Origin: Thermoproteota archaeon
Lineage (GTDB): Archaea; Thermoproteota; Bathyarchaeia; Bathyarchaeales; Bathyarchaeaceae
DNA: 64,000 nucleotides
Reading direction: 5' to 3'
Assembly (NCBI GenBank): GCA_042565955.1
Contig: JBHORG010000005.1
Coordinates: forward strand, 14,025-78,024
This document shows, piece after piece, positions 1-64,000 of the stretch. Below the pieces are notes generated by a model. It did not search any database. It worked only from the letters and a program-made list of their open reading frames with translations, and had not been told where the DNA came from. A program made the translations under genes and the position numbers. Positions within the stretch are counted from its first letter, which is position 1. The number at the start of each line of letters is the position of its first letter.

Positions 1-625
1 TCTCTAAAATCTGCTTTACCGAACTATCAATAATATCCTTGGGGATTACCCAAGAATTGTCACCAATTACTGGTTGGATAAAAAAGTAGTCGGCTCCAAT
101 GTTTCTTATTGTCTCAAAGACTTGCTGTAACTCTTGAAAGTTGTGTTTGTTTAGAACAAAATTTACACCAATAGCACATGAACGAGGCTTTGTTTCTGCA
201 AGAATTTTTAGGCCTCGAATCGCTCCATCATATGCTCCTTTTTTGCCCCGCAGTTCATCATGTGTATCAGATAAACCATCCAAAGATATCGATATGGATT
301 GTAACAAATTAACGAGTTTCTTGGCTCTTGATTTTGTCATTAAAGTTCCATTCGTACTTAATGTGACAATTAATCCCTTGTCCACAGCGTATTCTATTAT
401 GTCTTCGAGGTCATTTCTAAGTAAGGCTTCTCCTCCTGTGAGGCCAATGGTCATAACATCGGCGTCAGCTAGGTTATCAATGACAGTTTTTGCCTCGCTT
501 AAAGTTAGGTCTTTTTCTAGTTTATCACGATAGATTAATTGTCTATCGCAGAAGAAACAATTTAGATTGCACTTGTAGGTTACATCCCACGCGACAAACA
601 TAGGTGATGGGATTTTCAATTTCAT
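1..625 (-). CDS. radical SAM enzyme (N-terminal 208 aa; 3' end lies beyond the window edge)
   Basis: Absent from the ORF track because it runs off base 1. Manual reverse translation from ATG at 625..623 gives MKLKIPSPMFVAWDVTYKCNLNCFFCDRQLIYRD...GLTGGEALLRNDLEDII...SISLDGLSDTHDELRGKKGAYD, open to base 1. CNLNCFFC is the CxxxCxxC radical-SAM cluster motif and GLTGGEAL is a GGE-type SAM-binding motif. The listed + ORF 141..533 is its antisense shadow. Confidence 0.8.
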   Translation of the reverse strand, partial: MKLKIPSPMFVAWDVTYKCNLNCFFCDRQLIYRDKLEKDLTLSEAKTVIDNLADADVMTIGLTGGEALLRNDLEDIIEYAVDKGLIVTLSTNGTLMTKSRAKKLVNLLQSISISLDGLSDTHDELRGKKGAYDGAIRGLKILAETKPRSCAIGVNFVLNKHNFQELQQVFETIRNIGADYFFIQPVIGDNSWVIPKDIIDSSVKQILE

Positions 626-706
626 TTTTGAATAGAGCCTAAATGTTCGCAACAAGGGTATATTTAGTTTAAGTGGGTTCATGTTTACCATTGATTTCTT
701 TGCTCC

Positions 707-1807
707 CTATTGCATGGCTCCGTTTTTTGCGCAAATATGACAGATTGTTTTTTTCTTTGTGGTTTTCTCACTAGTAACTCTTTCTCTTGAAGATCTGTAA
801 GCATCGTTATTCCATATTGCAGAAAATCCTTCTTTGAGTGCGTTGCCAAAGCCCCATTTTCCCCCGTATACATTACAACATGGAAAGATGCTTCCATCCC
901 AGTTCATTACAGACCTTGTCCATAAAGATGAACAATCATTGCTGAGTGCTTTTTTCCTTCGCTTCAAAGCATTAGAGTAAGCGGAATAACGCTCATCATG
1001 AGGTAACCACTCTTTCACATTTTCAAATTGAGACTTAGAATTCAGAAAGAATCTCTGACTCATATCACAGAGAAGTTTCGCAAATTCTATATGATCAACA
1101 CCAATTTCGTTAGCTAATCTCTTTGCCATAGGCATCTCCTTTTCAGTGAATCTTGTTACAAAAAACTTCCATTGTAAGAGAGGTTTTCGAAGATTTAGAG
1201 TTCGTTTTTCTTTTACAATTTTTTTTATGTTTCCAATTACCATTTTAAAATTGTTTCCTCGTTGATAGCTTTCAACAGTTTCCTGACTTGCCCCATCTAG
1301 CGACACCATCAATATGTTTAATCCAGACTGCATCAGTTCCCTGCAAACTATGTCATCAAAAATGTTCAAGTTCGAACTTGTGGTTACTATAATGTTACGG
1401 TCTCGTGCGTATCGAACCATTTTAAAAAATTCTTTGTTTAGAAATGGTTCGCCCCAATTATACAACTCCACGATTAGCAGGTAGTCTCCGAGTTCGTCAA
1501 TGATTCTTTTAAAATTCTTAAAGGAAAGAAAACCTTTGGGTAGCCCTTCTTTTTCTTGACCTGTTGGACATAACGAACAGCGTAAAGGGCAAAAGTTGCC
1601 AGTTTCAATGGTCAAGTGGTATGGAAATCCCGAGACATATGGTGTTTTCAAAAACCGATGTTGAAATTCGACCAGAAAAAAATTGAAAATTGCTTTGGGC
1701 CTAATTAAAATACCAATGAGGTCTTTAGGCTGATCTTTAATGAATGAAAGAAAGTGATTGATTTCGTTTCGACCAAACCTAAATTCTCTTGTACTCATTC
1801 TAGTCAA
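707..1807 (-). CDS. radical SAM / SPASM-domain protein
   Basis: 366-aa ORF. TIETGNFCPLRCSLCPTG is a CxxxCxxC motif. The Cys-rich C-terminus (CSSLW...GSIFPCCNVYG...ICHICAKNG) fits a SPASM/twitch auxiliary-cluster domain. ATG at 1798 is an alternative to the TTG at 1807. Confidence 0.8.
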   Translation of the reverse strand: MTRMSTREFRFGRNEINHFLSFIKDQPKDLIGILIRPKAIFNFFLVEFQHRFLKTPYVSGFPYHLTIETGNFCPLRCSLCPTGQEKEGLPKGFLSFKNFKRIIDELGDYLLIVELYNWGEPFLNKEFFKMVRYARDRNIIVTTSSNLNIFDDIVCRELMQSGLNILMVSLDGASQETVESYQRGNNFKMVIGNIKKIVKEKRTLNLRKPLLQWKFFVTRFTEKEMPMAKRLANEIGVDHIEFAKLLCDMSQRFFLNSKSQFENVKEWLPHDERYSAYSNALKRRKKALSNDCSSLWTRSVMNWDGSIFPCCNVYGGKWGFGNALKEGFSAIWNNDAYRSSRERVTSEKTTKKKTICHICAKNGAMQ

Positions 1808-1978
1808 ACCAGTTCACTTTGTAGGTTCGTTATTAATAATCATTTTTTAATCTCTGGAAGGTTTTTAACTGGTTTTGTTAAGACTTCTCTAATCACCCGC
1901 CTCAATAAGCTCTTAGAAGAAAAGGGATAAGCTCGAGTGCCTCATAATTAAATAAACTTAAACGATTGGGATAGACCA

Positions 1979-3100
1979 ATGTCTAATTCAAAACAATATG
2001 ATGTTGCATTTTTGAGCAATACTTACGGCGGGGTGCTGACATATACAAAGAATTTGATCAAAGAGATCTCTAGAAACCGGTTTACAGTGAGCGTTTATTT
2101 TATTGCACGCTCTATTGAGTTTCAAAAAAGTGATTTTGGACAGAATGTTAATTTTCTAACTATCGCAAATTTGGCTCTAAATCCCCTGGCATTATTCCGT
2201 TTTTTTAGCAGTAAGGCCCATTTGATTAACGCAAATTTTGCAGGAGTCGGAATTTTAGCTGTTTTCTCAAAGTTTGCGTTTAATACCCCTTTTGTACTAA
2301 CATTACATGGTTTTCCACAGCCTTTGTCAAACCAGAGAATTACTGAAAGGATTAAATACTCAATTGAAAAAAAATTAATGCGTTTTGTTGGTAAACGTGC
2401 ATCCGCAATAGTAGTTGTATCCAATTATGAAAAAGAGATACTCATGTCCAATTTTGGCTTAAAATCAGAAGTTATTCATCATGGAATCGATCAATCATTA
2501 ATCAAACCTTTTGATAAAAAATGGGCAAAAGAAGAAATTGGATTTAAAGAAACAGATTTTGTTGTACTTTTTGTGGGTAAACTCATTCCACCTAAAGATC
2601 CAGTAACATTGATAAAATCGATCAACCACGCTTCAAAAAAACGAGAAGACCTTAAATTGATAATTGTAGGAACTGGAGAACTTAATGAAGAGATTCGTAG
2701 CAAAACTAAAAGACTTGAACTTGAAAATCGAGTTAGATTCTTCGGATTCATAAAAAAAGATATCTTAAGGATATGTTATAGCGCCGCGGACTTGTTCGTC
2801 CTTCCTTCAGTAAATGAACCTTTTGGAATAGTCTTACTCGAAGCTATGGCTTTTGGTTTACCGATAATAGCTTCTGATTCAGGGGCATGCCCTGAAGTTA
2901 TTGGGAATGCTGGTGTGCTCTTTAAACAAGGAGATTATCAAGATTTGGGAGAGAAAATTCTTAAAGTGATGACAAATTTGAGATTAAGAAGACAATTAGT
3001 AGAACTGGGTCTAAAACGGGTTAAACAAGTCTTTTCTAATGAAGAGCATATAAGAAAGCACATTAATCTTTACAAAAACGTACTAAAATCAGATATATAG
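1979..3100 (+). CDS. glycosyltransferase, GT4 family (GT-B fold)
   Basis: 373 aa, ATG start. The C-terminal motif EPFGIVLLEAMAFGLPIIASDSGACPEVI is typical of Glycos_transf_1 / GT4 enzymes. Divergent from the two radical SAM genes. Confidence 0.85.
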   Translation: MSNSKQYDVAFLSNTYGGVLTYTKNLIKEISRNRFTVSVYFIARSIEFQKSDFGQNVNFLTIANLALNPLALFRFFSSKAHLINANFAGVGILAVFSKFAFNTPFVLTLHGFPQPLSNQRITERIKYSIEKKLMRFVGKRASAIVVVSNYEKEILMSNFGLKSEVIHHGIDQSLIKPFDKKWAKEEIGFKETDFVVLFVGKLIPPKDPVTLIKSINHASKKREDLKLIIVGTGELNEEIRSKTKRLELENRVRFFGFIKKDILRICYSAADLFVLPSVNEPFGIVLLEAMAFGLPIIASDSGACPEVIGNAGVLFKQGDYQDLGEKILKVMTNLRLRRQLVELGLKRVKQVFSNEEHIRKHINLYKNVLKSDI

Positions 3101-3453
3101 TTGCCTTTCTCAAAAAAGGTGCCTTCTCCAGATGTTATGATAACAGACCACTCAGAAAAAAACATGTTTAAAGTGGTAGTTCAAAGGAATTGAGAAAAAG
3201 CTCGTTTTCTTATTCACTATTCAGGTTTTATTCATGTGCTATCAATTGAAGACTTACCATAATCTGATGTGGGTGAGTTTTTTAGTTTATAGTTTATTGT
3301 ATTCCGTTTTTCGTTTTGTAAAAAGAGTGTAGATAGGTAAAGGAATATGTGGGAAGAGAATCATCTAGAAAAAAGAAGGTTTGAGGCGCAATGGATTTGG
3401 ATATCCAAACCGCCGAATATATACCTTAGATAATACCTAAGCTATTTGCTGAT

Positions 3454-5655
3454 TTACAGTCCAGTTCTGTATCTGTTCATTAGTTCCTGTCTTTTGCCGC
3501 TGTTCCATCCGCTAACTGCCTGATAGTATCCAGTTACTCTTGACCACCATTCTACAGAGCTAGAGTTACAATGGGGGCATTGTTCGCGCATTGGTGAAGT
3601 GACTTTTCCGCAGTTGCTACATATGGTCAGGTCCTTGGTGTAGGCGTAGTAGCCGATGTTACTTTTCATGGTGATTCGTTTGGTCAGTTTGTATAGGGCT
3701 TCAGGGTCTGGATTAGCATCTCCCAGCCAAATGTGTAGCATGTTTCCGCCGTTCAAGAGTGGGAAGAACTTCTGCTCGATGTTCATCCGGTCAAACAATC
3801 CAATCTTGGCGCCTACATCAACGTGCGTTCCGTTACTGTAGTAGATAGGAACATCCTTCTTCCGGTCAGTAAGGAGAACCTTGGCTTTCCCCACATCTCC
3901 TTTAATGAGTTTCTCTGCAGGTTCTCGATAACCATTTGTTAGCAGATCAGCTATCGCGAATCTCTGGGCGGTAGATTCTGCGGGAGTCCGAGCTAATGCG
4001 ATTTTGTAGCCGCTCTTCGCTTCAAGTTCTTTCTTGTATTTCTGCATCTCTATAATCAGCTTGATAAGAATCTTTACTGATTCATTGTTTTCGTGCAATT
4101 GATAGCCTGTGTGATATTGAGCCATCTCGTTTCCACCCACAAGACCAATTGTGAATGTTAACGCATCAAAGTCCACTGCCGTAGTTCCCTTCTCTTTGGT
4201 TCTTGGATCCAAAGGTTGCTGTGTAGCGAAAGGTATCCTATCGTGTTTCAAGGCAAGGTTCATCCACTTCTTTTTGGCTTTGAAAACGTCAAGAGCTGAA
4301 TCCATCAGTCTACGAGTTTCCTCAAAGAGTAACTCATCATTTCCGTTGGCTTTGTAGGCAAGTCGTGGAAGATTCAAGCTAGTAACCTGCCAGCTTCCCA
4401 TCGTGAAATGTTTTCCTTCGTTAAAGTATAATTTATCGTAGAAGTCTTCGCTATCTTCAGGAGTTTCAACAAAACAGTAAGCACAGCATTGGTAACAAGA
4501 GACCCCTTTGCCGTAGCCTCTGTAAGCAGGCATCAAGTTATCAAAGTAGGGAAGCCCAAACTTGGCTACAACCTTGTGAACATCAAGCCACACATCATCA
4601 TATTCGGGCTTGAAGAACTCAGGACTTAAAGAATTTTCAAGCTTTGGAAAGTTAAAGGGCTTTCCCCAGTAATCGCCTTTACCAGCTACATCATAAAGGG
4701 CACGGAACATCATTCGGACTTCATCTTCGTAGTTTCCGTACACATCCGGTCCAATACGTCCATTCTTTACAATAGGAACGTTTTTCCACAGGTCAGGAAC
4801 TCCGGGTTGCACCTGAATGTTACTGAAGACCAGTTGTCCGCCTCTAGCAACGTATGCCTGAGTGTACTCAAAGAACATCATTTGCATAAGCTGACGGGCT
4901 CGCTCGTAGCTCACACCTCTAAAATAGGGGGCAAGAAAAACTAAAAAGTTGTAGAACCCTTCGCCACCAGCAAAGTTTGTCTGAGCAGAAGCTAAAATCT
5001 TAGCGGTGTGTAGAATAGCAACTTCCGGATGCTTAGCGGGACCAGCGATGCTTGTTCGGGTGCCTAGTCCGTCAGGCATCAAACCATAATAAAAGAAGTA
5101 ACGAAGATCCCAATCTTGACAGAAGGGTCTAGTTCCGAAATATTCTAGGTCGTGTATATGAAGGTCTCCTGAAAGGTGAGCATCAGCAATCTTTGGAGGC
5201 ATTAGTAGAAGGTATTCTTCTCCTGAAACCCAATCTGCTTTTCTTTTGTGAGCAGTTTCGGGATTAGGTTGAAGATTGGCGTTTTCTTTTGCTTTAAAAC
5301 CCTTTCCAACATCCATCAGGTACGCGTTATAGACGGGAGCGCCCACTCGAGTCAAAATGTTTCTGTAAAGGGCAAACTCGGGCTTTTGTGCAGATTTGGA
5401 GAGAAGAACATTGTTTACTAGTTCCCGGATAAGTGGACCACTGATGAACTTGAGATCCAAGTCAAAGACTTTCTGTTCCACCTCATTTGCTATCTCTTCA
5501 GCCTCTTGTCGGTTTATGGCTCTTATTTCATAGAATTGTTCAGCCAGTTTTGTTTCGGTAAGGAGCTGTTCTACTATTTGGCTTCTATTCCAGGGTATAA
5601 TGAAGCCGTCGGTTCCCCTAACCATTGGTCTACTTTTTTGAAGTATCTCAGTCAT
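3454..5655 (-). CDS. nrdD: anaerobic ribonucleoside-triphosphate reductase (class III RNR, catalytic subunit)
   Basis: 733 aa. Has an N-terminal ATP-cone-like segment and the core motif ADAHLSGDLHIHDLE. A C-terminal Zn ribbon (CSNCGK...CPHC) is followed by the glycyl-radical loop SRVTGYY. Confidence 0.92.
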   Translation of the reverse strand: MTEILQKSRPMVRGTDGFIIPWNRSQIVEQLLTETKLAEQFYEIRAINRQEAEEIANEVEQKVFDLDLKFISGPLIRELVNNVLLSKSAQKPEFALYRNILTRVGAPVYNAYLMDVGKGFKAKENANLQPNPETAHKRKADWVSGEEYLLLMPPKIADAHLSGDLHIHDLEYFGTRPFCQDWDLRYFFYYGLMPDGLGTRTSIAGPAKHPEVAILHTAKILASAQTNFAGGEGFYNFLVFLAPYFRGVSYERARQLMQMMFFEYTQAYVARGGQLVFSNIQVQPGVPDLWKNVPIVKNGRIGPDVYGNYEDEVRMMFRALYDVAGKGDYWGKPFNFPKLENSLSPEFFKPEYDDVWLDVHKVVAKFGLPYFDNLMPAYRGYGKGVSCYQCCAYCFVETPEDSEDFYDKLYFNEGKHFTMGSWQVTSLNLPRLAYKANGNDELLFEETRRLMDSALDVFKAKKKWMNLALKHDRIPFATQQPLDPRTKEKGTTAVDFDALTFTIGLVGGNEMAQYHTGYQLHENNESVKILIKLIIEMQKYKKELEAKSGYKIALARTPAESTAQRFAIADLLTNGYREPAEKLIKGDVGKAKVLLTDRKKDVPIYYSNGTHVDVGAKIGLFDRMNIEQKFFPLLNGGNMLHIWLGDANPDPEALYKLTKRITMKSNIGYYAYTKDLTICSNCGKVTSPMREQCPHCNSSSVEWWSRVTGYYQAVSGWNSGKRQELMNRYRTGL

Positions 5656-5656
5656 T

Positions 5657-5962
5657 TCAGATGGCCTCGAATACTTTTGAGAAATGTGGTTTGATCAGGC
5701 CATCACTTTCGAATATTTGGTTATCTGTGTAAACTTCCCCGTTAATTTCTAAGGCTGGCGCAGACATCACAACAAAGTTTCTCATTACTAGATTGGTCAT
5801 TACATTGGAGTCCTCTAGATTTTTCTCTTCAAAAATTGTGTTTTTGTTCTTTAACCATTTTTTTAGCATATCACATCTAGTGCATCCACTGGTTGTGTAT
5901 ACCACTACGCCATCGGCGGATGGATGCGCAGGAGTGCTGCCAAAGTCTTTTATTAAGCCCAT
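5657..5962 (-). CDS. glutaredoxin/NrdH-like thioredoxin-fold protein
   Basis: 101 aa. VVVYTTSGCTRCDMLKKWL carries a CxxC redox motif in a Grx-like context. Its stop lies 1 nt from the nrdD start on the same strand, so the two are likely co-transcribed. Confidence 0.75.
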   Translation of the reverse strand: MGLIKDFGSTPAHPSADGVVVYTTSGCTRCDMLKKWLKNKNTIFEEKNLEDSNVMTNLVMRNFVVMSAPALEINGEVYTDNQIFESDGLIKPHFSKVFEAI

Positions 5963-6205
5963 GAAAAATACCTCTTTTATTTGCGAGATAAAAACATTTA
6001 GTGAATTATACTATATTTAATTTTTTAGTCCTAATAGTATAAAATTCTGTATAAGCATCAAAACAAATTAACATTTAGACATACTTCCAACCCAAATCAA
6101 AAGGCAAAACAATAGACCTCTATTGATCAAGATGTATTTTTCATTATATATAGGGGTCGAACATCCAAAATAGCCATAACATATAGAAAAAAAATACATT
6201 TTTGA

Positions 6206-8428
6206 TCATAAACGACTAAAAGATTGAAGTAAATAAACAGAACCACATGAAGGACACCGCTCTAGTTTGCCATAAAAAATCTTCTGACAACTCGCACAAT
6301 AGGCAATGCTCCGATTGAACACATATAATCCAACATTATAGTTACCTGCAACATTTCTGGTAATGGACAACAAATCATCAGGCTTTTGTGACTCATCAGT
6401 AAGTGGGATAACAGACAGGTGACCTCCAGGAGTCAAATGGTGAAATTGTTCCTCCACTTTTAGTCGTTCTTTCCATGAGACGTCAACGCCTAAAGGCAAC
6501 GCTACCAAATCAGTATAGAAGGGCATTTCTCTGGTGCCTTGAGCACGAACCTTTACCCACCCATACGTCTCTGCATCAAGTTCTGCCAATCTTTTTGCAG
6601 CTTCAGCAGCGGGCACCATAGCTAAAGAAGCTCGAGTCTCAGGTTTCTTTGAATATTTCTCAATATCACTAGAGAGATATGACACAATTTTTTTTGCAAA
6701 ATCGAGAGTTTCACCCTCCTGTTTTAGGGGTTTTTCAAAGAAAGATTGGACGGTTTCGTTCAAACCAACAAAGCTAACGAGGCGAACAGCATTTTCGCTT
6801 CTAAAGTATTGGTCCCCATCAGTTTTTTGCATAAGGAATGGGAGCAAATGTTCACGTTCTCTCTGTTTGATTGTACGATATTTTATTTCAAGAGCCTTTA
6901 ATGCCAATTCCAATTGATCATCTAGGATTCGAAAGAATTTGTTCTCTCTGCCTCCTGCTTCATACATGACTCTGGGCAGATTAATTATAACGCTATCCAC
7001 GCTTCCTGTCTGCATAGTGTCTAGTTCCCAATCTCCTCTCCAGTCAGAAGCTAATCTGAATCCCATTGAAGTGTAAGATGCGTTTTCCTGCTCTGAAGAA
7101 CATAGGTTAGCAAAGTATGGAAGACCGTTTTCTGCGAGTTTGTGTGCCTCAATAAGAAGAGGGGCACATTTTGGATCTGTAAGGACCTCAGGGCGTAACT
7201 TTATTATTAAACATGGATTGAAAACAGGTTTATTCACGTCATCCTGAAGCATAACTTCAAAGAGGAGTGAAGCAAAACGACGACTTTCCTCAACAAAATC
7301 TCCGTAACATCCAACGTTTTTTCCTCCAGGTCCAATTGCTTCCTTCTCGCTCAGAAAGTCTGGAACAACAAGTTCAATACCCAAGGAAGCCCCAACTGAG
7401 TTCCCATTGGATATTGATTGATTCAAGTTAGAGATGAAGAGTCGAAGCCCTTCCCTGATTCGTTCCTCCGATATGTTTTTAGTGAAAGGGGCCAAAAAGA
7501 TGTTAAAAAAATCTAAGGCTTGTTCTCCTGAAGCTTCTGTAGAAGCAATTTTTAGGATGTTAGATGCAGTTATTAATGCAGCTTCGAGGCTTTTTGGCGG
7601 AAGATAAGAGGGTTCCTGAATGTTCGATCCTCCACGACTTAACCCATGCTTAAGGAAAAACCGTAGATTATGCATAAACTGGTCTGGTTTTAGAACCCAA
7701 GTACCAAGGTTCTTAAGATGTAAACCACCAGACAAATGTGCATCAGCAACATCCCGTGGAAGAACGTTAAGGAGAGTGTATTCTTCCATTACTGCGTCAG
7801 CTGCAAATTTGTGAATCGCCTCTACACTCTGGGACTTGGTTCCAGTTGCCACTATTAACTGGTAAACATCGAAAACTGGGAGTCCAAGTCGGGTTAGTTT
7901 GTGACGGTATTCTTCTAATCCCTTTTCAACTAGGATTGCGTTGACCATTTCTCGGATTAGAGGCGCGGTCAGGTATTTTGTTTTAAATTCTCCGAGTCGT
8001 TTTTCTGTTTCTCGAGCGATTTTTTGGGCTTGAAAAACAGGAACGTTTGCCTCTTTCACTAATGCTTCAACAATCTTGTTTCTGTCAAATTCTTCCATTG
8101 CAAGCCGAGAAGTTCTCACGAGGATCTTTTTTCTTTGGAAAAACTGTTGTTGAATGTCTTCTGTGAAGTTAATCATTGTTTTTCCGAGTTCGGTGAGTCG
8201 ATATTCTTTGTTGTCTACATCGGGTTCAATAAGGTCGGCGTTGAGGAGGTATTTTAGATGGTAAGCAAATCTTCCTGCATCTCTGCTTGGGTTTAGTTTT
8301 AGGACCTTCATGAGGTCAGTGTAAGATTGAGGACCCTTCTCTATTAGAGTGATAAGAAGTTGCATACGTAGAGAGGAAGATGCGGCCTTGAGAACTTTTA
8401 TTCCTGATTTTGGTCGACGCCTTGGCAT
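6206..8428 (-). CDS. NrdD-like protein with N-terminal winged-helix domain and ATP-cone; lacks glycyl-radical motif (probable non-catalytic paralogue)
   Basis: 740 aa. Residues ~20-95 look ArsR/wHTH-like (LRMQLLITLIEKGPQSYTDLMKVL...RFAYHLKYLLNADLIE...YRLTELG). An ATP-cone follows (KILVRTSRLAMEEFDRNKIVEALVKE...). The NrdD core shares ADAHLSGGLHLKNL with the neighbouring nrdD. The C-terminal Zn ribbon CASC...CPSC is followed only by GSVYLLQSFSRL-stop, with no RVxGY. Confidence 0.7.
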   Translation of the reverse strand: MPRRRPKSGIKVLKAASSSLRMQLLITLIEKGPQSYTDLMKVLKLNPSRDAGRFAYHLKYLLNADLIEPDVDNKEYRLTELGKTMINFTEDIQQQFFQRKKILVRTSRLAMEEFDRNKIVEALVKEANVPVFQAQKIARETEKRLGEFKTKYLTAPLIREMVNAILVEKGLEEYRHKLTRLGLPVFDVYQLIVATGTKSQSVEAIHKFAADAVMEEYTLLNVLPRDVADAHLSGGLHLKNLGTWVLKPDQFMHNLRFFLKHGLSRGGSNIQEPSYLPPKSLEAALITASNILKIASTEASGEQALDFFNIFLAPFTKNISEERIREGLRLFISNLNQSISNGNSVGASLGIELVVPDFLSEKEAIGPGGKNVGCYGDFVEESRRFASLLFEVMLQDDVNKPVFNPCLIIKLRPEVLTDPKCAPLLIEAHKLAENGLPYFANLCSSEQENASYTSMGFRLASDWRGDWELDTMQTGSVDSVIINLPRVMYEAGGRENKFFRILDDQLELALKALEIKYRTIKQREREHLLPFLMQKTDGDQYFRSENAVRLVSFVGLNETVQSFFEKPLKQEGETLDFAKKIVSYLSSDIEKYSKKPETRASLAMVPAAEAAKRLAELDAETYGWVKVRAQGTREMPFYTDLVALPLGVDVSWKERLKVEEQFHHLTPGGHLSVIPLTDESQKPDDLLSITRNVAGNYNVGLYVFNRSIAYCASCQKIFYGKLERCPSCGSVYLLQSFSRL

Positions 8429-8853
8429 AAATAATCACAATCACTATCTAGTACAATAGCCTAGTTTAAAAAATTAAAGTATAACACTAAAAGTTGTGGC
8501 ACCAAAGCTTGTCGGAAAAACATGAACAAACTAATAGAAAAATATGACCTACAACTGGACATTGTTTATGATGATGCTCGCTTTAACTATAAAAAATATG
8601 ACCAAGTGTAATACTAGAATTCAACAATAAACTAATATAGTGATAAGGGGAACCATCCAGTTTCTCAAGTTAATCATGAAAAGTTCAGAGCGTTCCTCTT
8701 TTCACTTCATCTCAGCTTAATTAACTTCAGTCGAGAGCCAAATGAGGTCTGAAAACATGAATTAAAACTTTAATTGTTTTCCGCGCAGATAGAATAGTCC
8801 TTATAGTTATAGAAAGATGGTGTAGGAAGATTAAATTAGACAAGAAGAATAAA

Positions 8854-9291
8854 TTGACGTTTCCTGGATCTGACACTATAAAATTGTTAAGTTTAATTAT
8901 TATTTTCACGTTTCTAGCTAATTTTTTCATATTTGTATCAGCTGTCAATGGTAGCGATACAATTTTTATCATGCCTTTAGGAGATTCCATAACTTTAGGC
9001 GATAACATGGGAGGTTCTAGACGAAAATTATTTCTGGACTTTGCAAATGTTGGTTTTAACGTTGATTTTGTTGGAAGCCTTTCAGATCCTGATTCACAGG
9101 AATTTGATATAGATCATGAGGGACATTCAGGTTGGCTTGCCGATCAAATAAAAGACAACGTGTATAATTGGCTTGAGTTAAATCCAGCGGACATTGTAAT
9201 ACTTCACATTGGAACAAATGACATCTCCCAAGGAGATGAAAATGTTAGGGAAGATCTTCCGAGTAGGAAACTTAGAGGTATAATTTTTTAG
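8854..9291 (+). CDS. SGNH/GDSL-family hydrolase, apparently C-terminally truncated (possible pseudogene)
   Basis: 145 aa with a TTG start and an N-terminal hydrophobic segment. Block I is IMPLGDSITLG, block II DHEGHSGW and block III ILHIGTNDIS. The ORF stops before the expected block V (DxxH), and no continuation is visible before the next gene. Confidence 0.55.
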   Translation: MTFPGSDTIKLLSLIIIFTFLANFFIFVSAVNGSDTIFIMPLGDSITLGDNMGGSRRKLFLDFANVGFNVDFVGSLSDPDSQEFDIDHEGHSGWLADQIKDNVYNWLELNPADIVILHIGTNDISQGDENVREDLPSRKLRGIIF

Positions 9292-9380
9292 GTTACTTTT
9301 TTGTTATTTAATTTGAAACCATTTAAATGAAATAGTATGAAAACATATCCGATTGAGCAAAGTATAATACGTTGTAATTG

Positions 9381-10091
9381 CTAGGTGGGATTCACTTTTA
9401 TAAGTTCAGGAATTTGTCCTGCTTTTCCCACAACCCCTCGATATAAGATGAACACCCCTTTAACATCATCTATGCTTAGGGCTCTTTCAATTCCGTGCTT
9501 AATCACAGTTTGAACATCATCTCCAGTTATCAGGTTCGCCACAGAAGTAGCCGCAGCATCAGCAATCCCAGCGTCTACAGCAAAAATCGTTACTGCCTCT
9601 GCGTCGCCGAAACTAAAAGCATGACTGAATCGCCCAGAACTGGTAGCTACACCAAGAGGGAACTCCTTTAACCTAAAACCCATCTCTCTTGAGAGTGGTT
9701 CATCGCCTGCGGCAAAAGCAATATCAATAGGCTGATTTGAGATCGCGAAGACTTCTCCTCCATTCTCTACAACAGCAACCTTACAGCCAGCATTAATCAT
9801 ATCCTTCACGGCTAAGTCAGCTAAGACTCCTGCAACAGCAGCCATAGGACCAACATTTGCCTTCCTTGAAGCTTCCGACATCAACCACGCTACTTCTGGG
9901 GCACCCTCCACAGGCAAGGGTTCAAAAGAATAAAGAAACTGGGGATACTCTTTGATGTACTTTTCAAGGAGTCTACGGTGATGTTCTATCGATGATACGG
10001 CAGTTTCGATTCCACTTTCTTTTTCTGATATTATGGTGCATTCTGATTCTTTTAGGCGAAAAGCCCGTTTGAACAACGTTTCCTTTGTCAT
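9381..10091 (-). CDS. UPF0280 / ApbE-like protein (COG2122; MA1715-type)
   Basis: 236 aa. Motifs GPMAAVAGVLAD, VENGGEV, GVATSSGRFSHAFSFGDAEA and ADAAATSVAN match my recollection of the UPF0280 family. A 4-nt ATGA-type overlap joins it to the upstream ferredoxin gene. Confidence 0.7.
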   Translation of the reverse strand: MTKETLFKRAFRLKESECTIISEKESGIETAVSSIEHHRRLLEKYIKEYPQFLYSFEPLPVEGAPEVAWLMSEASRKANVGPMAAVAGVLADLAVKDMINAGCKVAVVENGGEVFAISNQPIDIAFAAGDEPLSREMGFRLKEFPLGVATSSGRFSHAFSFGDAEAVTIFAVDAGIADAAATSVANLITGDDVQTVIKHGIERALSIDDVKGVFILYRGVVGKAGQIPELIKVNPT

Positions 10092-10510
10092 TTTTTATTG
10101 TTGCGGTGCTGCTCAACAAGGGTTATGGCTCTAGCTGGACAAGCATCAACACATAATCCGCAAGGACTACCAATACAGGTTTTCTCAGTGAAAACAATAG
10201 AATAATCATTGTCATATGAAATGGCATCCACTGGACATAGAGCATAACAGGCACCACAGTCAAAACATTTGTCGCAGTCTACATCAATGAGTTTTGGAAA
10301 CTTTACAACTACACCTTTAGCTTTGAATGCATTAACAATTTTTTCAATGTGAACAGCAGGCACTTCAATAAGGATATCACCACCAAGGGAATTGACGGTA
10401 GCAGTGACTATCCTCATTGGTAATCCAAGTTCGAGAATCACTTGCGAAGTTATTGGCTCTGCAACGTTTTCTTCAGAGAATCTTAATAGAATTCTATCCA
10501 AGTTTTTCAC
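10088..10510 (-). CDS. NIL-domain / 2x[4Fe-4S] ferredoxin (MA1822-type)
   Basis: 140 aa. The N-terminal NIL-like half is followed by two ferredoxin motifs, CDKCFDCGACYALCP and CIGSPCGLCVDACP. It overlaps both neighbours by 4 nt. Confidence 0.75.
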   Translation of the reverse strand: MKNLDRILLRFSEENVAEPITSQVILELGLPMRIVTATVNSLGGDILIEVPAVHIEKIVNAFKAKGVVVKFPKLIDVDCDKCFDCGACYALCPVDAISYDNDYSIVFTEKTCIGSPCGLCVDACPARAITLVEQHRNNKK

Positions 10511-12015
10511 CTTCCTCTTAGTTTAGAAATATCTTCAGATGTTATAAGACCTACAACCTTCTTGTACTGGTCAAGCACGGGTAAAGCAGAGATATGATGT
10601 CGCGACATCTTCCTTGAAGCAGTCTCCAACGACTCCTCTGGACGTGTGGTATACACTTTTTTGGTGATAATGTCAACCAGTTTTGTTTTTCCTTCAGCAA
10701 CGGCTCGGGTCAAGTCCCAAGAAGTAACTATACCTTTAATCACTCCACGATTATCAGTTACAGCCACATGGTTAACGGATTTACTGATTATCCGCTGTGC
10801 AACCGTTTTAATATTCTCGTCAACCCTGCACGTAACAGCCTCATGAGCGACTCGGTTAACTAAAATTATCTCTTTGCTTTGCCTCATTGGGTTACAAACC
10901 GAATTGGTTGGCAGGTTCTCAGCAGGAGCAGACAAATAGAATGTACCGTTCTCAATCCATGACTTAAGTGTCTTTGTGATTTTCTTTGCCGTTTTCAAGC
11001 TAGAAAGCGAACTGACCTTAATTCTCCTATCATTAATTGTTACTTCACCTGACTTTAATGTAGCGTAATTCACTTTACCAAGTTTAGGTCGCCCTCTTCT
11101 TGGAATCCCATAATCAATAATGTCAGTGAGAATTTCCTCATCCCTCAACGCCGTCTTCCTAGCCAATCCTTCATTTAGTATAGGGATAGGAATACCCATT
11201 CCAACATAGAGGCTTGTACCATACTTTGTGAAAGCGCCTCCACGAATAAACTCTGGGTTCATCTGTTTACAGTCTCCACGAACCATAATTGTACCAAACC
11301 TGTTAGATGGATCATGCTGGGTGCCTTCTCCAATAACGTAGCCTTGTCCGCCTCCCAAGAATATACGAGTTCCAATTCCAATGGTCTCGTAATCTGGATC
11401 GTTCATTAGAGGGTTCAAGGCTCCTGCCCCAGAGTAAGTGGCATTTCTAAATTTTGGCAAAAGCTTACCCATGTACGTGTATATTATGTCATCGCGACTG
11501 TTTGTGGCACAAACGTATCGTTGGTAACAGTTACGAAAGTTCAGTAAATAGAACTGATTCAAGTCATCTTTGGTAACTGTTGTATCCAGTTTAGTTCTGG
11601 GATAACAGTCAGTCCCGTATGCTGTGGCTCTAACCTCAACTTCTTTGCCAGCAATCAAATCTTCGATAACATGTCCACCTCCATACTCGTAAGGTTGAGT
11701 CTCAGACATCATGGTAGCGCCTATGTACAGGTCAACCGCCGCACCTGGGTGGCTGACTTCAACATCATTTAACCATGCCCTCTGAATTTTGATGGGCGGA
11801 TCTGAGTGTCCAATATTTATTACGGCACCTGAAGAACACATAGCTCCGAAAGTTCCTGTTGTAACAACATCAACTTCCTTGCAGGCAACTTCCACACCAC
11901 TACTTTCCACGAGTTTCTTCATTTCTTCAGCTGTTACGACTTGAACGTCACCAGATTTAATTTTCTGGTTGATTTCTGCTATTGACCGTCCGTTACTTCT
12001 ATTTCGGGCTACCAT
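10507..12015 (-). CDS. COG1900 (DUF39) + CBS-pair protein, sulfide-dependent homocysteine biosynthesis type (MA1821/MJ0100-like)
   Basis: 502 aa. The N-terminal ~380 aa look DUF39-like (VVTTGTFGAMCSSGAVINIGHSDPPIK...). A C-terminal CBS pair follows (VNHVAVTDNRGVIKGIVTSWDL... and HHISALPVLDQYKKVVGLITSEDI). Confidence 0.75.
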   Translation of the reverse strand: MVARNRSNGRSIAEINQKIKSGDVQVVTAEEMKKLVESSGVEVACKEVDVVTTGTFGAMCSSGAVINIGHSDPPIKIQRAWLNDVEVSHPGAAVDLYIGATMMSETQPYEYGGGHVIEDLIAGKEVEVRATAYGTDCYPRTKLDTTVTKDDLNQFYLLNFRNCYQRYVCATNSRDDIIYTYMGKLLPKFRNATYSGAGALNPLMNDPDYETIGIGTRIFLGGGQGYVIGEGTQHDPSNRFGTIMVRGDCKQMNPEFIRGGAFTKYGTSLYVGMGIPIPILNEGLARKTALRDEEILTDIIDYGIPRRGRPKLGKVNYATLKSGEVTINDRRIKVSSLSSLKTAKKITKTLKSWIENGTFYLSAPAENLPTNSVCNPMRQSKEIILVNRVAHEAVTCRVDENIKTVAQRIISKSVNHVAVTDNRGVIKGIVTSWDLTRAVAEGKTKLVDIITKKVYTTRPEESLETASRKMSRHHISALPVLDQYKKVVGLITSEDISKLRGR

Positions 12016-12119
12016 TTTTCGTTACTCCCATTTCTCTCCCCTTTAGGAGATGAAACATAGCAAAGACCATTACCATTTTAATATTTTACTGAAAAAAATA
12101 TTCCAAAAAGAATATTAAG

Positions 12120-12698
12120 TTGTCTGTCCAAATTCATGACATGTTACCTTCCATAGATGAAGTTTCCAAAAAACGAAGAATCGCGGGACTTACACAGCAA
12201 AAGCTCGCAAGATTGGCAAGTGTAAGCCAGTCACTTATTGCCAAACTTGAATCTCAGAAAATTGATCCTTCTTATACCAAAGTCAAGGCAATATTTGATG
12301 CGTTGGAAAGACTACAAACAGAATCAGAGATTCGAGCTGCAGAAGTGCTACAGAACCATATTATCGGAATTCAAAAGAGCGACCCAGTCTCAAAGGCGGT
12401 TCAAATGATGGCAGAATATGGTTATTCTCAACTTCCAGTATTTGATGAAGAACATTCTGTTGGAAGCATCTCAGAAAAGACAATTATCGGAAAGGTTTCT
12501 GCAGGTAAAGATCTCTCTGAATTATCCAAACTTCCTGTGGGCAATGTTATGGAGGAGGCTTTCCCTCAGGTTGGAGAGGATGCTCCGTTGCCTTTAATTT
12601 CGAACCTCTTGCAAGTTTATTCCGCAGTCCTGATTTCGACGAAGGGCAAGGTTGTCGGCATCGTAACAAAAGCAGATTTATTGAAGATGCTCCTCTAA
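12120..12698 (+). CDS. XRE-type HTH + CBS-pair transcriptional regulator
   Basis: 192 aa. The HTH is GLTQQKLARLASVSQSLIAKLESQK, followed by two CBS motifs (YSQLPVFDEEHSVGSISEKTI and AVLISTKGKVVGIVTKADL). TTG at 12120; the first ATG is at 12141. Divergent from the homocysteine cluster. Confidence 0.75.
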   Translation: MSVQIHDMLPSIDEVSKKRRIAGLTQQKLARLASVSQSLIAKLESQKIDPSYTKVKAIFDALERLQTESEIRAAEVLQNHIIGIQKSDPVSKAVQMMAEYGYSQLPVFDEEHSVGSISEKTIIGKVSAGKDLSELSKLPVGNVMEEAFPQVGEDAPLPLISNLLQVYSAVLISTKGKVVGIVTKADLLKMLL

Positions 12699-12728
12699 TT
12701 CTATTCAAGAATTAGGTTTGGGATCCCA

Positions 12729-13460
12729 GTGAGTAAAGCGGTTGAAGCAAAAAACATTGTAAAAGATTTCGGGTCAGTAAAAGCCCTTGACGACTTAAGT
12801 TTCCAAATAAACGAAGGAGAAATTTTCGGTTTAATAGGACTCAACGGTGCAGGTAAAACAACTGCACTTAGAATCACCTCTACATTGCTGCTGCCTACTT
12901 CAGGTACTGTAAATGTTTTTGGTTACGATGTAGTTGAAGATGCTTCAGAAGTACGTAATATAATCAGTTATCTTCCCGAAGAAGCTGGAGCCTACAAAAA
13001 CCTTTCAGGCATGGAATATTTGCGGTTCATGGCAAGCTTCTTAACCAACGACAAAAGCGCAATGCAGGATATGGTTGAGGCGGCTTCCGAAATTTCTGGA
13101 CTAGAAGAGCGCCTAAAAGACAAAGTGAAAGGCTACAGCAAGGGGATGAAACGTCGGCTTCTTGTTGCAAGGGCTCTAATGACAAAGCCTAAATTGGCTA
13201 TACTAGATGAACCAAATAGCGGCTTGGACGTTCTGCATTCGGTTCACGTTAGAACAATCATAAAAGGCTATGCCAAGGAGCAGGGAGCAACAATACTACT
13301 TTCAAGCCATAACATGCTAGAAGTAGAGTATCTATGCGACCGTGTGGCGCTTATCAACAAAGGTAAAATCGTTGTTGAGGGCTCTCCTGCAGAGCTCAAG
13401 AAAAAACACAACGCAGTTAATCTTGAAGAAGTGTTTGGAGAGGTAGTTGGTTTTGTTTAA
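12729..13460 (+). CDS. ABC transporter ATP-binding protein
   Basis: 243 aa. Walker A is GLNGAGKTT, the signature-like motif YSKGMKRRL and Walker B LAILDEP. GTG start. Confidence 0.9.
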   Translation: MSKAVEAKNIVKDFGSVKALDDLSFQINEGEIFGLIGLNGAGKTTALRITSTLLLPTSGTVNVFGYDVVEDASEVRNIISYLPEEAGAYKNLSGMEYLRFMASFLTNDKSAMQDMVEAASEISGLEERLKDKVKGYSKGMKRRLLVARALMTKPKLAILDEPNSGLDVLHSVHVRTIIKGYAKEQGATILLSSHNMLEVEYLCDRVALINKGKIVVEGSPAELKKKHNAVNLEEVFGEVVGFV

Positions 13461-14757
13461 GGGATTATTAAACATTGTAATAAAAGAAGTCAAGGAACTA
13501 GTTAGAGATCCCAAAATTCTGTTGGGCATGATAATTGTTCCTTTGATAATGTTTCCGTTAATGGGTTTTGCAATCGAAACTTCAATGGAAACCGCAGAAG
13601 AAAGCATAGGACAAACACACATAGCGCTAATAGACCAAGACCAAGATCTCATGGCAGAAGGCCTGAAGATCTATCTTAAACTATTTAATTTCACAGTAAC
13701 GTCTTTTGAAGACATGTCCATAGATCAAGCTATCGCTCAAGTCCAAGACTCAAACATCACCAATCTCGTAATCATACCATCAGGATTCAGCCAAAACATA
13801 ACTCAAGGGGGAACAACAAGCCTAACAGTTTACACACCATTCAGAGGTGGAGGAGGCATAGCCGGATCCGCACAATCGTCCACTATTAACAGCCTACTCT
13901 ACAGTTTTGAAAACGGAATTGTTAACCAAAGAATCAAAGAAGGATTCCCAGAGTCAAATTCAACAGAAGTTTTAAACCCCATAATATTGTCGGAAAAATC
14001 GATAGTGAAAGGCAGAAGCGCCAATGTTAGTCCAGACGTTCTTTTTGGTTTGATGATATCCCAATCCACAATTATGCCTGTAGGAATGATGACACTACTC
14101 ATCTTTGCCATGCAGCTTGCAGCAACAGCAGTAGCATCGGAGAAGGAAGAGAAAACTCTTGAAACATTACTAACGTTGCCCATTAACCGCACCATGATCT
14201 TGGCTGGAAAACTTACAGGTTCAATAATTGTAGCGGTTGTCGGAGCCTTAGCATATCTTGTAGGTTTTAGTTATTACATGACTTCGTTCACGGGCATGAT
14301 ACCCACCGGCAGCGTAGACCTAGCAGCAATAGGATTGGCACCCACAATCGCTTCATATGCGATTCTTGGGATTTCCTTGTTCATGGCGTTGCTTTCAGCT
14401 TTAGCATTGGCGATTTCGCTATCTGTTTTTGCAGAGGACGTTAGAGGCGCCCAAGCTCTAGTGGGTCCACTCTCTATCCTGTTTGTTTTTCCAATGATTT
14501 TCACAATGTTCACCGACATCACAGCCTTGCCATTCCCATTATCAATCATACTACTTGCCATACCGTTTACACATCCAATGTTAGCAGCAAACGTGTCTTT
14601 CACTGGAAACTATGCAGCGGCGATCGGGGGAATCGTGTACATGGCAATCTTCACTGTTGTGGTTCTCTACATTGCTTCTAGACTCTTTGGCACAGAAAAA
14701 ATCTTGACAGCAAAACTGAAGTTCAGAAGAAAAATAAAAATCATACCCAGCGGTTAA
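13447..14757 (+). CDS. ABC-2 type transporter permease
   Basis: 436 aa. An N-terminal TM helix and a large extracytoplasmic loop are followed by about five C-terminal TM helices (ABC-2 / NatB-like layout). Overlaps the ATPase gene by 14 nt. Confidence 0.75.
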   Translation: MVLFKGLLNIVIKEVKELVRDPKILLGMIIVPLIMFPLMGFAIETSMETAEESIGQTHIALIDQDQDLMAEGLKIYLKLFNFTVTSFEDMSIDQAIAQVQDSNITNLVIIPSGFSQNITQGGTTSLTVYTPFRGGGGIAGSAQSSTINSLLYSFENGIVNQRIKEGFPESNSTEVLNPIILSEKSIVKGRSANVSPDVLFGLMISQSTIMPVGMMTLLIFAMQLAATAVASEKEEKTLETLLTLPINRTMILAGKLTGSIIVAVVGALAYLVGFSYYMTSFTGMIPTGSVDLAAIGLAPTIASYAILGISLFMALLSALALAISLSVFAEDVRGAQALVGPLSILFVFPMIFTMFTDITALPFPLSIILLAIPFTHPMLAANVSFTGNYAAAIGGIVYMAIFTVVVLYIASRLFGTEKILTAKLKFRRKIKIIPSG

Positions 14758-14780
14758 GTCCCTCTCGTATCTGTTCTTGT

Positions 14781-17700
14781 TTACCAAAATTTGCGCGGCA
14801 AGCTGTCCATATACTCGTTTAGGGAACGAATATCAAACTTATTTGCTTCCCGCTGATCTAATATTTTGGTTAGGGCTAACGCCAACTGAAGATTCGTTAC
14901 GACAGGAATATTGAATTCGATCGCTAACCTACGGATTGTGTATTCGTCTTTTAAAACTTCAGAGAATTTTGCTAGGTGGTTCGGCATAGGTATGTTGATT
15001 ACCAAGTCTATTCTACCTTCTTTAAGATAATCAACAATGTTAGGTTTTTGCCCCACTTCTCTCACTTTGCCCAACACTGAAATATTATTTACACCCGCAT
15101 CCCGAAGTGCCTCAGCAGTATGATTGGTCGCATAGATTTTGAAGCCCATTTTCCTCAGTGCCAGTCCAATGGGGACAACTTTCTCTTTTAGTTCTTTTCC
15201 GCCAACAGTTATCAGTACCGAACCGCATTCAGGCGGCATCTTGAACTCTGCAGACTGCAACGCCTTAGATAGAGCATCTGTAAAGTTTTCTCCCAGGCAA
15301 GCTACCTCTCCAGTGCTTAGCATCTCAACTCCAAGAACAGGATCGGCTCCACTTAAACGCATAAAACTAAACTGGGGAACTTTGACTCCGACGTGACTAA
15401 TTTCAGGTAAATCAGTGAATCCAGCATCATTGAATTTTTTGCCTAGCATCGCCAGGGTGGCAAGTTCTATAATGTTTACTCCACGGGTTTTGCTGACATA
15501 CGGCATAGATCGGGAAGCCCTAAGATTACATTCGATAACGTAAGTGACTCCGTCTTTTACGAGATACTGGATATTGTAGGGTCCTCTGATTTTGAGGGCT
15601 TCAACTATTTTGTGAGTATAATCCTGAATAGTCCGTAGCACATCGCTGTCCAGAGTTATCGTTGGAATTCCCATGGTTGCGTCTCCGCTGTGAACCCCAG
15701 CGTTCTCAACATGCTCAACAATAGCTCCAATGATGTTGTCTTCGCCATCGTAGATCCCGTCGACCTCAACTTCTTTTGCGTTCTCGATAAACTTTGATAT
15801 CACGGCGGGATGATCCCTTGAAACTTTGGCAGCTAACTTGAGGTAAGCTCCCAGTTCATCTTCGGTGTAAGCAACTCGCATGGCAGACCCTGAGAGCACA
15901 TAGCTAGGTCGAATTAGAACAGGATAGCCGACTTTCGAAGCAAACTTCTTAATGTCATGGGTTGTTGACAGGTCTCTCCATTCTGGCTGAGGAATCACAA
16001 GCTGGTCAAGAAGAGCACTGAATTTGGCTCTGTCTTCTGCTTGATCTATACTTTCCCCAGATGTTCCTAACAAGTTAACTCCGACTTCGGACAGTTTCAG
16101 GGCTAAGTTGTTTGGTATCTGTCCACCAACACTGGCTATAACACCATATGGTTTTTCCTTGTCGTAAATATCTAATATTCTCTCTAGGGTGAGTTCTTCA
16201 AAGTACAACTTATCGCTCATGTCATAGTCTGTCGAAACCGTTTCAGGGTTATAATTGATCATAATAGCCTCTTGGATACCGTTCTTTTTGAGAGCCCAGA
16301 TAGTGTTAACTCCACACCAGTCAAACTCTACGCTCGACCCAATCCTGAAAACGCCCGCGCCAAGAACAATAACCTTCTTGCTAACCGGAGAAAAGTGGAT
16401 GTCATCCTCGTCTCCACCGTAAGTCAAGTAAAGATAATTAGTTTTAGCTGGCCACTCAGCAGCAAGCGTGTCAATCTGCTTAATTGAAGGAATAATATTC
16501 GCTTCTTTTCGCAGTTTTCTTATCGTAAATTCGTCTGTGTCACGGCATATGGCAACTTGCATGTCAGAAAAGCCGATGCGCTTTGCTTCACGGATGGTGT
16601 CTATGAATTCGTTGTCCGTCTGTTTTATTGTCGACAGTTTATCTTGCATGTCGATAACGTTCTTTATTTTGTGCAAGAAGAATGGATCAATGCCGCTCAG
16701 ATCATAAATTTCCTCGATGGATACCCCCTGTTTTAGCGCCTTAATTATCATATAGAGCCGCTGGTCTGTGGGATTAGCCAAAACTTCCTTTATTGTCTCT
16801 AACGGTTCAGGTTTGTCTTCCTCGGCATTACATACCAAACCCAGCTTCCCAATATCCAGCATACGAACGGCCTTCTGGAGCGCTTCCTCAAAGCATCGTC
16901 CAATACCCATAACTTCGCCGACAGACTTCATCTGTGGACCTATATGACAGTCAACATTCCTGAATTTTTGCAGATCCCAACGAGGATACTTGACTACAAG
17001 GTAATCTAGAGCGGGTTCAAAGCAGGCCGTAGTTACACTAGTTACCTTGTTCAGCAACTCGGGCAGTCTATAACCGATACACAGTTTAGCTGCGATATAC
17101 GCAATGGGGTAACCTGTTGCTTTGCTTGCCAAGGCTGAGCTTCTTGACAACCTAGCGTTCACTTCTATGGCACGGATTTCCTCTGACTTGTTGTCCAGTG
17201 CCCACTGGATGTTGCATTCACCGATTACGCCTAAGCTTCGAATCGCATTTATTGACGCTGAACGAAGAATGTGATACTCCCGATTTGAAAGGGTTTGAGA
17301 GGGCGCGACCACTATTGAGTCGCCTGTATGGATACCCATGGGATCAAAGTTTTCCATATTACAAACTATAATACAGTTGTCATCGTAATCCCGCATAACC
17401 TCATATTCGACTTCTTTCCAGTGCCCCAAATACTCTTCGATGAGCACTTGCGAGATCATACTCTGACCTAAAGCACGACAGACAATCTCCTTCAAATCTT
17501 CCTCGCTGTGGGCTACACCTGAACCCTTACCACCCAACGCATATGCCAAACGAATAATTACAGGGTAACCGATTTCTCCACCCACCTTAATGGCTTCGTT
17601 TAGAGACATAGCAGATTTGCTCCTAGGAATCGGAACAGCAGCCTTCATCATAGACTGCCTAAACAGTTCCCTGTCTTCAGTGTCCTCTATTGTCTTGATT

Positions 17701-18074
17701 GGAGTCCCCAAAACCTTTACTTCATATTTATCGAGAATGCCCTTTTTGGCAAGTTGGACTCCGCAGTTTAGGGCTGTCTGTCCCCCAAAGCTCAACATAA
17801 TCGCATCTGGGCGTTCCTTTGCGATGACCTCTTCAACGAACTCAGGCGTTATAGGTAGGAGGTAAACTTTCCCTGCTAGCCGAGGGTCTGTTTGGATTGT
17901 GGCTATGTTTGGGTTTACTAGAACAGTTTCTATTCCTTCCTCACGAAGAGCCTTTAGGCACTGGCTTCCGGAGTAATCAAACTCTGCGGCTTCTCCGATC
18001 TTTATGGCGCCGCTGCCCAGTACCAATACTTTTTTGATCCAATCAAATTTGGGCAGTCTATTTTTCCTCCACAA
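14781..18074 (-). CDS. carB: carbamoyl-phosphate synthase large subunit
   Basis: KKVLVLGSGAIKIGEAAEFDYSG is the canonical CarB N-terminus, and the ATP-grasp halves are duplicated with a C-terminal MGS-like domain. The track ORF starts at a TTG at 18149 (92-nt overlap with carA). The TTG at 18074 (MWRKNRLPKFDWIKK...) fits the family N-terminus better. The start remains uncertain. Confidence 0.9.
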   Translation of the reverse strand: MWRKNRLPKFDWIKKVLVLGSGAIKIGEAAEFDYSGSQCLKALREEGIETVLVNPNIATIQTDPRLAGKVYLLPITPEFVEEVIAKERPDAIMLSFGGQTALNCGVQLAKKGILDKYEVKVLGTPIKTIEDTEDRELFRQSMMKAAVPIPRSKSAMSLNEAIKVGGEIGYPVIIRLAYALGGKGSGVAHSEEDLKEIVCRALGQSMISQVLIEEYLGHWKEVEYEVMRDYDDNCIIVCNMENFDPMGIHTGDSIVVAPSQTLSNREYHILRSASINAIRSLGVIGECNIQWALDNKSEEIRAIEVNARLSRSSALASKATGYPIAYIAAKLCIGYRLPELLNKVTSVTTACFEPALDYLVVKYPRWDLQKFRNVDCHIGPQMKSVGEVMGIGRCFEEALQKAVRMLDIGKLGLVCNAEEDKPEPLETIKEVLANPTDQRLYMIIKALKQGVSIEEIYDLSGIDPFFLHKIKNVIDMQDKLSTIKQTDNEFIDTIREAKRIGFSDMQVAICRDTDEFTIRKLRKEANIIPSIKQIDTLAAEWPAKTNYLYLTYGGDEDDIHFSPVSKKVIVLGAGVFRIGSSVEFDWCGVNTIWALKKNGIQEAIMINYNPETVSTDYDMSDKLYFEELTLERILDIYDKEKPYGVIASVGGQIPNNLALKLSEVGVNLLGTSGESIDQAEDRAKFSALLDQLVIPQPEWRDLSTTHDIKKFASKVGYPVLIRPSYVLSGSAMRVAYTEDELGAYLKLAAKVSRDHPAVISKFIENAKEVEVDGIYDGEDNIIGAIVEHVENAGVHSGDATMGIPTITLDSDVLRTIQDYTHKIVEALKIRGPYNIQYLVKDGVTYVIECNLRASRSMPYVSKTRGVNIIELATLAMLGKKFNDAGFTDLPEISHVGVKVPQFSFMRLSGADPVLGVEMLSTGEVACLGENFTDALSKALQSAEFKMPPECGSVLITVGGKELKEKVVPIGLALRKMGFKIYATNHTAEALRDAGVNNISVLGKVREVGQKPNIVDYLKEGRIDLVINIPMPNHLAKFSEVLKDEYTIRRLAIEFNIPVVTNLQLALALTKILDQREANKFDIRSLNEYMDSLPRKFW

Positions 18075-19203
18075 GTTTTCGGAACTTGTCAAATAAGAAT
18101 TCTGTGTCGTAGGGTCCAGGCGATGCTTCAGGATGCCACTGTAGAGCAAAAGCGGGTTTAGTTTTGTGTTTTACACCTTCAACAGTTTTGTCGTTGGCGT
18201 TCATGAACCATATTTCTAATCCAGTGTCCTTTAGGGATTCTTTTTCTGCAGTGTACCCGTGATTCTGAGTGGTGATGTAGCATCTTCCTGTTTCCAGGTC
18301 AAGAGCTGGTTGATTCTGTGAACGGTGACCATACTTGAGCTTGTAAGTATCACCGCCCAATGCCAAAGCAAGAATTTGAGTTCCAAGACATACGCCCATC
18401 ATCGGCATATTTTCATCTATCAGTTTCCGGACGGTTTCGATGGTTTTCACACATTGTTTTGGATCTCCGGGACCGTTGCTTATCATCACAGCGTCTGGAT
18501 TGTATTCAATAATCTGTTCTGCCGAAAAATCGTAGGGAACCCGCATCACATTAAAGCCTCTTCGCAAGAGGTTGCGGATGATACCATATTTGACTCCGCA
18601 GTCGATTAGAACTGCTAATTTGTTTCCTTCAGTTTCGTATAGAATTGGTTCCTTTACGGTTACCTGTTTTGCGAGATCTGTTGAGTTTGGATCCTGAACA
18701 GTCTTTACTTCATTTAGAAGCTTGGGTATGTTAGGTTTCTCATTTACCTCGCACACCTTTAGAATTCCAAGCATTACCCCTTTGGATCTAAGTTTTTTGG
18801 TAAGTTTTCTGGTGTCGATTCCGTAAATTCCGGGAATATCTTCGTCTTTTAGCCACTGGTCAAGTGTCCGAGTGGATGCCCAATGGAAGGGATGTTTACA
18901 TAGTTCGTGAACGATAAAACCAGTTACTTTGATATCGTCAGATTCGAAGTATTTGAGGACTCCATTCTCCTTATCGTATGGTGGAACTCCATAGTTTCCA
19001 ACAAGAGGATATGTGAAGGTTAAGATTTGTCCCTTGTAGGATGGGTCTGTAAGGGATTCGGGGTATCCAACCATGGAAGTGGAAAATACGATTTCTCCAG
19101 AAACCTTCTTAGTTGCGCCGAACCCATAACCTACAAAGGTGGAACCATCTTCCAAAACGAGAACGGCTTTACCAGTTTTCTGGGCTTTATTTTTTGTGTT
19201 CAC
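18058..19203 (-). CDS. carA: carbamoyl-phosphate synthase small (glutaminase) subunit
   Basis: 381 aa. The N-terminal CPSase small-chain domain (AVLVLEDGSTFVGYGFGA) is followed by a class I GATase with MGVCLGTQILALA (catalytic Cys) and QWHPEASPGP. Confidence 0.93.
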   Translation of the reverse strand: MNTKNKAQKTGKAVLVLEDGSTFVGYGFGATKKVSGEIVFSTSMVGYPESLTDPSYKGQILTFTYPLVGNYGVPPYDKENGVLKYFESDDIKVTGFIVHELCKHPFHWASTRTLDQWLKDEDIPGIYGIDTRKLTKKLRSKGVMLGILKVCEVNEKPNIPKLLNEVKTVQDPNSTDLAKQVTVKEPILYETEGNKLAVLIDCGVKYGIIRNLLRRGFNVMRVPYDFSAEQIIEYNPDAVMISNGPGDPKQCVKTIETVRKLIDENMPMMGVCLGTQILALALGGDTYKLKYGHRSQNQPALDLETGRCYITTQNHGYTAEKESLKDTGLEIWFMNANDKTVEGVKHKTKPAFALQWHPEASPGPYDTEFLFDKFRKLVEEK

Positions 19204-19234
19204 AGTTATAACCTATACTACTGTTCATGTATCG

Positions 19235-20710
19235 TTATCGAGATACGTAATGCTGAACCGCAGACTTTAGCCTCCTATCAGCTTCCTTTAGCCTATTTTT
19301 TTGATTTCCTAGGCTCGTTTTTGATTGATTCGACAATTGTTTCCGGTTTTTAAGCATCCGTTTGACTTCTACTGGAGCTGGACCACCAATGGTTTTGTGG
19401 CTTTCAACACACTTTTTGGGGTCTATAGAGTCTTTGATGTCCGCCATTTTAACGGATATTGTGATTCCCGCAGATTCTTTAGCGGTCTTATTTAATAGAT
19501 CAGGTATCAAGTCAGAAAGCGTCATTTTCTTTTCCAGCAAGGTTTTGACGATTGCACCAACTATCTTGTGTGAAGTCCTAAAGGGAATGTTATTTTTTTT
19601 CACAAGCATGTTAGCTAATTCTGTCGTGGTTGAGTAGTTTAGTATCTGCTTTTTGAAAAGGTCCTTATTTACGTTCAAGTTTTTGACTAGCTCAGAGAAC
19701 ATGTTCACTGAAGTTGCAACTGTTTCGATTGATTCCCAAAGTTTTGGGGTAAGCTCTTGAAGGTCTAGATTGTAACCTGAGGGCAAAGCCTTCATAGTCG
19801 TTGCTGATGCTACAAAGTTGCCTAGAACTTGGCTCATCCTTGCCCTGATGACCTCTAAGATATCGGGATTCTTTTTCTGGGGCATTATACTGCTCGTAAA
19901 GGCGAAACTTTCTGGAAAATCAATAATCCCAAAGTCTGGGGAACTCCAAATAAGAATGTCTTCGGCCATCCTACTAACATCGATGGCAAGCAATGTTAAG
20001 TTGGCAGATGCTTCAAGAACAAAGTCGCGGCTACCTACTGCGTCTATGGAGTTCTCTAGAACGTCGCTAAAGCCTAGGAGTTTGGCCGTGCGCTCGCGGT
20101 TTATTGGGAAGCTTGTGGTCGCTATGGCTCCCGCTCCCATGGGACAAAGGTTAACACGGGGAATTGTCTCTTCTATCCTTTTTAGACTCCTCTCTAACAT
20201 ATCCACATATGCGATTAGAATATGGGCGAAGGTTACGGGCTGTGCAGGATGCAGATGGGTGTAACTTGGAACTAATGTTTCTGTGTGTTTTTCAGCCAAC
20301 TCGATTAACGAGTTCTGAAAATTTACTATGATATTCATTATTTCGAGTAGGTCTATACGAAGTACCATCCTGATGGCTGTTCCCACTTGGTCGTTTCGGC
20401 TTTTGGCGATGTGTAGATTTCCACCTATTTCCTTACCTATTTTTTTGTTGACTTCCTCTTCTACTGCAAGATGAACATCCTCAAGGGAGTTGTCTAGCTT
20501 CATTTTTGGGTCTATTTCAGTTAGGGCTTGGAGTAGTTTGGCACCCATTTGAGCACTGAATATATTCTGTTCGATAAGCATGGTAACGTGGGCTTGGTTG
20601 ATTTTGATGACACTTCCCAGTAGCTTTTCATCGCTTTTTATAGATGCAGTAAACTCTACAACATCTTTTCGGGCAGAACCTATCCTTCCTCCACGCAACA
20701 ACTTAGACAA
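19235..20710 (-). CDS. argH: argininosuccinate lyase
   Basis: 491 aa. Fumarate-lyase family features include GGRIGS near the N-terminus, HLHPAQPVTFAH and the signature-like SSIMPQKKNPD. Confidence 0.92.
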   Translation of the reverse strand: MSKLLRGGRIGSARKDVVEFTASIKSDEKLLGSVIKINQAHVTMLIEQNIFSAQMGAKLLQALTEIDPKMKLDNSLEDVHLAVEEEVNKKIGKEIGGNLHIAKSRNDQVGTAIRMVLRIDLLEIMNIIVNFQNSLIELAEKHTETLVPSYTHLHPAQPVTFAHILIAYVDMLERSLKRIEETIPRVNLCPMGAGAIATTSFPINRERTAKLLGFSDVLENSIDAVGSRDFVLEASANLTLLAIDVSRMAEDILIWSSPDFGIIDFPESFAFTSSIMPQKKNPDILEVIRARMSQVLGNFVASATTMKALPSGYNLDLQELTPKLWESIETVATSVNMFSELVKNLNVNKDLFKKQILNYSTTTELANMLVKKNNIPFRTSHKIVGAIVKTLLEKKMTLSDLIPDLLNKTAKESAGITISVKMADIKDSIDPKKCVESHKTIGGPAPVEVKRMLKNRKQLSNQSKTSLGNQKNRLKEADRRLKSAVQHYVSR

Positions 20711-20765
20711 TTATTTTCACCTCAACAGTTTTTACTTGAACAAACAGCCATAACTGTCCGCTCCG

Positions 20766-21977
20766 TTAACATTTCTTTTCTTTTTTCACCTTCTCTTTTA
20801 GTACCACGGCTACTTTTGTGGGCAGTCCCCACAATTCAATAAAGCCCTCAGCAAAGGTTTGATTAAACGATGTTTCCACTTCATAAGTTGCCAAGTTCTT
20901 GTCATACAGAGACATTGGTGATGAACGTCCAGTAGCCCAGCAGCGTCCTTTGTATAGTTTCATTTTTACTTCGCCGCAGACGCGTTCTTGAGTCTTGTCA
21001 ATGAAGGCGTCCAGAGCTTCACGTAGGGGATCTATCCACAAACCTGTGTAAACGAGCCAAGTCCACTTTTCGTCTATCTGCTTCTTGAATTCGAGTTCGT
21101 GGCGTGTCAGAATCATTTTTTCTAAGTCTTTGTGGGCTTCAATTAGCACTTCAGCGGCTGGAGACTCATAAATTTCCCTTGATTTGATTCCGACTAATCG
21201 ATCTTCGATGTGGTCTACGCGCCCAATTCCGTGTTTCCCTGCAATTTCGTTGAGATTTTCAATCAACGCTACCGGATTCATCTTTTTTCCGTTCAGGCCA
21301 ACTGGACAACCAGCCTCAAACTGGATTGTTACGAATTCTGGTTTGTCTGGTGCCTTTTCGGGAGAGGTTGTTAATGTGTAGATTTCTTCTAGCGGTTCTT
21401 GTTCCGCGTTCTCAAGGGGTCCGCATTCTATGGAACGTCCCCACAAGTTCTGGTCGATGCTGTAAGGGTCAGACAGGTGAGGAATAGAAATACCTTTTTC
21501 TTTAGCGTACTTGATTTCTGCTTCCCTGCAGAGTCCCCATTCCCTTACTGGAGCAATAACTTTGAGGTTGGGGGCAAGAGCCTTGATTGTAACATCAAAG
21601 CGCACTTGATCGTTTCCTTTCCCTGTGCAGCCGTGAGCGACTGCTTTGGCACCTTCTTTTTGTGCGATTTCAACTAGTTTTTTTGCGATCAGGGGGCGTC
21701 CTATAGCCGTTGCCATGGGATATTTTCCTTCGTATAGTGCGTTTGCTTTGATGGCTGGAAAGACGTGTTTAAGGACGAATTCTTTTGTTCCGTCTATTGA
21801 GTAATGTTTTTTGGCGCCTAGGCTTTGGGCTTTTTCTGCGACCTTTTTTAGGTCGGTTTGTTGCCCTAGCTCCATAGTGAATGTTACCACTTCTACATCG
21901 TATTCTTCTTGTAGCCATTTTATGAGCACAGATGTGTCTAATCCTCCAGAATAGGCTAATATTATCGTATCTTTCAT
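20766..21977 (-). CDS. argG: argininosuccinate synthase
   Basis: MKDTIILAYSGGLDTSV is the ATP pyrophosphatase P-loop, and GCTGKGNDQVRF is also present. The ATG at 21977 gives the family-typical N-terminus. The track start at 22064 adds 29 poorly fitting residues. Confidence 0.92.
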   Translation of the reverse strand: MKDTIILAYSGGLDTSVLIKWLQEEYDVEVVTFTMELGQQTDLKKVAEKAQSLGAKKHYSIDGTKEFVLKHVFPAIKANALYEGKYPMATAIGRPLIAKKLVEIAQKEGAKAVAHGCTGKGNDQVRFDVTIKALAPNLKVIAPVREWGLCREAEIKYAKEKGISIPHLSDPYSIDQNLWGRSIECGPLENAEQEPLEEIYTLTTSPEKAPDKPEFVTIQFEAGCPVGLNGKKMNPVALIENLNEIAGKHGIGRVDHIEDRLVGIKSREIYESPAAEVLIEAHKDLEKMILTRHELEFKKQIDEKWTWLVYTGLWIDPLREALDAFIDKTQERVCGEVKMKLYKGRCWATGRSSPMSLYDKNLATYEVETSFNQTFAEGFIELWGLPTKVAVVLKEKVKKEKKC

Positions 21978-22066
21978 TGTGGTTCCCAGTTCGAGATTGA
22001 TAATTCGAGAAAGGCTTATATAGATTTTGGTCAATATCATATTAAATCGTGCATTTGTGACCAAAA

Positions 22067-22732
22067 ATGGTCAATTCAATCTCGAAAACCGTACAAACGC
22101 TCATAGACGAAGACCTCTCACTACAGGATGCCCTGCAAAGAGACTACGCAAACTACAGCGCAATAGCAAGAATGCTCCTACCAAAAATAAAAGAAACAGT
22201 AAACAGCGAGGTTAACCTCGAAAGCGTAATAACATCGGTTAAGCGGGCTAAAGCTAATTACACAATTTTACAGGGAAAGATAACAAAAGTGGTTGCGGGA
22301 AGCGGTTTAAACATCAGAACCGACATGGCAAAAGTTTCTGTTGATAAAACAAAAGAAAACTTAGAAAAGATAAGAAAAACTTTGGCTACATTCTCGGGTG
22401 ATTTTCTTCAAATTATTGAAGGAAACTCCATTGTTACCCTGATTTCTGACCTGAATTCCTTCAACAAAATCAATTCTATCTTTACTAAAAAAGATGTTAT
22501 AGACCAAAAACAGAGCCTAGCAACAATCATCATCCGAAGTCCAGATGAAATAACATTCACTCCAGGATCCGTACAAGCATTCTACAATGCACTCTCACGA
22601 CGTCACATCAATATAGAAGAAACAATGAGCTGTTACACAGAAACAATAATCGTGATAGCTATGGAAGACGTAAGCAAAGCGTTCGCAGCCTTAACAGACC
22701 TAATAACACAAGCAAGAACAAAAACAGTCTAA
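22067..22732 (+). CDS. ACT-domain protein, putative amino-acid-metabolism regulator (COG2150-like)
   Basis: 221 aa. The C-terminal segment ATIIIRSPDEITFTPGSVQAFYNALSRRHINIEETMSCYTETIIVIAMEDVSKAFAAL has the ACT beta-alpha-beta-beta-alpha-beta pattern seen in aspartate-kinase ACT domains. Divergent from argG. Confidence 0.45.
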   Translation: MVNSISKTVQTLIDEDLSLQDALQRDYANYSAIARMLLPKIKETVNSEVNLESVITSVKRAKANYTILQGKITKVVAGSGLNIRTDMAKVSVDKTKENLEKIRKTLATFSGDFLQIIEGNSIVTLISDLNSFNKINSIFTKKDVIDQKQSLATIIIRSPDEITFTPGSVQAFYNALSRRHINIEETMSCYTETIIVIAMEDVSKAFAALTDLITQARTKTV

Positions 22733-22913
22733 ACACACAACCAATCAAATTCGGAGACTAATATTACTTCATTGTTGAAAAAAACCGTTTTTAAAAAAGG
22801 TAAACCAAAAAAAAAGATAATTTGCTAAAACAGCAATATTTTATAGTAAATCAAAACATATGCTTCAAAAAAAGTGCACACAAACTGGGTGCAGTCTATA
22901 ATTCTTGTGGTAT

Positions 22914-23102
22914 CTATAATTCTCGTGGTACAAGGGCAATATTGAAAGCAACTGTTTTGCCTCCGTGCTTTCGGTCACATTTCACGGTTACAGTTTCTCC
23001 ATCTTCACTGATATATACAACCTTACCAACATGCCCCACTTCTTGATGAAAAACACTATGCACAGGAATCTTCATCTTATCTCCAATCTTAAATTCTCCC
23101 AT
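22914..23102 (-). CDS. hypothetical small protein (62 aa from ATG 23102)
   Basis: MGEFKIGDKMKIPVHSVFHQEVGHVGKVVYISEDGETVTVKCDRKHGGKTVAF... is beta-rich. No family was recognised. The longer track ORF (to 23189) has an implausible N-terminus. Confidence 0.3.
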   Translation of the reverse strand: MGEFKIGDKMKIPVHSVFHQEVGHVGKVVYISEDGETVTVKCDRKHGGKTVAFNIALVPREL

Positions 23103-23384
23103 CGATATTTCCTCTCTAAACAATTCACGTGGCCCCAAAACAGCAACCGCGTTTTCAATGGACAAACATCTTCGATAAGAAGAGTGCAACTATTAAACAT
23201 TACCTGAATACGCACCCCAACCTAAAAACGGACTTTTCACCAAAAAGACAATTGCAAAAAAAACGCATGTATTTTTCGGGCTTACTAATAAAAAATTGCT
23301 ACAAAAAAAGGGTATACAATCAACAACAAGGTGCAAAGAACTTATCTAATGGTGTTTACTATTGGTGAAGTGAAGGAAAAACTG

Positions 23385-23528
23385 ATGCCAAGAGACCCAG
23401 TGTGCGGTGTAATTTTGACCGAAAAGACAGCCAAATATAAAATCACTCATGATGGCGAAAAATATTTTTTCTGTAGCGTAAAATGCAAAAAGAGATTTAA
23501 AAGAAACCGAGGAAAATTCTCACAATAA
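23385..23528 (+). CDS. YHS/TRASH-type metal-binding domain protein
   Basis: From ATG 23385: MPRDPVCGVILTEKTAKYKITHDGEKYFFCSVKCKKRFKRN, a DPVCG...Y.FCS..C pattern typical of YHS domains. A purine-rich stretch (GGTGAAGTGAAGGAAAA) lies upstream. Confidence 0.6.
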   Translation: MPRDPVCGVILTEKTAKYKITHDGEKYFFCSVKCKKRFKRNRGKFSQ

Positions 23529-23555
23529 ACTTTCTCTAGTACTTATTCGTGCATT

Positions 23556-23855
23556 TCATTTAAGGTGTTCTTCTATAAACCGCAACAATTGATATCCAAA
23601 CAAAATAGCTGCAACATAGGTAGGCCATAAAAGTACTGGCCAATCTCCTGGAAGGTAATGCCATAAATCAGACTGGGTTGAGAACACTTCCATAAGAACC
23701 ATTGAAAACAGTCCAGCCATAGATAAGTAAACCTGTTCCTTAACATTATTTTTCTTACCATTGCGTTTTCTGTTAAGCATTAAAACAGCCCATGCTCCGA
23801 TGAAAGCAAAGAAAAGGACATACCAATTAGGATCGGAGTCAAATATTAGGTGCAT
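23556..23855 (-). CDS. hypothetical membrane protein
   Basis: 99 aa with three predicted hydrophobic helices (WYVLFFAFIGAWAVLML, LSMAGLFSMVLMEVF, LLWPTYVAAILFGYQLL). No family was recognised. Confidence 0.35.
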   Translation of the reverse strand: MHLIFDSDPNWYVLFFAFIGAWAVLMLNRKRNGKKNNVKEQVYLSMAGLFSMVLMEVFSTQSDLWHYLPGDWPVLLWPTYVAAILFGYQLLRFIEEHLK

Positions 23856-24016
23856 ACCCAGAAAACAGGGTTAAACTATAAAAACCTTCTTTTTTCCTCA
23901 GCAAAAAATCACTTCAACAAAAACATTAACTAGACACACACAAAAAAATTGAAAAATTAAAAAAAATAGTCCACGAGAATCCTTATGTAAAACTGATGCA
24001 CCAAAGAATCCACAAA

Positions 24017-24094
24017 GGGGCCGTCGGCTAGCATGGTCTAGGCTCTGAGCCTCGGACGTTCGGGACCCCGGTTCAAATCCGGGCGGCCCCACCA
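24017..24094 (+). tRNA. tRNA-Pro (anticodon CGG), genomically encoded CCA
   Basis: Folded by hand. Acceptor GGGGCCG/CGGCCCC; D-arm GGCT-AGCATGGTCTA-GGCT (two G-U pairs); anticodon arm TGAGC-CTCGGAC-GTTCG (anticodon CGG); 4-nt variable region; T-arm CCCGG-TTCAAAT-CCGGG; discriminator A and CCA at 24092..24094. The minus-strand ORF 23898..24095 is an antisense artefact. Confidence 0.85.
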
Positions 24095-24147
24095 AAACGT
24101 ATACTAATAAAAGATAATAAGAAAAAATGAGCCTAATAATAAGCCAT

Positions 24148-25527
24148 CTACTTCTTTATCCGTTTAGCAATTTCTTCAGCGACTATGACGCCTGAGGCGG
24201 ATGCTTGAATTAGTCCTCGGCTTACTCCTCCTCCGTCACCGATTGTAAACATGTTCTTGATCCTTGTTTCCAGTTGATCAGTCAATTCGAGCCTTGTGGA
24301 ATAGAACTTCACTTCTACCCCATAGAGTAGCGTATCATTTGAGTATACTCCCGGAGCAACTTTATCCAATGCTTGAAGCATCTCTTTGATGTTAGCCAAG
24401 TAACGATAGGGCAGCACGAAACTGAGGTCCCCAGGTGTGGCATTCTTGAGTGTTGGAACACATAGACTGCGTTTTATCCGCTCTTCTGTTGAACGTCGTC
24501 CAGCCTTCAGGTCGCCTAATCTTTGAACTATTACACTACCGCTGAGCAAGTTCGAAAGTCGTGCAATATATTTTCCGTAAGCAATGGGCTCTCTGAAGGG
24601 TTCTGTAAAGGAGGTACTAACCAAGATAGCGAAGTTCGTGTTTTTTGTTTTCCGTTCAGCATAGCTCTGGCCATTCACGGTTAATATACCATCATAGGAT
24701 TCCGTGATTACTTCTCCCAGAGGCGAAACACAGAAGGTTCGTACCTGATCATCAAAAGATTTAGAGTGGTAAATCAGCTTCGGTTCATAGAGGGTCTTAG
24801 TTAACTCTTCCATGATAGCGGCTCGAAGCTCGACCCTAACACCTATATCCACAGGATTGTTTAATGTCTTCAGACCAAGAACTTCTGATTCAGTCTTCAA
24901 CCATTCGGCACCGATTCTGCCTGGCGCCACAATCAAATATTTTCCATAGAACTTTTCTCCCTTGGTGGTCTCAACACCTTCAATTGTGGCATCCTTGACC
25001 AAAAGGCTCTTCACATCTGTTCGGGTTCGAATATCAACTCTGCCTTCAAGATGATTGCGCATCTTGCGAAGAGTCTCAGCACATTTTTCAGTGCCCATAT
25101 GCCGAACTTTCTGGGAAACAAGCTTCAACCCAGCAAGAGAAGCTTTTCGTGAAATCTCATCAAATTTTTCAGGACCAACACCATAAAGATGCTTGGTAGC
25201 CCCAAACTTCAGATACACACTGTCAACGTAACGAAGCAACTCCCAAAGCTGCTCTACATTACAGTATTCGTTTAGCCATCCACCCACTTCTGTTGACAAA
25301 GTAAGCTTTCCATCGCTAAAAGCACCAGCACCGCCCCAACCGGCTAACAGGGAACACGGATCACAGTTTAGACAGCCCAAACCCCTACTGGCAGGACATT
25401 TACGTTGATCAATATCTGAACCTCTGTCCAAAAGCAATATACTGAGATCTGTTTTGTCAGCTAGCTCAAGAGCAGAAAATATTCCAGCCGGACCAGCGCC
25501 CACGATTATAACGTCGAAATTCATCAA
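24148..25527 (-). CDS. FAD-dependent oxidoreductase (COG2509-like)
   Basis: 459 aa. The N-terminal dinucleotide-binding motif is DVIIVGAGPAGIFSALELA, and a C-terminal GDGGGVSRGLIQASASG motif is present. Confidence 0.75.
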   Translation of the reverse strand: MMNFDVIIVGAGPAGIFSALELADKTDLSILLLDRGSDIDQRKCPASRGLGCLNCDPCSLLAGWGGAGAFSDGKLTLSTEVGGWLNEYCNVEQLWELLRYVDSVYLKFGATKHLYGVGPEKFDEISRKASLAGLKLVSQKVRHMGTEKCAETLRKMRNHLEGRVDIRTRTDVKSLLVKDATIEGVETTKGEKFYGKYLIVAPGRIGAEWLKTESEVLGLKTLNNPVDIGVRVELRAAIMEELTKTLYEPKLIYHSKSFDDQVRTFCVSPLGEVITESYDGILTVNGQSYAERKTKNTNFAILVSTSFTEPFREPIAYGKYIARLSNLLSGSVIVQRLGDLKAGRRSTEERIKRSLCVPTLKNATPGDLSFVLPYRYLANIKEMLQALDKVAPGVYSNDTLLYGVEVKFYSTRLELTDQLETRIKNMFTIGDGGGVSRGLIQASASGVIVAEEIAKRIKK

Positions 25528-25687
25528 CGGTTCCTCCGGAATTCCAAAACTACATAGAATAGGTGCAATATATGTGTTGGCTGGAAACTAACAAACAGAA
25601 AATCTAGCCATTGTTAAAAGCAAGTCATAAAGGACAGACTATCCATTAACCCTAACAAACTTTTGCATCATCAAAAACTGTTGAGGC

Positions 25688-26047
25688 TCAGTTTCTTTCT
25701 TCCTCTTTTTTAAGAGCATTCTCCATCAGTTTTCGAAGAATTGGAGCAGCTTCTTGCTCGGTAACGGACTTTATGAAAACTGAAACTAAACTGATCTTGT
25801 TTGTTTTTTTAGCAAGAATCTCAGCCAATACACGGGCAAGTACCATGTTCCGGTCACCAAGCAACACGGAAGAGAGAGGCGCCCCAATAAAGTTCTTCGA
25901 TTGTGGCATAGCCACAGCCAATGTACCAAGCTTGTCTTCACCCTCACTCAAGAACAATTGGTTGGCATTTTTTGTTTCAATATAAATTGCACAAAAAGAT
26001 CGATCCTGTTCAATTAGCTCTTCTTTAATAATGTTTGCTCTCGACAA
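25688..26047 (-). CDS. small protein resembling proteasome assembly chaperone 4 (PAC4/PSMG4 family)
   Basis: 119 aa with a TTG start. LGTLAVAMPQS...PLSSVLLGDRNMVLARVLAEILAKKTNKISLVSVFI parallels, as I recall it, human PSMG4 LRNLAVAMCS...PVSTSLLGDTSD..GLAQRLARKTNKQVFVSYNL. Confidence 0.45.
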   Translation of the reverse strand: MSRANIIKEELIEQDRSFCAIYIETKNANQLFLSEGEDKLGTLAVAMPQSKNFIGAPLSSVLLGDRNMVLARVLAEILAKKTNKISLVSVFIKSVTEQEAAPILRKLMENALKKEEERN

Positions 26048-26135
26048 CAGCTACTCTCCATGCCCATTAATAGCAAGATTAAGGGTCTATTTAGTATTTT
26101 CAAATAAAACTGAGATCAAACTCAAGCAACCAGTT

Positions 26136-27389
26136 TTACAGAGTTTTGGAGTATACTGTGGATAAACCGATTTCCATAAAATTTTTATTCAGAATTATCT
26201 GCCCTAAACATAACGTAGACACTTTCTTGCTTACATTAGTGTAGATTTTCAGGTTTTTACGCTTGTAGTCAACTTCAGTTAGAATACCTATTCCCAAAAA
26301 ATGGTCTTTCTCATCTTTAAGCCCCACAAGTAAGCCTTCCTCATCGCCCTCACGTATCACTTTAACAGTTTTTTTGAAATACTCCTCAACAGCTTTAATC
26401 GGTTTATCCTTAATGAATTCGTTCTTCCTTAACACTACAAGGAGAACATCAATAGCTTCTTCAGTATAGACAGGTCTTTTTCCCAGCAGATTAATCAAAG
26501 TTTCCAAACGTTTACGATATAAAGGACCACCAGATCCCAAAACAGAATCTTCAACATTAATCCAGCTAAGAGAAAAAGACTCAATCTTTGCTCCTTTCAG
26601 GTACTTCTTGTAACTAAGTTCCCGTAAAAGCTTCCTCTTCGCTCTATTCCTTGGCTGAATCAACTGCGGAGAATCAATGGTAATAACCTTAACACCATGC
26701 AATGCATCTAAAATGGGAGTTAATTCGTTTTCCTTCTGTATTCCCACGACCGCACTAGAAACAACCTCTTCTGCTAATCGAACTTTGTGTGATGATACCT
26801 TTTCGCCTTCAATCCAGCCGTCCGTGTTTATGACAAGAAAATCCACACCATTGTCCATCACCATAGCTTTTAGATACAGCAACCCCTCAATGACCTTACT
26901 TATTGCCCCGCTTGGACTCGTAGAGCCCACAAAAAACGCCTCTTTAGAATGAATCTCAAAGAGGTCTTTCACAGGCTCAGCTACAAAATTGAATCCCATA
27001 GTCGATGGGGGACCAACATCAGACTGGCCCAAATCAGCATCAATAATGCATGTTTTCAGATTCTCTTTCACTGCCGCATTAACAAGAAAAGTGCAAAAGC
27101 TTGTCTTGCCAGAATCCGCATCTCCAACAACCAATACAGTTATTGGCTTGGCTAGGGACAAAAGCTCCTTTGCTGCGTTAGTCCATGAAGAAGAAACATT
27201 TCCTTCTTCAACTTCATGTATAGAAGCCCCTTTCCCAAGCATCACTTCAAAAGTAGCCGTTTTTTTGATCCACAGAGGCAACCGTTTTCCCTCCCTGATC
27301 ACAAGATTCTCTTCGATTTGCAAAGGTGCCCCTAGAACGCTTACATTTCCAGAAAGAAGACTAACAGAAGCAGGACCATCAACAAGCAA
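26136..27389 (-). CDS. Clp1/Grc3-family polynucleotide 5'-kinase
   Basis: 417 aa. The P-loop VLVVGDADSGKTSFCTFL is followed by IIDADLGQSDVGPPSTMG, the Clp1 signature arrangement. The size fits archaeal Clp1 homologues. Confidence 0.75.
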   Translation of the reverse strand: MLVDGPASVSLLSGNVSVLGAPLQIEENLVIREGKRLPLWIKKTATFEVMLGKGASIHEVEEGNVSSSWTNAAKELLSLAKPITVLVVGDADSGKTSFCTFLVNAAVKENLKTCIIDADLGQSDVGPPSTMGFNFVAEPVKDLFEIHSKEAFFVGSTSPSGAISKVIEGLLYLKAMVMDNGVDFLVINTDGWIEGEKVSSHKVRLAEEVVSSAVVGIQKENELTPILDALHGVKVITIDSPQLIQPRNRAKRKLLRELSYKKYLKGAKIESFSLSWINVEDSVLGSGGPLYRKRLETLINLLGKRPVYTEEAIDVLLVVLRKNEFIKDKPIKAVEEYFKKTVKVIREGDEEGLLVGLKDEKDHFLGIGILTEVDYKRKNLKIYTNVSKKVSTLCLGQIILNKNFMEIGLSTVYSKTL

Positions 27390-27415
27390 AGTTTTTCCTT
27401 CATTGATAACACGTT

Positions 27416-28072
27416 TCAGGAAATATCCCTCCTAGAAAAAACTCGACCATTTCTTTCCGCAATTTTTATGGCGGAAACAGCGTCTCTTAACACTCTACGA
27501 TTTACTGACTTGTTTACTAGTTGACTTGTTTTCGCTTCACTGACTATTTCTATGAAAGTGTCTGCTGGTAGAGTTTTATCCAATGCAATGAGTAACGTTT
27601 CGGTGTGTTCAGGAAGTCCGTCCCCCACCCGGACCAATCTAACCTCGGCAGGAAACCGTTTCAAGCTATCTAAAATAAGCAGGGTTACCTCTTCTATGTT
27701 TGAAGCTGTTAGAGTTTCGAGGACTTTGTTGTCACCTAGAAGAGCCATCCCATATGTTTTGCCGGGATCTACTCCAATTACAATTCTTTCGTAGCTTTTT
27801 TTTCCCTGAATAATCAGATTGGCTTTGTCTACTACAAATTTAGGCTTTGATCCTTGCTCGAAAAGTAGAATATTGGAGTGTGAAATCTGGTTACTCTCCT
27901 TTTCTGTGGTTAGAACAACTTGAATGTTCATTGGAATAGGATCCCATGGTTTCAAACTCAAGAATGGCAAACCCTTTCTCTGTAGTTCGTTCACAAATTC
28001 GTAATAGGCTCTTCCATTAACAGTTGCTACAGCTATTCTCGTTTTCATTTGATTAACCGGTCCATATTCCAC
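27416..28072 (-). CDS. conserved hypothetical protein, possible RNase H-fold (RuvC/YqgF-like) nuclease
   Basis: 218 aa. RIVIGVDPGKTYGMALLGD resembles the first acidic motif of RNase H-fold nucleases. Lies immediately upstream of clp1 on the same strand. Confidence 0.35.
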   Translation of the reverse strand: MEYGPVNQMKTRIAVATVNGRAYYEFVNELQRKGLPFLSLKPWDPIPMNIQVVLTTEKESNQISHSNILLFEQGSKPKFVVDKANLIIQGKKSYERIVIGVDPGKTYGMALLGDNKVLETLTASNIEEVTLLILDSLKRFPAEVRLVRVGDGLPEHTETLLIALDKTLPADTFIEIVSEAKTSQLVNKSVNRRVLRDAVSAIKIAERNGRVFSRRDIS

Positions 28073-28250
28073 GCAGAATAAATAACTGAAAAGAAAACGG
28101 AGAGATGTGACTATGCATACTTTTAACCTTATCTGATTCTCATTTCTTTCTTTTCAACTTAAATATGTTACGAAACGTCAATTAATAAAAAATACAAAAT
28201 AGAGAAGCCTTATAATTCCTAAGGATTATTTCGATTCTTGTGTTGTCGCT

Positions 28251-28943
28251 TTGCAGAATCTCATTCCAACGGGTTGTATTTCACTTGACAAAGTGTTAGG
28301 AGGAGGATTCCCTACCAAAACTGTCTCCCTCGTCTATGGAGAGGCAGAAACTGGCAAAACATCTCTTGCTGTTCAATGTGCAATTAATTACGGGCGTAGA
28401 GGTATTAAGTCTCTCTTTATAGATACAGATGGAACATTTTCTTATGAACGGCTGTCACAGATAGCAGAATATGATTACCAAAAAATCTCGCCACTCATGA
28501 TCATAATGCGACCAACAACATTTCAAGATCAATCCAAAGCAATAGATCACCTTGAAAAGGTTATAAGCAAAAAATTTGGGTTGATCGTTGTCGACACGAT
28601 TACGTCACTTTATCGCGTTGAACTTGACAATGCAGAAGAAACATACGCTGCTAACCGAGAGTTGAACAGACAAATTGCGGTTTTAACGTATATAGCCAAA
28701 ACATGTGGAGTAGCAGTTCTCATCATTAGTCAGGTGAGAAGTGTTCCTTTTGGAAAAACTGTAAAAATGAAACCGGTAGCAACACGGGTTCTGAATTATT
28801 GGTCAAACATTATACTTAACATGAAACAGACAGGCCAAACACGTGTCATAAAGGTTATCCGTGAGAAACATCCGAAAATCAAAGGAATAGGAACCATCTA
28901 CGTTAAGATAGAGAACACAGGAATAAGCGATTATGTGCACTAG
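28251..28943 (+). CDS. radB: RadB-type RecA-family ATPase
   Basis: 230 aa. ISLDKVLGGGFPTKTVSLVYGEAETGKTSLAVQ contains Walker A, and LIVVDTITSLYR is Walker B. The size is typical of archaeal RadB rather than RadA. Confidence 0.7.
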   Translation: MQNLIPTGCISLDKVLGGGFPTKTVSLVYGEAETGKTSLAVQCAINYGRRGIKSLFIDTDGTFSYERLSQIAEYDYQKISPLMIIMRPTTFQDQSKAIDHLEKVISKKFGLIVVDTITSLYRVELDNAEETYAANRELNRQIAVLTYIAKTCGVAVLIISQVRSVPFGKTVKMKPVATRVLNYWSNIILNMKQTGQTRVIKVIREKHPKIKGIGTIYVKIENTGISDYVH

Positions 28944-28971
28944 AGTTATTTTCTCTAAGTAATTATTAGGA

Positions 28972-29517
28972 ATGAAAAACATGACGATAACAATCCTCGA
29001 CATCGCCGGCGCCATGTGGTTTATTTTCCCAGCATACTGTGCCAATGCAGCCCCAGTCATCTTTGGTGGAGGCAAACCCATAGACTTCGGCAAAATATTC
29101 TTTGACGGCAATCCATTCCTTGGCTCCCACAAGACATTCAGAGGATTCTTGGCAGGGATCTTTGTGGGAACATTAGTTGGAGCAGTTCAAACACTCATCT
29201 TTGATCAGGTTCTAGTTCAATACAGCCCCCAGTTTCAATACAGCATACTACTAGGATTTATGCTGTCTCTAGGAGCATTAACAGGCGACCTAATAGAGTC
29301 TTTCATTAAACGGCGGTTAAACCGTTTTCCAGGAAGATCGCTTCCGGTAGCAGACCAGATAGACTTCATATTAGGAGCCTTCCTTTTTTCCATTCCAGTG
29401 TCACCCCCTTCCGTACTGACTGCCATGATAATTCTCTTGGTAACTATCCCGATACATTTATTGACAAATCTAGGGGCTACCCTTTTGAATATGAAAAACA
29501 AGGGAAAAAACAAGTGA
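28972..29517 (+). CDS. carS: CDP-archaeol synthase (DUF46 family)
   Basis: 181 aa polytopic membrane protein. Motifs FPAYCANAAPVIFGGGKPIDFG, HKTFRGFLAG and GDLIESFIKRR match my recollection of the CarS/DUF46 family. Confidence 0.7.
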   Translation: MKNMTITILDIAGAMWFIFPAYCANAAPVIFGGGKPIDFGKIFFDGNPFLGSHKTFRGFLAGIFVGTLVGAVQTLIFDQVLVQYSPQFQYSILLGFMLSLGALTGDLIESFIKRRLNRFPGRSLPVADQIDFILGAFLFSIPVSPPSVLTAMIILLVTIPIHLLTNLGATLLNMKNKGKNK

Positions 29518-29557
29518 ACCTAAACCGCTTTACTTTGTAATGCAGATTAAAAGACAG

Positions 29558-29980
29558 CTATGTGAAGCTGGCTATTAGATTTTGTTCAAGTAGAACATAC
29601 GCTAAGAGAAATAGTGCACAACCAACCAAAAGGAATCTGTATGCTTGGCGGGGGGTATATGCGTATTTTGTACTTCTGTAGGCTACAAGAAAACCTGCGA
29701 CTCCCATGGCATAGAAGATCATTATGATTATACTTTCTAGGAGTAATTGGTCAGATATACCATAAGGATAGAAACTAATTATTCTTCCCGCCGAACCGAC
29801 GAATGCTATTACGGGTTGAATCAACAGGTTGTAGATTCCACCTCCAAACAGGAATATAGAAGCAGCAACAGCTAAAGATCCAACAATGAATAAAGACGGT
29901 CTAGCAGTAAGTATTCTCTCGTAGGTCTTTTTCAACGAAAAGGCAAGAGATGAAAGTTGTTTACTGAAACCTTTAGCCAT
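29558..29980 (-). CDS. OST3/OST6/OSTC-family-like membrane protein (oligosaccharyltransferase accessory subunit homologue)
   Basis: 140 aa with 3-4 TM helices. FLFGGGIYNLLIQP...DQLLLESIIIMIFYAMGVAGFLVAYRS...YRFLLVGCALFLLAYVL parallels human OSTC/DC2 as I recall it (FLITGGIIYDVIVEP...[27 protein letters not shown]...NRFLLLFIGFVCVLLSF). Confidence 0.5.
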   Translation of the reverse strand: MAKGFSKQLSSLAFSLKKTYERILTARPSLFIVGSLAVAASIFLFGGGIYNLLIQPVIAFVGSAGRIISFYPYGISDQLLLESIIIMIFYAMGVAGFLVAYRSTKYAYTPRQAYRFLLVGCALFLLAYVLLEQNLIASFT

Positions 29981-29983
29981 TAT

Positions 29984-30196
29984 TTATCCATCCTTGTTCT
30001 TCAATAAATGCTCTGCAATTTCTTTTGCCCAAGCGCCTGTGTATGAATTCTTCACAACAGCTTTTAAATATTCCTTCCAAGAAACGCCCGTAGCCTTTTT
30101 CCAGTCCACAAACTTCTTAACAACATTTCGGTAAGCATCGTCATGAAACCCACAGTATTTCTCGACAGATTCTCGGCCACAAAAGATACACTTCAT
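29984..30196 (-). CDS. hypothetical small protein
   Basis: 70 aa beginning MKCIFCGRESVEKYCGFHDD. Its start overlaps the topA stop by 4 nt, which suggests translational coupling. Confidence 0.45.
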   Translation of the reverse strand: MKCIFCGRESVEKYCGFHDDAYRNVVKKFVDWKKATGVSWKEYLKAVVKNSYTGAWAKEIAEHLLKNKDG

Positions 30197-32328
30197 GCTT
30201 TTATCCTCCGCTTATCATTAACAGAACAATCCGGATTATAACATAAGTTCCATGGTTTTCTACCTCTAAGCCAGACTAGCATCATGGGCCATCCACAAGC
30301 TTTACAGTTGCTTCTGGTTGGTTTTACAGTTCCACGCTGAGGAAGAGGAAAAGACGTTTTGCAAAGACCTTTGAAATAGTTGGTGCAGCCAATGAAGCGC
30401 TTCCTGGTCTTCCTCGAATAGATAATCATAAGTTTGCCTGTGTCACAAGTTGGACACTGTCCAACAGTCCGTTCTTGTGTTTGTGCTATTTTTGTGGCTT
30501 TAGTTAAGGCTTCACCTATAGTCGCTTCGTTTTCTTTAAAATGTTCAAGCTGGAGCTTGAGCTGCTCGACAGTTTCTATGAGAACAGTTTCACGATTCAT
30601 CTTTCCATTTTGGATTCGATCCATTTTATCTTCAAGTTCTTGAGTAAGCTTTGATGATGCTACAATAGAAGCATACCTACAGAGAACATCAACAACGCCA
30701 AAGCCTAACTCAGTTACCACAATTCTTTCATCTCTAACATATCCGCGGTTGTAAAGAGTTTGAATGATATCTGCTCGAGTCGCTTTTGTTCCTATTCCAA
30801 GTTCTTCCATTCTCTTTAGGAGACTACTTGGGTTGTAACGAGGCGGAGGGCAGGTGAATTTATCTTCCCGTACGACCCGTCTAAAATGAACTTTGTCGCC
30901 TTGTTTGAGGGGTACCAAAACTATCTCCTCGACGTGAAGGAAGGGTTTGTAGTATTTCATCCAGCCTTCCTTTAGAAGGCGTCTTCCTCTCACAAAGAAA
31001 ATGTGGTTAGTCACTTCTATGTGCACCTTCAGGCGCTCTGTTAACGCATCTTCCCCGAAAACAGTCATGAACCTTCGGACAATAAGGTCCCAAATTCTCT
31101 TCTCTGGTGTTCCTAAGGATTTTTCTGGTAGGTTTCCTGTGGGATACACTGCAGGATGCGCGGGATCTTCTTTAGCGCCCTCTCGGGGCTTTAATTCTTT
31201 GTCATCTAGAAGTTTTGAGGCTAACTTCTTGTATCCAGATTGTCTTTTGAGGGAGTTGAGAATCTTTCTGTAGTTTATTATTGGAGGTAACTTCTGGCTA
31301 TTTGTCCTTGGATACGAGATTAAAGCGCCAAGATATAAGCTCTGAGCGATTGCTAGGGTGCGTCTTGGAGTATATCCGAAGAGACGATATGCTTCCCGTT
31401 GTAACGTGCCCACATCAAAGGGTATAGGAGACTTCTGGTGAACCTTTTTCATTGCAACCTTCGTGACGTTCCCAGTTTTGTCTTTGCAGGCTTGCACAAC
31501 AGCATCTGCTTCAGTGTTTGTTTCAATTCTTTTTCGTTCATATTCTGCTTCAATTATCGAGTTTAGAATTTCAACCTCACCACGTATTTGCCAATATGGA
31601 ACGGGCACATAGTTGCGAATTGAATTCTCTCTTGAAGCCAGAAACTGGAGGGTAGCTCCTTGTACTCTTCCTGTGGTTAAGGTGGAGTATCTGCCGCTCC
31701 AGCGGCTAGCCGCCAAAGTCAAGGCTCGTGAAAGATTTATACCATATAGCCAATCCAGTTCATGCCTAGTTCTTCCGGAGTCTATAAGCGTAAAGTCTAA
31801 GTGAGGAAGAGGTTCTTCGTAAGCGTTCTCTAAATCACTTTTCATGAGCGTAGAAAATTTCATCCTTTTTGCTGAAGCTACCTTGTTGTCACAGGCATAC
31901 TTCAGTATATAGTATCCGATAAGGCTACCTTCAATGTCGTAATCGCAAGCCGAAATAAACTCGTCAGCATACTGGGACAGCTCCAAAAAAGTTTCAACCC
32001 AATTACGAATCGATTTTGCTCCTCTCTCCGCTAAGTGTCGTGGTACCCATTTGAAATTGAAGACTGGATAATAGTTACGTTTTCCTCTTTCGTGAACGAT
32101 AGTGTAGAGGTGCCCAATGGCGGGAATAACAACTAGTTTTTTGTCTCTTTGGACGATGAAATAGGGTACGCCATTATTCTTAAGATACTTGGGCTTGCCT
32201 TTATGGTCAAGGGCAATGGCTATTCTTTTTGCAGCATTTGGTTTTTCAGTAACGATCAGGGTGTATTTTTCACATTTTTGTGTAATTATACTATCTGTAC
32301 CAGCTTCATTTGATATATTAGAGGACAT
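30193..32328 (-). CDS. topA: DNA topoisomerase, type IA
   Basis: 711 aa. The N-terminal Toprim is LIVTEKPNAAKRIAIAL...ACDYDIEGS. The topo IA core contains ISYPRTNSQKL (active-site Tyr region). C-terminal Zn ribbons are CPTCDTGKL...GCTNY and CKACGWPM. Confidence 0.9.
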   Translation of the reverse strand: MSSNISNEAGTDSIITQKCEKYTLIVTEKPNAAKRIAIALDHKGKPKYLKNNGVPYFIVQRDKKLVVIPAIGHLYTIVHERGKRNYYPVFNFKWVPRHLAERGAKSIRNWVETFLELSQYADEFISACDYDIEGSLIGYYILKYACDNKVASAKRMKFSTLMKSDLENAYEEPLPHLDFTLIDSGRTRHELDWLYGINLSRALTLAASRWSGRYSTLTTGRVQGATLQFLASRENSIRNYVPVPYWQIRGEVEILNSIIEAEYERKRIETNTEADAVVQACKDKTGNVTKVAMKKVHQKSPIPFDVGTLQREAYRLFGYTPRRTLAIAQSLYLGALISYPRTNSQKLPPIINYRKILNSLKRQSGYKKLASKLLDDKELKPREGAKEDPAHPAVYPTGNLPEKSLGTPEKRIWDLIVRRFMTVFGEDALTERLKVHIEVTNHIFFVRGRRLLKEGWMKYYKPFLHVEEIVLVPLKQGDKVHFRRVVREDKFTCPPPRYNPSSLLKRMEELGIGTKATRADIIQTLYNRGYVRDERIVVTELGFGVVDVLCRYASIVASSKLTQELEDKMDRIQNGKMNRETVLIETVEQLKLQLEHFKENEATIGEALTKATKIAQTQERTVGQCPTCDTGKLMIIYSRKTRKRFIGCTNYFKGLCKTSFPLPQRGTVKPTRSNCKACGWPMMLVWLRGRKPWNLCYNPDCSVNDKRRIKA

Positions 32329-32429
32329 ATTGATTAATCCAGAAACGGATGATGGAGATTAGATATTAAGTCTTCCATATCTGTATCTAATATCGATTTG
32401 TGACTTGGTCAAATCCAGGTACTCAGTTA

Positions 32430-32633
32430 CTACTTTTTCCGAGTGTAAACAGTCTTGAGCTTGTCAAGCTGATTTTTATAACAAATTCGGCATTCTTTGT
32501 CCATATCTTCAAGCTTCATTGGTTCAAGATGTACCTCAAAACCTAAAGATTCATACTCTTTAATTTCACTTAATCTAGGATCATCAATAGTATTACGTTT
32601 AATCCAACCCTTTTTTTCGAGTTCTTTGGACAT
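32430..32633 (-). CDS. hypothetical small protein
   Basis: 67-aa ORF with an ATG start. No motif was recognised. Confidence 0.3.
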   Translation of the reverse strand: MSKELEKKGWIKRNTIDDPRLSEIKEYESLGFEVHLEPMKLEDMDKECRICYKNQLDKLKTVYTRKK

Positions 32634-33017
32634 AATATCTTCATTAAAGCTTAGTTTCTATTTGTAAAAAAGACTTTTCTCTGAAAATATTTTTTCCAGA
32701 ACTAACATCTGTAATATCTCTTTTTCTGACGAATACCAATATCAAGTAATTCCACAATTTCCTTCATGGTTACTTCTACACTTATTCCTAACGGCTACAC
32801 TATCAACTTTAGTAATCAGAATGAGACTTTATCGAATTAACAAATGAAGTTAGTAGCCTCTATCTGTAGCAACCAATCTACGAATTTAAAGATTAATCTT
32901 CTAGACGTCTAATACTTTATTCTTCAAATTGAATTATAAAAATGTAGTAGATTAAATGTGATATAGGTACAAATAATAAACAGAAATATGTAAAGTGGCG
33001 TTTGCAATCCGTCGCAA

Positions 33018-33028
33018 TATATAAATAG
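33018..33028 (+). promoter_or_regulatory. TATA-box-like element TATATAAATAG
   Basis: About 41 nt upstream of the 33070 start. The same TATAAATAG word occurs at a similar distance upstream of nop10 (36910..36919, minus) and rpl44e (38488..38496, minus). Confidence 0.35.
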
Positions 33029-33069
33029 TTTACAACGTTTGTATTTGCTCCTATAACGGCTGTGATATC

Positions 33070-33261
33070 TTGCCTCAACAGGTAATTTGCGAAAAATGCA
33101 GTTTTATTCTATACGAAGGTATGGAACTCAAACCGCCAGATGAGATAATTCAAACTCACGATGGTAAATGCCCTAAATGTGATAAAAAAATATCCTTTGT
33201 ACCAATAAAAGTTGATGTTAGACCCGCCGATGACAAATCAAGAAAACGTGGAAGACGTTAG
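33070..33261 (+). CDS. small Zn-ribbon protein
   Basis: 63 aa with a TTG start. CEKC...(24 aa)...CPKC is a four-Cys ribbon, followed by a basic tail. Confidence 0.4.
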   Translation: MPQQVICEKCSFILYEGMELKPPDEIIQTHDGKCPKCDKKISFVPIKVDVRPADDKSRKRGRR

Positions 33262-33355
33262 TCCTAAAAGATGATCTGTATTATATTCTCCTTTTTGATG
33301 GAAAAAATTAAGTGATATAAGGATGATATCAGGATTTGAAGAGGAGTCATGAAAA

Positions 33356-33481
33356 ATGGCAGATTGGTCATGTATGAAGTGTGGACATAAATGGTGCAAC
33401 GAAAGCAAGGAGGAACCTAGACAATGTCCCATGTGCAGATGCGGCATCATATACGTTCCGAGAGTTACCAAAAAAAAATAG
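33356..33481 (+). CDS. very small Zn-ribbon protein (41 aa, below ORF-track cutoff)
   Basis: Manual translation gives MADWSCMKCGHKWCNESKEEPRQCPMCRCGIIYVPRVTKKK, with CxxC...CxxC. GAGGAG lies about 10 nt upstream of the ATG. The overlapping minus-strand ORF 33238..33615 looks spurious. Confidence 0.35.
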   Translation: MADWSCMKCGHKWCNESKEEPRQCPMCRCGIIYVPRVTKKK

Positions 33482-33696
33482 GTCAAAGAAGCAAATAATG
33501 TGGGTAATTGGAACTCCCAAATCATGCTTTTTGTATTCAATTTGCTATCTGTTACTTCGTTGTTCAAGTAAAGATTAAAAACTGAAATTCTTATTATCTC
33601 CAAGAAGACTGGCAATAACTGTGGAATACCACAAGAAAAATATAGGGTTCATTGCTTTCATTGACGAGAGAAGGGTTTGCGGTGAATATTGGAAAA

Positions 33697-35910
33697 ATGT
33701 TTAGGAAAGAAGGCGCAGGAAAGGCATTATCAAGCATTGGAGCTCTTCGCTTCCGGATGTCTCATTCTTCTTTGTTGCACATATCTCTGCTGCTCATTAT
33801 TCTGGTTATTGCAGCTACGATCAGGTTGCTTCCTCTCCAGTGGGGCTACCAACTTTCCGAGTTTGATCCCCACATTCATTACCGTTTAACCAGGCACATG
33901 GTTGATAACGGGTTGTTCGCTTGGACCGGATGGACAGACATGATGAGCTGGTACCCAACAGGATATGATATTTCAGCCGCAATTTATCCGGGGTTAGCGA
34001 CAACAGCAGCTGTGTTTTATCAGATAGCTAATGCATTGAATCTTGCTCCAGCGCCCATTCTCAGCTCAGAAATTTATCATCCTCTAACTGCGGATCCTGT
34101 TTTTAATTTCGTTGTATTGTTCCCAGTTATTATGGGGACATTAACTGTTTTGGTTATCTATTTTGTGGGAAAAGACTTTGGCGGCAAAGCAGTGGGGCTA
34201 TTTTCAGCTTTCTTTTTAGCCCTAAGTTCATCATATATTAGCCGTACCTCCCTTGGTTTCTTTGATGATGAAACTGTGGGAATCTTCGGCATTCTCTTGT
34301 TCATCCTATTTTTCTTAAGGTCTATTGACCCAAAAAGGTCCATCAAAAGCACGGTTAGTTATGCAGTTGCTGGAGGGTTATCGTTAGGTTATCTCTTTGC
34401 GTCTTGGGGAGCAGCACGATATTCAGTTGGAATTGCTTTGATTTTCGTTTTTGTTCTACTCGTGATACGGCGATATTCAACTCGTCTCTTAATTTCGTTT
34501 GGCACAACTTTTGGTATATCGTTATTAATCGCAACAATGGTACCAAAGTTAGGGGTCAACTTTCTAACAGAACCTACAATCTTGGCAGTTGCTGGAATGT
34601 TTCTAATATTGAGCATATACGAAGTCTCTCGCCGCATCGCTACAAATAAACAGAAAATGATGTTTGTGTTTGGTTTTATAGCTCTAATTATCGCTGGATT
34701 CATTGTGCTTTCAAGTCTAGGATTAATCGGTTCGTTAGAAGACAAGTTCATCTCAGTTTTATTCCCCGGTGAACGTCTAGGTGATAGCCCAGTACAACAA
34801 CTTATTCAGTCTGTGCAGGAACACAGACCAGCCACATGGGGATCGTTTTACTTCGACTTGGGCATAGGAATTCTCTTCGTGCCTATCGGTTTGTACTTTG
34901 TCCTTCAGAATCCGACAAACCGCAATATTTTTCTCGCAATCTTTGGGTTAACAGCCATCTACTTTGCTGGGTCAATGGCTAGGTTAAATTTGCTTTTGGC
35001 ACCAGCTGTTGCTATATTATGGGCAGTAGCTTTGGTTCAGTTGATCAAACCATTTGTCACAATTCTCCAGGAAAACCCCAAAATTCCGAGACGTAAAATG
35101 CGTTTCAGACCTCGCGTGGGCAAGGAATTCAGCGCAGCATTCATTATTTTAATGTTTCTCTTGTTGACGGTTACCTTTGTGTTACCTACAACCCCTAATG
35201 CAAATTACTCAAGAGTTATAGAACGTGCGCATTCTCCTACAACCATTGCAGCCTCAAGTTTACCGCTTAAACCTGATAAACCAATTAGTGATTGGCTAGA
35301 TGCCCTAAATTGGATGCGTGTTAACCTGCCTGATGATGCGGTTGTCCTAGCCTGGTGGGATTATGGATATTGGATTACGGCTATTGGTAATAAGACATCA
35401 CTTGCGGATAACGGTACAGTGAATTCTACACAGATAGGAGAAATTGGTAGAACGATGATGTCAAACGAAACTGAAGCCTTAAAGTTTTGTAGAGATTATG
35501 ACGTAACACATGTAGTTGTTTTTGCAAGCTTTGGAACGGACGGTCAATCTACTACATTATATGATGCAGGATACGGCGATGAAGGCAAATGGAGATGGAT
35601 GGCAAAAATTGGCGGATTAGATGACAACTTGTATGGAAACTATACACTTGGAGAAGATTGGCTAGATATAAACGAGGATGGTAGAGTGGATTCTGAGGAG
35701 TTAATAAATAACGAGATGGGAAACAGCACATTGATATACAAACTGATGCACTACGCAAGAGAAAGAATTGCTATTGGGTCTTCAGATATCATTCTAGAGC
35801 ACTTTGAGAAAGCATACTTCTCACAAAGCTCAGAAACCATAAAATGGTTCCAAGACTCAAACGGTTACTCCACAGCTGTAGTATGCGTGTATGAAGTCAT
35901 CTACGATTAA
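33697..35910 (+). CDS. aglB: oligosaccharyltransferase STT3/AglB
   Basis: About 13 TM helices form the N-terminal domain. The catalytic-site motif is WWDYGYWI (WWDYG). A soluble C-terminal domain follows. ATG 33697 is preceded by GGTGA; the track start is a TTG at 33652. Confidence 0.9.
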   Translation: MFRKEGAGKALSSIGALRFRMSHSSLLHISLLLIILVIAATIRLLPLQWGYQLSEFDPHIHYRLTRHMVDNGLFAWTGWTDMMSWYPTGYDISAAIYPGLATTAAVFYQIANALNLAPAPILSSEIYHPLTADPVFNFVVLFPVIMGTLTVLVIYFVGKDFGGKAVGLFSAFFLALSSSYISRTSLGFFDDETVGIFGILLFILFFLRSIDPKRSIKSTVSYAVAGGLSLGYLFASWGAARYSVGIALIFVFVLLVIRRYSTRLLISFGTTFGISLLIATMVPKLGVNFLTEPTILAVAGMFLILSIYEVSRRIATNKQKMMFVFGFIALIIAGFIVLSSLGLIGSLEDKFISVLFPGERLGDSPVQQLIQSVQEHRPATWGSFYFDLGIGILFVPIGLYFVLQNPTNRNIFLAIFGLTAIYFAGSMARLNLLLAPAVAILWAVALVQLIKPFVTILQENPKIPRRKMRFRPRVGKEFSAAFIILMFLLLTVTFVLPTTPNANYSRVIERAHSPTTIAASSLPLKPDKPISDWLDALNWMRVNLPDDAVVLAWWDYGYWITAIGNKTSLADNGTVNSTQIGEIGRTMMSNETEALKFCRDYDVTHVVVFASFGTDGQSTTLYDAGYGDEGKWRWMAKIGGLDDNLYGNYTLGEDWLDINEDGRVDSEELINNEMGNSTLIYKLMHYARERIAIGSSDIILEHFEKAYFSQSSETIKWFQDSNGYSTAVVCVYEVIYD

Positions 35911-35921
35911 GAGTAATCGCC

Positions 35922-36695
35922 TCAAGAAATGTAGGTGATTCTCTCTTCTTCTACTCTGCGCATCTTCTGCAGATACTCAACTCGTCTTTTCTCGATGTCC
36001 TGCATTCTACCCAAAATTTCTTTAGAACGATCTATTTCTCCATCTAAGCCTTTCAAGTCAACATTAGTATCAAGAAATCCCTGCAAAACCTCGATAACAC
36101 TTTTTGCGGTCTTTGGGTCAGGTAAGTAGCCACGAGTCTCGCCCAAAAGACAAACAGCATCTATCTTCCTAAATTTTGCTAATCCTAAAAGTAAACCAGC
36201 AGTACCAACAATAGGAGTTCCTGGATCACTGGAAACTGCCTTGGCTTTTAGAGCTTTCTCAAACAGAACAGAGTTTGTAGACACTGCAACTACGTTTGGG
36301 GTCCCTTCAACCTCGTTTCTGTATCCACCAATAGTTACGACCATCTTCACTTTTTTCTTTTCAACGAAATCGAGGATACTATTAGCTACCTCAAACTGGC
36401 CCTCAATTGTCTGGGGTTGACTGTCCCCAACAAGGAAAATGAAGTCGTTTTCCCCAGTCTCGTTTTTCCAGAAATAAAATTCTCCGCGGAGAAGTCTGGC
36501 GCTTCCTTTTTTATTGACAATGACATGGTAGGGAAAATGTGGAGAATACAAAAATGCGAGCTTTTTGGCTTTTAACTGCTTTACTAGATATTTGGTTGCT
36601 ATGCTTCCCACCATACCTAATCCAGGAAAACCTTCAATCAGAATCGGATTCTTCAACTTAACGTTTGCTTGTTCCTTAATGATTGTTGTTTTCAT
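35922..36695 (-). CDS. PAC2-family proteasome assembly chaperone (COG1938, PbaA/PbaB-like)
   Basis: 257 aa. PILIEGFPGLGMVGSIATKYLV is the PAC2 family N-terminal signature. It occupies the conserved position after nop10. Confidence 0.75.
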   Translation of the reverse strand: MKTTIIKEQANVKLKNPILIEGFPGLGMVGSIATKYLVKQLKAKKLAFLYSPHFPYHVIVNKKGSARLLRGEFYFWKNETGENDFIFLVGDSQPQTIEGQFEVANSILDFVEKKKVKMVVTIGGYRNEVEGTPNVVAVSTNSVLFEKALKAKAVSSDPGTPIVGTAGLLLGLAKFRKIDAVCLLGETRGYLPDPKTAKSVIEVLQGFLDTNVDLKGLDGEIDRSKEILGRMQDIEKRRVEYLQKMRRVEEERITYIS

Positions 36696-36858
36696 TCTGA
36701 CTTAAACCTCTCATTGCTCGTCTATATTTTGCATACCGGTCTTCAGGCGAGAATTTAGCAGGATGTGGAATATGCAAGTTACCTCCACAAACGGGACAGT
36801 TTTTCTGATTCAAAGTATATTTTTCGCACTTTACGCATTTTCTAAGTAACCAAACCAT
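36676..36858 (-). CDS. nop10: H/ACA RNP subunit Nop10
   Basis: From ATG 36858: MVWLLRKCVKCEKYTLNQKNCPVCGGNLHIPHPAKFSPEDRYAKYRR, the Nop10 Zn ribbon plus the P(A/P)KFSPEDxY motif. Confidence 0.9.
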   Translation of the reverse strand: MVWLLRKCVKCEKYTLNQKNCPVCGGNLHIPHPAKFSPEDRYAKYRRAMRGLSQNENNNH

Positions 36859-36909
36859 CAACGCCACAAGCTATACTATTCTTTCGCCAAATATCCTAGA
36901 TATTCACAC

Positions 36910-36919
36910 CTATTTATAC
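36910..36919 (-). promoter_or_regulatory. TATA-box-like element (GTATAAATAG on minus strand) upstream of nop10
   Basis: 52 nt upstream of the nop10 ATG. A partial second copy (GTAAATAGGTGTG) lies adjacent. Confidence 0.3.
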
Positions 36920-37134
36920 GAACACACCTATTTACGTTTCCAATAAACACAAAAACCCCCTTTTCGATCAACATAACCCAAGCAAAAAAAGAATTCGATA
37001 ATCCATAAGTAACTGAAATAACTTGACCAAACTCTGTTTCCAACTACCGTATGAGACAAATAATAGTTCATTGTTGAAAACAACTTTTTACGAAAAAATC
37101 TAAACATACAAGAAAAGTAGGCTTCAAAGGAAGC

Positions 37135-37926
37135 TTATTTCTCTCGTTCAAAGGAGCCTTTTCCGCCACTCTTCGAAATGAACTCTAGTGCAGAGCTGGA
37201 GGCTTTCTCTAAAACGTTTTCCGCACTTTTATAGTCATCAGCCGAAACTACAATGCGATAGTTGGGAGGCGAAACCAGATAGACAGTCACATCTGCTCCC
37301 TCTGATTCTCCAACCTCTTTAGCATGCTTTAACGTCTCTTTAATGATGAGCACTCCGTTCGGCTTTGGGTTTTGAAGCTCCAAAATCCCTTTCACATTTA
37401 CCAAGGATATCTGTATCTTTTCCTTAGCAATCTCCTCTAAAGTAACTGCAAGCTCCTTATCTATTCCCAGATCCAACAGAACATCGACGCCATCCTTTGC
37501 AGTCTTCTCCAGACCCTCATGAAGTTCCCCAAAGGCATTCTCTATTAACGCCCCCGCATTCTCATAGGCGTCTTTGAAAGAAATATTCAACTTTTCAGCC
37601 GCAGTCCGCAGCAAGCTCTCTGCCTTACGATCTTTTTTCCAAGATAGGAGCTTCTCTTTTTTATCTCGCTTGGTAACTCTTCTACGCGATAGGTCAACTT
37701 GTCCCTTGGCTGCCTGAACCCGCAGAACCTTAAGTACAACTTTTTGCCCTTCACGAACATAATCGCGAATATTTCTTACCCACCGAGAGGCAACCTCAGA
37801 AACGTGAAGGAGACCCTCCTTATCGTATTCATCCAGTCTAACGTAGGCACCGTAAGATGTTATCTTCACCACAGTTGCAATTACCAAATCGCCTACATCA
37901 GGCCATTCAGGTCTCCTTAAACTCAT
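37135..37926 (-). CDS. eif2a: translation initiation factor aIF2 alpha subunit
   Basis: 263 aa. The N-terminal S1 domain is PDVGDLVIATVVKITSYGAYVRLDEYDKEGLLHVSEVASRWVRNIRD. Confidence 0.92.
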   Translation of the reverse strand: MSLRRPEWPDVGDLVIATVVKITSYGAYVRLDEYDKEGLLHVSEVASRWVRNIRDYVREGQKVVLKVLRVQAAKGQVDLSRRRVTKRDKKEKLLSWKKDRKAESLLRTAAEKLNISFKDAYENAGALIENAFGELHEGLEKTAKDGVDVLLDLGIDKELAVTLEEIAKEKIQISLVNVKGILELQNPKPNGVLIIKETLKHAKEVGESEGADVTVYLVSPPNYRIVVSADDYKSAENVLEKASSSALEFISKSGGKGSFEREK

Positions 37927-37950
37927 TTTCTTCTATATCCTTTTTCTTTT

Positions 37951-38148
37951 TTATTCTAAAATGTCTGTGATTTCGCCCTTGACTTTGGTTTTCCCGCCGG
38001 AAGGCTCTGCTAATATCGAACTACACACGTTACAGTGTACAGAACTTGTAGCATGACTGAAAACGAATTGCTCATTTCCACAGTCTGGACATTTTATTCG
38101 ATAGAAACTGCTTTTAGGTTTCGGTATAAGTTTATCCCATTCACTCAA
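37951..38148 (-). CDS. rps27e: 30S ribosomal protein S27e
   Basis: 65 aa. FYRIKCPDCGNEQFVFSHATSSVHCNVCSSILAEPSGGK is the S27e Zn ribbon. Confidence 0.92.
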   Translation of the reverse strand: MSEWDKLIPKPKSSFYRIKCPDCGNEQFVFSHATSSVHCNVCSSILAEPSGGKTKVKGEITDILE

Positions 38149-38163
38149 TCTTCTTCACCCCAC

Positions 38164-38442
38164 TTAGGTTATGATTAATTTTTTAAGACGAATACCTTTC
38201 TTGTGCCGCATATAACCGCAGCTCTTACATTTGAGCCTTAGTGTCTGCTTTTTGGTTACTTTTGCAAACTTCCTTTGCCTAGGGAACTTTTGCCCACCAT
38301 ATCCCTTCTTCTCCCTCAGCGCATGAGCTCGTTCACCTTTGGCTAGGGCTCTCCTCTTCCCTGCCTTATATAAGGAAACAGCGTGAATCTGATGAGACTG
38401 ACATTTGGGGCAGTATGTGTTGACTTCTTTTGGTGTGTTCAT
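38164..38442 (-). CDS. rpl44e: 50S ribosomal protein L44e (eL42)
   Basis: From ATG 38442: MNTPKEVNTYCPKCQSHQIHAVSLYKAGKRRALAKGERAH...KGYGGQ...LRLKCKSCG. Confidence 0.9.
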   Translation of the reverse strand: MNTPKEVNTYCPKCQSHQIHAVSLYKAGKRRALAKGERAHALREKKGYGGQKFPRQRKFAKVTKKQTLRLKCKSCGYMRHKKGIRLKKLIIT

Positions 38443-38480
38443 CGCGATCAACTGATTTAGTTAAGTATAAAACAGCCCCC

Positions 38481-38503
38481 TTAATTACTATTTATACATT
38501 TCT
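38481..38503. repeat. attL core (direct repeat copy 1)
   Basis: TTAATTACTATTTATACATTTCT. It contains the last four sense codons and the stop codon of the integrase gene (minus strand ...GAA ATG TAT AAA TAG). Confidence 0.75.
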
Positions 38504-39981
38504 AGAGGCTCATAAACAGTCTGAGTTTCTTTTGATGCTATCGTTGTTAACAGTTCTTTTTTCATCATTTCTTTTAGGGCGTTACTAAGCAGTTTTACTT
38601 CGTTCTCTTCATTAGTTGTATGTTTTTCGCATATTGTTCTATGTGGTTCCGCTAGAGCTTCTTTGACTAGGATTTTTTCTGGATCGTATCCCCAGGTTCT
38701 TATCATTTCTTTGAGCATGAATGCACGATCAATTTTTGTTCTTGACTGGATTGAAAGGTTGCTTGCTCGATATATGTTTCTTAGGAAGTCTATGCCTTTC
38801 ATTTTTATGTCTTGGTAAGTGCTGATTTTATGTCCCATCATATATTCTATGTATTCTCTGGGGGTACCTAGGGCTGTGAGTTGTGTTTTGAAGTATTTTC
38901 GTAGGCTGTGGGGACGGATGCAATAGCGTCTTTGTGGTGTAGAAGCTATTAGACCTGCTTTGGTATAAAGTCGTCTTATAACCCTGGATAATTGATCTCT
39001 TGTTAGAGGTTTTGGTTCTTTGTGGGTTTTTGTTCTGATGAGTGGTGTTGTGTCGGTGATTGTTTCTGGTGGGATTTTGCCGCTTGGGGTTCCTCTTTTG
39101 CGGAGGGTTAGGTAATCTTTCAGGAATTTTGTGGCTTCTGCTCCGATGAAGGTGTCGTAGTCGCATGTTTTTCCTTTCACTATTTCGGATTCAACGCTAA
39201 GGTGAATGGGGCGAATGTTCTGTTCTAGGTCGTGTTTTATGTGTCTGTATTCGAGTTTGCAGAGGGTTCCTACTCTAAAGCCTCCTAATGCAAGTAGGGT
39301 AATGATGACTTTTTCTCGAAGGTCTGCAAAGTTTAGTAGATTGCTGAGTTCTTCTGATGTGGGAGATCTATCTCCGTAGACAATTCTTATTCGGGGCTTC
39401 AATATTTGGGGGATTTCTATTCTGTTAGCTTTTAGGAATGTTCTCACAGCGCTTACGTGAACGTTTATAGTATTTGGCGATGAACCGGCGGCTCTTAGTT
39501 CTCCTATATAATCATCTATTGATTCTGATAACCGTCGGATGACTCTAGAATTAAGGTCACATTCTTCAGTGAGGCAACTAGCAACGAGTGTATCTGGAGT
39601 TTTTTTGACCCAGTCGATGAAGCGACTGAGACAGTATATGTAGACTTTTAGAGTACCACAACTTGAGGTTTTATGGCGCCTTAGATGAGTTGCTAATTTG
39701 AATACACTTTGATTATCAATAGAGAAACGTATTAGAGTAGGATGTGTTGAAACCAGGCTTTCTATGATATAGTTTGTTACGTCTAGGTCTCGCTTGTTAT
39801 AGATGTTAGGTATTTGGACGGTTACTGGATGTCTCAATGCTTTTCCTGTTTTGGAGGTCGTTATTGTGAGGTCTACGGAATTGTTTTTGCTTAGCAACGG
39901 TTTGAACTCTTCGTAGCGTAGTGGAAATCGTTCTATTGTCAATGTTGATTGTGTTTGGAATTTGTTGTTGGTGGTTTGCAT
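38488..39981 (-). CDS. int: tyrosine recombinase / integrase
   Basis: 497 aa. The catalytic-domain pattern is LALGGFRVGTL (Arg I), IRPHSLRKYF (HxxR) and MMGHKISTYQD (His plus the nucleophile Tyr region). The N-terminal SAM-like domain contains VSAVRTFLK. Confidence 0.85.
   Translation of the reverse strand: MQTTNNKFQTQSTLTIERFPLRYEEFKPLLSKNNSVDLTITTSKTGKALRHPVTVQIPNIYNKRDLDVTNYIIESLVSTHPTLIRFSIDNQSVFKLATHLRRHKTSSCGTLKVYIYCLSRFIDWVKKTPDTLVASCLTEECDLNSRVIRRLSESIDDYIGELRAAGSSPNTINVHVSAVRTFLKANRIEIPQILKPRIRIVYGDRSPTSEELSNLLNFADLREKVIITLLALGGFRVGTLCKLEYRHIKHDLEQNIRPIHLSVESEIVKGKTCDYDTFIGAEATKFLKDYLTLRKRGTPSGKIPPETITDTTPLIRTKTHKEPKPLTRDQLSRVIRRLYTKAGLIASTPQRRYCIRPHSLRKYFKTQLTALGTPREYIEYMMGHKISTYQDIKMKGIDFLRNIYRASNLSIQSRTKIDRAFMLKEMIRTWGYDPEKILVKEALAEPHRTICEKHTTNEENEVKLLSNALKEMMKKELLTTIASKETQTVYEPLEMYK
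38504..38518. repeat. inverted-repeat arm (AGAGGCTCATAAACA) adjacent to attL core
   Basis: Perfect reverse complement of TGTTTATGAGCCTCT at 56056..56070. Confidence 0.7.
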
Positions 39982-40056
39982 TTCTTTTCTCTCGCAGTTT
40001 TTCCATATCTATAGTAGTTATAATAAATATTTATATGTATCTATAATAGATAATCT

Positions 40057-40239
40057 ATGGTTATTCACATGCGTACTTACATCTTCACGGAACATGAAAG
40101 AAAAATTGTAAAAGAATTGATTAAAACAGGAACAGAGCTACAGGGCATCAGAATGATTTTCAGCAGAACCAGGTTATTTAGCCAACTTAAAGAAGACGTT
40201 GAACTCTATGATGCGATCCGGAAACATTTGAATAAGTAA
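40057..40239 (+). CDS. hypothetical small helical protein
   Basis: 60 aa, divergent from int. No motif was recognised. An excisionase or regulator role is only a guess from its position. Confidence 0.3.
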   Translation: MVIHMRTYIFTEHERKIVKELIKTGTELQGIRMIFSRTRLFSQLKEDVELYDAIRKHLNK

Positions 40240-40240
40240 A

Positions 40241-40477
40241 CTATCCAAGTTTTTTAACCTCAAGAATGTCGCCTTTTAATATTACCAGACCGCTTTCGGA
40301 TGGTTTGGTTTTTTGATTAGGAAGGGGGTTTTTGCTTCTATCATGTAGAATCCACATAGCCTCTTCACTCTCTTTCAGAACCCAACCAACACATTCCCGA
40401 ATAGAAGGATAGTAGAGACTAGAATCCGAGTTTCGGAAGAGAACATGATCCCGATAACAGACGTAAACCAATGTCAT
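40241..40477 (-). CDS. hypothetical protein
   Basis: 78-aa ORF with its start 3 nt after the stop of the upstream 325-aa gene on the same strand. Confidence 0.35.
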   Translation of the reverse strand: MTLVYVCYRDHVLFRNSDSSLYYPSIRECVGWVLKESEEAMWILHDRSKNPLPNQKTKPSESGLVILKGDILEVKKLG

Positions 40478-40479
40478 TA

Positions 40480-41457
40480 TTATAACAAGTATTCTTCAAT
40501 TTTCCAGCCATACTCAAGCGAATAATTATTCAATCGTTCGTAACTTTTCTGACAAATATTGCTCCAAGTTCCATTAACATACTGGATACACCAAGACAGA
40601 AGTTCGATTTTCTCACAAAAGTGGCATTTATCTTCGAGGGTTTTTTCAAGCTTTACTATCGATTTAATGTCTATAGGTACTTTCACGACTGTATGTTTTG
40701 GTTGACATTCTGCGTTGCAAACAAGTACCCCAAGAGGCAAAGATACAAAATTAGGTGGTAAGATTTTTTTCCATTTTCTAATTGTTTTTCGAGTAACGCC
40801 AAATATTTTTTCCAGTTGACGTTCTGTGAGCTTATTTCCAGAAATGCATAGTAAAACAGCAGAATAAAGACAGTTAAGTTTCTTGTTGGTTAAAGGACCA
40901 TTCTTTTTTATGAAAAATTGTGCTTTCCACTCGGCATTACGGATTGTTTCAGTACTTATGTCTGCGGCGAGAATCTCTTGCCTTTTAGTATTAATTAGAT
41001 AGTGTAATTGTTTTATACATTTTTTTAGGGGGTCTTTTTCCATTTTTCTTAACGCTCTTTTAAATTCTCGATATTTTGAGGCGGGATGAATATAGCTTCC
41101 TTCTTGTTTGGCTATTTCAGTTGAGAGAGAATCATGTGAACCCGCGAATTCACAGTAATAATCTGAAAAGTCAAAAAATCGATAACCATCCAATTTTCCA
41201 CATTTTTTGCACTTGAAAACCAGTATATCGTCCTTATCAAAAAGTGTATCATCCTCTTCGCCCTCTTTTCCACAAAAGGGACAAGTATCTAAGATTTCCT
41301 TCTGTTTCTCTATGATTTTGAGTTTTATTTTTTCGCTTTCATGACCACACTTAATACAAATTTGTTTGCCTAGCATAGGATAGTTCTCAAAATACTCAGT
41401 AGAACTACAATTCGGGCATATTCCAAACTCGATTGAGTCACTTTTCAATTTTAGCAT
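40480..41457 (-). CDS. multi-Zn-ribbon protein with a TFB/cyclin-like HTH segment (putative element-encoded transcription factor)
   Basis: 325 aa. Zn ribbons are CPNCSS...CIKCGHE and CPFCGK...CKKCGK. Mid-protein, LNCLYSAVLLCISGNKLTERQLEKIFGVTRKTIRKWKK resembles the TFIIB cyclin-repeat HTH. A further C-terminal CHFC...C pattern is present. Confidence 0.4.
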   Translation of the reverse strand: MLKLKSDSIEFGICPNCSSTEYFENYPMLGKQICIKCGHESEKIKLKIIEKQKEILDTCPFCGKEGEEDDTLFDKDDILVFKCKKCGKLDGYRFFDFSDYYCEFAGSHDSLSTEIAKQEGSYIHPASKYREFKRALRKMEKDPLKKCIKQLHYLINTKRQEILAADISTETIRNAEWKAQFFIKKNGPLTNKKLNCLYSAVLLCISGNKLTERQLEKIFGVTRKTIRKWKKILPPNFVSLPLGVLVCNAECQPKHTVVKVPIDIKSIVKLEKTLEDKCHFCEKIELLSWCIQYVNGTWSNICQKSYERLNNYSLEYGWKIEEYLL

Positions 41458-41775
41458 TCAACCCAAAGTTGCGCTGGTTTAATACTTTCATAATTAGGAA
41501 TAGGTCTTTTTAGATAAAAAGTTGTAAAAAAGGAATTGCGTAGTGAAGTAGTTCCTCAATAGTACACATTTCTGCGTAGAAAATCGCTCAAAATTACCCC
41601 AAAAAATGGAAAGGCGATAATTTAGGGAATATACAGCATGATGTTTTGTTATACTCCTAGATAAAAAAGCATCGTATAGGCTTAATCGATCCTAGAAATT
41701 ATTTTGTAATCTTTCTCACATCAAAAGGATAATAAGAAATTCCAATACAATATTGAACGTTAGGAGTAAGGATTC

Positions 41776-44190
41776 GTGCCAATTAAGAAAAGTGAGTTGT
41801 ATAGTTCTCTTTGGAAAAGCTGTGATGAATTAAGGGGAGGAATGGATGCTTCTCAGTATAAAGATTACGTCTTAGTATTGTTGTTCGTGAAGTATGTTTC
41901 AGACAGATATGCTGGAGATCCCTACAGTCTAATTGAAGTTCCTGAAGGAGGCGGTTTCTTAGATATGGTTGCCCTCAAAGGCAAAAAAGAGATAGGTGAT
42001 GAGATAAACAAAATTATCGCCAAACTTGCCGAAGCCAATGATCTTAAAGGAGTTATTGACGTTGCAGATTTCAATGATCCTGATAAGCTTGGGAGAGGAA
42101 AAGAAATGCAGGATCGTCTTTCAAACTTGGTAAGTATATTCCAAGATCCTGGATTGGACTTTAGTCAAAACAGAGCGGAAGGAGATGATCTTCTTGGAGA
42201 TGCTTATGAATATTTGATGAAACATTTTGCGACCCAATCAGGAAAAAGCAAAGGACAATTTTATACCCCTTCTGAAGTTTCAAGGATAATGGCAAAGGTA
42301 ATTGGAATTAGTTCAGCAAAAAGGCGAGATCAAACGGTATATGATCCTACTTGTGGATCAGGTTCTTTGTTATTGAAAACTGCAGCAGAAACTGAACATG
42401 GAATCACAATTTATGGTCAAGAAATGGATGTAGCAACTAGAGGTCTAGCGAAAATGAATATGATTTTGCATAATAATCCTACTGCTGAAATCTGGTTGGG
42501 AAATACTCTTGCAAGTCCTCATTTTAAAAACATAGATGGAGTCCTAAAGAGATTTGATTTTGCTGTAGCGAATCCTCCATTTTCTAATAAATCATGGAAA
42601 AATGGTTTTGATCCGAACAATGACAAATATGATCGATTTGAAGGCTTTGGGATTCCTCCGGCAAAAAATGGAGACTATGCTTTCCTTTTACATCTACTAA
42701 AATCTTTGAAAAGTAATGGAAAAGGTGCTATAATACTTCCCCATGGTGTATTGTTTAGGGGTCATGCAGAAGAAGAAATAAGAAAAAATCTCATAAACAG
42801 AGGTTATATTAAGGGGATAATTGGTCTTCCTTCAAATCTTTTCTATGGTACAAGTATTCCTGCTTGTATTATTGTTGTTGACAAAGAAAATTCAGATACT
42901 CGAAAGTCTATATTCATAATTGATGCAAGTGAAGGTTACGTTAAGGATGGAAATAAAAACAGATTAAGAGAACAGGACATTCACAAAATCGTTGATGTCT
43001 TCAATAATCAATTGGAAATTCCTAAATATTCTCGAAAGGTTCCCTTTTCTGAAATAAGCGATCTGAAAAACGATTATAACTTAAATATTCTTCGTTACAT
43101 TGATGGTTTAGAAGAAGAGGATCTCCAGGATATAGATGCTCATCTAATTGGGGGCATACCAAATAGAGACATTGAAAATTTGTCGAAATATTGGAATGTA
43201 TTTCTATCACTAAAAGATGCTTTATTTAAAACAAGTGATAGAAAAGGCTATTCAGATTTTAAAGTTAAAAAATCGGAAATTAAATCAACAATAACCGAAA
43301 ACCCGGATTTCATTTTTTTCTCGAAGAAAACAGAGAATATATTCAAGGAATGGAAAAATCATATTCTTCCTCTTTTAAAAAAGGTAAATGTGGGGTCTAA
43401 ACCTAAAGAGTTGATTTCTTATATCTCTGAGGAACTACTTTTGTCATTTTCCGAGAAAGATTTGATTGATAAATATGATGTTTACCAACGACTAATGGAA
43501 TACTGGTTTGAAACAATGCAAGATGATGTTTACTTGATCGCAATGAATGGTTGGAAAATTGAAATAAATATTCTAAAAAATAAAAAAGGAAAAAGAATTG
43601 GCTGGGATTGTGATCTAATTCCTAAAAAGATTGTGATTGAAAAGTATTTTCTAAGCAAACAAAAACAAATTGATGAACTAAATTCAACTAGAGAAAGTAT
43701 TACTCAAGAGATGCGGGACCTTGTAATAGATTATTCCATAGCGGAAGATGACTATTTTTCAGAGGTAAGAAGCAACAGCGGAAACATTACAAAGAAAGAA
43801 CTTACTCGACGAATTAGAGAAATAAAAAATGATGATGAGTTTGCTGATGAACTAAAGGTTCTACAGGAATATTTTTCCCGCATCGAAAAAGAAGGACAAA
43901 TAAAAAAAAGGATAAAAAATACCAAAACCGATCTTGATAAAAAATTGCTCTACCAGTATAGAGACCTTACAGTTGAAGAAATTAAAAATCTAGTAATCAC
44001 AGAAAAATGGGTTAAACATTTTGATAAATTAATAAATAATGAGATAAATTGTATCTCTCGAAAAATAAAGGGAAGAATAACTCAATTAGCAGTGCGATAC
44101 GAAACACCCCTCCAGCAGATATTGAATAATGCTGATGAACTATCAAAGAAAGTCGAAGTTGACTTAACAAAAATTGGTTTTAAATTTTGA
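41776..44190 (+). CDS. hsdM: Type I restriction-modification system, methyltransferase subunit (long form)
   Basis: 804 aa with a GTG start after AGGAGTAAGGA. The HsdM_N-like N-terminus is LWKSCDELRGGMDASQYKDYVLVLLFVKYVSD. The SAM motif is VYDPTCGSGSLL and the catalytic motif is VANPPFS. A ~330-aa Lys/Glu-rich C-terminal extension extends past the usual end of HsdM. Confidence 0.88.
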   Translation: MPIKKSELYSSLWKSCDELRGGMDASQYKDYVLVLLFVKYVSDRYAGDPYSLIEVPEGGGFLDMVALKGKKEIGDEINKIIAKLAEANDLKGVIDVADFNDPDKLGRGKEMQDRLSNLVSIFQDPGLDFSQNRAEGDDLLGDAYEYLMKHFATQSGKSKGQFYTPSEVSRIMAKVIGISSAKRRDQTVYDPTCGSGSLLLKTAAETEHGITIYGQEMDVATRGLAKMNMILHNNPTAEIWLGNTLASPHFKNIDGVLKRFDFAVANPPFSNKSWKNGFDPNNDKYDRFEGFGIPPAKNGDYAFLLHLLKSLKSNGKGAIILPHGVLFRGHAEEEIRKNLINRGYIKGIIGLPSNLFYGTSIPACIIVVDKENSDTRKSIFIIDASEGYVKDGNKNRLREQDIHKIVDVFNNQLEIPKYSRKVPFSEISDLKNDYNLNILRYIDGLEEEDLQDIDAHLIGGIPNRDIENLSKYWNVFLSLKDALFKTSDRKGYSDFKVKKSEIKSTITENPDFIFFSKKTENIFKEWKNHILPLLKKVNVGSKPKELISYISEELLLSFSEKDLIDKYDVYQRLMEYWFETMQDDVYLIAMNGWKIEINILKNKKGKRIGWDCDLIPKKIVIEKYFLSKQKQIDELNSTRESITQEMRDLVIDYSIAEDDYFSEVRSNSGNITKKELTRRIREIKNDDEFADELKVLQEYFSRIEKEGQIKKRIKNTKTDLDKKLLYQYRDLTVEEIKNLVITEKWVKHFDKLINNEINCISRKIKGRITQLAVRYETPLQQILNNADELSKKVEVDLTKIGFKF

Positions 44191-44193
44191 CTG

Positions 44194-45492
44194 GTGGGTA
44201 CAACAATAACCAAAGATTACATCCATACAGAAATAGGTTGCATTCCAAAAGATTGGAAGGTCACTACCTTTAATGATTTATTCACATTTCTCTCCACAGG
44301 TAGCAATTCTCGAAGCGAATTAACTACCGAGGATGGTGACGTAAATTATATTCATTATGGAGATATTCATAAAAAATGGGATTTAATCCTAGATTGTGAT
44401 AAAGCACAAATTCCTTTTGTATCATATGAAAAGATAAAGAATTTGCCTTACGTCAAAAATGGCGATTTAATAATTGCAGATGCCTCTGAAGATTATGAGG
44501 GAATTGGAACTAGTGTTGAAGTTAAGAATGTAGACGATAGAAAGATTGTATCAGGATTGCATACACTTCTTTTGAGGGGAGATAAAAATCAAATCGTAGA
44601 CGGTTATAAGGCATATTTAACTTCAATTTTTTCGGTGAAAAAAGCATTAATAACTATAGCAACAGGGATTTCAGTTTATGGTATTTCAAAGAACGCACTA
44701 AAAGATGTTAAACTTCCATTACCAGTAGAACTAAGAGAACAAATTGCTATTGTAGAAATTCTTTCAAACATAAATTCCTTAATTAACTCTTTGGATCAGC
44801 TTATTGAAAAAAAGAAGAACATCAAAAAAGGACTAGTGCAGAATATTTTTACAGGGAAGATAAGGTTAGAAAATTTTTATGAAGAATGGGTTGAACGAAA
44901 TTTTTCAGAATTATGTTGGTTTCAAGAAGGACCAGGTCTAAGAAACTGGCAATTCAGAAACGAGGGAATAAAAGTAATAAATGTGACAAACCTTGAAAAT
45001 GGATTATTAAATCTAGAGAATACGGATAGACACATTTCTTTAGAAGAATTTCATTCAATGTACCGCCATTTTGAAATTGATAAAGGTGACATAGTTGTTG
45101 CAAGTTCAGGAAACAGTTACGGTAAAGTTGCAATAGTCAGAAATGAAGATTTACCTTTAATGATGAATACGAGTGTTATCCGGTTTAAACCTCTGAAAGG
45201 ATTAGTATATGAGTTCTTGTTTCAATTTTTAAAATCAAGGAAATTCAAAACTCAAATAGATTTATTGATTACAGGCGGTGCACAGCCAAATTTTGGACCC
45301 GCACACTTGAAGAAGATAAAAATACTTGTTCCTCCAAGCGAAAAAGAACAACGCGCAGTAGGAAGATTATTGTCAGATATGGATTCTGAGATTGAAGTAA
45401 TTGAGCAAAAAAGTGAAAAATATAGACAGTTAAAAATAGGTTTGATTCAACAGCTGCTTATGGGGAGAACTCGGTTAAAATGGAAGAGCTGA
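44194..45492 (+). CDS. hsdS: Type I R-M specificity subunit
   Basis: 432 aa. Two target-recognition halves are each followed by a conserved helical spacer (LPLPVELREQIAIVEILSNINSLINSL... and VPPSEKEQRAVGRLLSDMDSEIEVIEQK...). Confidence 0.85.
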   Translation: MGTTITKDYIHTEIGCIPKDWKVTTFNDLFTFLSTGSNSRSELTTEDGDVNYIHYGDIHKKWDLILDCDKAQIPFVSYEKIKNLPYVKNGDLIIADASEDYEGIGTSVEVKNVDDRKIVSGLHTLLLRGDKNQIVDGYKAYLTSIFSVKKALITIATGISVYGISKNALKDVKLPLPVELREQIAIVEILSNINSLINSLDQLIEKKKNIKKGLVQNIFTGKIRLENFYEEWVERNFSELCWFQEGPGLRNWQFRNEGIKVINVTNLENGLLNLENTDRHISLEEFHSMYRHFEIDKGDIVVASSGNSYGKVAIVRNEDLPLMMNTSVIRFKPLKGLVYEFLFQFLKSRKFKTQIDLLITGGAQPNFGPAHLKKIKILVPPSEKEQRAVGRLLSDMDSEIEVIEQKSEKYRQLKIGLIQQLLMGRTRLKWKS

Positions 45493-48400
45493 ACGTTGGT
45501 CAACTTGAAAGATTAACTCAGGATAGAGTTGTGAAGTTATTCCAAGACAAGAAGATGGATTATTGCTATCTAGGCAACTGGGAGCAAAGAGAAAATAGCA
45601 ACGTCGAAAAAGATCTGTTAATTAAATTCCTTAAAAAACGGAACTACAGTGACATCTTAATCAAAAAAACGTTATATCAACTAAATCAAGTGGCTTCAAA
45701 CCAAAATAAAGCCCTCTATGACATAAACAAAGAAGTATACAGCTTACTCAGATATGGCATAAAAATTAAAGAAGACATCGGCGAAACAAAACAGACAGTC
45801 TGGCTTATTGATTGGAAAAACCCGAAAAACAATGATTTCTATATCGCAGAAGAAGTAACTGTATTGGGTCAACATAATAAACGGCCTGACATCGTTTTAT
45901 ATGTTAATGGGATTGCCTTTGCTGTAATTGAACTAAAAAGAAGCATAGTTTCTGTATCCGAAGGAATCAGGCAAAATCTTGATAATCAAAAAGAGATATT
46001 CATACGACAATTTTTTTCAACAGTTCAGATTGTAATTGCAGGCAACGATACAGAAGGAGTACGTTATGCCACAATAGAAACACCTGAAAAATACTATCTA
46101 AAATGGAAAGAAAATTCGCAAATAAAAAACAAGCTAGACAAAGACCTTTCCCTAATTTGCAATAAGGAACGACTTCTTGAAATAATTCACGATTTCATCG
46201 TCTTTGATAGTGGAGTAAAAAAGATTTGCAGACACAACCAATACTTCGGAGTTAAAGCAGCCCAAACCTATCTTAAAAGACGTGAAGGGGGAATAATTTG
46301 GCACACCCAAGGAAGCGGAAAAAGCCTGATAATGATTTGGTTAGCCAAATGGATACGAGAACACATTGACAATTCTCGAGTTTTAATCATAACAGACCGA
46401 AAGGAATTAGATGAACAAATAGAAGATTTCTTCAGTTCTGTAGACGAAAAAATATACCGGACAAAAAGCGGAAAAGACCTAATCGATAAACTAAACCTTG
46501 CTTTTCCATGGCTAATTTGTTCACTTATCCACAAATTTGGCACGAACACTGAACGTTACATTGACGACTATTTCAAAGACATCTTAGTAAATTTACCAAG
46601 TAACTTCAAAGCTAAAGGGGATTTGTACGTATTCGTAGATGAGTGTCATAGAACCCAATCTGGAGAGTTGCATAAAGCCATGAAAAAAATTATTCCAAAT
46701 GCAATTCTCATAGGATTCACAGGAACTCCTCTACTAAAAAGAGACAAGAAAAAAAGCATAGAAGTATTTGGAAGATATATCCACACCTACAAATACGATG
46801 AAGCAGTTTCCGACAATATCGTTTTAGACTTACAATACGAGGCGAGAGAAATCGACCAAAACATATCTTCTCCAGACAAAATAGATCAGTGGTTTGAAGC
46901 AAAAACAAGAGGATTAACTGATTATGCAAAGGCAATATTAAAAATGAAATGGGGTAATATGCAAAAAGTTCGCAGTTCACAACCAAGATTGAGTCGAATT
47001 GTCACAGACATAATGCTTGACATGGAAACAAAAAATAGACTTGGAAGCGGCAGAGGAAATGCAATGCTAGTGTCTGGAAGTATTTACCAAGCATGTCAGT
47101 TCTATGAATTATTCCAAAATAATGGTCTAAAAAAATGTGCAATAATCACTTCTTACAATCCTCACATCAGTAAAATTAAAGGAGAAAGTACCGGAGAAGA
47201 CGATGATACAGACGAAATAGAAAAATACGAAACATACCAAAAAATGCTCGACTATTACGCAACACAATATCCTGAAATAAAAACAAAAGGTTTTGATGAG
47301 GTAATAAAACAAAAATTCGTCAAAGAACCAGGACAAATGAAACTACTCATAGTAGTTGATAAGTTACTTACAGGATTTGATGCCCCACCGGCAACATACC
47401 TATACATCGATAAAAGTATGCAAGATCATGGCCTTTTCCAAGCAATATGTAGAGTGAATAGACTCGATGGAGAGGACAAAGATTATGGATTTATCGTTGA
47501 TTACAAAGACCTGTTCAATAGCTTGAGTAAAGCTGTGACAGATTATACTTCTGAAGCTTTTGAAGGCTTTGATAAAGATGATGTTGAAGGATTACTCAAA
47601 GACCGACTCCGTAAAGGAAAAACAGATCTAGATTCAGATTTAGAAACTATTAAAGCTCTATGTGAACCCGTCAAACCGCCCAAAGACACATCAGCATTTA
47701 TTGATTACTTCTGTGGTAATACTGAAAATCCTGAAGAATTAAAGAACACAGAACGAAAAAGACTCTCTCTCTACAAAATAACATCAAGACTACTCAGATC
47801 TTACACAAACATTGCCAATGAAATGAAAGAAGCAGGGTACACTCCACAAGAAACAACTAAAATCAAATCAGATGTAAGATATTACGAAAACATAAGAAGT
47901 GAAATCAAATTAGCAAGCGGTGACTACATCGACTTAAAAGCATATGAACCAGCAATGCGTCATCTCATAGACGCCTATATTGACGCAGAGGAGAGCAGAA
48001 CAGTATCGGCATTTGGCGACCTGACGCTTGTTGACTTAATTATTAATAATGGTGTAGCGGCTATAAACTCTCTTCCTACAAACATACGAGAAAACAAAAA
48101 CTCTACAGCAGAAACGATAGAAAATAACGTACGAAAACTCATAATTGAAGAAAAACCTACAAATCCAAAATACTATGAGAGAATGTCTATTCTATTGGAC
48201 GAGCTGATTCAACATCGAAAAGAACAAGCTTTAGAATATGAACAATACTTGAAACAGATCGTGGAACTCACTAAGAAAGTAAAGAATCCCGCTGTTTCAA
48301 TATCTTACCCAAGAAGCGTTAATACTAACGCAAGAAGGGCATTATATGATAACTTAGAAAATAACGAAAAACTTGCCCTAAAAGTGAATGACTACATTTT

Positions 48401-48551
48401 AGATTACAAACCTGATGGCTGGAGAGGCAACAGAATAAAAGAGAAACAGGTTAAAAATGCAATTAGAAGGGCGTTAGCAGAGTTTGATATTGAAGATGAA
48501 CAAACAGTAGTAATGATTCTGGAGTTGGCGAAAAAACAAAATGGTTACTAA
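45480..48551 (+). CDS. hsdR: Type I R-M restriction (helicase-nuclease) subunit
   Basis: 1023 aa. The N-terminal PD-(D/E)xK region is RPDIVLYVNGIAFAVIELKR. SF2 motifs are HTQGSGKS (I), VFVDECHR (II) and GFTGTP (III). Overlaps hsdS by 13 nt. Confidence 0.88.
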   Translation: MEELNVGQLERLTQDRVVKLFQDKKMDYCYLGNWEQRENSNVEKDLLIKFLKKRNYSDILIKKTLYQLNQVASNQNKALYDINKEVYSLLRYGIKIKEDIGETKQTVWLIDWKNPKNNDFYIAEEVTVLGQHNKRPDIVLYVNGIAFAVIELKRSIVSVSEGIRQNLDNQKEIFIRQFFSTVQIVIAGNDTEGVRYATIETPEKYYLKWKENSQIKNKLDKDLSLICNKERLLEIIHDFIVFDSGVKKICRHNQYFGVKAAQTYLKRREGGIIWHTQGSGKSLIMIWLAKWIREHIDNSRVLIITDRKELDEQIEDFFSSVDEKIYRTKSGKDLIDKLNLAFPWLICSLIHKFGTNTERYIDDYFKDILVNLPSNFKAKGDLYVFVDECHRTQSGELHKAMKKIIPNAILIGFTGTPLLKRDKKKSIEVFGRYIHTYKYDEAVSDNIVLDLQYEAREIDQNISSPDKIDQWFEAKTRGLTDYAKAILKMKWGNMQKVRSSQPRLSRIVTDIMLDMETKNRLGSGRGNAMLVSGSIYQACQFYELFQNNGLKKCAIITSYNPHISKIKGESTGEDDDTDEIEKYETYQKMLDYYATQYPEIKTKGFDEVIKQKFVKEPGQMKLLIVVDKLLTGFDAPPATYLYIDKSMQDHGLFQAICRVNRLDGEDKDYGFIVDYKDLFNSLSKAVTDYTSEAFEGFDKDDVEGLLKDRLRKGKTDLDSDLETIKALCEPVKPPKDTSAFIDYFCGNTENPEELKNTERKRLSLYKITSRLLRSYTNIANEMKEAGYTPQETTKIKSDVRYYENIRSEIKLASGDYIDLKAYEPAMRHLIDAYIDAEESRTVSAFGDLTLVDLIINNGVAAINSLPTNIRENKNSTAETIENNVRKLIIEEKPTNPKYYERMSILLDELIQHRKEQALEYEQYLKQIVELTKKVKNPAVSISYPRSVNTNARRALYDNLENNEKLALKVNDYILDYKPDGWRGNRIKEKQVKNAIRRALAEFDIEDEQTVVMILELAKKQNGY

Positions 48552-49278
48552 AGAAAATTTAACAAAAATTGCGGATATGGATGTACAGACTGTAAGAAAG
48601 GACATAAAAAACATGCATCTCGGAGTTTACCCCCCAAATGGGAGAGTCAGAGTTGCTGCTCCATTAGAAACAACCGATGAAAAAATCAAATTACTAGTTC
48701 TTTCAAAAATGGCTTGGATAAAAAGAAATCAGGCAAAATTCAGAAACCAAGAACGTGAAACAAGACGAGAATATGTTTCTGGAGAAAGTCATTTCTTTAT
48801 GGGAAAAAGATACTTGTTAAACGTAATTCACACGAACTTGAAACAAAAAATTGTGACAACCAGAAATTCTCACATCGACATGATTATCCGACCAAAAACA
48901 AGCCAGAAAAAAAGAGAGGAATTACTGAATACTTTTTATCGGTCAGAACTGAAAAAACAAATTCCTCCCCTTTTAGAAAAATGGGAAAAAATCACGGGAG
49001 TCAAGGTTAACGAATTTAGAATCAAAAGAATGAAAACTAAATGGGGCAGTTGCACCCCAGAACACAAAAGAATATGGTTCAATCTTGAATTGGCAAAAAA
49101 AACACTCCATTGCTTGGAATATGTTTTGGTTCATGAGCTAACTCATATTGTCGAAAAGAATCACACAGAGAAATTCAAGTTATTAATGTATTCTTTTATG
49201 CCGAAATGGGCACAATACAAAGAAGAACTTAATAGTGGCAAAATAGGTCATTTCACTTGGGACTATAAAGTTGAGTAA
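48541..49278 (+). CDS. DUF45 / YgjP-like zinc metallopeptidase-fold protein
   Basis: 245 aa. KWGSCTPEHKRIWFNLEL...LEYVLVHELTHIVEKNHTEKF carries the HExxH motif in the DUF45 pattern. Overlaps the hsdR stop by 11 nt. Confidence 0.75.
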   Translation: MVTKENLTKIADMDVQTVRKDIKNMHLGVYPPNGRVRVAAPLETTDEKIKLLVLSKMAWIKRNQAKFRNQERETRREYVSGESHFFMGKRYLLNVIHTNLKQKIVTTRNSHIDMIIRPKTSQKKREELLNTFYRSELKKQIPPLLEKWEKITGVKVNEFRIKRMKTKWGSCTPEHKRIWFNLELAKKTLHCLEYVLVHELTHIVEKNHTEKFKLLMYSFMPKWAQYKEELNSGKIGHFTWDYKVE

Positions 49279-49483
49279 AGTGAGCCCCCAATGTCTTTTG
49301 TTAGTTATTTCTTTCTTCCAATGATTTACTAATTATGTTTTTTGTGCATTCTAAAGAACATTTGAATAAAGTTCTCAAAACTCTTTGGAGATCATAAAAC
49401 TGTTTTGTCCTCTTTATTCTCCTCATACTATTTCCATGCCTTTACAGGCCTTCTTTAGTTTATTCATGCAATGCAATAAAAGA

Positions 49484-50200
49484 TTACCACCAATTTCTTG
49501 TTCTTTGCACTATTTCGAATCCGCCAACATCAACCTCGAAATCTTTGCCTTCAAAGTTTGCTTTAACATGGACCCTAATTTTATATGGATAGGCTAGCGT
49601 TTGTTTTCCTTTCGGAATAAAACTGATTTTAGGTATACCATATTCTTGATTGGTCATGTCAATTAGGATAATTTGAGAGTGTCTTCGATATTCACGTATT
49701 TTCCAAAGTTTACGTTGAATTACAAGTTCATCAGATAGAATTTTAAAGCGTTGATGTAGAGTTTTGCCTTCTAATTTGGCATCAAACTCTTTTATGCGAT
49801 CCTGCTCCAACTTGTTGAAGTAATTGCGAGATAACCGAGTATAGTAAGGTTTGATTTTGTTCATATCACGAATAACAGTTCTGCGACTAATCCCCAACAT
49901 CTCAGCGATTTCACTCTGTGCATATTTCTCAGAAAGTAGCCAACAGAGTTTACGTCGTAATCGTTCTTTCTGGTATTGATTGATGGATTTGTAGTATTTT
50001 CTTATGCGACGATAAACCGCTTTTTTACATCTTTTTTCCGTTTTATCTTGTGAATTAATTAGTTTTTCGCTACTTAATTGATTGTTTTTCTTTACTTGAA
50101 AACCTTTAAAATAGCCTATTTTTCGTAAAGCGTCAATTATTTCGTTTATTTCCTGTCCATTCTTCATATCTTCAACATTAATTTTAACATTTTGTGACAT
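49484..50200 (-). CDS. HTH DNA-binding protein (sigma-70 region-4 / resolvase-like HTH)
   Basis: 238 aa. The HTH is YAQSEIAEMLGISRRTVIRDMNKIK. The rest of the protein is unassigned. Confidence 0.5.
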   Translation of the reverse strand: MSQNVKINVEDMKNGQEINEIIDALRKIGYFKGFQVKKNNQLSSEKLINSQDKTEKRCKKAVYRRIRKYYKSINQYQKERLRRKLCWLLSEKYAQSEIAEMLGISRRTVIRDMNKIKPYYTRLSRNYFNKLEQDRIKEFDAKLEGKTLHQRFKILSDELVIQRKLWKIREYRRHSQIILIDMTNQEYGIPKISFIPKGKQTLAYPYKIRVHVKANFEGKDFEVDVGGFEIVQRTRNWW

Positions 50201-50260
50201 TTTTCATCATTAACTTTCATGTTGTTTTCAAGTCTTTCGACTACTTTTCTTCACTTTTTG

Positions 50261-51133
50261 TCACAAGTTTAGACATTTGAGATCACTAACACGCCCGTTC
50301 GCTTTCAAAGCATAAACTAATTCTCTCAATTCAGTTATGAGTAACATATGTTGATCCATACCCTTCGCAAACGTTTCAAGACTGTTCTCAATTCGTTCTA
50401 ACCGATTTGGCATTCTAAGAAAATTTGCTGCTGAAACTGGATCGGTTATATCGATTTCAGCATATCCGTTACTCCGATCAATCTTCCCGGATTCTGTATC
50501 TAGCTGAAAGTTCTCAGACCACTCACCAACAATAGGAGCGTATATACCAAAATGTGGTTTACGACTTAATTTTGGTCTACCAAGATTCATAAGAAATTTC
50601 TGCTCGAGATATGAAGCCAGATTATTAGCTTCATCCCTGCTCTTGAAAAGGAGTTCATACGGATTATCACCATACAAAACATTCGTAAGTATTTCTACAC
50701 TATTCGTGTTTTTTCTCACCGTAAGACCTAATTCCTGACCTATCAGTTGCCCCCAGTTGTGTAATTCAACTCGGCGCCAATCAATCGTTATTTCGGGCTG
50801 TTGCACGATTGGATATAGCCAATAACAATTATGCAAACGAATTTTATGGGAAAAAGCTTTTTTCTCGATCTCTTCGAGAAATTTTGAACCATTCTGAGTT
50901 AAGTGAAAAAGTGTAATTAAACCTCTTGTTTTTACATGGTATCCTTCAACAGATTCTTGCTTCTCGATATAATCTAATCGTTCTAATTTCTTAATATAAT
51001 AATGAATTAAGTTCCTTTCCAACCCTAGCTGACGTGCAATCAAACTAGGATAATTTCCATCTTTTAACCCTCTTAGAATAGCACTAACAGTGTTCAAATT
51101 CTTTTGTCTAAAATTTGAACATAATTCATTCAT
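50261..51133 (-). CDS. winged-helix DNA-binding protein with unassigned C-terminal domain
   Basis: 290 aa. YPSLIARQLGLERNLIHYYIKKLERLDYIEKQ is a MarR/ArsR-like wHTH. The ~190-aa C-terminal region is unrecognised. Confidence 0.5.
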   Translation of the reverse strand: MNELCSNFRQKNLNTVSAILRGLKDGNYPSLIARQLGLERNLIHYYIKKLERLDYIEKQESVEGYHVKTRGLITLFHLTQNGSKFLEEIEKKAFSHKIRLHNCYWLYPIVQQPEITIDWRRVELHNWGQLIGQELGLTVRKNTNSVEILTNVLYGDNPYELLFKSRDEANNLASYLEQKFLMNLGRPKLSRKPHFGIYAPIVGEWSENFQLDTESGKIDRSNGYAEIDITDPVSAANFLRMPNRLERIENSLETFAKGMDQHMLLITELRELVYALKANGRVSDLKCLNL

Positions 51134-51272
51134 TCACTAGAACTCCAAACTAATCTTAAAAACATCTAGATGTGAGTGTGCATGTAGAAATGCATTAATA
51201 GAAGTTATTAACTTCCTTTGACTTCCTGATGAAAGGGGATGTTTTCAAATAACATTGAGTTGGTGAGAATGT

Positions 51273-52544
51273 TTGTCAGGTACAGAAGGGGAAAAAGAAA
51301 GTATTCTGAAAATAATTCAATCTAGAAGGAAAACTTATGCTTGTGTTTTTGTTCAGAGTGCAATAACAAAGAAAAATGGGAAATGGCGAAATATAGTTAC
51401 AAAAATGGTTCCACTTTATTCCAAGAATGGCTTAGAATCATTGAAAAAATGGGATTATGGAAATTTTGCTATCATTGAAAGTATAATTTCAATTGAAAAA
51501 TTAGAGGATTTAGTCAGAGATATAAAGGCAAATTGTGAAGTATTTTTCTCTTTAGAGAATTACGAAATTGAAAGCCCGGCTGGATCACTTCGTTACAATT
51601 ATGAATATGACAGTGGAGATAATAAATTAAATATTCCATGGTTTTTTAAGTTATTTTCTTACTCGCCAAATATTACCGTAAGTCATAATGGTCCTTTATT
51701 CTCTCCTAACTTGCCGTTATTTCGTGATGCTTCTGATTCTATTTCTCATGTTTTAAACATTGATCGTTCAAGGTCTTACTCTAATGGTATTTTGTTTTGT
51801 TTACCAAATTATTATGCAAGGATTAGAGAGGTTAGAATAGGACCAAAAGAACTATCACTTCTAATCGAACCTAAAGCGGAAAAAATTGATAACATTGTTG
51901 CAAAATGTTCCTGTAGTAGCGGAAATTTAATGAAACAAGTTGATTTTGAAATCTCTGATTGTCGTGGTCGTGTTTTTATTGGTTTTCGTCCCGAAGCAGC
52001 ATTTTTAGGACTAATTTCGAGGCCCAAGAATGAATTATTAGATAAACGGGAGTTCCACTCGAGTTGGGGACTTCCCAAAGACGTTATTATCGATATACCA
52101 GAGTTTGAAATAAAGCAATTAATAGAGCAAGGTGAATCTAAAAATGTCGAGTTTAAAAGACGGATAGAGAGTCGCCCCGGAGATGTAAAAGAGTTTTTGG
52201 AATCAATAGTTTCGTTTGCAAACTCGGACGGAGGAGTAATCCTCTTGGGTGTAGGCGATGATACTCAAATCTGTGGATTGTTAGAAAAAGACACAGAAGC
52301 AAGAATTAATGACATTGTAAGAAGTCACTGTATACCGGAACCTAAATTCGAATACATTAAACGCCAGGTTGGAGAAAATGAGATTGCTGTCATCAAAGTG
52401 GAAGAGGGTACAGATAAGCCTTATACAATTTGGCAGAAAGGTGTTTTTATTAGGGCAGAAAGCTCGGATAGAATAGCAGAACGATATGAACTTGATGAAA
52501 TCTATAGGTCTAAAACTGAGTCAGATTCTTCGTACTCTTACTAA
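51273..52544 (+). CDS. AlbA_2 (Schlafen-type divergent AAA / putative DNA-binding) domain protein with novel N-terminal domain
   Basis: 423 aa with a TTG start. The C-terminal ~130 aa (EQGESKNVEFKRRIES...FLESIVSFANSDGGVILLGVGDD...AVIKVEEGTDKPY) matches the AlbA_2 pattern. The N-terminal ~280 aa are unassigned. Confidence 0.55.
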   Translation: MSGTEGEKESILKIIQSRRKTYACVFVQSAITKKNGKWRNIVTKMVPLYSKNGLESLKKWDYGNFAIIESIISIEKLEDLVRDIKANCEVFFSLENYEIESPAGSLRYNYEYDSGDNKLNIPWFFKLFSYSPNITVSHNGPLFSPNLPLFRDASDSISHVLNIDRSRSYSNGILFCLPNYYARIREVRIGPKELSLLIEPKAEKIDNIVAKCSCSSGNLMKQVDFEISDCRGRVFIGFRPEAAFLGLISRPKNELLDKREFHSSWGLPKDVIIDIPEFEIKQLIEQGESKNVEFKRRIESRPGDVKEFLESIVSFANSDGGVILLGVGDDTQICGLLEKDTEARINDIVRSHCIPEPKFEYIKRQVGENEIAVIKVEEGTDKPYTIWQKGVFIRAESSDRIAERYELDEIYRSKTESDSSYSY

Positions 52545-52746
52545 AACTTATTTGCCCAAAAATGTCTCGAGATTAAACAACAAATTATTTTTTGTTGCGT
52601 AAGTTCAAATCCAAACCCCGCACGATTTATCCCGAATAATCACTGTTAGATTTATTTATTCTGAAACTCCAATTAAAAAAATAATGACTTCTGAACCGCA
52701 TAGAATTTGATATTAAAAAACAAGAGCAACATTAGAGAACCAAAGT

Positions 52747-53235
52747 TCAAATTTCAATTGTATTACTTTCAAATTTTTTTCCTATTAACATGACTTTTCT
52801 GACCAATTTTTTTGGTTTTCTCTCCAGAGGTATACCAACAACATTACAAGTCTTGAAGACGTCGACTCCATTAGCTTCAGGGATTTCAAGAAGAACCAAA
52901 TTATCGTTTTTACTATTAATGAAAGTTCTAGCTTCATCTAACAATTTTTTTCTTACTGATCCTTGCCAATACAACAAACAGCGAGCCTGTTTATCGCTCC
53001 ATTTTGGATGTAATTTCTTCATTCGATTAGCTTGAGAATCGAGATCAAAAGACCAAACAACCAAATAGAAAGGTGAAACAATTAATTCGTGTAAAGTCTT
53101 AGAAAATGGAGGACATTTTGGTTTTTTTCCATAATTTGGACATCCTCGGGGATGGTTTGGGTAAGGTAACATGCACCATGGTCCCCTGGCTCGCCCGTCT
53201 AAAATTATGTTCTCTTCATTTATCTGTATAATCAT
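52747..53235 (-). CDS. Cys-rich putative metal-binding protein (DUF2284-like motif)
   Basis: 162 aa. GPWCMLPYPNHPRGCPNYGKKPKCPP resembles the C..C.NYG....CPP signature I associate with DUF2284. It is the last gene of the four-gene cassette, 20 nt after the HD gene stop. Confidence 0.5.
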   Translation of the reverse strand: MIIQINEENIILDGRARGPWCMLPYPNHPRGCPNYGKKPKCPPFSKTLHELIVSPFYLVVWSFDLDSQANRMKKLHPKWSDKQARCLLYWQGSVRKKLLDEARTFINSKNDNLVLLEIPEANGVDVFKTCNVVGIPLERKPKKLVRKVMLIGKKFESNTIEI

Positions 53236-53255
53236 TAGGTTTAACCAAACTTTAT

Positions 53256-54605
53256 TTACAAAAAGACGTTTGGTCCATTAGATTGTTTGTCCTCGAAATC
53301 TTTGAACGTTTCTATTTTGACTTTTTCTGGATTTTCATGTTCCAGATAATACTTTATTATTTTTTTACTACTGTTATCAATTGTCCAAAATTTAAGTATC
53401 AAATTTCTATGTTTTCCATCAACGGCACTTCTTAGAACATTACCCCATTTATTCTTTTTATTTTCGAAATAGTTCGCAACTTCACTGGCTACATTTTGTA
53501 TTTCAGAGTCTATAAGATGACCGTTTGAAGGGAAATAAAATCTGACTGCATAGTCAATTAATTTATTATCGAACTCATTAATTATCAGTTCTGTTTGTGC
53601 ATCACCACGTTTAGTAATGTCCACTAATCTTGGTCTCCCCCATTCTTGCATTTCATCGACAAGCGTTAGAAGAAATGGGAAATTGGTTAATTTCAGATGA
53701 TATATGTCATCACAACTATGAGCCGCAATCGCCCGAACTATTTCTCTTCTAATCATGAACTGCCTAGCATCATCAGGTTCTAGTGCTTTTAACTGATCCA
53801 TCATAAAATCCGATTCCCTAAAAAAGACTAGGTCTTTCATTAGAATAATGCTGCTTATTATTCCGTGGTTAAAATCACTCAAAGCATGCATAAATTTTTG
53901 ATAATATTTTGGTTGTAGATGAACAAAGAAGCCACCATCTGAGTTACTAATCAGGTTTGAACTCATGAAACGAAGTGCAAAATCGCTGATGTTTCCAAAT
54001 TGAAGAAAATAACTGTGTGCAAGTTCTTGAACGGATACAGCACCAAATTGCTGAAGAATCGTTCTGACGCTTTGATTTATTTTAAAGATGCCCTGTAAAG
54101 AATAACCCAAATCGTGAGTCAAAGCCATGATGCACCACATGGCTTCCTTTTCTTCCTTTGAGATTGTTACGCTATCAGATACGTCAATTTTGTCAAAACC
54201 AAATGATTCACGAACTAAATAATCTCCCAAGAGGAACACTCTGAAAATATGAATTAGATGATCTCTATAATGTTCAACAGCGCCATATAAAAGAAACTCA
54301 AATTTCTGAAATTCATTAAGAAAGTCATATAATTTCTTTGTTCCTAATGCAAGATCATCGTTATATTTCTCTCTTTTATCTTTCTTTTTTAAGTAGACAA
54401 TCGCGTCTTCAATCATGGATTTCCAAAGTAGTTTCAGAGGTTCGGCTTGTAAAGTGAGTTTAATTTCGTTTTTTATAAGTTCAAGGGCCATTTTAGAGTT
54501 TTTTCTCACAAATTTAATGTCTTCTACATTTTTTTTAAAATACTCCAAGAGTTTTCTATCTTCATTAATTGTAACGTTTTTTAGAGTTTTTTTCTCTAAA
54601 TTCAT
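53256..54605 (-). CDS. HD-domain (metal-dependent phosphohydrolase superfamily) protein
   Basis: About 449 aa from ATG 54605 (the track GTG is at 54632). The H...HD...H...D pattern comprises YRDHLIHIFRV, MALTHDLGYS, FNHGIISS and AAHSCDDIYH. The ATG overlaps the radical SAM TGA stop (ATGA). Confidence 0.65.
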   Translation of the reverse strand: MNLEKKTLKNVTINEDRKLLEYFKKNVEDIKFVRKNSKMALELIKNEIKLTLQAEPLKLLWKSMIEDAIVYLKKKDKREKYNDDLALGTKKLYDFLNEFQKFEFLLYGAVEHYRDHLIHIFRVFLLGDYLVRESFGFDKIDVSDSVTISKEEKEAMWCIMALTHDLGYSLQGIFKINQSVRTILQQFGAVSVQELAHSYFLQFGNISDFALRFMSSNLISNSDGGFFVHLQPKYYQKFMHALSDFNHGIISSIILMKDLVFFRESDFMMDQLKALEPDDARQFMIRREIVRAIAAHSCDDIYHLKLTNFPFLLTLVDEMQEWGRPRLVDITKRGDAQTELIINEFDNKLIDYAVRFYFPSNGHLIDSEIQNVASEVANYFENKKNKWGNVLRSAVDGKHRNLILKFWTIDNSSKKIIKYYLEHENPEKVKIETFKDFEDKQSNGPNVFL

Positions 54606-55624
54606 GCTTTTATTGCCTCTATAGATAAGCACAGGGGATCAGTAGATTTTACGATTGAATTCCCTCCAATAAGTCTCTGCGCGAGACATCCTCCTTTACA
54701 ATTTAAGAATGAACTACAAGCTTTACAGTCTGACATTAGAATTAAACTTTGGAATGTTCTAATTTGTGTAAAAAGCTCTGATTGTTTCCAAATCTTCGTG
54801 AGAGAACTAGTTCTTAGATTATTGTCGATATAATTTTCTGCAAGGAATTTCATCGCTTCACAAGGAACTATACGCCCATCGAAGCGAATTGTCATTCTAT
54901 TTAGACCAGCTGTGCAATCATTCTTTCTGTGAAATCCAAATGGACTAAAAGGAGTACCTATCCTAACAAATCCACCTTCATCAAAATTAGATAGTATGTT
55001 TCTTAACTCCGCAAGGTCTTGAGTTTTCAATCTTATTTTCTGGTAATTTTCTTTCCCTCTTCCTTGAGGAACAAATCTCAGAATGCTGACCTGTTTGATA
55101 GCTAGATCTTTCGATAAAGATACAACGTCAGGCAGAACTTTGTAATTTAGTGAAATGGGTACAAAATGTATTTCGGGTTGTAACCCACAAGCTTCAGCAC
55201 AAGAAATGGAAGACAATGTGTTCTCAAAACTACCTTTTACATTAGTAATCGATTCATGAATTTTACTATTTGGACCTTGTAGATTGAAAATTAGATTCGC
55301 TGACTTTAAACCTGAAAGGAATTTAAGGTCAGTTGTTCTTAGCTGTGACAACTTCCCTTCTTCAAGGACATTCCCGCAAGTATAAATTGTAAGGTGCACA
55401 CCACGGTTTGAAATATATTGACAAATTTCTTTAAGTAATGGAGACGAAAATGGTTCACCTCCAGAAATAAGAAATGATTTGGCACCTAGGGCTATAGATT
55501 CATCAATTACAGCTAACCATTCATTCAGATTTAATTCTCTTGGATGAGGTTTACCCCCATTAGAAGAACAAATCAAGCAATTTAGGGGACATTTTCTAGT
55601 GATTTCTAGAGTAATGTCAATCAT
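54602..55624 (-). CDS. radical SAM / SPASM-domain enzyme
   Basis: 340 aa. ITRKCPLNCLICSS is the CxxxCxxC motif and ISGGEPF is present. The C-terminal CTAG...FDGRIVPCE...CKACSSFLNCKGGCLAQ fits a SPASM/twitch cluster domain. The ATG overlaps the upstream gene's TGA (ATGA). Confidence 0.8.
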   Translation of the reverse strand: MIDITLEITRKCPLNCLICSSNGGKPHPRELNLNEWLAVIDESIALGAKSFLISGGEPFSSPLLKEICQYISNRGVHLTIYTCGNVLEEGKLSQLRTTDLKFLSGLKSANLIFNLQGPNSKIHESITNVKGSFENTLSSISCAEACGLQPEIHFVPISLNYKVLPDVVSLSKDLAIKQVSILRFVPQGRGKENYQKIRLKTQDLAELRNILSNFDEGGFVRIGTPFSPFGFHRKNDCTAGLNRMTIRFDGRIVPCEAMKFLAENYIDNNLRTSSLTKIWKQSELFTQIRTFQSLILMSDCKACSSFLNCKGGCLAQRLIGGNSIVKSTDPLCLSIEAIKA

Positions 55625-55809
55625 CGGATTTTGCTCCCAAATTGCTCAAGCTCTTTCTCTTCAATTTCCAATGCTTTTTTAATAAGATAAATAAGGTATT
55701 TACTTCTTGAAGTTGAACCAAGTGGATTAAATTTCTCTCTCATAGATTGAGCATTAGCCAATCTTTTAAGGAGTTCTGATTCAGCAGAGAAAGATAATTG
55801 CTTTACCAT
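55621..55809 (-). CDS. small ribbon-helix-helix-like protein (CopG/Arc type) or substrate peptide
   Basis: 62 aa from ATG 55809 (the track GTG is at 55821). MVKQLSFSAESELLKRLANAQ...SKYLIYLIKKALEIEE shows a strand-helix-helix pattern. It contains no Cys. Confidence 0.45.
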   Translation of the reverse strand: MVKQLSFSAESELLKRLANAQSMREKFNPLGSTSRSKYLIYLIKKALEIEEKELEQFGSKIR

Positions 55810-55874
55810 AATATACAACACGTTATATCATTATACAGTAGTTTGTTTTGAGATGATGTACTATAAAAGTTTTC

Positions 55875-55889
55875 ACACTAAAATAGTGT
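55875..55889. promoter_or_regulatory. inverted repeat ACACTA-aaa-TAGTGT upstream of the four-gene cassette (candidate operator)
   Basis: Perfect 6-bp arms with a 3-nt spacer, about 66 nt upstream of ATG 55809. A TATA-like TTTATAG (minus strand, 55861..55867) lies next to it. Confidence 0.25.
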
Positions 55890-56055
55890 AAATAAAATTA
55901 ATGTACATTACTATAATTCAAAGTTTAAATAAGAACCTTGTTGATAAATGTAATTTAGCAGTTTTTACTCTTTATTTACTTTCAAGGAAACTTCCCAGGA
56001 CAAATAGAAAAATAGAAGGGAGTAAAATAGGCTGTTTTTTTTAAAAAAAAGAGGT

Positions 56056-56070
56056 TGTTTATGAGCCTCT
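56056..56070. repeat. inverted-repeat arm (TGTTTATGAGCCTCT) adjacent to attR core
   Basis: Perfect reverse complement of 38504..38518. It lies 9 nt left of the attR core. Confidence 0.7.
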
Positions 56071-56079
56071 GGATGTTAG

Positions 56080-56102
56080 TTAATTACTATTTATACGTTT
56101 CT
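56080..56102. repeat. attR core (direct repeat copy 2)
   Basis: TTAATTACTATTTATACGTTTCT. It differs from copy 1 only at position 18 (G versus A). Confidence 0.75.
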
Positions 56103-56201
56103 TCCACAGTTTAGTAGTCTTTTCAATGTTATCATTTTCAATGTTTTACTCCAAATGTTTTCGCACAATAATATTCTAGCTAATTTAACCGAGAAAAAAA
56201 C

Positions 56202-57140
56202 TTATCCAAATCGTAGCAGGTGTTTCGTCTGTAGCCCACGTGTTAAGCCAAGCCTATTCGCTATAGTTATAGCTGTGTCAAATTCCTCACGAGCAGGGTA
56301 TCGATTAAGCTCCTCATACTGGTGGGCTCTACCCGCTGGCCTGTACTGGGACATCACGTTAACATAGCTGTTAGGCGAGACTTCCTCAGCTATAAACTTT
56401 AACACCTTCTTGCTTCCAGCAAGATTGTTGGGCAATACGAGGTGCCTTATCAGCAATCCTCTCTGCGCCATATCTAACGCATCAAACTTTAGATCGCCAA
56501 CCTGACGATGCATCTCTATAACTACTTCTTTTACAATTGGAAAATAGTCTGGAGCGTTAGAATAATTTGTTGCTGGCTCGCTATCTCCATATTTTATGTC
56601 TGGCATGTAGATGTCAACAACACCGTCTAACAATTCTATTGTCTTTATATCTTCATAACCTCCGCAATTCCAAACTAAAGGTAACTTTAATCCCTTTTCT
56701 ATTGCATGTTTTATCGCTTTAACCAGCTGTGGAGCAAAGTGCGTAGGTGTAACAAAATTAATATTGTGACAACCCCTGTGCTGCAAGCTAATCATGTAAT
56801 CGGCTACCTGAACCTCGCTTCTAACATCTCCATATCCTAGATGACTTATCTCATAATTTTGACAATAAATACAGAGCAAATTACAGTTAGTTAGAAATAT
56901 GGTGCCAGAGCCATTCACTCCGACCAAAGGGGCCTCTTCCCCGAAGTGTGGGCCATAACTTGAAACCATGAGCTCCCTCCCAGATCTACAGACTCCCTTT
57001 TCCCCTTTCAACCTATTCACTCTACACTTTCTAGGGCAAAGCTCGCATGATTCAAGTATCTTGTAAAGTTGTTTTATCCTCTCATCTAATTCTCCAGTCT
57101 CATACAATCTGAGATAGCTTGGCTCCCTCATTCTATTCAT
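56202..57140 (-). CDS. radical SAM protein, PflX-like (COG1313; PFL-activase homologue)
   Basis: 312 aa. An N-terminal extra Cys cluster (CELCPRKCRVNRLKGEKGVC) is followed by SSYGPHFGEEAPLVGVNGSGTIFLTNCNLLCIYCQN, which contains CxxxCxxC. Confidence 0.7.
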   Translation of the reverse strand: MNRMREPSYLRLYETGELDERIKQLYKILESCELCPRKCRVNRLKGEKGVCRSGRELMVSSYGPHFGEEAPLVGVNGSGTIFLTNCNLLCIYCQNYEISHLGYGDVRSEVQVADYMISLQHRGCHNINFVTPTHFAPQLVKAIKHAIEKGLKLPLVWNCGGYEDIKTIELLDGVVDIYMPDIKYGDSEPATNYSNAPDYFPIVKEVVIEMHRQVGDLKFDALDMAQRGLLIRHLVLPNNLAGSKKVLKFIAEEVSPNSYVNVMSQYRPAGRAHQYEELNRYPAREEFDTAITIANRLGLTRGLQTKHLLRFG

Positions 57141-57239
57141 ATTTACATCCTCAGCAAAAATCTAAGATTCAAGTTAAATATGCTGTGAAAATATATCTTC
57201 ATATCGCTGAAACCCTTGTAGAGAGAACGGTTTCTAAGT

Positions 57240-57608
57240 AAAAAAAGGGGAATTTTAGAACCGTCACCATGTGATACAATGAATTATATTTTACTGGTAA
57301 ATTAGGGTGCGAATCACGTCATTAACCATTTTTATTATGTAGTTTATTATCTGTTCATTTTTTCTCCATTTTAAACATAAACATTTTTCATATAATTGGT
57401 TGATTTGGATTCGAGATTAAAATTAACCCCTAGTTTTTAAAAAAAGTGGAGTTGTGGGAAATATCACCACTAGGGTGACCATCCATGCTAGACTACGACC
57501 CTAAATTGATAGACAACGATCCCAAATACGATAGATATCTATTTCGAAATTTTCCCTAAAAAAGGGGGATTTTGCGGGAGAATAGTGGAGATATCGCCAC
57601 CAGAGCAC
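57240..57608. repeat. three related 35-55-nt repeats (R1 57240..57276, R2 57439..57480, R3 57558..57608)
   Basis: Each starts with an A-run plus a G-rich block on the + strand. R2 AGTGGAGTTGTGGGAAATATCACCACTAGGG aligns with R3 AGTGGAG-ATATCGCCACCAGAG. R1 shares AAAAAAGGGGAATTTT and CGTCACCA with R3. On the minus strand each ends in a C-rich block plus T6-7. Confidence 0.5.
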
Positions 57609-57631
57609 TGAATTACTATTTATCTGTTTCT
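57609..57631. repeat. third att-like site (20/23 match to attR core)
   Basis: TGAATTACTATTTATCTGTTTCT versus TTAATTACTATTTATACGTTTCT, in the same orientation. It is immediately preceded by repeat R3. Confidence 0.5.
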
Positions 57632-57766
57632 GGAAAGAAACCTGAATCCACTTTAATAAAAGTTGAACAGATTAGGATTTATTAGAAAAATTGAAAATAG
57701 ACTTTATGAATTGGTGATACGAACCAATTTAAGTATAATTGTTAATCATTTAATATTCTGAGCATA

Positions 57767-58219
57767 ATGGTCATTCAAAAGAATGCGTATGTGGACGTAA
57801 ATCCGGTTATAGTTACTAAAGAGGGAAAAATCGTTCTTGCCAAAAGAGCGAGAGGCATTGTGGGAGGAGGAATGTGGCATCTGCCCGGAGGGAGAGTTCA
57901 ATTCAGGGAGACTTTAGAGATAGCCTTAACGAGAGTGGCTTGGGTAAAAGTCAACCTGAAAATCGTACTATTCTATTCTTCACTCAAAAAAAGTCTTGTA
58001 GGAATTTATGATGACCCAAAAAGAGACCCGCGGGAACATGTTATAAGCATCGCATTCCTGTGCAAGTTCATCAACGGAGAAAGTATACCAGGAGCAAAAG
58101 TTGACGTAATCAAGAGCTTCTCAGAAGCGGAAATAAGTAAGTTGGAGATTGCCTTTGACCACAGAAAAACCGTTGAAGATGCATTTTCTATGTTAACGAA
58201 CTTAAATGCACAGCTATGA
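57767..58219 (+). CDS. Nudix-fold protein with degenerate Nudix box
   Basis: 150 aa. LPGGRVQFRETLEIALTRVAWVKVNL aligns to GX5EX7REUXEEXGU. It keeps G, E6 and R14, but V, V and K replace the REx2EE glutamates. Confidence 0.6.
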   Translation: MVIQKNAYVDVNPVIVTKEGKIVLAKRARGIVGGGMWHLPGGRVQFRETLEIALTRVAWVKVNLKIVLFYSSLKKSLVGIYDDPKRDPREHVISIAFLCKFINGESIPGAKVDVIKSFSEAEISKLEIAFDHRKTVEDAFSMLTNLNAQL

Positions 58220-58266
58220 AAATTGGACTTTGAAAGTATCATACAGCCAGACTTTCTATTGTAAGC

Positions 58267-58764
58267 TTAGATATCATCTGCTAGATATTTTAAGTCGAAA
58301 TTCCTTAACTTGTATCCGGATCCTATGCTTACAAGGAACGATTCGAAGTTATCCATGAAATGTCCCAAATCCATTCCAAACGAGCGCATGAATTCAGCGT
58401 AAGCAGAATAGTCTTTGTGGAAAGACATCAAAACTACGTCTTTTCCAAGACCTTCACCGCCAGAACCGAAGATAACGTTAGGACGTTTGGCTACCCATTC
58501 CTTCGACTTTTGTGCAATTTCTACAGTTTTATCTTCTCCGGAGTAAAGTTTAGTTTTTCCAAATGTGAATGCCATTATTTTGTATCCAAGTTTCTGGAAA
58601 TCTGGAATAATGGTGTAAGTCTTTATATATTCTTTTTCGATTCTAGCCCGAGTTCTGGAAACAGTAGGCTGCGAGACCCCCAGGATGCCAGCTAATTCCC
58701 GGTCACTTTTTTTGGAGTTTTTTAGCATCTCACTTACTAGCCTAAGCAATTTTTGCGGTTTCAT
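58267..58764 (-). CDS. Lrp/AsnC-family-like transcriptional regulator
   Basis: 165 aa. The N-terminal HTH is SDRELAGILGVSQPTVSRTRARIEKE, followed by an alpha/beta effector-like domain. Confidence 0.65.
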   Translation of the reverse strand: MKPQKLLRLVSEMLKNSKKSDRELAGILGVSQPTVSRTRARIEKEYIKTYTIIPDFQKLGYKIMAFTFGKTKLYSGEDKTVEIAQKSKEWVAKRPNVIFGSGGEGLGKDVVLMSFHKDYSAYAEFMRSFGMDLGHFMDNFESFLVSIGSGYKLRNFDLKYLADDI

Positions 58765-59018
58765 AATAATATTAGGTGTTGTAGTCCTTTAAAAGTTTGA
58801 TGCATTCTGTGCCAACATTAAAAAATAGATAGGCCCACAACGTTTATTTTGATACATTTTTTTCGATTTCTGTAATTTAATTTAGTATGAATTAAATAAA
58901 CAATTACTACACGTCATGTACTATAAACCACAAGTCATGTAATATAAATAATAACATAAAAAGTGTGTAGACTAGTTAAGAGTCCACGCTTCTAGGTATA
59001 GAAAACCTATTTTGGGAG

Positions 59019-59567
59019 TTAATTTAGTTCCACTTCTACAGCTACCCCTTGTTTGATGAGGATTCGAGCATTTTCAGGAGGTAGAGTTGCAATATCTTCT
59101 GATCCGAAAGGACCATAAGTCTTCAAATCAGATCCAACTAAAGCAGGAATTTCCTGAACAAATCGCAGAACCGTCAGAGTTTGTTTTCTATCCTTTGTGA
59201 TACATGATAAATTTCCTCGAAGAATATCCTTAGAGAAAACATGACAAGCTTCGGCTAAAGACAAAACTTCTCCATACAATTTTTTTTCTTCTTCAGTTAA
59301 GGAGTTTCTAGCAACGGTTTGTCGATCAACAGCCTTTTCCCGGAATTTCTTGTAACGAAACAAAAAAAGTTCGCTAACCATAACTTGGACATTTCTAAAC
59401 TCGTTCTCCAGCAACCCAGATTTTGTTGTTTTTTTGTCTAACATACGATTTTCCTCCTTTAGTTTTTTGATATAAGTAGCAATTTTAATGTAGAAATTCT
59501 TCGGAAGCGACTGAATCGTCTCATTTTCTTTTTCCTTTTTCCATAGATCATAGAGTTCATCATACAA
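59019..59567 (-). CDS. GINS subunit (Gins51/Gins15-type)
   Basis: 182 aa. MYDELYDLWKKEKENETIQSLPKNFY...VSELFLFRYKKF fits the GINS A-domain pattern. Lying immediately downstream of priS is the arrangement conserved in archaea. Confidence 0.6.
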   Translation of the reverse strand: MYDELYDLWKKEKENETIQSLPKNFYIKIATYIKKLKEENRMLDKKTTKSGLLENEFRNVQVMVSELFLFRYKKFREKAVDRQTVARNSLTEEEKKLYGEVLSLAEACHVFSKDILRGNLSCITKDRKQTLTVLRFVQEIPALVGSDLKTYGPFGSEDIATLPPENARILIKQGVAVEVELN

Positions 59568-59569
59568 GT

Positions 59570-60802
59570 TTACTGTACCACCTCTGCCATACCCTTACAC
59601 AACAGCATTAATGCTGCCGCTGTAGGAAGTTCAACTTTTTCCCCTTCAAATGGACCATAGATTTCGTCTTCCACCCTGAATTGGGGAACGGTTGAAACAT
59701 GAACAGTTACCTCCCCGGTCTTAAAGGCTACTGCGCTCTTGAGAGGATCAAAATCTTCAATATGAGTAACAGGAAACTCGACTTTTTTTAATCCTGTTTT
59801 TCCATGTAACGAATTGGGGAGTCTTATCAGGCGATTGATGTCAGGAGTAACTACTGTGTCGATTTTAACAGACTGTTTATCCATTCCGTATTGAGCTATC
59901 TTTCTCCAAGTTTCTAGACTAATATTTTTGATGATTCCCCAAGGACCTTTTTTGTTCCAACTCTCCAGAATGGCATTTCTATGTTTAATTAACGAGTTTA
60001 CGTGCCGAGTTTTTAGACCAATTCTCATCAACTCTTCTTTGGAAGCGGATAAGAGGAAGTCGTAGGTTCCCTTAGCTATGCGTCCTCTCCAGCCTCGATC
60101 ATTTAGGTCTGGACCAGAAACCCTTCTTGTGGGTGATGCATTTTTCACAATACCATGAAATTCTGCCTCCAACCCAATTCCCATCACATAATCAACGATC
60201 TCTTTACGAGCCAACGAATCCAATCCTCGAATTGATTCGTTCTCCACATGAACGTGGTAGCCTCTGTGCCCCGAAAAAGCCACAGTCACCACTTTTGAGG
60301 AAAAACCGAAATCGTCTGTCAAGACATCTACAAGTTTAATTGCTTCAACCTTAGATGCTTCTAAACAAATTTCGCAAGGCCAAGGCTTTTCCTTGAATTT
60401 TATTCCACCACAACTACATTTTTTGGGGTGTTCGCCTTTACCAGAAGCACCACAGCCAGTACAGACCCAGAGGTCATGAATGGTTGCACATGGAGTTGGG
60501 ATGTGGTCGGCATCGATGTCAAAAACCAAGTCGGCGCCCAACCACCCTTTTGCTTTCATCTTTTCTTCTGGACGTTCATAATAAGCGCTTGAATAGTAAA
60601 CGTCTGAGGGCACGACAGCACATAACGAAGACCTGAGACTGTCCGCGTTTATGAAGCCCTTGTGTCTAACCATAACTCTCTGTTCAAGGAGAAAACCAAA
60701 CTCCCGCCTTTCCAGAGAAGATGGAGGTAAAATAGATGTGGAATTCTGTTTATAGTAATCAGCAAAGTTGTCTCGGATGAAAGTCTGCGACAAAGAGGAC
60801 AT
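59570..60802 (-). CDS. priS: DNA primase small (catalytic) subunit
   Basis: 410 aa. The catalytic motifs are DLVFDIDADH and FSGHRGYHVHV, with an inserted Zn-binding CTGCG...CSCGG segment. Confidence 0.9.
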   Translation of the reverse strand: MSSLSQTFIRDNFADYYKQNSTSILPPSSLERREFGFLLEQRVMVRHKGFINADSLRSSLCAVVPSDVYYSSAYYERPEEKMKAKGWLGADLVFDIDADHIPTPCATIHDLWVCTGCGASGKGEHPKKCSCGGIKFKEKPWPCEICLEASKVEAIKLVDVLTDDFGFSSKVVTVAFSGHRGYHVHVENESIRGLDSLARKEIVDYVMGIGLEAEFHGIVKNASPTRRVSGPDLNDRGWRGRIAKGTYDFLLSASKEELMRIGLKTRHVNSLIKHRNAILESWNKKGPWGIIKNISLETWRKIAQYGMDKQSVKIDTVVTPDINRLIRLPNSLHGKTGLKKVEFPVTHIEDFDPLKSAVAFKTGEVTVHVSTVPQFRVEDEIYGPFEGEKVELPTAAALMLLCKGMAEVVQ

Positions 60803-60993
60803 GTTTTCCCGCCCATTATACAGTATAGATCAAAAACAATATTTAAACGGGATTTAATTTACCGTGAACTCTAACAAAATAAGGTCTTCAATAGACTTTT
60901 TGGTAATGCTTAGATTTACTTGACAAAACAAAATATGTTTTAACTATCGGACGCATTAATATGAAACACAATAACTAGTACTTTTGAGGAAAA

Positions 60994-61236
60994 ATGAGAA
61001 AAGAAAAAAGGAAAATGATCCCCGAAGAGAATGAAGAAGAAACTGAAACAATGGACATTTATAACGAAAAACAGCTAGAAGAGATGTTAAAGAACGATGA
61101 GATAACCGAGGCCGAATACAGCTTCATGTTGGGAAGAGAAAAAGTTAGCAATAAAAAGAAGCTGGGATTGGAAAGAAGAGAGCATCAAGACACCCACGCA
61201 GGCGAACTAGCGAAAAGTGAATATGAAGACGATTAA
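60994..61236 (+). CDS. hypothetical acidic small protein
   Basis: 80-aa ORF, Glu/Lys-rich, with an ATG start. No motif was recognised. Confidence 0.3.
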   Translation: MRKEKRKMIPEENEEETETMDIYNEKQLEEMLKNDEITEAEYSFMLGREKVSNKKKLGLERREHQDTHAGELAKSEYEDD

Positions 61237-61319
61237 ACCACTAAATATTGATTAACCTTCTTATCAAGTGCTAGGGAAAAAAATTGACTCGAGTATAATC
61301 TGGCACTATAAAAAAAGAC

Positions 61320-62399
61320 TCAATCATCTACTTCATTTGGTTTCTCTTCAGACAAGTTTTGTAGTTTTCGTTTGTAACAAACCAAAGGATTCACTGCTCC
61401 TTTGCATTCGTATTCTGGTGAGATACAAATACCATGAGTGCGTAATGTAGAGCAATTTGGAGGAGTATATCTGGTCCCTGAACCTCTGGTTCCGGCGATG
61501 TGATCGACCTGATATCGGGTCATTCGTTCATTGAAGTCAGAGACTGATCGGAAAAACTTGAAAACGTCATCTACACTCATTCCAACGTTTAACATGAAAG
61601 AAGTTAATGCAAATCGACCTAGGTGCGAGGCGGGACGACCAGTCGCAACCCGATCATATACACCCTTAATGCATGATGGAAAGGCTTCCATTACTACACG
61701 CGCCGGCATTTCCTGAATCCGAATTTGCTCTTGTTTCTCTGCAGCTAGTTGTCTCAGTCGGTTTACTCGGACCATGATAGTTGGAGGAAGAGATTTTATC
61801 TTTGTGTTGACTCTCGCTTCAATATATTTGCGGATTTCCTCTTCTAGCAAGCGGCTTACTTCTCTTTCTGTAAGGTATACTTCTCCATCAATCATAAGAT
61901 GATTAACAAGTTTCCAGTTCTTGTCGTGAAAGCCAGTCGCGTTCTTCAAAAAAACTGGAAAACGAACAGCAAAAGAATATGGCTGTAAACTAAAATCATC
62001 AACTAGCCTTACGTTCCAGCCGAAGTTGTTGGCAACTTCCAACAATTTCTCTCTTTCTTCACATTGTAGTAATGCAGAAGCTCGTTTCGCTTCGGCTAAT
62101 GCATACCTATTTCTTACAAAAGATTCTTCGACAGCAACAACTAACATAATCGCTATTGGAAAAGAGAAAATCTCAATTTCGTACTCCTTAGGCTCATCTC
62201 TTGGTTGAGTCTTCGCGTATGCAGAGACATCAATTAAAGCATTGGTTACGCGTTCCTCAGCTCTATCCAAAAACGGAACAAAAAAGTCGCTCTCTAACTC
62301 TTTGATATCTAGATCCACTTCTTTTACGTGCTCAGCAGCCTCTTTCATGAAGGGATATTTTGCACGATCATAAGCAGTGAGTAACTGCTTAACCTCCAT
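61320..62399 (-). CDS. priL: DNA primase large subunit
   Basis: 359 aa. FPSCIKGVYDRVATGRPASHLGRFALTSFMLNVGMSVDDV and the Fe-S Cys ligands (PPNCSTLRTHGIC...EC) are typical of PriL. Confidence 0.88.
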   Translation of the reverse strand: MEVKQLLTAYDRAKYPFMKEAAEHVKEVDLDIKELESDFFVPFLDRAEERVTNALIDVSAYAKTQPRDEPKEYEIEIFSFPIAIMLVVAVEESFVRNRYALAEAKRASALLQCEEREKLLEVANNFGWNVRLVDDFSLQPYSFAVRFPVFLKNATGFHDKNWKLVNHLMIDGEVYLTEREVSRLLEEEIRKYIEARVNTKIKSLPPTIMVRVNRLRQLAAEKQEQIRIQEMPARVVMEAFPSCIKGVYDRVATGRPASHLGRFALTSFMLNVGMSVDDVFKFFRSVSDFNERMTRYQVDHIAGTRGSGTRYTPPNCSTLRTHGICISPEYECKGAVNPLVCYKRKLQNLSEEKPNEVDD

Positions 62400-62410
62400 C
62401 TAATCTCTGA

Positions 62411-63166
62411 CTACTCTACTTCTATTCTCGGAGCCAAGAAAAACTTTAGTTTTCCCTCTTTCTCCTGCTGGAAGTCGAGTTTAATGGGCATATCTGTTGA
62501 AAACTCTATAACAACAATCTCAGAGGTTGGCACAGCTGCTTTAACTATCTCTGAGAGGTAACTTAAACTGAAAGTGGCCTTAGAAGGTTCTTTCGCTTTA
62601 ATCTCTAAAAGTACATCATCTCCTGCCTTGAATTCGATCTTAGCTCCCATAATATCACCAGTGGCGTTCATGAGCATTTTTTCGTTATCCGCCTCGATTC
62701 GAACATGATCACTAACCAAAGAGGCATCTTCTATAGCCTCCCGCAATCCATGTGTCGTAGTCTTCGCACTCACATTAAATTTGACTTTTGGCGTGGGAAC
62801 CTCTTCCTCCATTGCCTCCAGAGTAGGCATGTTGAAGGTACGAGAATACTTTCCTTCAATTGCAATTTTCAGTTTTCCAGTCTTATCATCCAGAGACAGC
62901 TCAACAGATTCGTCCTTTCCGGTTCTCCTCAGTAGTTTTAACATTTCACTTATGTTGATACACATCTTCATCCTTTCGCCACAAGAATACTCATCAAACA
63001 CAGTTTTCGGCCACTTGAAATCGACCATGGCGACCCTTGAAGGATCCATCGCACGAAGCGTAATCCCTTCAGATGTAAGATCAAAAGTGGCTTCGTCTAT
63101 GAGTATCGAAATTGCACCCATCATATCCTTCAAAAACTTTGCATCAGCCATTTTAGCCTTGAACAT
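62411..63166 (-). CDS. pcn: DNA polymerase sliding clamp (PCNA)
   Basis: 251 aa from ATG 63166: MFKAKMADAKFLKDMMGAISILIDEATFDLTSEGITLRAMDPSRVAMVDF..., with C-terminal KLKFFLAPRIE. The track start at 63232 adds 22 atypical residues. Confidence 0.9.
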   Translation of the reverse strand: MFKAKMADAKFLKDMMGAISILIDEATFDLTSEGITLRAMDPSRVAMVDFKWPKTVFDEYSCGERMKMCINISEMLKLLRRTGKDESVELSLDDKTGKLKIAIEGKYSRTFNMPTLEAMEEEVPTPKVKFNVSAKTTTHGLREAIEDASLVSDHVRIEADNEKMLMNATGDIMGAKIEFKAGDDVLLEIKAKEPSKATFSLSYLSEIVKAAVPTSEIVVIEFSTDMPIKLDFQQEKEGKLKFFLAPRIEVE

Positions 63167-63281
63167 TAGCAAATCTCCGTTAGCATTTATGTTTAAACTA
63201 CTATCATTTAAGGTGTTTGATTCTTTAAACACCCATATGAGAAGTGGCTATTTTTTACAGATTTCATAGTGAGAACAGTTT

Positions 63282-63638
63282 TTAGCTGTTTTCACGGAAG
63301 GTAAAATTACATTTTGTGCATCTGAAAAACTGTGTTGATGACTCGTCGGTTCCTCTGGTTTGAACTTGCCAAGCGAAGGCGGTGTTGTTTCCACATTTGG
63401 GACATTCTACTCTAACTGTGGGTAAAGTACGCAACTTTTGTTCTTCTTTTCCAATAATAGCTATAGGTTCTTGAGGAGAACGTTCTATTACTTTGGGGAT
63501 AACAGATGGTTTATCTCCAGCATATTTTGTATATCCACATTTTGGACATACAAGATGAAAAATGGCCTTTTCTTCCTTTTTTTCGCGGCGTGAAACTAAT
63601 CGCATTCCACAGTCAGGACAGAATTCCACACACTTCAC
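63282..63638 (-). CDS. tfs: transcription factor S (TFIIS/RpoM-like)
   Basis: 118 aa. The N-terminal Zn ribbon is CPDCG...CPKCG. The C-terminal TFIIS ribbon is VECPKCGNNTAFAWQVQTRGTDESSTQFFRCTKCNFTF. Confidence 0.88.
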   Translation of the reverse strand: MKCVEFCPDCGMRLVSRREKKEEKAIFHLVCPKCGYTKYAGDKPSVIPKVIERSPQEPIAIIGKEEQKLRTLPTVRVECPKCGNNTAFAWQVQTRGTDESSTQFFRCTKCNFTFRENS

Positions 63639-63686
63639 CTCTATTTCTGCGCAATGTGGAATGTAAGTTACTCTTTTAAATCTTTT

Positions 63687-64000
63687 CTATCTACGAAACA
63701 ATCCAGAGGCCAATATGTGTGCTACACGTAACGCCTCGGGAATGTTACTTAGTGTAGACGTTTTTTTCATTATAACTTCGGCATCATCAAACGAAATTCC
63801 CGCTATTTGTATGTAAACGGGATTCTCTCCATTTCGAGTTTCAACCTCAAAGAGTTCCCCAGCATTCAGCATAGCCTGCCATCGCTTATTAAATTCTGGG
63901 AGATTCTTAAGGGCCCTTTTTATTTCCTCCAAATCAGGTTTTTTTCGCGTCACTGACATGATAGGCAAGTCTACCATTTGAGAGAGTTTATAGATATCCA
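63687..64000 (-). CDS. EndoV-fold DUF99/UPF0215-like protein (C-terminal part; ORF stays open to the window edge)
   Basis: NPVYIQIAGISFDDAEVIMKKTSTLSNIPEALRVAHILASG resembles the C-terminal ...yVS.G..isl..A...v....lPEPlR.AH..a pattern of endonuclease V / DUF99. The frame upstream of ATG 63977 has no stop before base 64000, so the true start may lie outside the window. Confidence 0.4.
   Translation of the reverse strand, partial: DIYKLSQMVDLPIMSVTRKKPDLEEIKRALKNLPEFNKRWQAMLNAGELFEVETRNGENPVYIQIAGISFDDAEVIMKKTSTLSNIPEALRVAHILASGLFRR

Follow-up and report, generated by a model that had tools for sequence, protein, structure and literature searches.

A winged-helix protein with an inactive class III RNR core, a candidate regulator of RNR genes in Thermoproteota

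The locus and the domains of the 740-aa protein

The window, that is, the whole 64-kb stretch of DNA that was analysed, contains three genes of interest on its minus strand: a gene coding for a 740-aa protein and, downstream of it, grx and nrdD (Table 1). The last one produces a bona fide class III RNR; indeed, the motif tally shows that it keeps Cys179, the QCC391 loop, Gly709 (RVTGYY) and the NxN and HIHD motifs, and its PFC and RVTGY motifs are visible in the alignments to PDB NrdDs. BLASTP analysis revealed that the 740-aa protein has 26% identity with this neighbouring NrdD (E 5e-68); its full-length AF2 model has a pLDDT of 88.5 and a pTM of 0.80, and the top Foldseek matches of the model are class III RNR structures, with E values from 1e-28 to 1e-20. 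An RNA element in the 243-bp spacer between the 740-aa protein gene and grx was also considered and dropped, as an Rfam search of positions 5600-9000, spacer included, gave no match at E <= 1.

Table 1. Genes, protein domains and promoter elements of the locus (window positions)
Feature	Position	Strand	Evidence or remarks
Gene for wHTH + ATP-cone + inactive NrdD-core protein	6206..8428	-	ORF list; 740 aa
ArsR/SmtB-type winged helix-turn-helix, aa 13-95	8144..8392	-	Pfam, AF2, Foldseek
ATP-cone, 'VRTS' type, aa 102-178	7895..8125	-	Pfam PF03477, AF2
Conserved linker LTRLGLPVFDV, aa 179-197	7838..7894	-	Invariant R180, G182, P184
NrdD-fold barrel without catalytic residues	6314..7837	-	BLASTP, motif tally, Foldseek
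NrdD-type C-terminal Zn ribbon, C711, C714, C725, C728	6209..6313	-	Four Cys invariant
Promoter block of the 740-aa protein gene, TTATACTTTAATTTTTTAAACTAG, with TATA-like TTTAAAC, about 35 nt before ATG	8461..8484	-	Upstream alignment
Candidate operator ATACAGAATTTTATAC, 8 bp upstream of BRE/TATA, grx-nrdD promoter	6037..6052	-	Motif search
Probable BRE/TATA of grx-nrdD, CTAAAAAATTAAATATAG	6011..6028	-	Conserved intergenic block
grx (Glutaredoxin/NrdH-like)	5657..5962	-	Pfam Glutaredoxin E 5e-8; TIGR02194 NrdH-like, weak
nrdD, class III RNR, 733 aa	3454..5655	-	TIGR02487 528.9 bits (cut-off 326.35)

The 740-aa protein starts with a basic tail, MPRRRPKSG, which precedes a winged helix. An ArsR-like domain of about 95 aa had been proposed at this position in an earlier note on the same DNA, and structure prediction bears it out: the AF2 model of aa 1-102 has a pLDDT of 93 and a H-H-H-H-beta-beta-H topology, and its best PDB folds in Foldseek are CadC (1u2w), ArsR (6j05), HlyU, BigR, CzrA and SmtB, with TM 0.62-0.75, rmsd of about 2-3 A and probability 1.0, at an E value of only about 3e-3. 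Pfam analysis gives a match to DUF7347, a wHTH family, on aa 13-87 (E 1.4e-5, 25.7 bits vs a cut-off of 27.6), together with weak matches to HTH_5 (14.5 bits vs a cut-off of 22) and HTH_45; in another family member, P0133, the scores for HTH_5 (27.7), HTH_20 (33.9) and DUF7347 (36.5) each exceed the cut-off. The domain is characterized in the family by the motif GKFAYHLK and by the invariant residues H57, Y76 and G82, and it is predicted to bind DNA in a sequence-specific manner.

An ATP-cone follows, whose match to PF03477 (aa 104-174) reaches 26.8 bits vs a cut-off of 25.8, a margin of 1 bit; in the AF2 model it is formed by a beta-hairpin (strands 103-105 and 111-113) plus helices 116-178. 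A sequence search of the PDB with the cone alone gave no meaningful match. V104, R105, F114, I119, E126, R159 and R175 are invariant; the hairpin reads V104-R-T-S-R108, with no K-R-D-G, and the canonical Lys-Arg pair is missing, for which the invariant basic residues R105, R159, R175 and R180 could act as substitutes. Active archaeal NrdDs show the same 'VRTS' motif set in their proximal cones, with which the cone of the 740-aa protein lines up in an alignment of 95 sequences. The latter cone may bind ATP/dATP. The earlier note had stated that the allosteric parts of the RNR are kept; this is supported for the ATP-cone only, since the hairpin region, to which the mapping of the specificity site extended, is poorly conserved across the family.

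Loss of the catalytic features of NrdD

The remaining part of the protein corresponds to the NrdD core. NRDD (PF13597) matches aa 198-731 with an E value of 1.7e-85 on profile positions 5-530 of 562, indicating that the Gly-radical end is missing, and the TIGR02487 NrdD score, 294.7, falls under the curated equivalog cut-off. The fold itself is retained, since Foldseek matches the barrel to the NrdD structures 9d3x, 8p2s, 4col and 1h79 with a TM (target) of 0.65-0.78.

The catalytic motifs were tallied in 61 divergent cluster representatives of the family and in 14 true NrdDs, using for HxHD and NxN the definitions of PMC11226230. A by-eye comparison of the two paralogues had suggested three losses, all of which are upheld. 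The bottom-face Cys, Cys179 of NrdD, is aligned with Gln250 by BLASTP, and it is found in 0/61 family representatives and in 14/14 true NrdDs. For the loop of the thiyl Cys the BLASTP alignment is ambiguous, and the assignment comes from a MAFFT alignment of the 95 sequences, which sets SMGFRL on SMGCRTRL/QCCR and replaces the Cys with Phe457; both catalytic Cys are missing in all 61 representatives. At the C-terminus the Zn ribbon is kept, with four Cys out of four, and there is no glycyl-radical loop, the protein ending at SFSRL where NrdD reads SRVTGYY. Two additional losses were identified: the NxN substrate flap, which comes after the linker in true NrdDs (present in 12 of 14), is deleted in every family representative, and the HxHD triphosphate motif is changed to H237-L-K-N240 in the window protein, its second His being gone throughout the 61 sequences. 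Conversely, Asn483 (INLPR) is retained in the barrel and is invariant in the family.

The end of the protein varies to some extent among family members. In a subgroup of 770 aa the tail persists in a degenerate form, with RVSAKH... where true NrdDs have RVTGYY, and a Gly is found at the radical position in about 11 of the 61 representatives, as in RISGRF and RVNGMY; the Tyr that follows the radical Gly does not appear among the residues most often counted at its position.

Distribution of the family and its genomic context

The 740-aa protein belongs to a large archaeal family, with more than 120 close homologue clusters at 72-99% identity, which share the stop position of the window protein, and at least 582 relatives in species-representative genomes. 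The architecture is the same in all 61 divergent representatives, from Bathyarchaeia, Culexarchaeia and aerobic ammonia-oxidising Nitrososphaeria, cultured Ca. Nitrosotenuis included; a glycyl-radical enzyme would make no sense in the ammonia oxidisers, which are obligately aerobic. The family is ancient, and the dN/dS values, about 0.05-0.11 overall and 0.06-0.13 for the barrel core, show that it is held by purifying selection. Mean column identity, calculated for members that are at most 50% identical, amounts to 0.68 for the ATP-cone, 0.66 for the linker, 0.54 for the wHTH and 0.39 for the barrel; a conserved cone, linker and winged helix together with a variable barrel are what one would expect if the protein were a sensor that binds DNA and uses its core as a scaffold. 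Possible intermediates, namely active NrdDs with a wHTH, were considered and rejected, as the long N-termini of true NrdDs turned out to be second ATP-cones. In the databases many members are named 'anaerobic ribonucleoside-triphosphate reductase' and some are named 'ArsR family transcriptional regulator' by PGAP. Neither a wHTH-ATP-cone-NrdD-like protein nor DUF7347 nor an 'anaerobic RNR' of ammonia oxidisers is described in the literature that was searched, and the family is apparently undescribed.

Analysis of the neighbourhood revealed an association with RNR genes of two classes. The window and 12 loci of Bathyarchaeia, whose proteins have 44-83% identity with the one of the window, show the order candidate regulator, (grx), nrdD, with the candidate regulator gene and nrdD in the same orientation. 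A class II-type RNR gene lies immediately downstream of the candidate regulator gene in L083, L084 and L085, in 69/69 metagenome loci of the thaumarchaeal clade with enough downstream DNA and in Ca. Nitrosotenuis aquarius, whose genome is complete. Where no RNR gene is present within 8 kb, as in about 50 Bathyarchaeia loci and in Culexarchaeia, the conserved neighbour is a convergent pyrB. Loci with both genes show the order regulator-RNR-<pyrB, and the vicinity of pyrB seems to be what is left of this order once the RNR gene has been lost or moved.

The RNR promoters of both clades contain a conserved (semi)palindromic element upstream of BRE/TATA. In the window the latter is presumably the block CTAAAAAATTAAATATAG, assigned from the archaeal BRE/TATA consensus, which is conserved in seven aligned intergenic regions and in the divergent loci L006, L011, L013 and L066. 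The box next to it, ATACAGAATTTTATAC, has its sole match in the 64-kb window at <=3 mismatches; in 1.12 Mb of loci there are 19 matches at <=2 mismatches, 14 of which are in regulator-nrdD intergenic regions and come from 13 loci with regulators 44-83% identical to the one of the window. This Bathyarchaeia box is only semi-palindromic, and it can be alternatively parsed as a direct repeat of TTATAC; the RNR promoters of ammonia-oxidising archaea (AOA) carry instead the palindrome GTGTCAA-N5-TTGAY, one per locus. The adjacency of boxes and regulator genes suggests that the boxes may be bound by the regulator. They lie at RNR promoters, with none of them in the vicinity of pyrB, and the Bathyarchaeia box was not found in class II loci.

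The Bathyarchaeia box and the AOA element differ but share a ACAAAATT core, an observation that we give as a lead only.

Upstream of the candidate regulator gene itself, the block TTATACTTTAATTTTTTAAACTAG is conserved in the alignment of the window with L001-L004, and TTTAAAC precedes most of 80 regulator homologues; this block is likely to be a basal promoter (TATA) element. Autoregulation through a shared operator is not supported, neither the Bathyarchaeia box nor the AOA palindrome having been found upstream of the regulator gene.

Proposed function and comparison with known systems

We consider it fairly likely that the 740-aa protein acts on RNR genes as a one-component transcription regulator and derives from a class III RNR, now devoid of radical chemistry. 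This regulator would probably be nucleotide-sensing. The earlier proposal of a dNTP/ATP-responsive transcription factor is supported above all by synteny with two RNR classes, and also by purifying selection and by the occurrence in aerobic hosts; its other two elements, DNA binding and the sensing of ATP/dATP, we infer from the domain content. Few archaea have NrdR, which represses RNR genes in bacteria (PMC9110341, PMC12176259), so that this regulatory niche is open in them.

In the proposed mechanism the NrdD barrel would serve as a dimerisation scaffold, as in NrdD dimers, and the barrel dimer would hold a pair of winged helices against a palindromic site that immediately precedes the RNR BRE/TATA and which in the window would be ATACAGAATTTTATAC at 6037-6052; grx is presumed to be the first gene of the targeted operon. 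The ATP-cone would sense the state of the adenine (deoxy)nucleotides: in analogy to NrdD and NrdR, the cones may move or the oligomeric state may change depending on whether ATP or dATP is bound, and DNA binding or the interaction with TBP/TFB would be switched accordingly. As for the sign of the regulation, which is the weakest step of the model, the location of the site upstream of BRE/TATA slightly favours activation of grx-nrdD under dNTP demand over repression.

Other explanations have been considered for such a protein. It adjoins an intact nrdD paralogue, with an identity of only 26%, as could be expected for a decaying nrdD duplicate or for an assembly or frameshift artefact. The data refute this reading, which keeps practically no probability: more than 100 independent clusters have proteins of conserved length that stop at the same position, relatives are counted in hundreds across classes of Thermoproteota, dN/dS is about 0.05-0.1 and the full-length AF2 model is confident. 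The frameshift check of the C-terminus that the earlier note had asked for gives the same answer, as the stop, SFSR[ILV], is shared by these clusters and no remnant of a glycyl-radical tail was seen in any frame downstream of it. It is also very improbable that the protein is still an enzyme, namely a divergent NrdD-fold protein that uses non-glycyl-radical chemistry or another radical source. The representatives with Gly at the radical position, the invariance of Asn483 and the purifying selection acting on the barrel (dN/dS about 0.06-0.13) would fit with an enzyme; however, all 61 representatives are without the two Cys, the NxN flap and the second HxHD His, the Tyr expected after the Gly does not figure among the most frequent residues counted there, the window protein is without any Gly loop, the family thrives in aerobes and the barrel is its least conserved part.

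RNR gene adjacency would be equally compatible with a physical partner as with a regulated gene. The protein could act as a pseudo-subunit, which binds to, or heterodimerises with, the active enzyme or the activase of the latter and modulates activity; its winged helix would then mediate protein interactions or localisation instead of reading specific DNA sequences. Some wHTH domains do bind proteins, and the fold of the NrdD dimer interface is kept, according to Foldseek. Still, this is rather improbable, considering that a class II enzyme of different quaternary organisation would have to replace class III NrdD as the partner, that the wHTH, which is of the ArsR type, follows a basic tail and keeps the recognition-helix motif of the family, is more conserved than the barrel, and that separate conserved promoter elements with palindromic symmetry are located before the RNR genes. 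Finally, a transcription factor might have other main targets (pyrBI, pyrimidine/nucleotide metabolism or replication genes) or respond to a signal other than ATP/dATP. Convergent pyrB (with pyrI) is the top conserved neighbour in the Bathyarchaeia loci mentioned above, in Culexarchaeia and in other lineages, the ATP-cone is non-canonical, and Asn483/INLPR and several barrel residues are invariant, so that the barrel might still bind a ligand. This alternative seems unlikely, however, because pyrB is convergent and has no promoter region in common with the regulator gene, the order of the loci with both genes points to residual synteny, and the boxes are found at RNR promoters, none of them near pyrB.

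Returning to the RNR-gene regulator, we give an even chance to the broader proposal that Thermoproteota, including the ammonia-oxidising archaea, which are abundant worldwide, control dNTP supply by means of a fossil RNR with an added winged helix, whose ATP-cone and dimeric barrel serve as ATP/dATP sensor and which did not move from its site upstream of the RNR gene when class III and class II RNRs were swapped. To our knowledge, the transcriptional control of RNR in archaea is essentially unknown, and the family provides a testable regulator candidate in hundreds of archaeal species, among them cultivable ammonia oxidisers. If the proposed role is true, the protein would fill in archaea the role of NrdR and would be the first transcription factor of RNR origin, as well as a clear case of an essential enzyme recycled as regulator of its own pathway; it would also represent a natural 'allostery-only' NrdD for studies on ATP-cone signalling without catalysis. 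Many 'anaerobic ribonucleoside-triphosphate reductase' entries from aerobic archaea are probably misannotated, which affects the metabolic reconstructions that infer anaerobic dNTP synthesis from them.

The protein has a common origin and fold with class III NrdD (PDB 8p23, 9d3x, 4coi, 1h78; TIGR02487), with which it shares the ATP-cone, the linker, the 10-stranded barrel, the INLPR Asn and the C-terminal Zn ribbon; differently from NrdD, it is without both Cys, NxN, HxHD and the Gly loop with its Tyr, and it has an added wHTH. The latter has the same fold of about 100 aa as the ArsR/SmtB repressors (CadC, ArsR, CzrA, SmtB, HlyU, BigR), with an HL-containing recognition helix. However, the ArsR proteins are dimeric, measure about 100-120 aa and detect metals or redox state inside the wHTH domain itself, whereas here sensor and dimerisation would presumably come from the 640-aa RNR remnant.

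NrdR reads ATP/dATP through its ATP-cone, binds palindromic boxes in RNR promoters and is often encoded beside RNR genes (PMC9110341, PMC12176259). The likeness with the window protein concerns the proposed role only, that of an ATP-cone regulator dedicated to RNR, and the latter is an analogue rather than a family member. Indeed, NrdR consists of an N-terminal Zn ribbon and an ATP-cone, for about 150 aa; conversely, the window protein, with its 740 aa, is five times larger, starts with an ArsR-type winged helix, has a cone of the archaeal NrdD 'VRTS' type and adds a complete dead NrdD barrel, its sole Zn ribbon being the C-terminal one of NrdD. Moreover, NrdR sites are found over the TSS, while the candidate sites described here are upstream of BRE/TATA.

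Enzyme-fold transcription regulators derived from RNR are not known to us, and none was found in the searched literature. The same design, a DNA-binding domain joined to a full-size, dimeric and disabled enzyme fold that works as effector-binding domain, is found with different enzyme folds in MocR/GabR (wHTH plus aminotransferase fold) and in the ROK repressors (HTH plus sugar-kinase fold). The cytomegalovirus proteins M45/UL45, inactive homologues of class I RNR R1 that act in cell-death signalling, offer in turn a precedent for the re-use of an RNR large subunit after the loss of catalysis, although they are class I-derived, viral or related to eukaryotic hosts, and do not act in DNA binding.

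Loss of catalytic residues in an NrdD-like protein

Pfam assigns residues 198-731 of the 740-aa product to the NRDD domain (E 1.7e-85; profile positions 5-530 only, of 562), residues 104-174 to an ATP-cone (26.8 bits against a cut-off of 25.8) and residues 13-87 to DUF7347, an archaeal winged-helix family (E 1.4e-5). On the NCBIfam NrdD equivalog, whose cut-off is 326.35, it reaches only 294.7, against 528.9 for the adjoining NrdD, with which it shares 26% identity (BLASTP, E 5e-68).

Genes and sites in the window
Feature	Position	Strand	Remarks
radical SAM-SPASM gene	707-1807	-	366 aa
nrdD	3454..5655	-	class III RNR
grx	5657..5962	-	glutaredoxin/NrdH-like
Bathyarchaeia box	6037-6052	-	candidate operator, grx-nrdD promoter
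spacer block CTAAATGTTAATTT	6065-6078	-	conserved in seven loci
spacer block GACCCCTATATATAA	6144-6158	-	conserved in seven loci
putative regulator gene	6206..8428	-	ORF, 740 aa; same strand as and upstream of grx and nrdD
236-aa protein	9381-10091		no Pfam match
NIL+ferredoxin protein	10088-10510
HcyBio+CBS	10507-12015
HTH_3+CBS regulator	12120-12698		divergent
tyrosine integrase	38488-39981		start of low-GC island
HsdM	41776-44190		type I restriction-modification
HsdS	44194-45492		type I restriction-modification
HsdR	45480-48551		type I restriction-modification
YgjP-like peptidase	48541-49278
Schlafen/AlbA_2 protein	51273-52544
radical SAM-SPASM protein	54602-55624		in low-GC island
radical-SAM gene	56202-57140	-	312 aa; weak Fer4_12 match

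Alignment to solved NrdDs identifies PFC and RVTGY as catalytic motifs of the window's true NrdD. BLASTP sets its bottom Cys, Cys179, opposite Gln250 of the paralogue and aligns the two Zn ribbons up to SFSRL, where the paralogue stops and NrdD goes on with SRVTGYY; both losses had been proposed in the earlier note from the sequence alone. A third, that of the thiyl Cys, was ambiguous in pairwise BLASTP and was settled in its favour by a 95-sequence alignment, in which SMGFRL, with Phe457, falls on SMGCRTRL/QCCR of true NrdDs. The losses extend further: of two motifs defined in Prevotella copri NrdD (PMC11226230), the NxN substrate flap has been lost and HLKN stands in place of HxHD. The same positions were tallied in 61 full-length top matches with a ~90-aa N-terminal winged helix and in 14 true NrdDs.

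Catalytic and structural positions in the winged-helix family and in true NrdDs
Position	Family	True NrdD
bottom Cys	0/61	14/14
NxN flap	deleted in 61/61	N present in 12/14
second His of HxHD	0/61	13/14
radical-position Gly	11/61	13/14
Tyr after Gly	outside the commonest residues tallied	12/14
INLPR Asn	61/61	14/14
Zn-ribbon Cys	54-55/61	14/14

For the full-length AlphaFold2 model, built on a 64-sequence family alignment (pLDDT 88.5, pTM 0.80), the top Foldseek matches in the PDB are class III RNRs only (9d3x, 8p2c, 8p2s, 4col, 1h79; E 1e-28 to 1e-20, target TM 0.65-0.78). A separate model of residues 1-102 (pLDDT 93, topology H-H-H-H-beta-beta-H) best matches CadC, ArsR, HlyU, BigR, CzrA and SmtB (TM 0.62-0.75, rmsd ~2-3 A; E is only ~3e-3 because the domain is small), in agreement with the ArsR-like winged helix suggested previously. 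The recognition helix of this domain contains the family motif GKFAYHLK, and the domain as a whole is preceded by a basic tail, MPRRRPKSG.

The gene is intact and under purifying selection. Among 5.8 billion proteins searched, over 120 clusters sharing 72-99% identity were found, nearly all of 740-742 aa and ending in SFSR(I/L/V); no remnant of a glycyl-radical tail is present in any frame 3' of the stop. Nei-Gojobori comparison with four orthologous loci gave dN/dS of ~0.05-0.11 for the whole protein, with 0.01-0.07 in the wHTH and ATP-cone against 0.06-0.13 in the barrel, all approximate owing to near-saturated synonymous sites. The common length and stop, the missing tail and the low dN/dS rule out an artefact or a pseudogene. 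A 770-aa subgroup retains a degenerate tail, with RVSAKH in place of RVTGYY, and looks like an intermediate step towards loss of the glycyl-radical domain.

Distribution and annotation of the family

With HMMER, 1.84 billion representatives clustered at 50% identity were searched exhaustively, and 2386 proteins matched at E <= 1e-3. The family occurs in Bathyarchaeia (GTDB species genomes contain no fewer than 582 relatives), Ca. Culexarchaeum, Nitrososphaerota MAGs and cultured aerobic ammonia oxidisers (Ca. Nitrosotenuis aquarius, cloacae, chungbukensis and DW1). A rough NJ tree sets it apart from true NrdDs; where the latter have a long N-terminus, it contains a second ATP-cone and no wHTH. 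Among members at <=50% identity, conservation is 0.68 in the ATP-cone, 0.66 in the linker after it, 0.54 in the wHTH and lowest, 0.39, in the barrel. The cone is of the VRTS type, without the canonical Lys-Arg pair, and archaeal NrdDs with intact catalysis show the same motif set in their core-proximal cones; four invariant basic residues, R105, R159, R175 and R180, could bind phosphate.

Source annotations vary among 'anaerobic ribonucleoside-triphosphate reductase', 'ArsR family transcriptional regulator' and 'hypothetical protein'. Members from aerobic ammonia-oxidising archaea (AOA; P0299, P0325, P0363, P0367 and many MAG proteins) widely bear the first of these names in RefSeq/IMG, or 'ribonucleoside-triphosphate reductase (formate)'; since the catalytic residues are missing, these names are very probably a systematic misannotation.

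A second degenerate NrdD type (P0195, P0207, P0213, P0218, P0181) has two tandem ATP-cones and an NrdD core, without Gly loop or winged helix, and groups beside true NrdDs in the NJ tree; some relatives keep the bottom Cys. The core stops at Pfam profile position ~465-504 of 562 in the first four, and reaches position 530 in P0181, with the Zn ribbon kept and no Gly motif.

Neighbouring genes and promoter elements

Downstream of the gene and co-oriented with it, the window and 12 Bathyarchaeia loci (regulators 44-83% identical to the window's) have nrdD, with or without an intervening grx. Three divergent members, each inspected singly, have a class II-type RNR downstream (Ribonuc_red_lgN/lgC, with TSCPD or ATP-cone). 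A thaumarchaeal-clade profile retrieved 80 metagenome loci, and a class II-type RNR lies directly downstream on the same strand in all 69 with enough downstream sequence, as in the complete genome of Ca. Nitrosotenuis aquarius. The protein might instead be a residual enzyme or an NrdD-specific partner; association with two RNR classes, and occurrence in obligate aerobes, argue against both roles and favour RNR-directed regulation.

About 50 other Bathyarchaeia loci and Culexarchaeia have convergent pyrB downstream instead, usually followed by pyrI; where both are present the order is regulator - RNR - <pyrB - pyrI>. The simplest reading of these gene orders is an ancestral regulator-RNR-pyrBI neighbourhood, in which the RNR was swapped between classes or relocated and the regulator stayed put. 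Across Bathyarchaeia, Culexarchaeia and Nitrososphaerota (loci L081, L086, L088, L119-L137 and ~50 of L014-L080) the regulator's best-conserved neighbour is convergent pyrB (aspartate carbamoyltransferase), with divergent pyrI and V-type ATPase genes usually following; it may reflect residual synteny or a functional tie to pyrimidine synthesis. An HTH_3 protein is the immediate upstream neighbour in L081 and L086, and a tRNA-like 3' end (ggttcaaatccggccgaccccac) lies at ~9850-9930 of L083, just 5' of the thaumarchaeal regulator.

Phylogenetic footprinting of the regulator-grx spacer revealed conserved blocks, among them ATACA(A/G)AATTTTATAC, the Bathyarchaeia box, which has a BRE/TATA-like CTAAAAAtTTAAAt 7-8 bp downstream of it. 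The box recurs in the nrdD promoters of loci L006, L011, L013 and L066, whose regulators are just 44-66% identical to the window's, and its variant in L012 is a full palindrome, TATACAAAAAAATTGTATA. At <=2 mismatches, 14 of the 19 matches in 1.12 Mb of fetched loci are at regulator-associated nrdD promoters (13 loci), and at <=3 mismatches the site at 6037-6052 is the single match in the 64 kb of the window. Promoters of the AOA-clade class II RNR carry a different, also symmetric element, GTGTCAA-N5-TTGAY(RC), once per locus and ~30 bp upstream of a TATA-like box; its half-sites are spaced by one helical turn, the distance to be expected if a winged-helix dimer binds. Adjacency makes both elements candidate binding sites of the regulator; neither is found in the regulator's own upstream region. 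The spacer matched no Rfam family. Two further blocks, GACCCCTATATATAA and CTAAATGTTAATTT, sit a good distance 5' of the core promoter of nrdD, the former TATA-like and ~50 nt past the regulator stop.

No canonical nrdG is found beside the window's nrdD. The 312-aa radical-SAM protein resembles glycyl-radical activases and could be its NrdG-type activase; the 366-aa radical SAM-SPASM protein directly follows nrdD in L004 and L005. Elsewhere, a homocysteine-biosynthesis cluster spans 9381-12698, and a low-GC region (~38488-56000; GC 0.33-0.35 against ~0.40 elsewhere) is probably an integrated defence island.

Proposed mechanism and comparison with known systems

The interpretation as a regulator, advanced in the earlier note, is the best supported and is considerably strengthened by the comparative evidence; with moderate confidence, we consider the family to be transcription regulators of RNR genes that sense through the ATP-cone. 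Both candidate sites are upstream of BRE/TATA, the typical location for archaeal activators (regulators such as Ptr2 and TrmBL1/SurR), and on this analogy we lean, with low confidence in the sign, to activation of RNR under dNTP demand. NrdD-type dimerisation of the barrel would bring a pair of winged helices to the promoter element. As in NrdD (PMC11226230) and NrdR (PMC9110341), binding of ATP or dATP to the cone would shift the cones or alter oligomerisation, and would thereby switch occupancy of the promoter. The family, on this view a nucleotide-sensing, RNR-dedicated regulator made from an RNR, is widespread, uncharacterised and readily testable.

No prior description of the family was found in full-text searches or in papers on NrdR, NrdD and RNR evolution; papers beyond that coverage may exist. 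NrdR of Bacteria is closest by function, but its defining architecture is absent here; NrdD is the line of descent, from which the protein departs in all catalytic features and in its equivalog score, and ArsR provides the fold type of the N-terminus. A conceptual likeness is found in MocR/GabR and ROK regulators, which join a winged helix to an inactivated enzyme fold, and the inactive viral R1 homologues, dead RNRs with a new use, are an earlier case of such reuse.

Follow-up and report, generated by a model that had tools for sequence, protein, structure and literature searches.

Archaeal integrative elements with a tyrosine integrase normally use tRNA genes as targets. Several described systems resemble the locus reported here. 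The cryptic integrated elements (CIE) of Thaumarchaeota/Nitrososphaeria (Krupovic et al. 2019, PMC6563490) have a tyrosine integrase and direct repeats with a median length of 17 bp, and their median size is 17 kb; R-M systems are frequent among them, and hallmarks of viruses or conjugation are lacking. Of 68 such elements 15 are intergenic, and some sites are described as holding several elements in a tandem array. The pTN3-like integrases of Thermococcales replace the 5' side of their target gene, and the restored gene is expressed from promoter sequence derived from the element (PMC8371274). For the SNJ2-type integrases of haloarchaeal pleolipoviruses, a figure legend places the C-terminus of Int under the att alignment (PMC5861418). 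The dusA-specific integrases of bacteria, as presented in PMC4482086, form a family with varied cargo that has specialised in a single conserved target; this target lies not in a tRNA gene but at the 5' end of a housekeeping gene. Finally, the prophage PsiM100 of Methanothermobacter wolfeii has its att sites in an AT-rich intergenic region, and its integration is reportedly without effect on adjacent transcription.

The locus studied here is part of a 64,000-nucleotide stretch of DNA (the window), for which a preliminary description had proposed a 17.6-kb integrative element directly upstream of the operon rpl44e-rps27e-eIF2alpha(-nop10). The host is a member of the Bathyarchaeia (Ca. Bathyarchaeum-like) and not, as assumed in that description, of the Asgard archaea. 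The block is absent in a near-identical strain and in 16 related species, in agreement with an integrative element, but its extent has to be revised: with high confidence, the insertion at 38504-57608 is a 19.1-kb composite of two parts, the 17.6-kb element A and a remnant, 1.5 kb long, of element B, which is older and unrelated to A. On the metagenome contig L111, which comes from the near-identical strain, window positions 57742->57611 are joined to 38483->38431 (183/185 identical), and L112 and L109 are likewise empty; in the 16 related species, nudix or HTH165 is found directly beside rpl44e, with a single copy of the core. Even strains with identical rpl44e are polymorphic: L111, L112 and L109 are empty, L110 has B only, and the window has both B and A. 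Empty sites, which had been suggested as a check, thus exist; the junction expected for them (38503/56103) is not the ancestral one, because A sits in tandem with the B remnant, and the real junction joins 38480- to 57632+. The remnant of element B (56103..57608) has no integrase, contains a radical-SAM gene (56202-57140, minus strand) and has a GC content of 0.386; it is missing from the empty sites, and both its ends are homologous to the ends (P and P' arms) of B-type elements in L001/L010.

The two 23-bp direct repeats at 38481-38503 (TTAATTACTATTTATACATTTCT) and 56080-56102 (TTAATTACTATTTATACGTTTCT), identical at 22/23 positions, were found again on both sides of the block with the terminal integrase gene. 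They are real and beyond chance: a search for the core with at most three mismatches returned four sites, with 0.00 expected from shuffled sequences. Copy 1 (38481..38503, minus strand, reading AGAAATGTATAAATAGTAATTAA) is the attL of element A (P_A-O-B'); its right flank, GGGGGCTGTTTTATAC..., is the same sequence as in the empty sites of relatives, and this copy probably serves as the working BRE/TATA region before rpl44e. Copy 2 (56080..56102, minus strand) is a hybrid site: its right side (P'_A) makes it the attR of A, and its left side (P_B) is the former attL of B, with a left flank (AAAGACTACTAAACTGTGGA) to which B-type elements in L001, L010 and L113 have a match at their int-proximal ends. 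Copy 3 (57609..57631, minus strand) is the attR of element B (B-O-P'_B) and degenerate, with three mismatches. It carries the native attB variant AGAAACAGATAAATAGTAATT together with the native left flank of the host (GGATTCAGGTTTCTTTCC), the same as in the empty sites of L111, L002, L006 and L007, and marks the true host boundary of the insertion.

Just inside its two ends, element A has an inverted repeat that is perfect over 15 bp and, in an extended form, matches at 17/18 positions. The P-arm half of this repeat (38504..38518, AGAGGCTCATAAACA on the plus strand) is a candidate Int-binding site and its P'-arm half (56056..56070) reads TGTTTATGAGCCTCT on the plus strand; the two halves are symmetric about core positions 16/17. 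The DNA sequence of the P-arm half is kept in all A-type elements; the A-type P' arm is known from the window only, and conservation of the inverted repeat in relatives refers to the P arm. Both this inverted repeat and copy 3 of the core (57609-57631) had been missed previously.

The gene next to the insertion, rpl44e (38164..38451, minus strand; Pfam Ribosomal_L44, 2.2e-24), is the first gene of the host operon. Its true start is probably the ATG at 38442, and the 92-aa product from this ATG is identical on four metagenome contigs. The att core coincides with a strongly conserved BRE/TATA-like region ~25 nt upstream of rpl44e: an A/T-rich TATA box is immediately preceded by a purine-rich BRE, the spacing to the gene start is conserved, and more than 24 species have the motif AGAAA-N3-ATAAATAG at an invariable distance from the ATG of rpl44e. 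The core is conserved even in species with an eIF2alpha of only 64-92% identity, while the upstream flank diverges. In more distant Bathyarchaeia, the corresponding position is taken by GAAAAAGTATAAGAG. From this conservation and position, we infer that the core is the promoter of the rpl44e operon, in line with the BRE/TATA-type promoter proposed previously. AGAAA-N3-ATAAATAG is also kept before the operon in every occupied site, as expected from the earlier suggestion that integration regenerates the core. The shorter word TATAAATAG occurs four times in the window (0.88 expected), at 33020 (plus strand) and at 36910, 38488 and 56087 (minus strand); the occurrences at 33020 and 36910, which had been noted before, precede the 33070 ORF and nop10 by 42-51 nt and are without the AGAAA element. 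A tRNA gene as target, already excluded in the preliminary description, and likewise another structured-RNA gene were rejected: the only tRNA detected by ARAGORN in the window is tRNA-Pro at 24017-24094, and no Rfam family was found within 36-59 kb.

The terminal gene of element A encodes a tyrosine integrase of 497 aa (38488..39981, minus strand) that matches Pfam PF00589 with 7.5e-13 (49.1 bits, cut-off 27.1) and a PHROG integrase with 5e-19. The catalytic R...K...HxxR...H/W...Y set is present: R236, K269/K271, H358-x-x-R361, H384 and Y389/Y404 are invariant in 23 homologues, with either Y389 or Y404 as candidate nucleophile. The C-terminal tail (...ETQTVYEPLEMYK*), which is confined to the rpl44e-specific clade, runs through the P arm into the core; the last five codons and the stop codon (38488-38490; TAT AAA TAG) overlap the core and, as had been pointed out, the ORF therefore stays intact in both the integrated and the excised form. 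The integrated copy has the full 497-aa ORF, colinear with its homologues, as is typical for integrases of the non-suicidal (pNOB8) type; the SSV ('suicidal') type was rejected, as the ORF is not split and only the last five codons and the stop overlap the core. The protein is also not a XerA chromosome-dimer resolvase (NCBIfam NF040815; 81 bits, cut-off 220). Distant homologues are present in Nitrososphaeria.

Element A is a block of low GC content (0.344 inside the element, 0.406 and 0.392 in the flanks), and the tetranucleotide distance to the host approximately doubles over 40-56 kb; the suggested composition profiles thus do show a shift inside the block. Next to the integrase gene are three small backbone genes. 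A conserved ORF of 60 aa (40057..40239, plus strand), divergent from int and without a Pfam match, is 72% identical to its counterpart at the same position in L082 and is a candidate regulator or directionality factor. A conserved 78-aa protein (40241..40477, minus strand) has no family matches; it is 81% identical to a protein of L081 and 57% to one of L082. The third backbone protein, likewise conserved, has 325 aa (40480..41457, minus strand); putative zinc ribbons of the TFIIB type at its N-terminus are followed by a single helical, cyclin-like domain that contains an HTH, and the C-terminal part is a beta domain. It is possibly TFB-like: 28 of its 33 homologues match Pfam Zn_Ribbon_TF (PF08271), albeit below the gathering score (23 bits vs 29), and a profile match to the TFIIB ribbon of PDB 1pft has an E-value of 0.001. 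With AF2 models of pLDDT 80.9 and 89.0, the top Foldseek matches are to the TFB core of P. woesei (1ais_B/1d3u_B; probability 0.94-1.00, but weak E-values of 0.08-0.4), and hhalign aligns 72 columns to TFBc 115-186, the C-terminal repeat (E 0.0022, probability 13%); Pfam PF00382 gave no match.

The remaining genes are cargo. A type I restriction-modification operon (41776..48551, plus strand) encodes HsdM (41776-44190; N6_Mtase 5e-102 and HsdM_N), HsdS (44194-45492; two Methylase_S repeats, 7e-26) and HsdR (45480-48551; HSDR_N/SWI2_SNF2/T1R_D3), each with its signature Pfam domains. It is followed by a YgjP-like metallopeptidase (48541..49278, plus strand; PF01863, 1.2e-61), a type of protein that is often linked to type I R-M systems. 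Two HTH/wHTH regulators of 238 and 290 aa (49484..51133, minus strand; Pfam HTH_11, HTH_24, MarR_2) precede a 423-aa SLFN/AlbA_2-domain protein (51273..52544, plus strand; PF04326, 3.1e-23), which has a homologue of 35% identity on the B-type remnant in L010 (tblastn). The last genes form a cassette (52747..55821, minus strand) of a 66-aa ORF, a radical-SAM/SPASM enzyme of 340 aa, a 458-aa orphan and a DUF2284 protein of 162 aa; PADLOC recognises no system in it beyond generic rSAM similarity, and a PDB search with the orphan found no relative. Replication, virion or excisionase genes could not be recognised with Pfam, PADLOC and PHROG, and the cargo agrees with the earlier description (R-M, regulators and an orphan enzyme cassette). 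The defence-type cargo (type I R-M, SLFN/AlbA_2 protein, rSAM cassette) and the lack of recognisable replication and virion genes, together with the integrase and att repeats and without virion, conjugation or transposase hallmarks (absences that are negative evidence only), make element A a cryptic integrated element or defence island with an integrase clade that is dedicated to the rpl44e promoter.

Element A is not alone at this site. All A-type integrase homologues of 72-82% identity (~20 contigs) end in the core beside rpl44e; these related elements swap nearly all of their cargo (type I R-M here, type I CRISPR-Cas elsewhere) and keep the integrase and the three small backbone genes. B-type integrases, which are tyrosine integrases too, with 69-91% identity, adjoin the rpl44e operon in L001, L010, L113 and L114; they are essentially unrelated to the A integrase and their stop codon is ~21 nt before the core. 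Two unrelated integrase lineages are thus dedicated to the rpl44e promoter site.

We propose that the native attB (...TTTCTTTCC AGAAACAGATAAATAGTAATTAA GGGGGCTG...) was first occupied by a B-type element, which later decayed to 1.5 kb, and that element A (17.6 kb) then entered the hybrid site that B had created on the rpl44e-proximal side. The integrase of A would recombine the circular attP, reconstructed as TGTTTATGAGCCTCTAGA-26 nt-TCCAGAGGCTCATAAACA, with the host core. The core of A and the native attB agree without interruption over only 15 bp (ATAAATAGTAATTAA); integration into the hybrid site would partly account for the 22/23 identity of the repeats and explain their single mismatch without decay. 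Strand exchange would most likely fall within core positions 13-20 (ATAGTAAT), where the inverted repeats of attP have their centre of symmetry: positions 6-12 vary by element in attL (TGT, CGC, CGT, ATAT) and positions 21-22 vary in B-type distal copies, which brackets the crossover, with the caveat that the bracket pools two unrelated integrases that need not cut at the same place. Both A-type and B-type elements bring their own copy of the BRE-like AGAAA and the TATA box on the int-proximal arm, so that after integration a complete promoter, half of it derived from the element, would stand before the essential operon. The displaced host copy of the promoter would face into the element, with an oligo-T run 30-45 nt downstream: a palindromic T8A8 run (56035..56050), 30-45 nt inside the distal end of A, is a candidate bidirectional oligo-T terminator, and B-type P' arms have T6-T7 runs at a similar distance. 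A hairpin at the T8A8 run is not significant and a terminator scan found nothing. Element A may still be mobile today, but neither an attP junction nor a circular form, which the preliminary description had suggested to look for, was found in any collection searched, including ~25 contigs with A-type integrases.

Element A could alternatively be a fixed island that arrived by site-specific integration and whose integrase is now a relic. This we consider unlikely: the missing circular junctions, the absence of a recognisable excisionase or replication module and the clearly decayed state of the neighbouring element B would agree with it, but the integrase ORF is intact with all conserved catalytic residues, the 15-bp inverted repeat is perfect in both arms, the hybrid target accounts for the one mismatch in the core, and strains with identical rpl44e differ in the occupation of the site. 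Less probable still is one single element of 19.1 kb, reaching from 38481-38503 to 57609-57631, with the middle copy of the core (56080-56102) as an internal promoter or a chance occurrence. The outer copies do have the true host flanks and all 19.1 kb are absent in L111; however, the middle copy lies between a B-type P arm, common to L001, L010, L110 and L113, and the inverted-repeat partner of A's int-proximal arm. Moreover, three positions set the outer right copy apart from the other two, exactly as in native attB, L110 has the B-like arm alone beside a near-identical rpl44e leader, and L010 has the same kind of tandem array.

A provirus reading of element A, with an unknown archaeal virus as its source and structural genes too divergent to be recognised, is just as improbable. 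The ORFs of 78, 60, 66, 290, 458 and 162 aa have no assigned function and archaeal virion proteins are often orphans, but there are no matches to virion proteins, capsid, portal or terminase (PHROG, Pfam), IMG/VR has no match to the integrase or the core, and the A-type backbone of int and three small genes is too small for a virion module. We therefore regard the insertion as a composite of the cryptic element A and the remnant of B.

With its tyrosine integrase, short repeats, size, R-M system and tandem array, element A resembles the CIE; the survey of these elements (PMC6563490) did not identify intergenic targets as promoters and reported no integrase clade dedicated to one promoter, whereas here the core appears to be the BRE/TATA of an essential ribosomal-protein operon and is used by two unrelated integrase lineages. 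The promoter of such an operon is an unusual docking site and an alternative to tRNA genes. The element-derived BRE/TATA half before rpl44e is analogous to the promoter replacement by pTN3; however, pTN3-like integrases recognise the 5' half of tRNA genes and belong to the SSV ('suicidal') type, in which integration splits the integrase gene (PMC8371274), while element A has a protein-operon promoter as its target and keeps int intact. SNJ2, as far as PMC5861418 describes it, shares a non-suicidal tyrosine integrase, C-terminal coding sequence that overlaps att and small ORFs beside int; it is a virus-encoded recombination system, and the likeness to A considered here is one of arrangement. 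The dusA family, in the account of PMC4482086, is likewise dedicated to one non-tRNA site with varied cargo islands, as is the A-type clade, but is bacterial, has its target inside a coding sequence and is not known to be related to the A integrase. PsiM100 is, like element A, an archaeal element with intergenic att sites; unlike element A, it is a tailed virus, and its site is not described as a promoter.

The host's nearest relatives, judged by eIF2alpha, are Ca. Bathyarchaeum MAGs (81-92% identity), and since every eIF2alpha relative belongs to the Bathyarchaeia, the Asgard host implied by the preliminary description is refuted. The gene order in these relatives is priS, a 182-aa gene, HTH165, nudix (on the opposite strand, and present in most), rpl44e, rps27e, eIF2alpha and a PAC2-domain protein. 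The distance between nudix or HTH165 and rpl44e is ~200-350 nt; in the window, nudix (57767) and rpl44e are 19.3 kb apart. Sixteen of the closest species (contigs L002-L009, L011-L013, L015-L017, L022 and L029) have a single copy of the 23-bp att core, always ~25 nt upstream of the rpl44e start.

In the window, the two direct repeats of 23 bp that had been reported are present, at 38481-38503 (copy 1, TTAATTACTATTTATACATTTCT) and 56080-56102 (copy 2, TTAATTACTATTTATACGTTTCT). A core search allowing up to three mismatches found four sites, versus 0.00 expected in shuffles: the two further copies are at 57609-57631 (copy 3, TGAATTACTATTTATCTGTTTCT) and 8893-8915. The latter (TTAATTATTATTTTCACGTTTCT) has three mismatches; it was rejected as a further att site and is probably a chance or unrelated match, or may be a decayed secondary site, because its position is within overlapping ORFs and no gene starts downstream of it. 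The conserved nudix-side host flank GGATTCAGGTTTCTTTCC adjoins copy 3 and not copy 2. The empty site that had been anticipated exists, with the host junction at copy 3 (57632 side) rather than at 56103: looking up the exact 92-aa rpl44e protein retrieved four short metagenome contigs (L109-L112), of which L111 is colinear with window positions 57742 to 57611 joined directly to 38483 to 38431, with 183/185 positions identical and the empty host site (attB) AGAAACAGATAAATAGTAATTAA. L112 and L109 are empty too, and in L110 a near-identical rpl44e leader is preceded by a different arm, similar to that of a second element type (B-type). Thus, very close strains differ in the occupancy of the site, and the insertion as a whole spans 38504-57608 (19.1 kb). 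No identical proteins are on record for the eIF2alpha, the rSAM312 protein or the integrase of the window.

The feature is real and, with these corrections, its earlier interpretation is essentially right. Its composition is distinct (GC 0.344 in 38504-56079 versus 0.406 and 0.392 in the flanks), with a tetranucleotide distance to the host that is doubled across 40-56 kb. The target is not a tRNA gene, as had been proposed: the sole tRNA of the window is a tRNA-Pro at 24017. There are also no Rfam families in 36-59 kb, and after these tRNA and Rfam scans of the locus we dropped the possibility that the core is an unannotated RNA gene.

The insertion consists of element A (38504-56079) and a 1.5-kb remnant of element B (56103-57608, GC 0.386), which has a radical-SAM gene and no integrase. 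The rpl44e-proximal end of the remnant (AAAGACTACTAAACTGTGGA) matches the stretch from the integrase stop codon to the core in the related contigs L001, L010 and L113, and GGCGATATCTCC...CCCCCTTTTTT, at its distal end, corresponds to the distal arm of L010. B-type elements encode a tyrosine integrase of 447 aa (PF00589, 2e-19) with essentially no similarity to the integrase of element A (best BLASTP segment E 0.048), and they carry PolB or a D5-type primase-helicase, plus R-M genes. Close homologues of the B-type integrase (86% and 69% identity) are again found immediately 5' of the operon, and L010 has elements arrayed in tandem, with an integrase that is truncated. The rpl44e promoter is a shared target, reached convergently by two unrelated integrase lineages. 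In L001, the closest genome (eIF2alpha 92% identical), the B-type element encodes a family B DNA polymerase (2400-4079, minus strand) and an integrase whose N terminus bears an IS1-like zinc ribbon (8060-9403, plus strand), and runs past the 9.4 kb examined. The L010 stretch from HTH165 to the distal att copy (1348-4491) encodes a cysteine synthase, a radical-SAM enzyme and a PP-loop-like protein; as it is flanked by a B-type P (integrase-proximal) arm, this stretch is probably a third remnant of the array, one that lacks an integrase, and it parallels the rSAM312 remnant of the window.

The terminal gene of element A encodes, as described, a tyrosine integrase (497 aa, 38488..39981, minus strand; PF00589 with 49.1 bits at a cut-off of 27.1) whose stop codon lies within the 23-bp repeat. 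A XerA/dif assignment was rejected with a score far under the cut-off. The family comprises 473 proteins at E<=1e-5 among 8000 candidates scored. All homologues with readable context at 72-82% identity (L081-L089 and L095-L100) end inside the core by the rpl44e leader: this integrase clade is dedicated to the rpl44e promoter. Homologues of ~50% identity are terminal genes of AEP/MCM plasmid-like elements that occupy different, non-tRNA loci; these homologues lack the C-terminal tail of ~20 residues (...ETQTVYEPLEMYK) that takes the integrase ORF through the P arm into the core. The DNA encoding this tail (ACTGTTTATGAGCCTCT) is strongly conserved and has an inverted copy in the distal arm of element A, suggesting a role at the DNA level, as a candidate Int-binding site; an inverted copy of TGTTTATGAGCC(T/C)CT is predicted in the distal (P') arms of A-type elements at the same spacing. 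Among ~25 contigs with A-type integrases, we found no circular form or attP (the att site of the circular element), only the integrated junction attL.

We infer that the crossover lies in core positions 13-20 (ATAGTAAT), within which strand exchange would occur. These positions are invariant everywhere. Positions 6-12 of the attL core differ by element (TGT, CGC, CGT, and ATAT in L098) and, because they encode the last integrase codons, derive from attP; at the other end, positions 21-22 of B-type distal copies are unlike attB (TTCA in the window, TTTA in L010). The reconstructed attP of element A, TGTTTATGAGCCTCTAGA-(26 nt)-TCCAGAGGCTCATAAACA, has its centre of symmetry between core positions 16 and 17, in the middle of 13-20. 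The single mismatch between copies 1 and 2 is explained by copy 2 retaining the C of the B arm at position 6 and copy 1 having the T from the attP of A, and the three mismatches of copy 3 by its preserving the native attB variant found in L111.

The att core had been proposed to be a promoter, and conservation argues for a BRE/TATA promoter of the rpl44e operon. The core fits the archaeal layout, in which a purine-rich BRE precedes a TATA box; for comparison, CGAAA and GAAAGAA are BRE examples (PMC5861418). The arrangement AGAAA-N3-ATAAATAG-TAATTAA, followed by GGGGGCTGTTTTATAC and a Shine-Dalgarno-like GTGAT motif, is conserved across species whose eIF2alpha proteins are only 64-92% identical, and conservation is lost farther upstream; in more distant Bathyarchaeia, GAAAAAGTATAAGAG is found at this distance. 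The word TATAAATAG is enriched in the window (4 occurrences versus 0.88 expected). As noted before, it is also found upstream of the ORF at 33070 and of nop10, at 42-51 nt, and probably represents the TATA-box consensus used locally by small genes with strong expression. Both of these occurrences, at 33020-33028 (before the ORF at 33070, a 63-aa zinc-ribbon protein) and 36910-36918 (before nop10), lack the AGAAA element.

The integrase-proximal arm of A-type and B-type elements alike contains AGAAA and the TATA box, and every occupied site still offers rpl44e a complete BRE/TATA, although these positions lie left of the inferred crossover. The displaced host core copy points into the element, and 30-45 nt downstream of it, A has a T8A8 run (56035-56050) and the B-type arms have runs of T6-T7; these are plausible candidates for a terminator or insulator. 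A terminator hairpin at the distal end of A was rejected as its fold is no better than shuffles (z -0.84), and a terminator scan of this end found none, leaving the T8A8 run as the sole lead. The rpl44e leader GGGGGCTGTTTTATAC...GTGAT (38452-38480, and matching positions in L001-L031) is nearly as conserved as the core, and GTATAAA (core) and TTTATAC (leader), separated by 19 nt, constitute an inverted repeat of 7 bp that could be a regulatory or Int-binding feature.

The cargo of element A comprises hsdMSR, a YgjP-like peptidase, two HTH regulators, an SLFN/AlbA_2 protein (35% identical to a homologue in L010) and an rSAM/SPASM cassette (52747-55821, minus strand) of a 66-aa ORF, the rSAM/SPASM enzyme, a 458-aa orphan and a DUF2284 protein. 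The enzyme is most similar to mycofactocin and PqqE maturases in NCBIfam, far under the cut-offs, and the 458-aa protein has no relative in Pfam, PDB or PADLOC; the cassette may be a new modification or defence module. The sequence of the 66-aa ORF gives no support to a RiPP precursor. Searches of PADLOC, PHROGs, NCBIfam and PDB sequences with the orphan cargo (78, 66, 290, 458 and 162 aa) returned nothing usable. Family searches recognised no replication, virion or conjugation genes in A, in agreement with the preliminary description for capsid and replication genes, and a viral reading is without support since neither the core nor the integrase matched anything in scans of IMG/VR. Element A fits the class of cryptic integrated elements defined for Thaumarchaeota: their median size is 17 kb and they often carry R-M systems (PMC6563490), 15 of the 68 surveyed are intergenic, and tandem arrays are known (PMC6563490; review PMC8371274). 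In L082-L087 (~1-8000; for example L082 435-8010), a type I CRISPR-Cas module with an HD-containing Cas3, Cas_GSU0053, large orphan subunits and a Cas4-Cas1 fusion replaces the R-M cargo at the same promoter, and this CRISPR-Cas is borne by a mobile element in Bathyarchaeia.

All that A-type elements keep in common is a backbone of int, a divergent 60-aa ORF, an ORF of 78-84 aa and a zinc-ribbon protein of 240-327 aa. The 60-aa ORF was rejected as a MazE/AbrB homologue (no Pfam match, poor alignment); its positional counterparts in distant elements are MazE/AbrB. The zinc-ribbon protein of element A (325 aa, 40480-41457, minus strand) has 49 homologues, all within the A-type family, and AF2 models (pLDDT 80.9 over the full length, 89.0 over the helical domain) predict a pair of zinc ribbons at the N terminus, a domain of six helices and a beta domain at the C terminus. 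The ribbon matches the TFIIB ribbon of PDB 1pft (E 0.001) and, in 28 of 33 homologues at sub-threshold scores, the Pfam TFIIB zinc-binding family. In Foldseek searches, the helical domain best matches the P. woesei TFB core in TBP/BRE/TATA complexes (1ais_B, 1d3u_B), followed by human and yeast TFIIB, Brf and cyclins, with high probabilities and weak E values (0.08-1). The C-terminal cyclin repeat of TFB bears the HTH that recognises the BRE, and hhalign to this repeat (sequence checked against 1ais_B) aligned 72 columns at 26% identity (E 0.0022, probability 13%). Pfam and PDB profile searches found the zinc ribbon only, so that the cyclin/HTH assignment comes from structure and the weak hhalign match; a TFB-like protein with a TFIIB-type zinc ribbon and one cyclin/HTH domain is suggestive, not conclusive.

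The coincidence of a TFB-like protein with a BRE/TATA att site motivates a speculative reading that we consider rather unlikely: the promoter would be more than a conserved docking site, and the basal transcription machinery would take part in recombination, coupling integration and excision to the transcriptional state of the ribosomal-protein operon. IHF acts at lambda attP, and host TBP might play a similar role by bending the TATA box of the core. The TFB-like protein, which is conserved beside int in every A-type element, would recognise the BRE-like AGAAA; in doing so it would assemble the intasome or set its orientation, or else turn the duplicated copies of the promoter on and off. There is precedent for TFIIB homologues encoded by archaeal mobile elements (PMC6563490).

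The involvement of TBP/TFB-type factors in recombination is a testable idea raised by these data. A putative BRE/TATA promoter of 15-23 bp is conserved enough to replace tRNA genes as a target, genus-wide and beyond. Archaeal integrative elements have mostly been found by inspecting the neighbourhoods of tRNA genes; defence cargo (type I, IIG and III-like R-M, CRISPR-Cas, SLFN/AlbA_2) piles up in tandem at the rpl44e promoter, which makes this promoter a hotspot where defence islands can predictably be sought in Bathyarchaeia MAGs. Because the elements have to provide an essential operon with a functional half-promoter, they are a natural experiment on the indispensable parts of an archaeal promoter. 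They also provide a natural attB/attP pair and integrases for a lineage without genetic tools. We found no literature description of an essential ribosomal-protein operon whose BRE/TATA promoter is itself an att core, of two unrelated multi-member integrase lineages dedicated to such a promoter, or of the resulting defence-island hotspot in Bathyarchaeia. Individual features have precedents: non-tRNA or intergenic att sites and tandem arrays are known, the 3' end of int overlaps att in SNJ2-type elements, and in pTN3-like elements the restored target gene is driven by element sequence.
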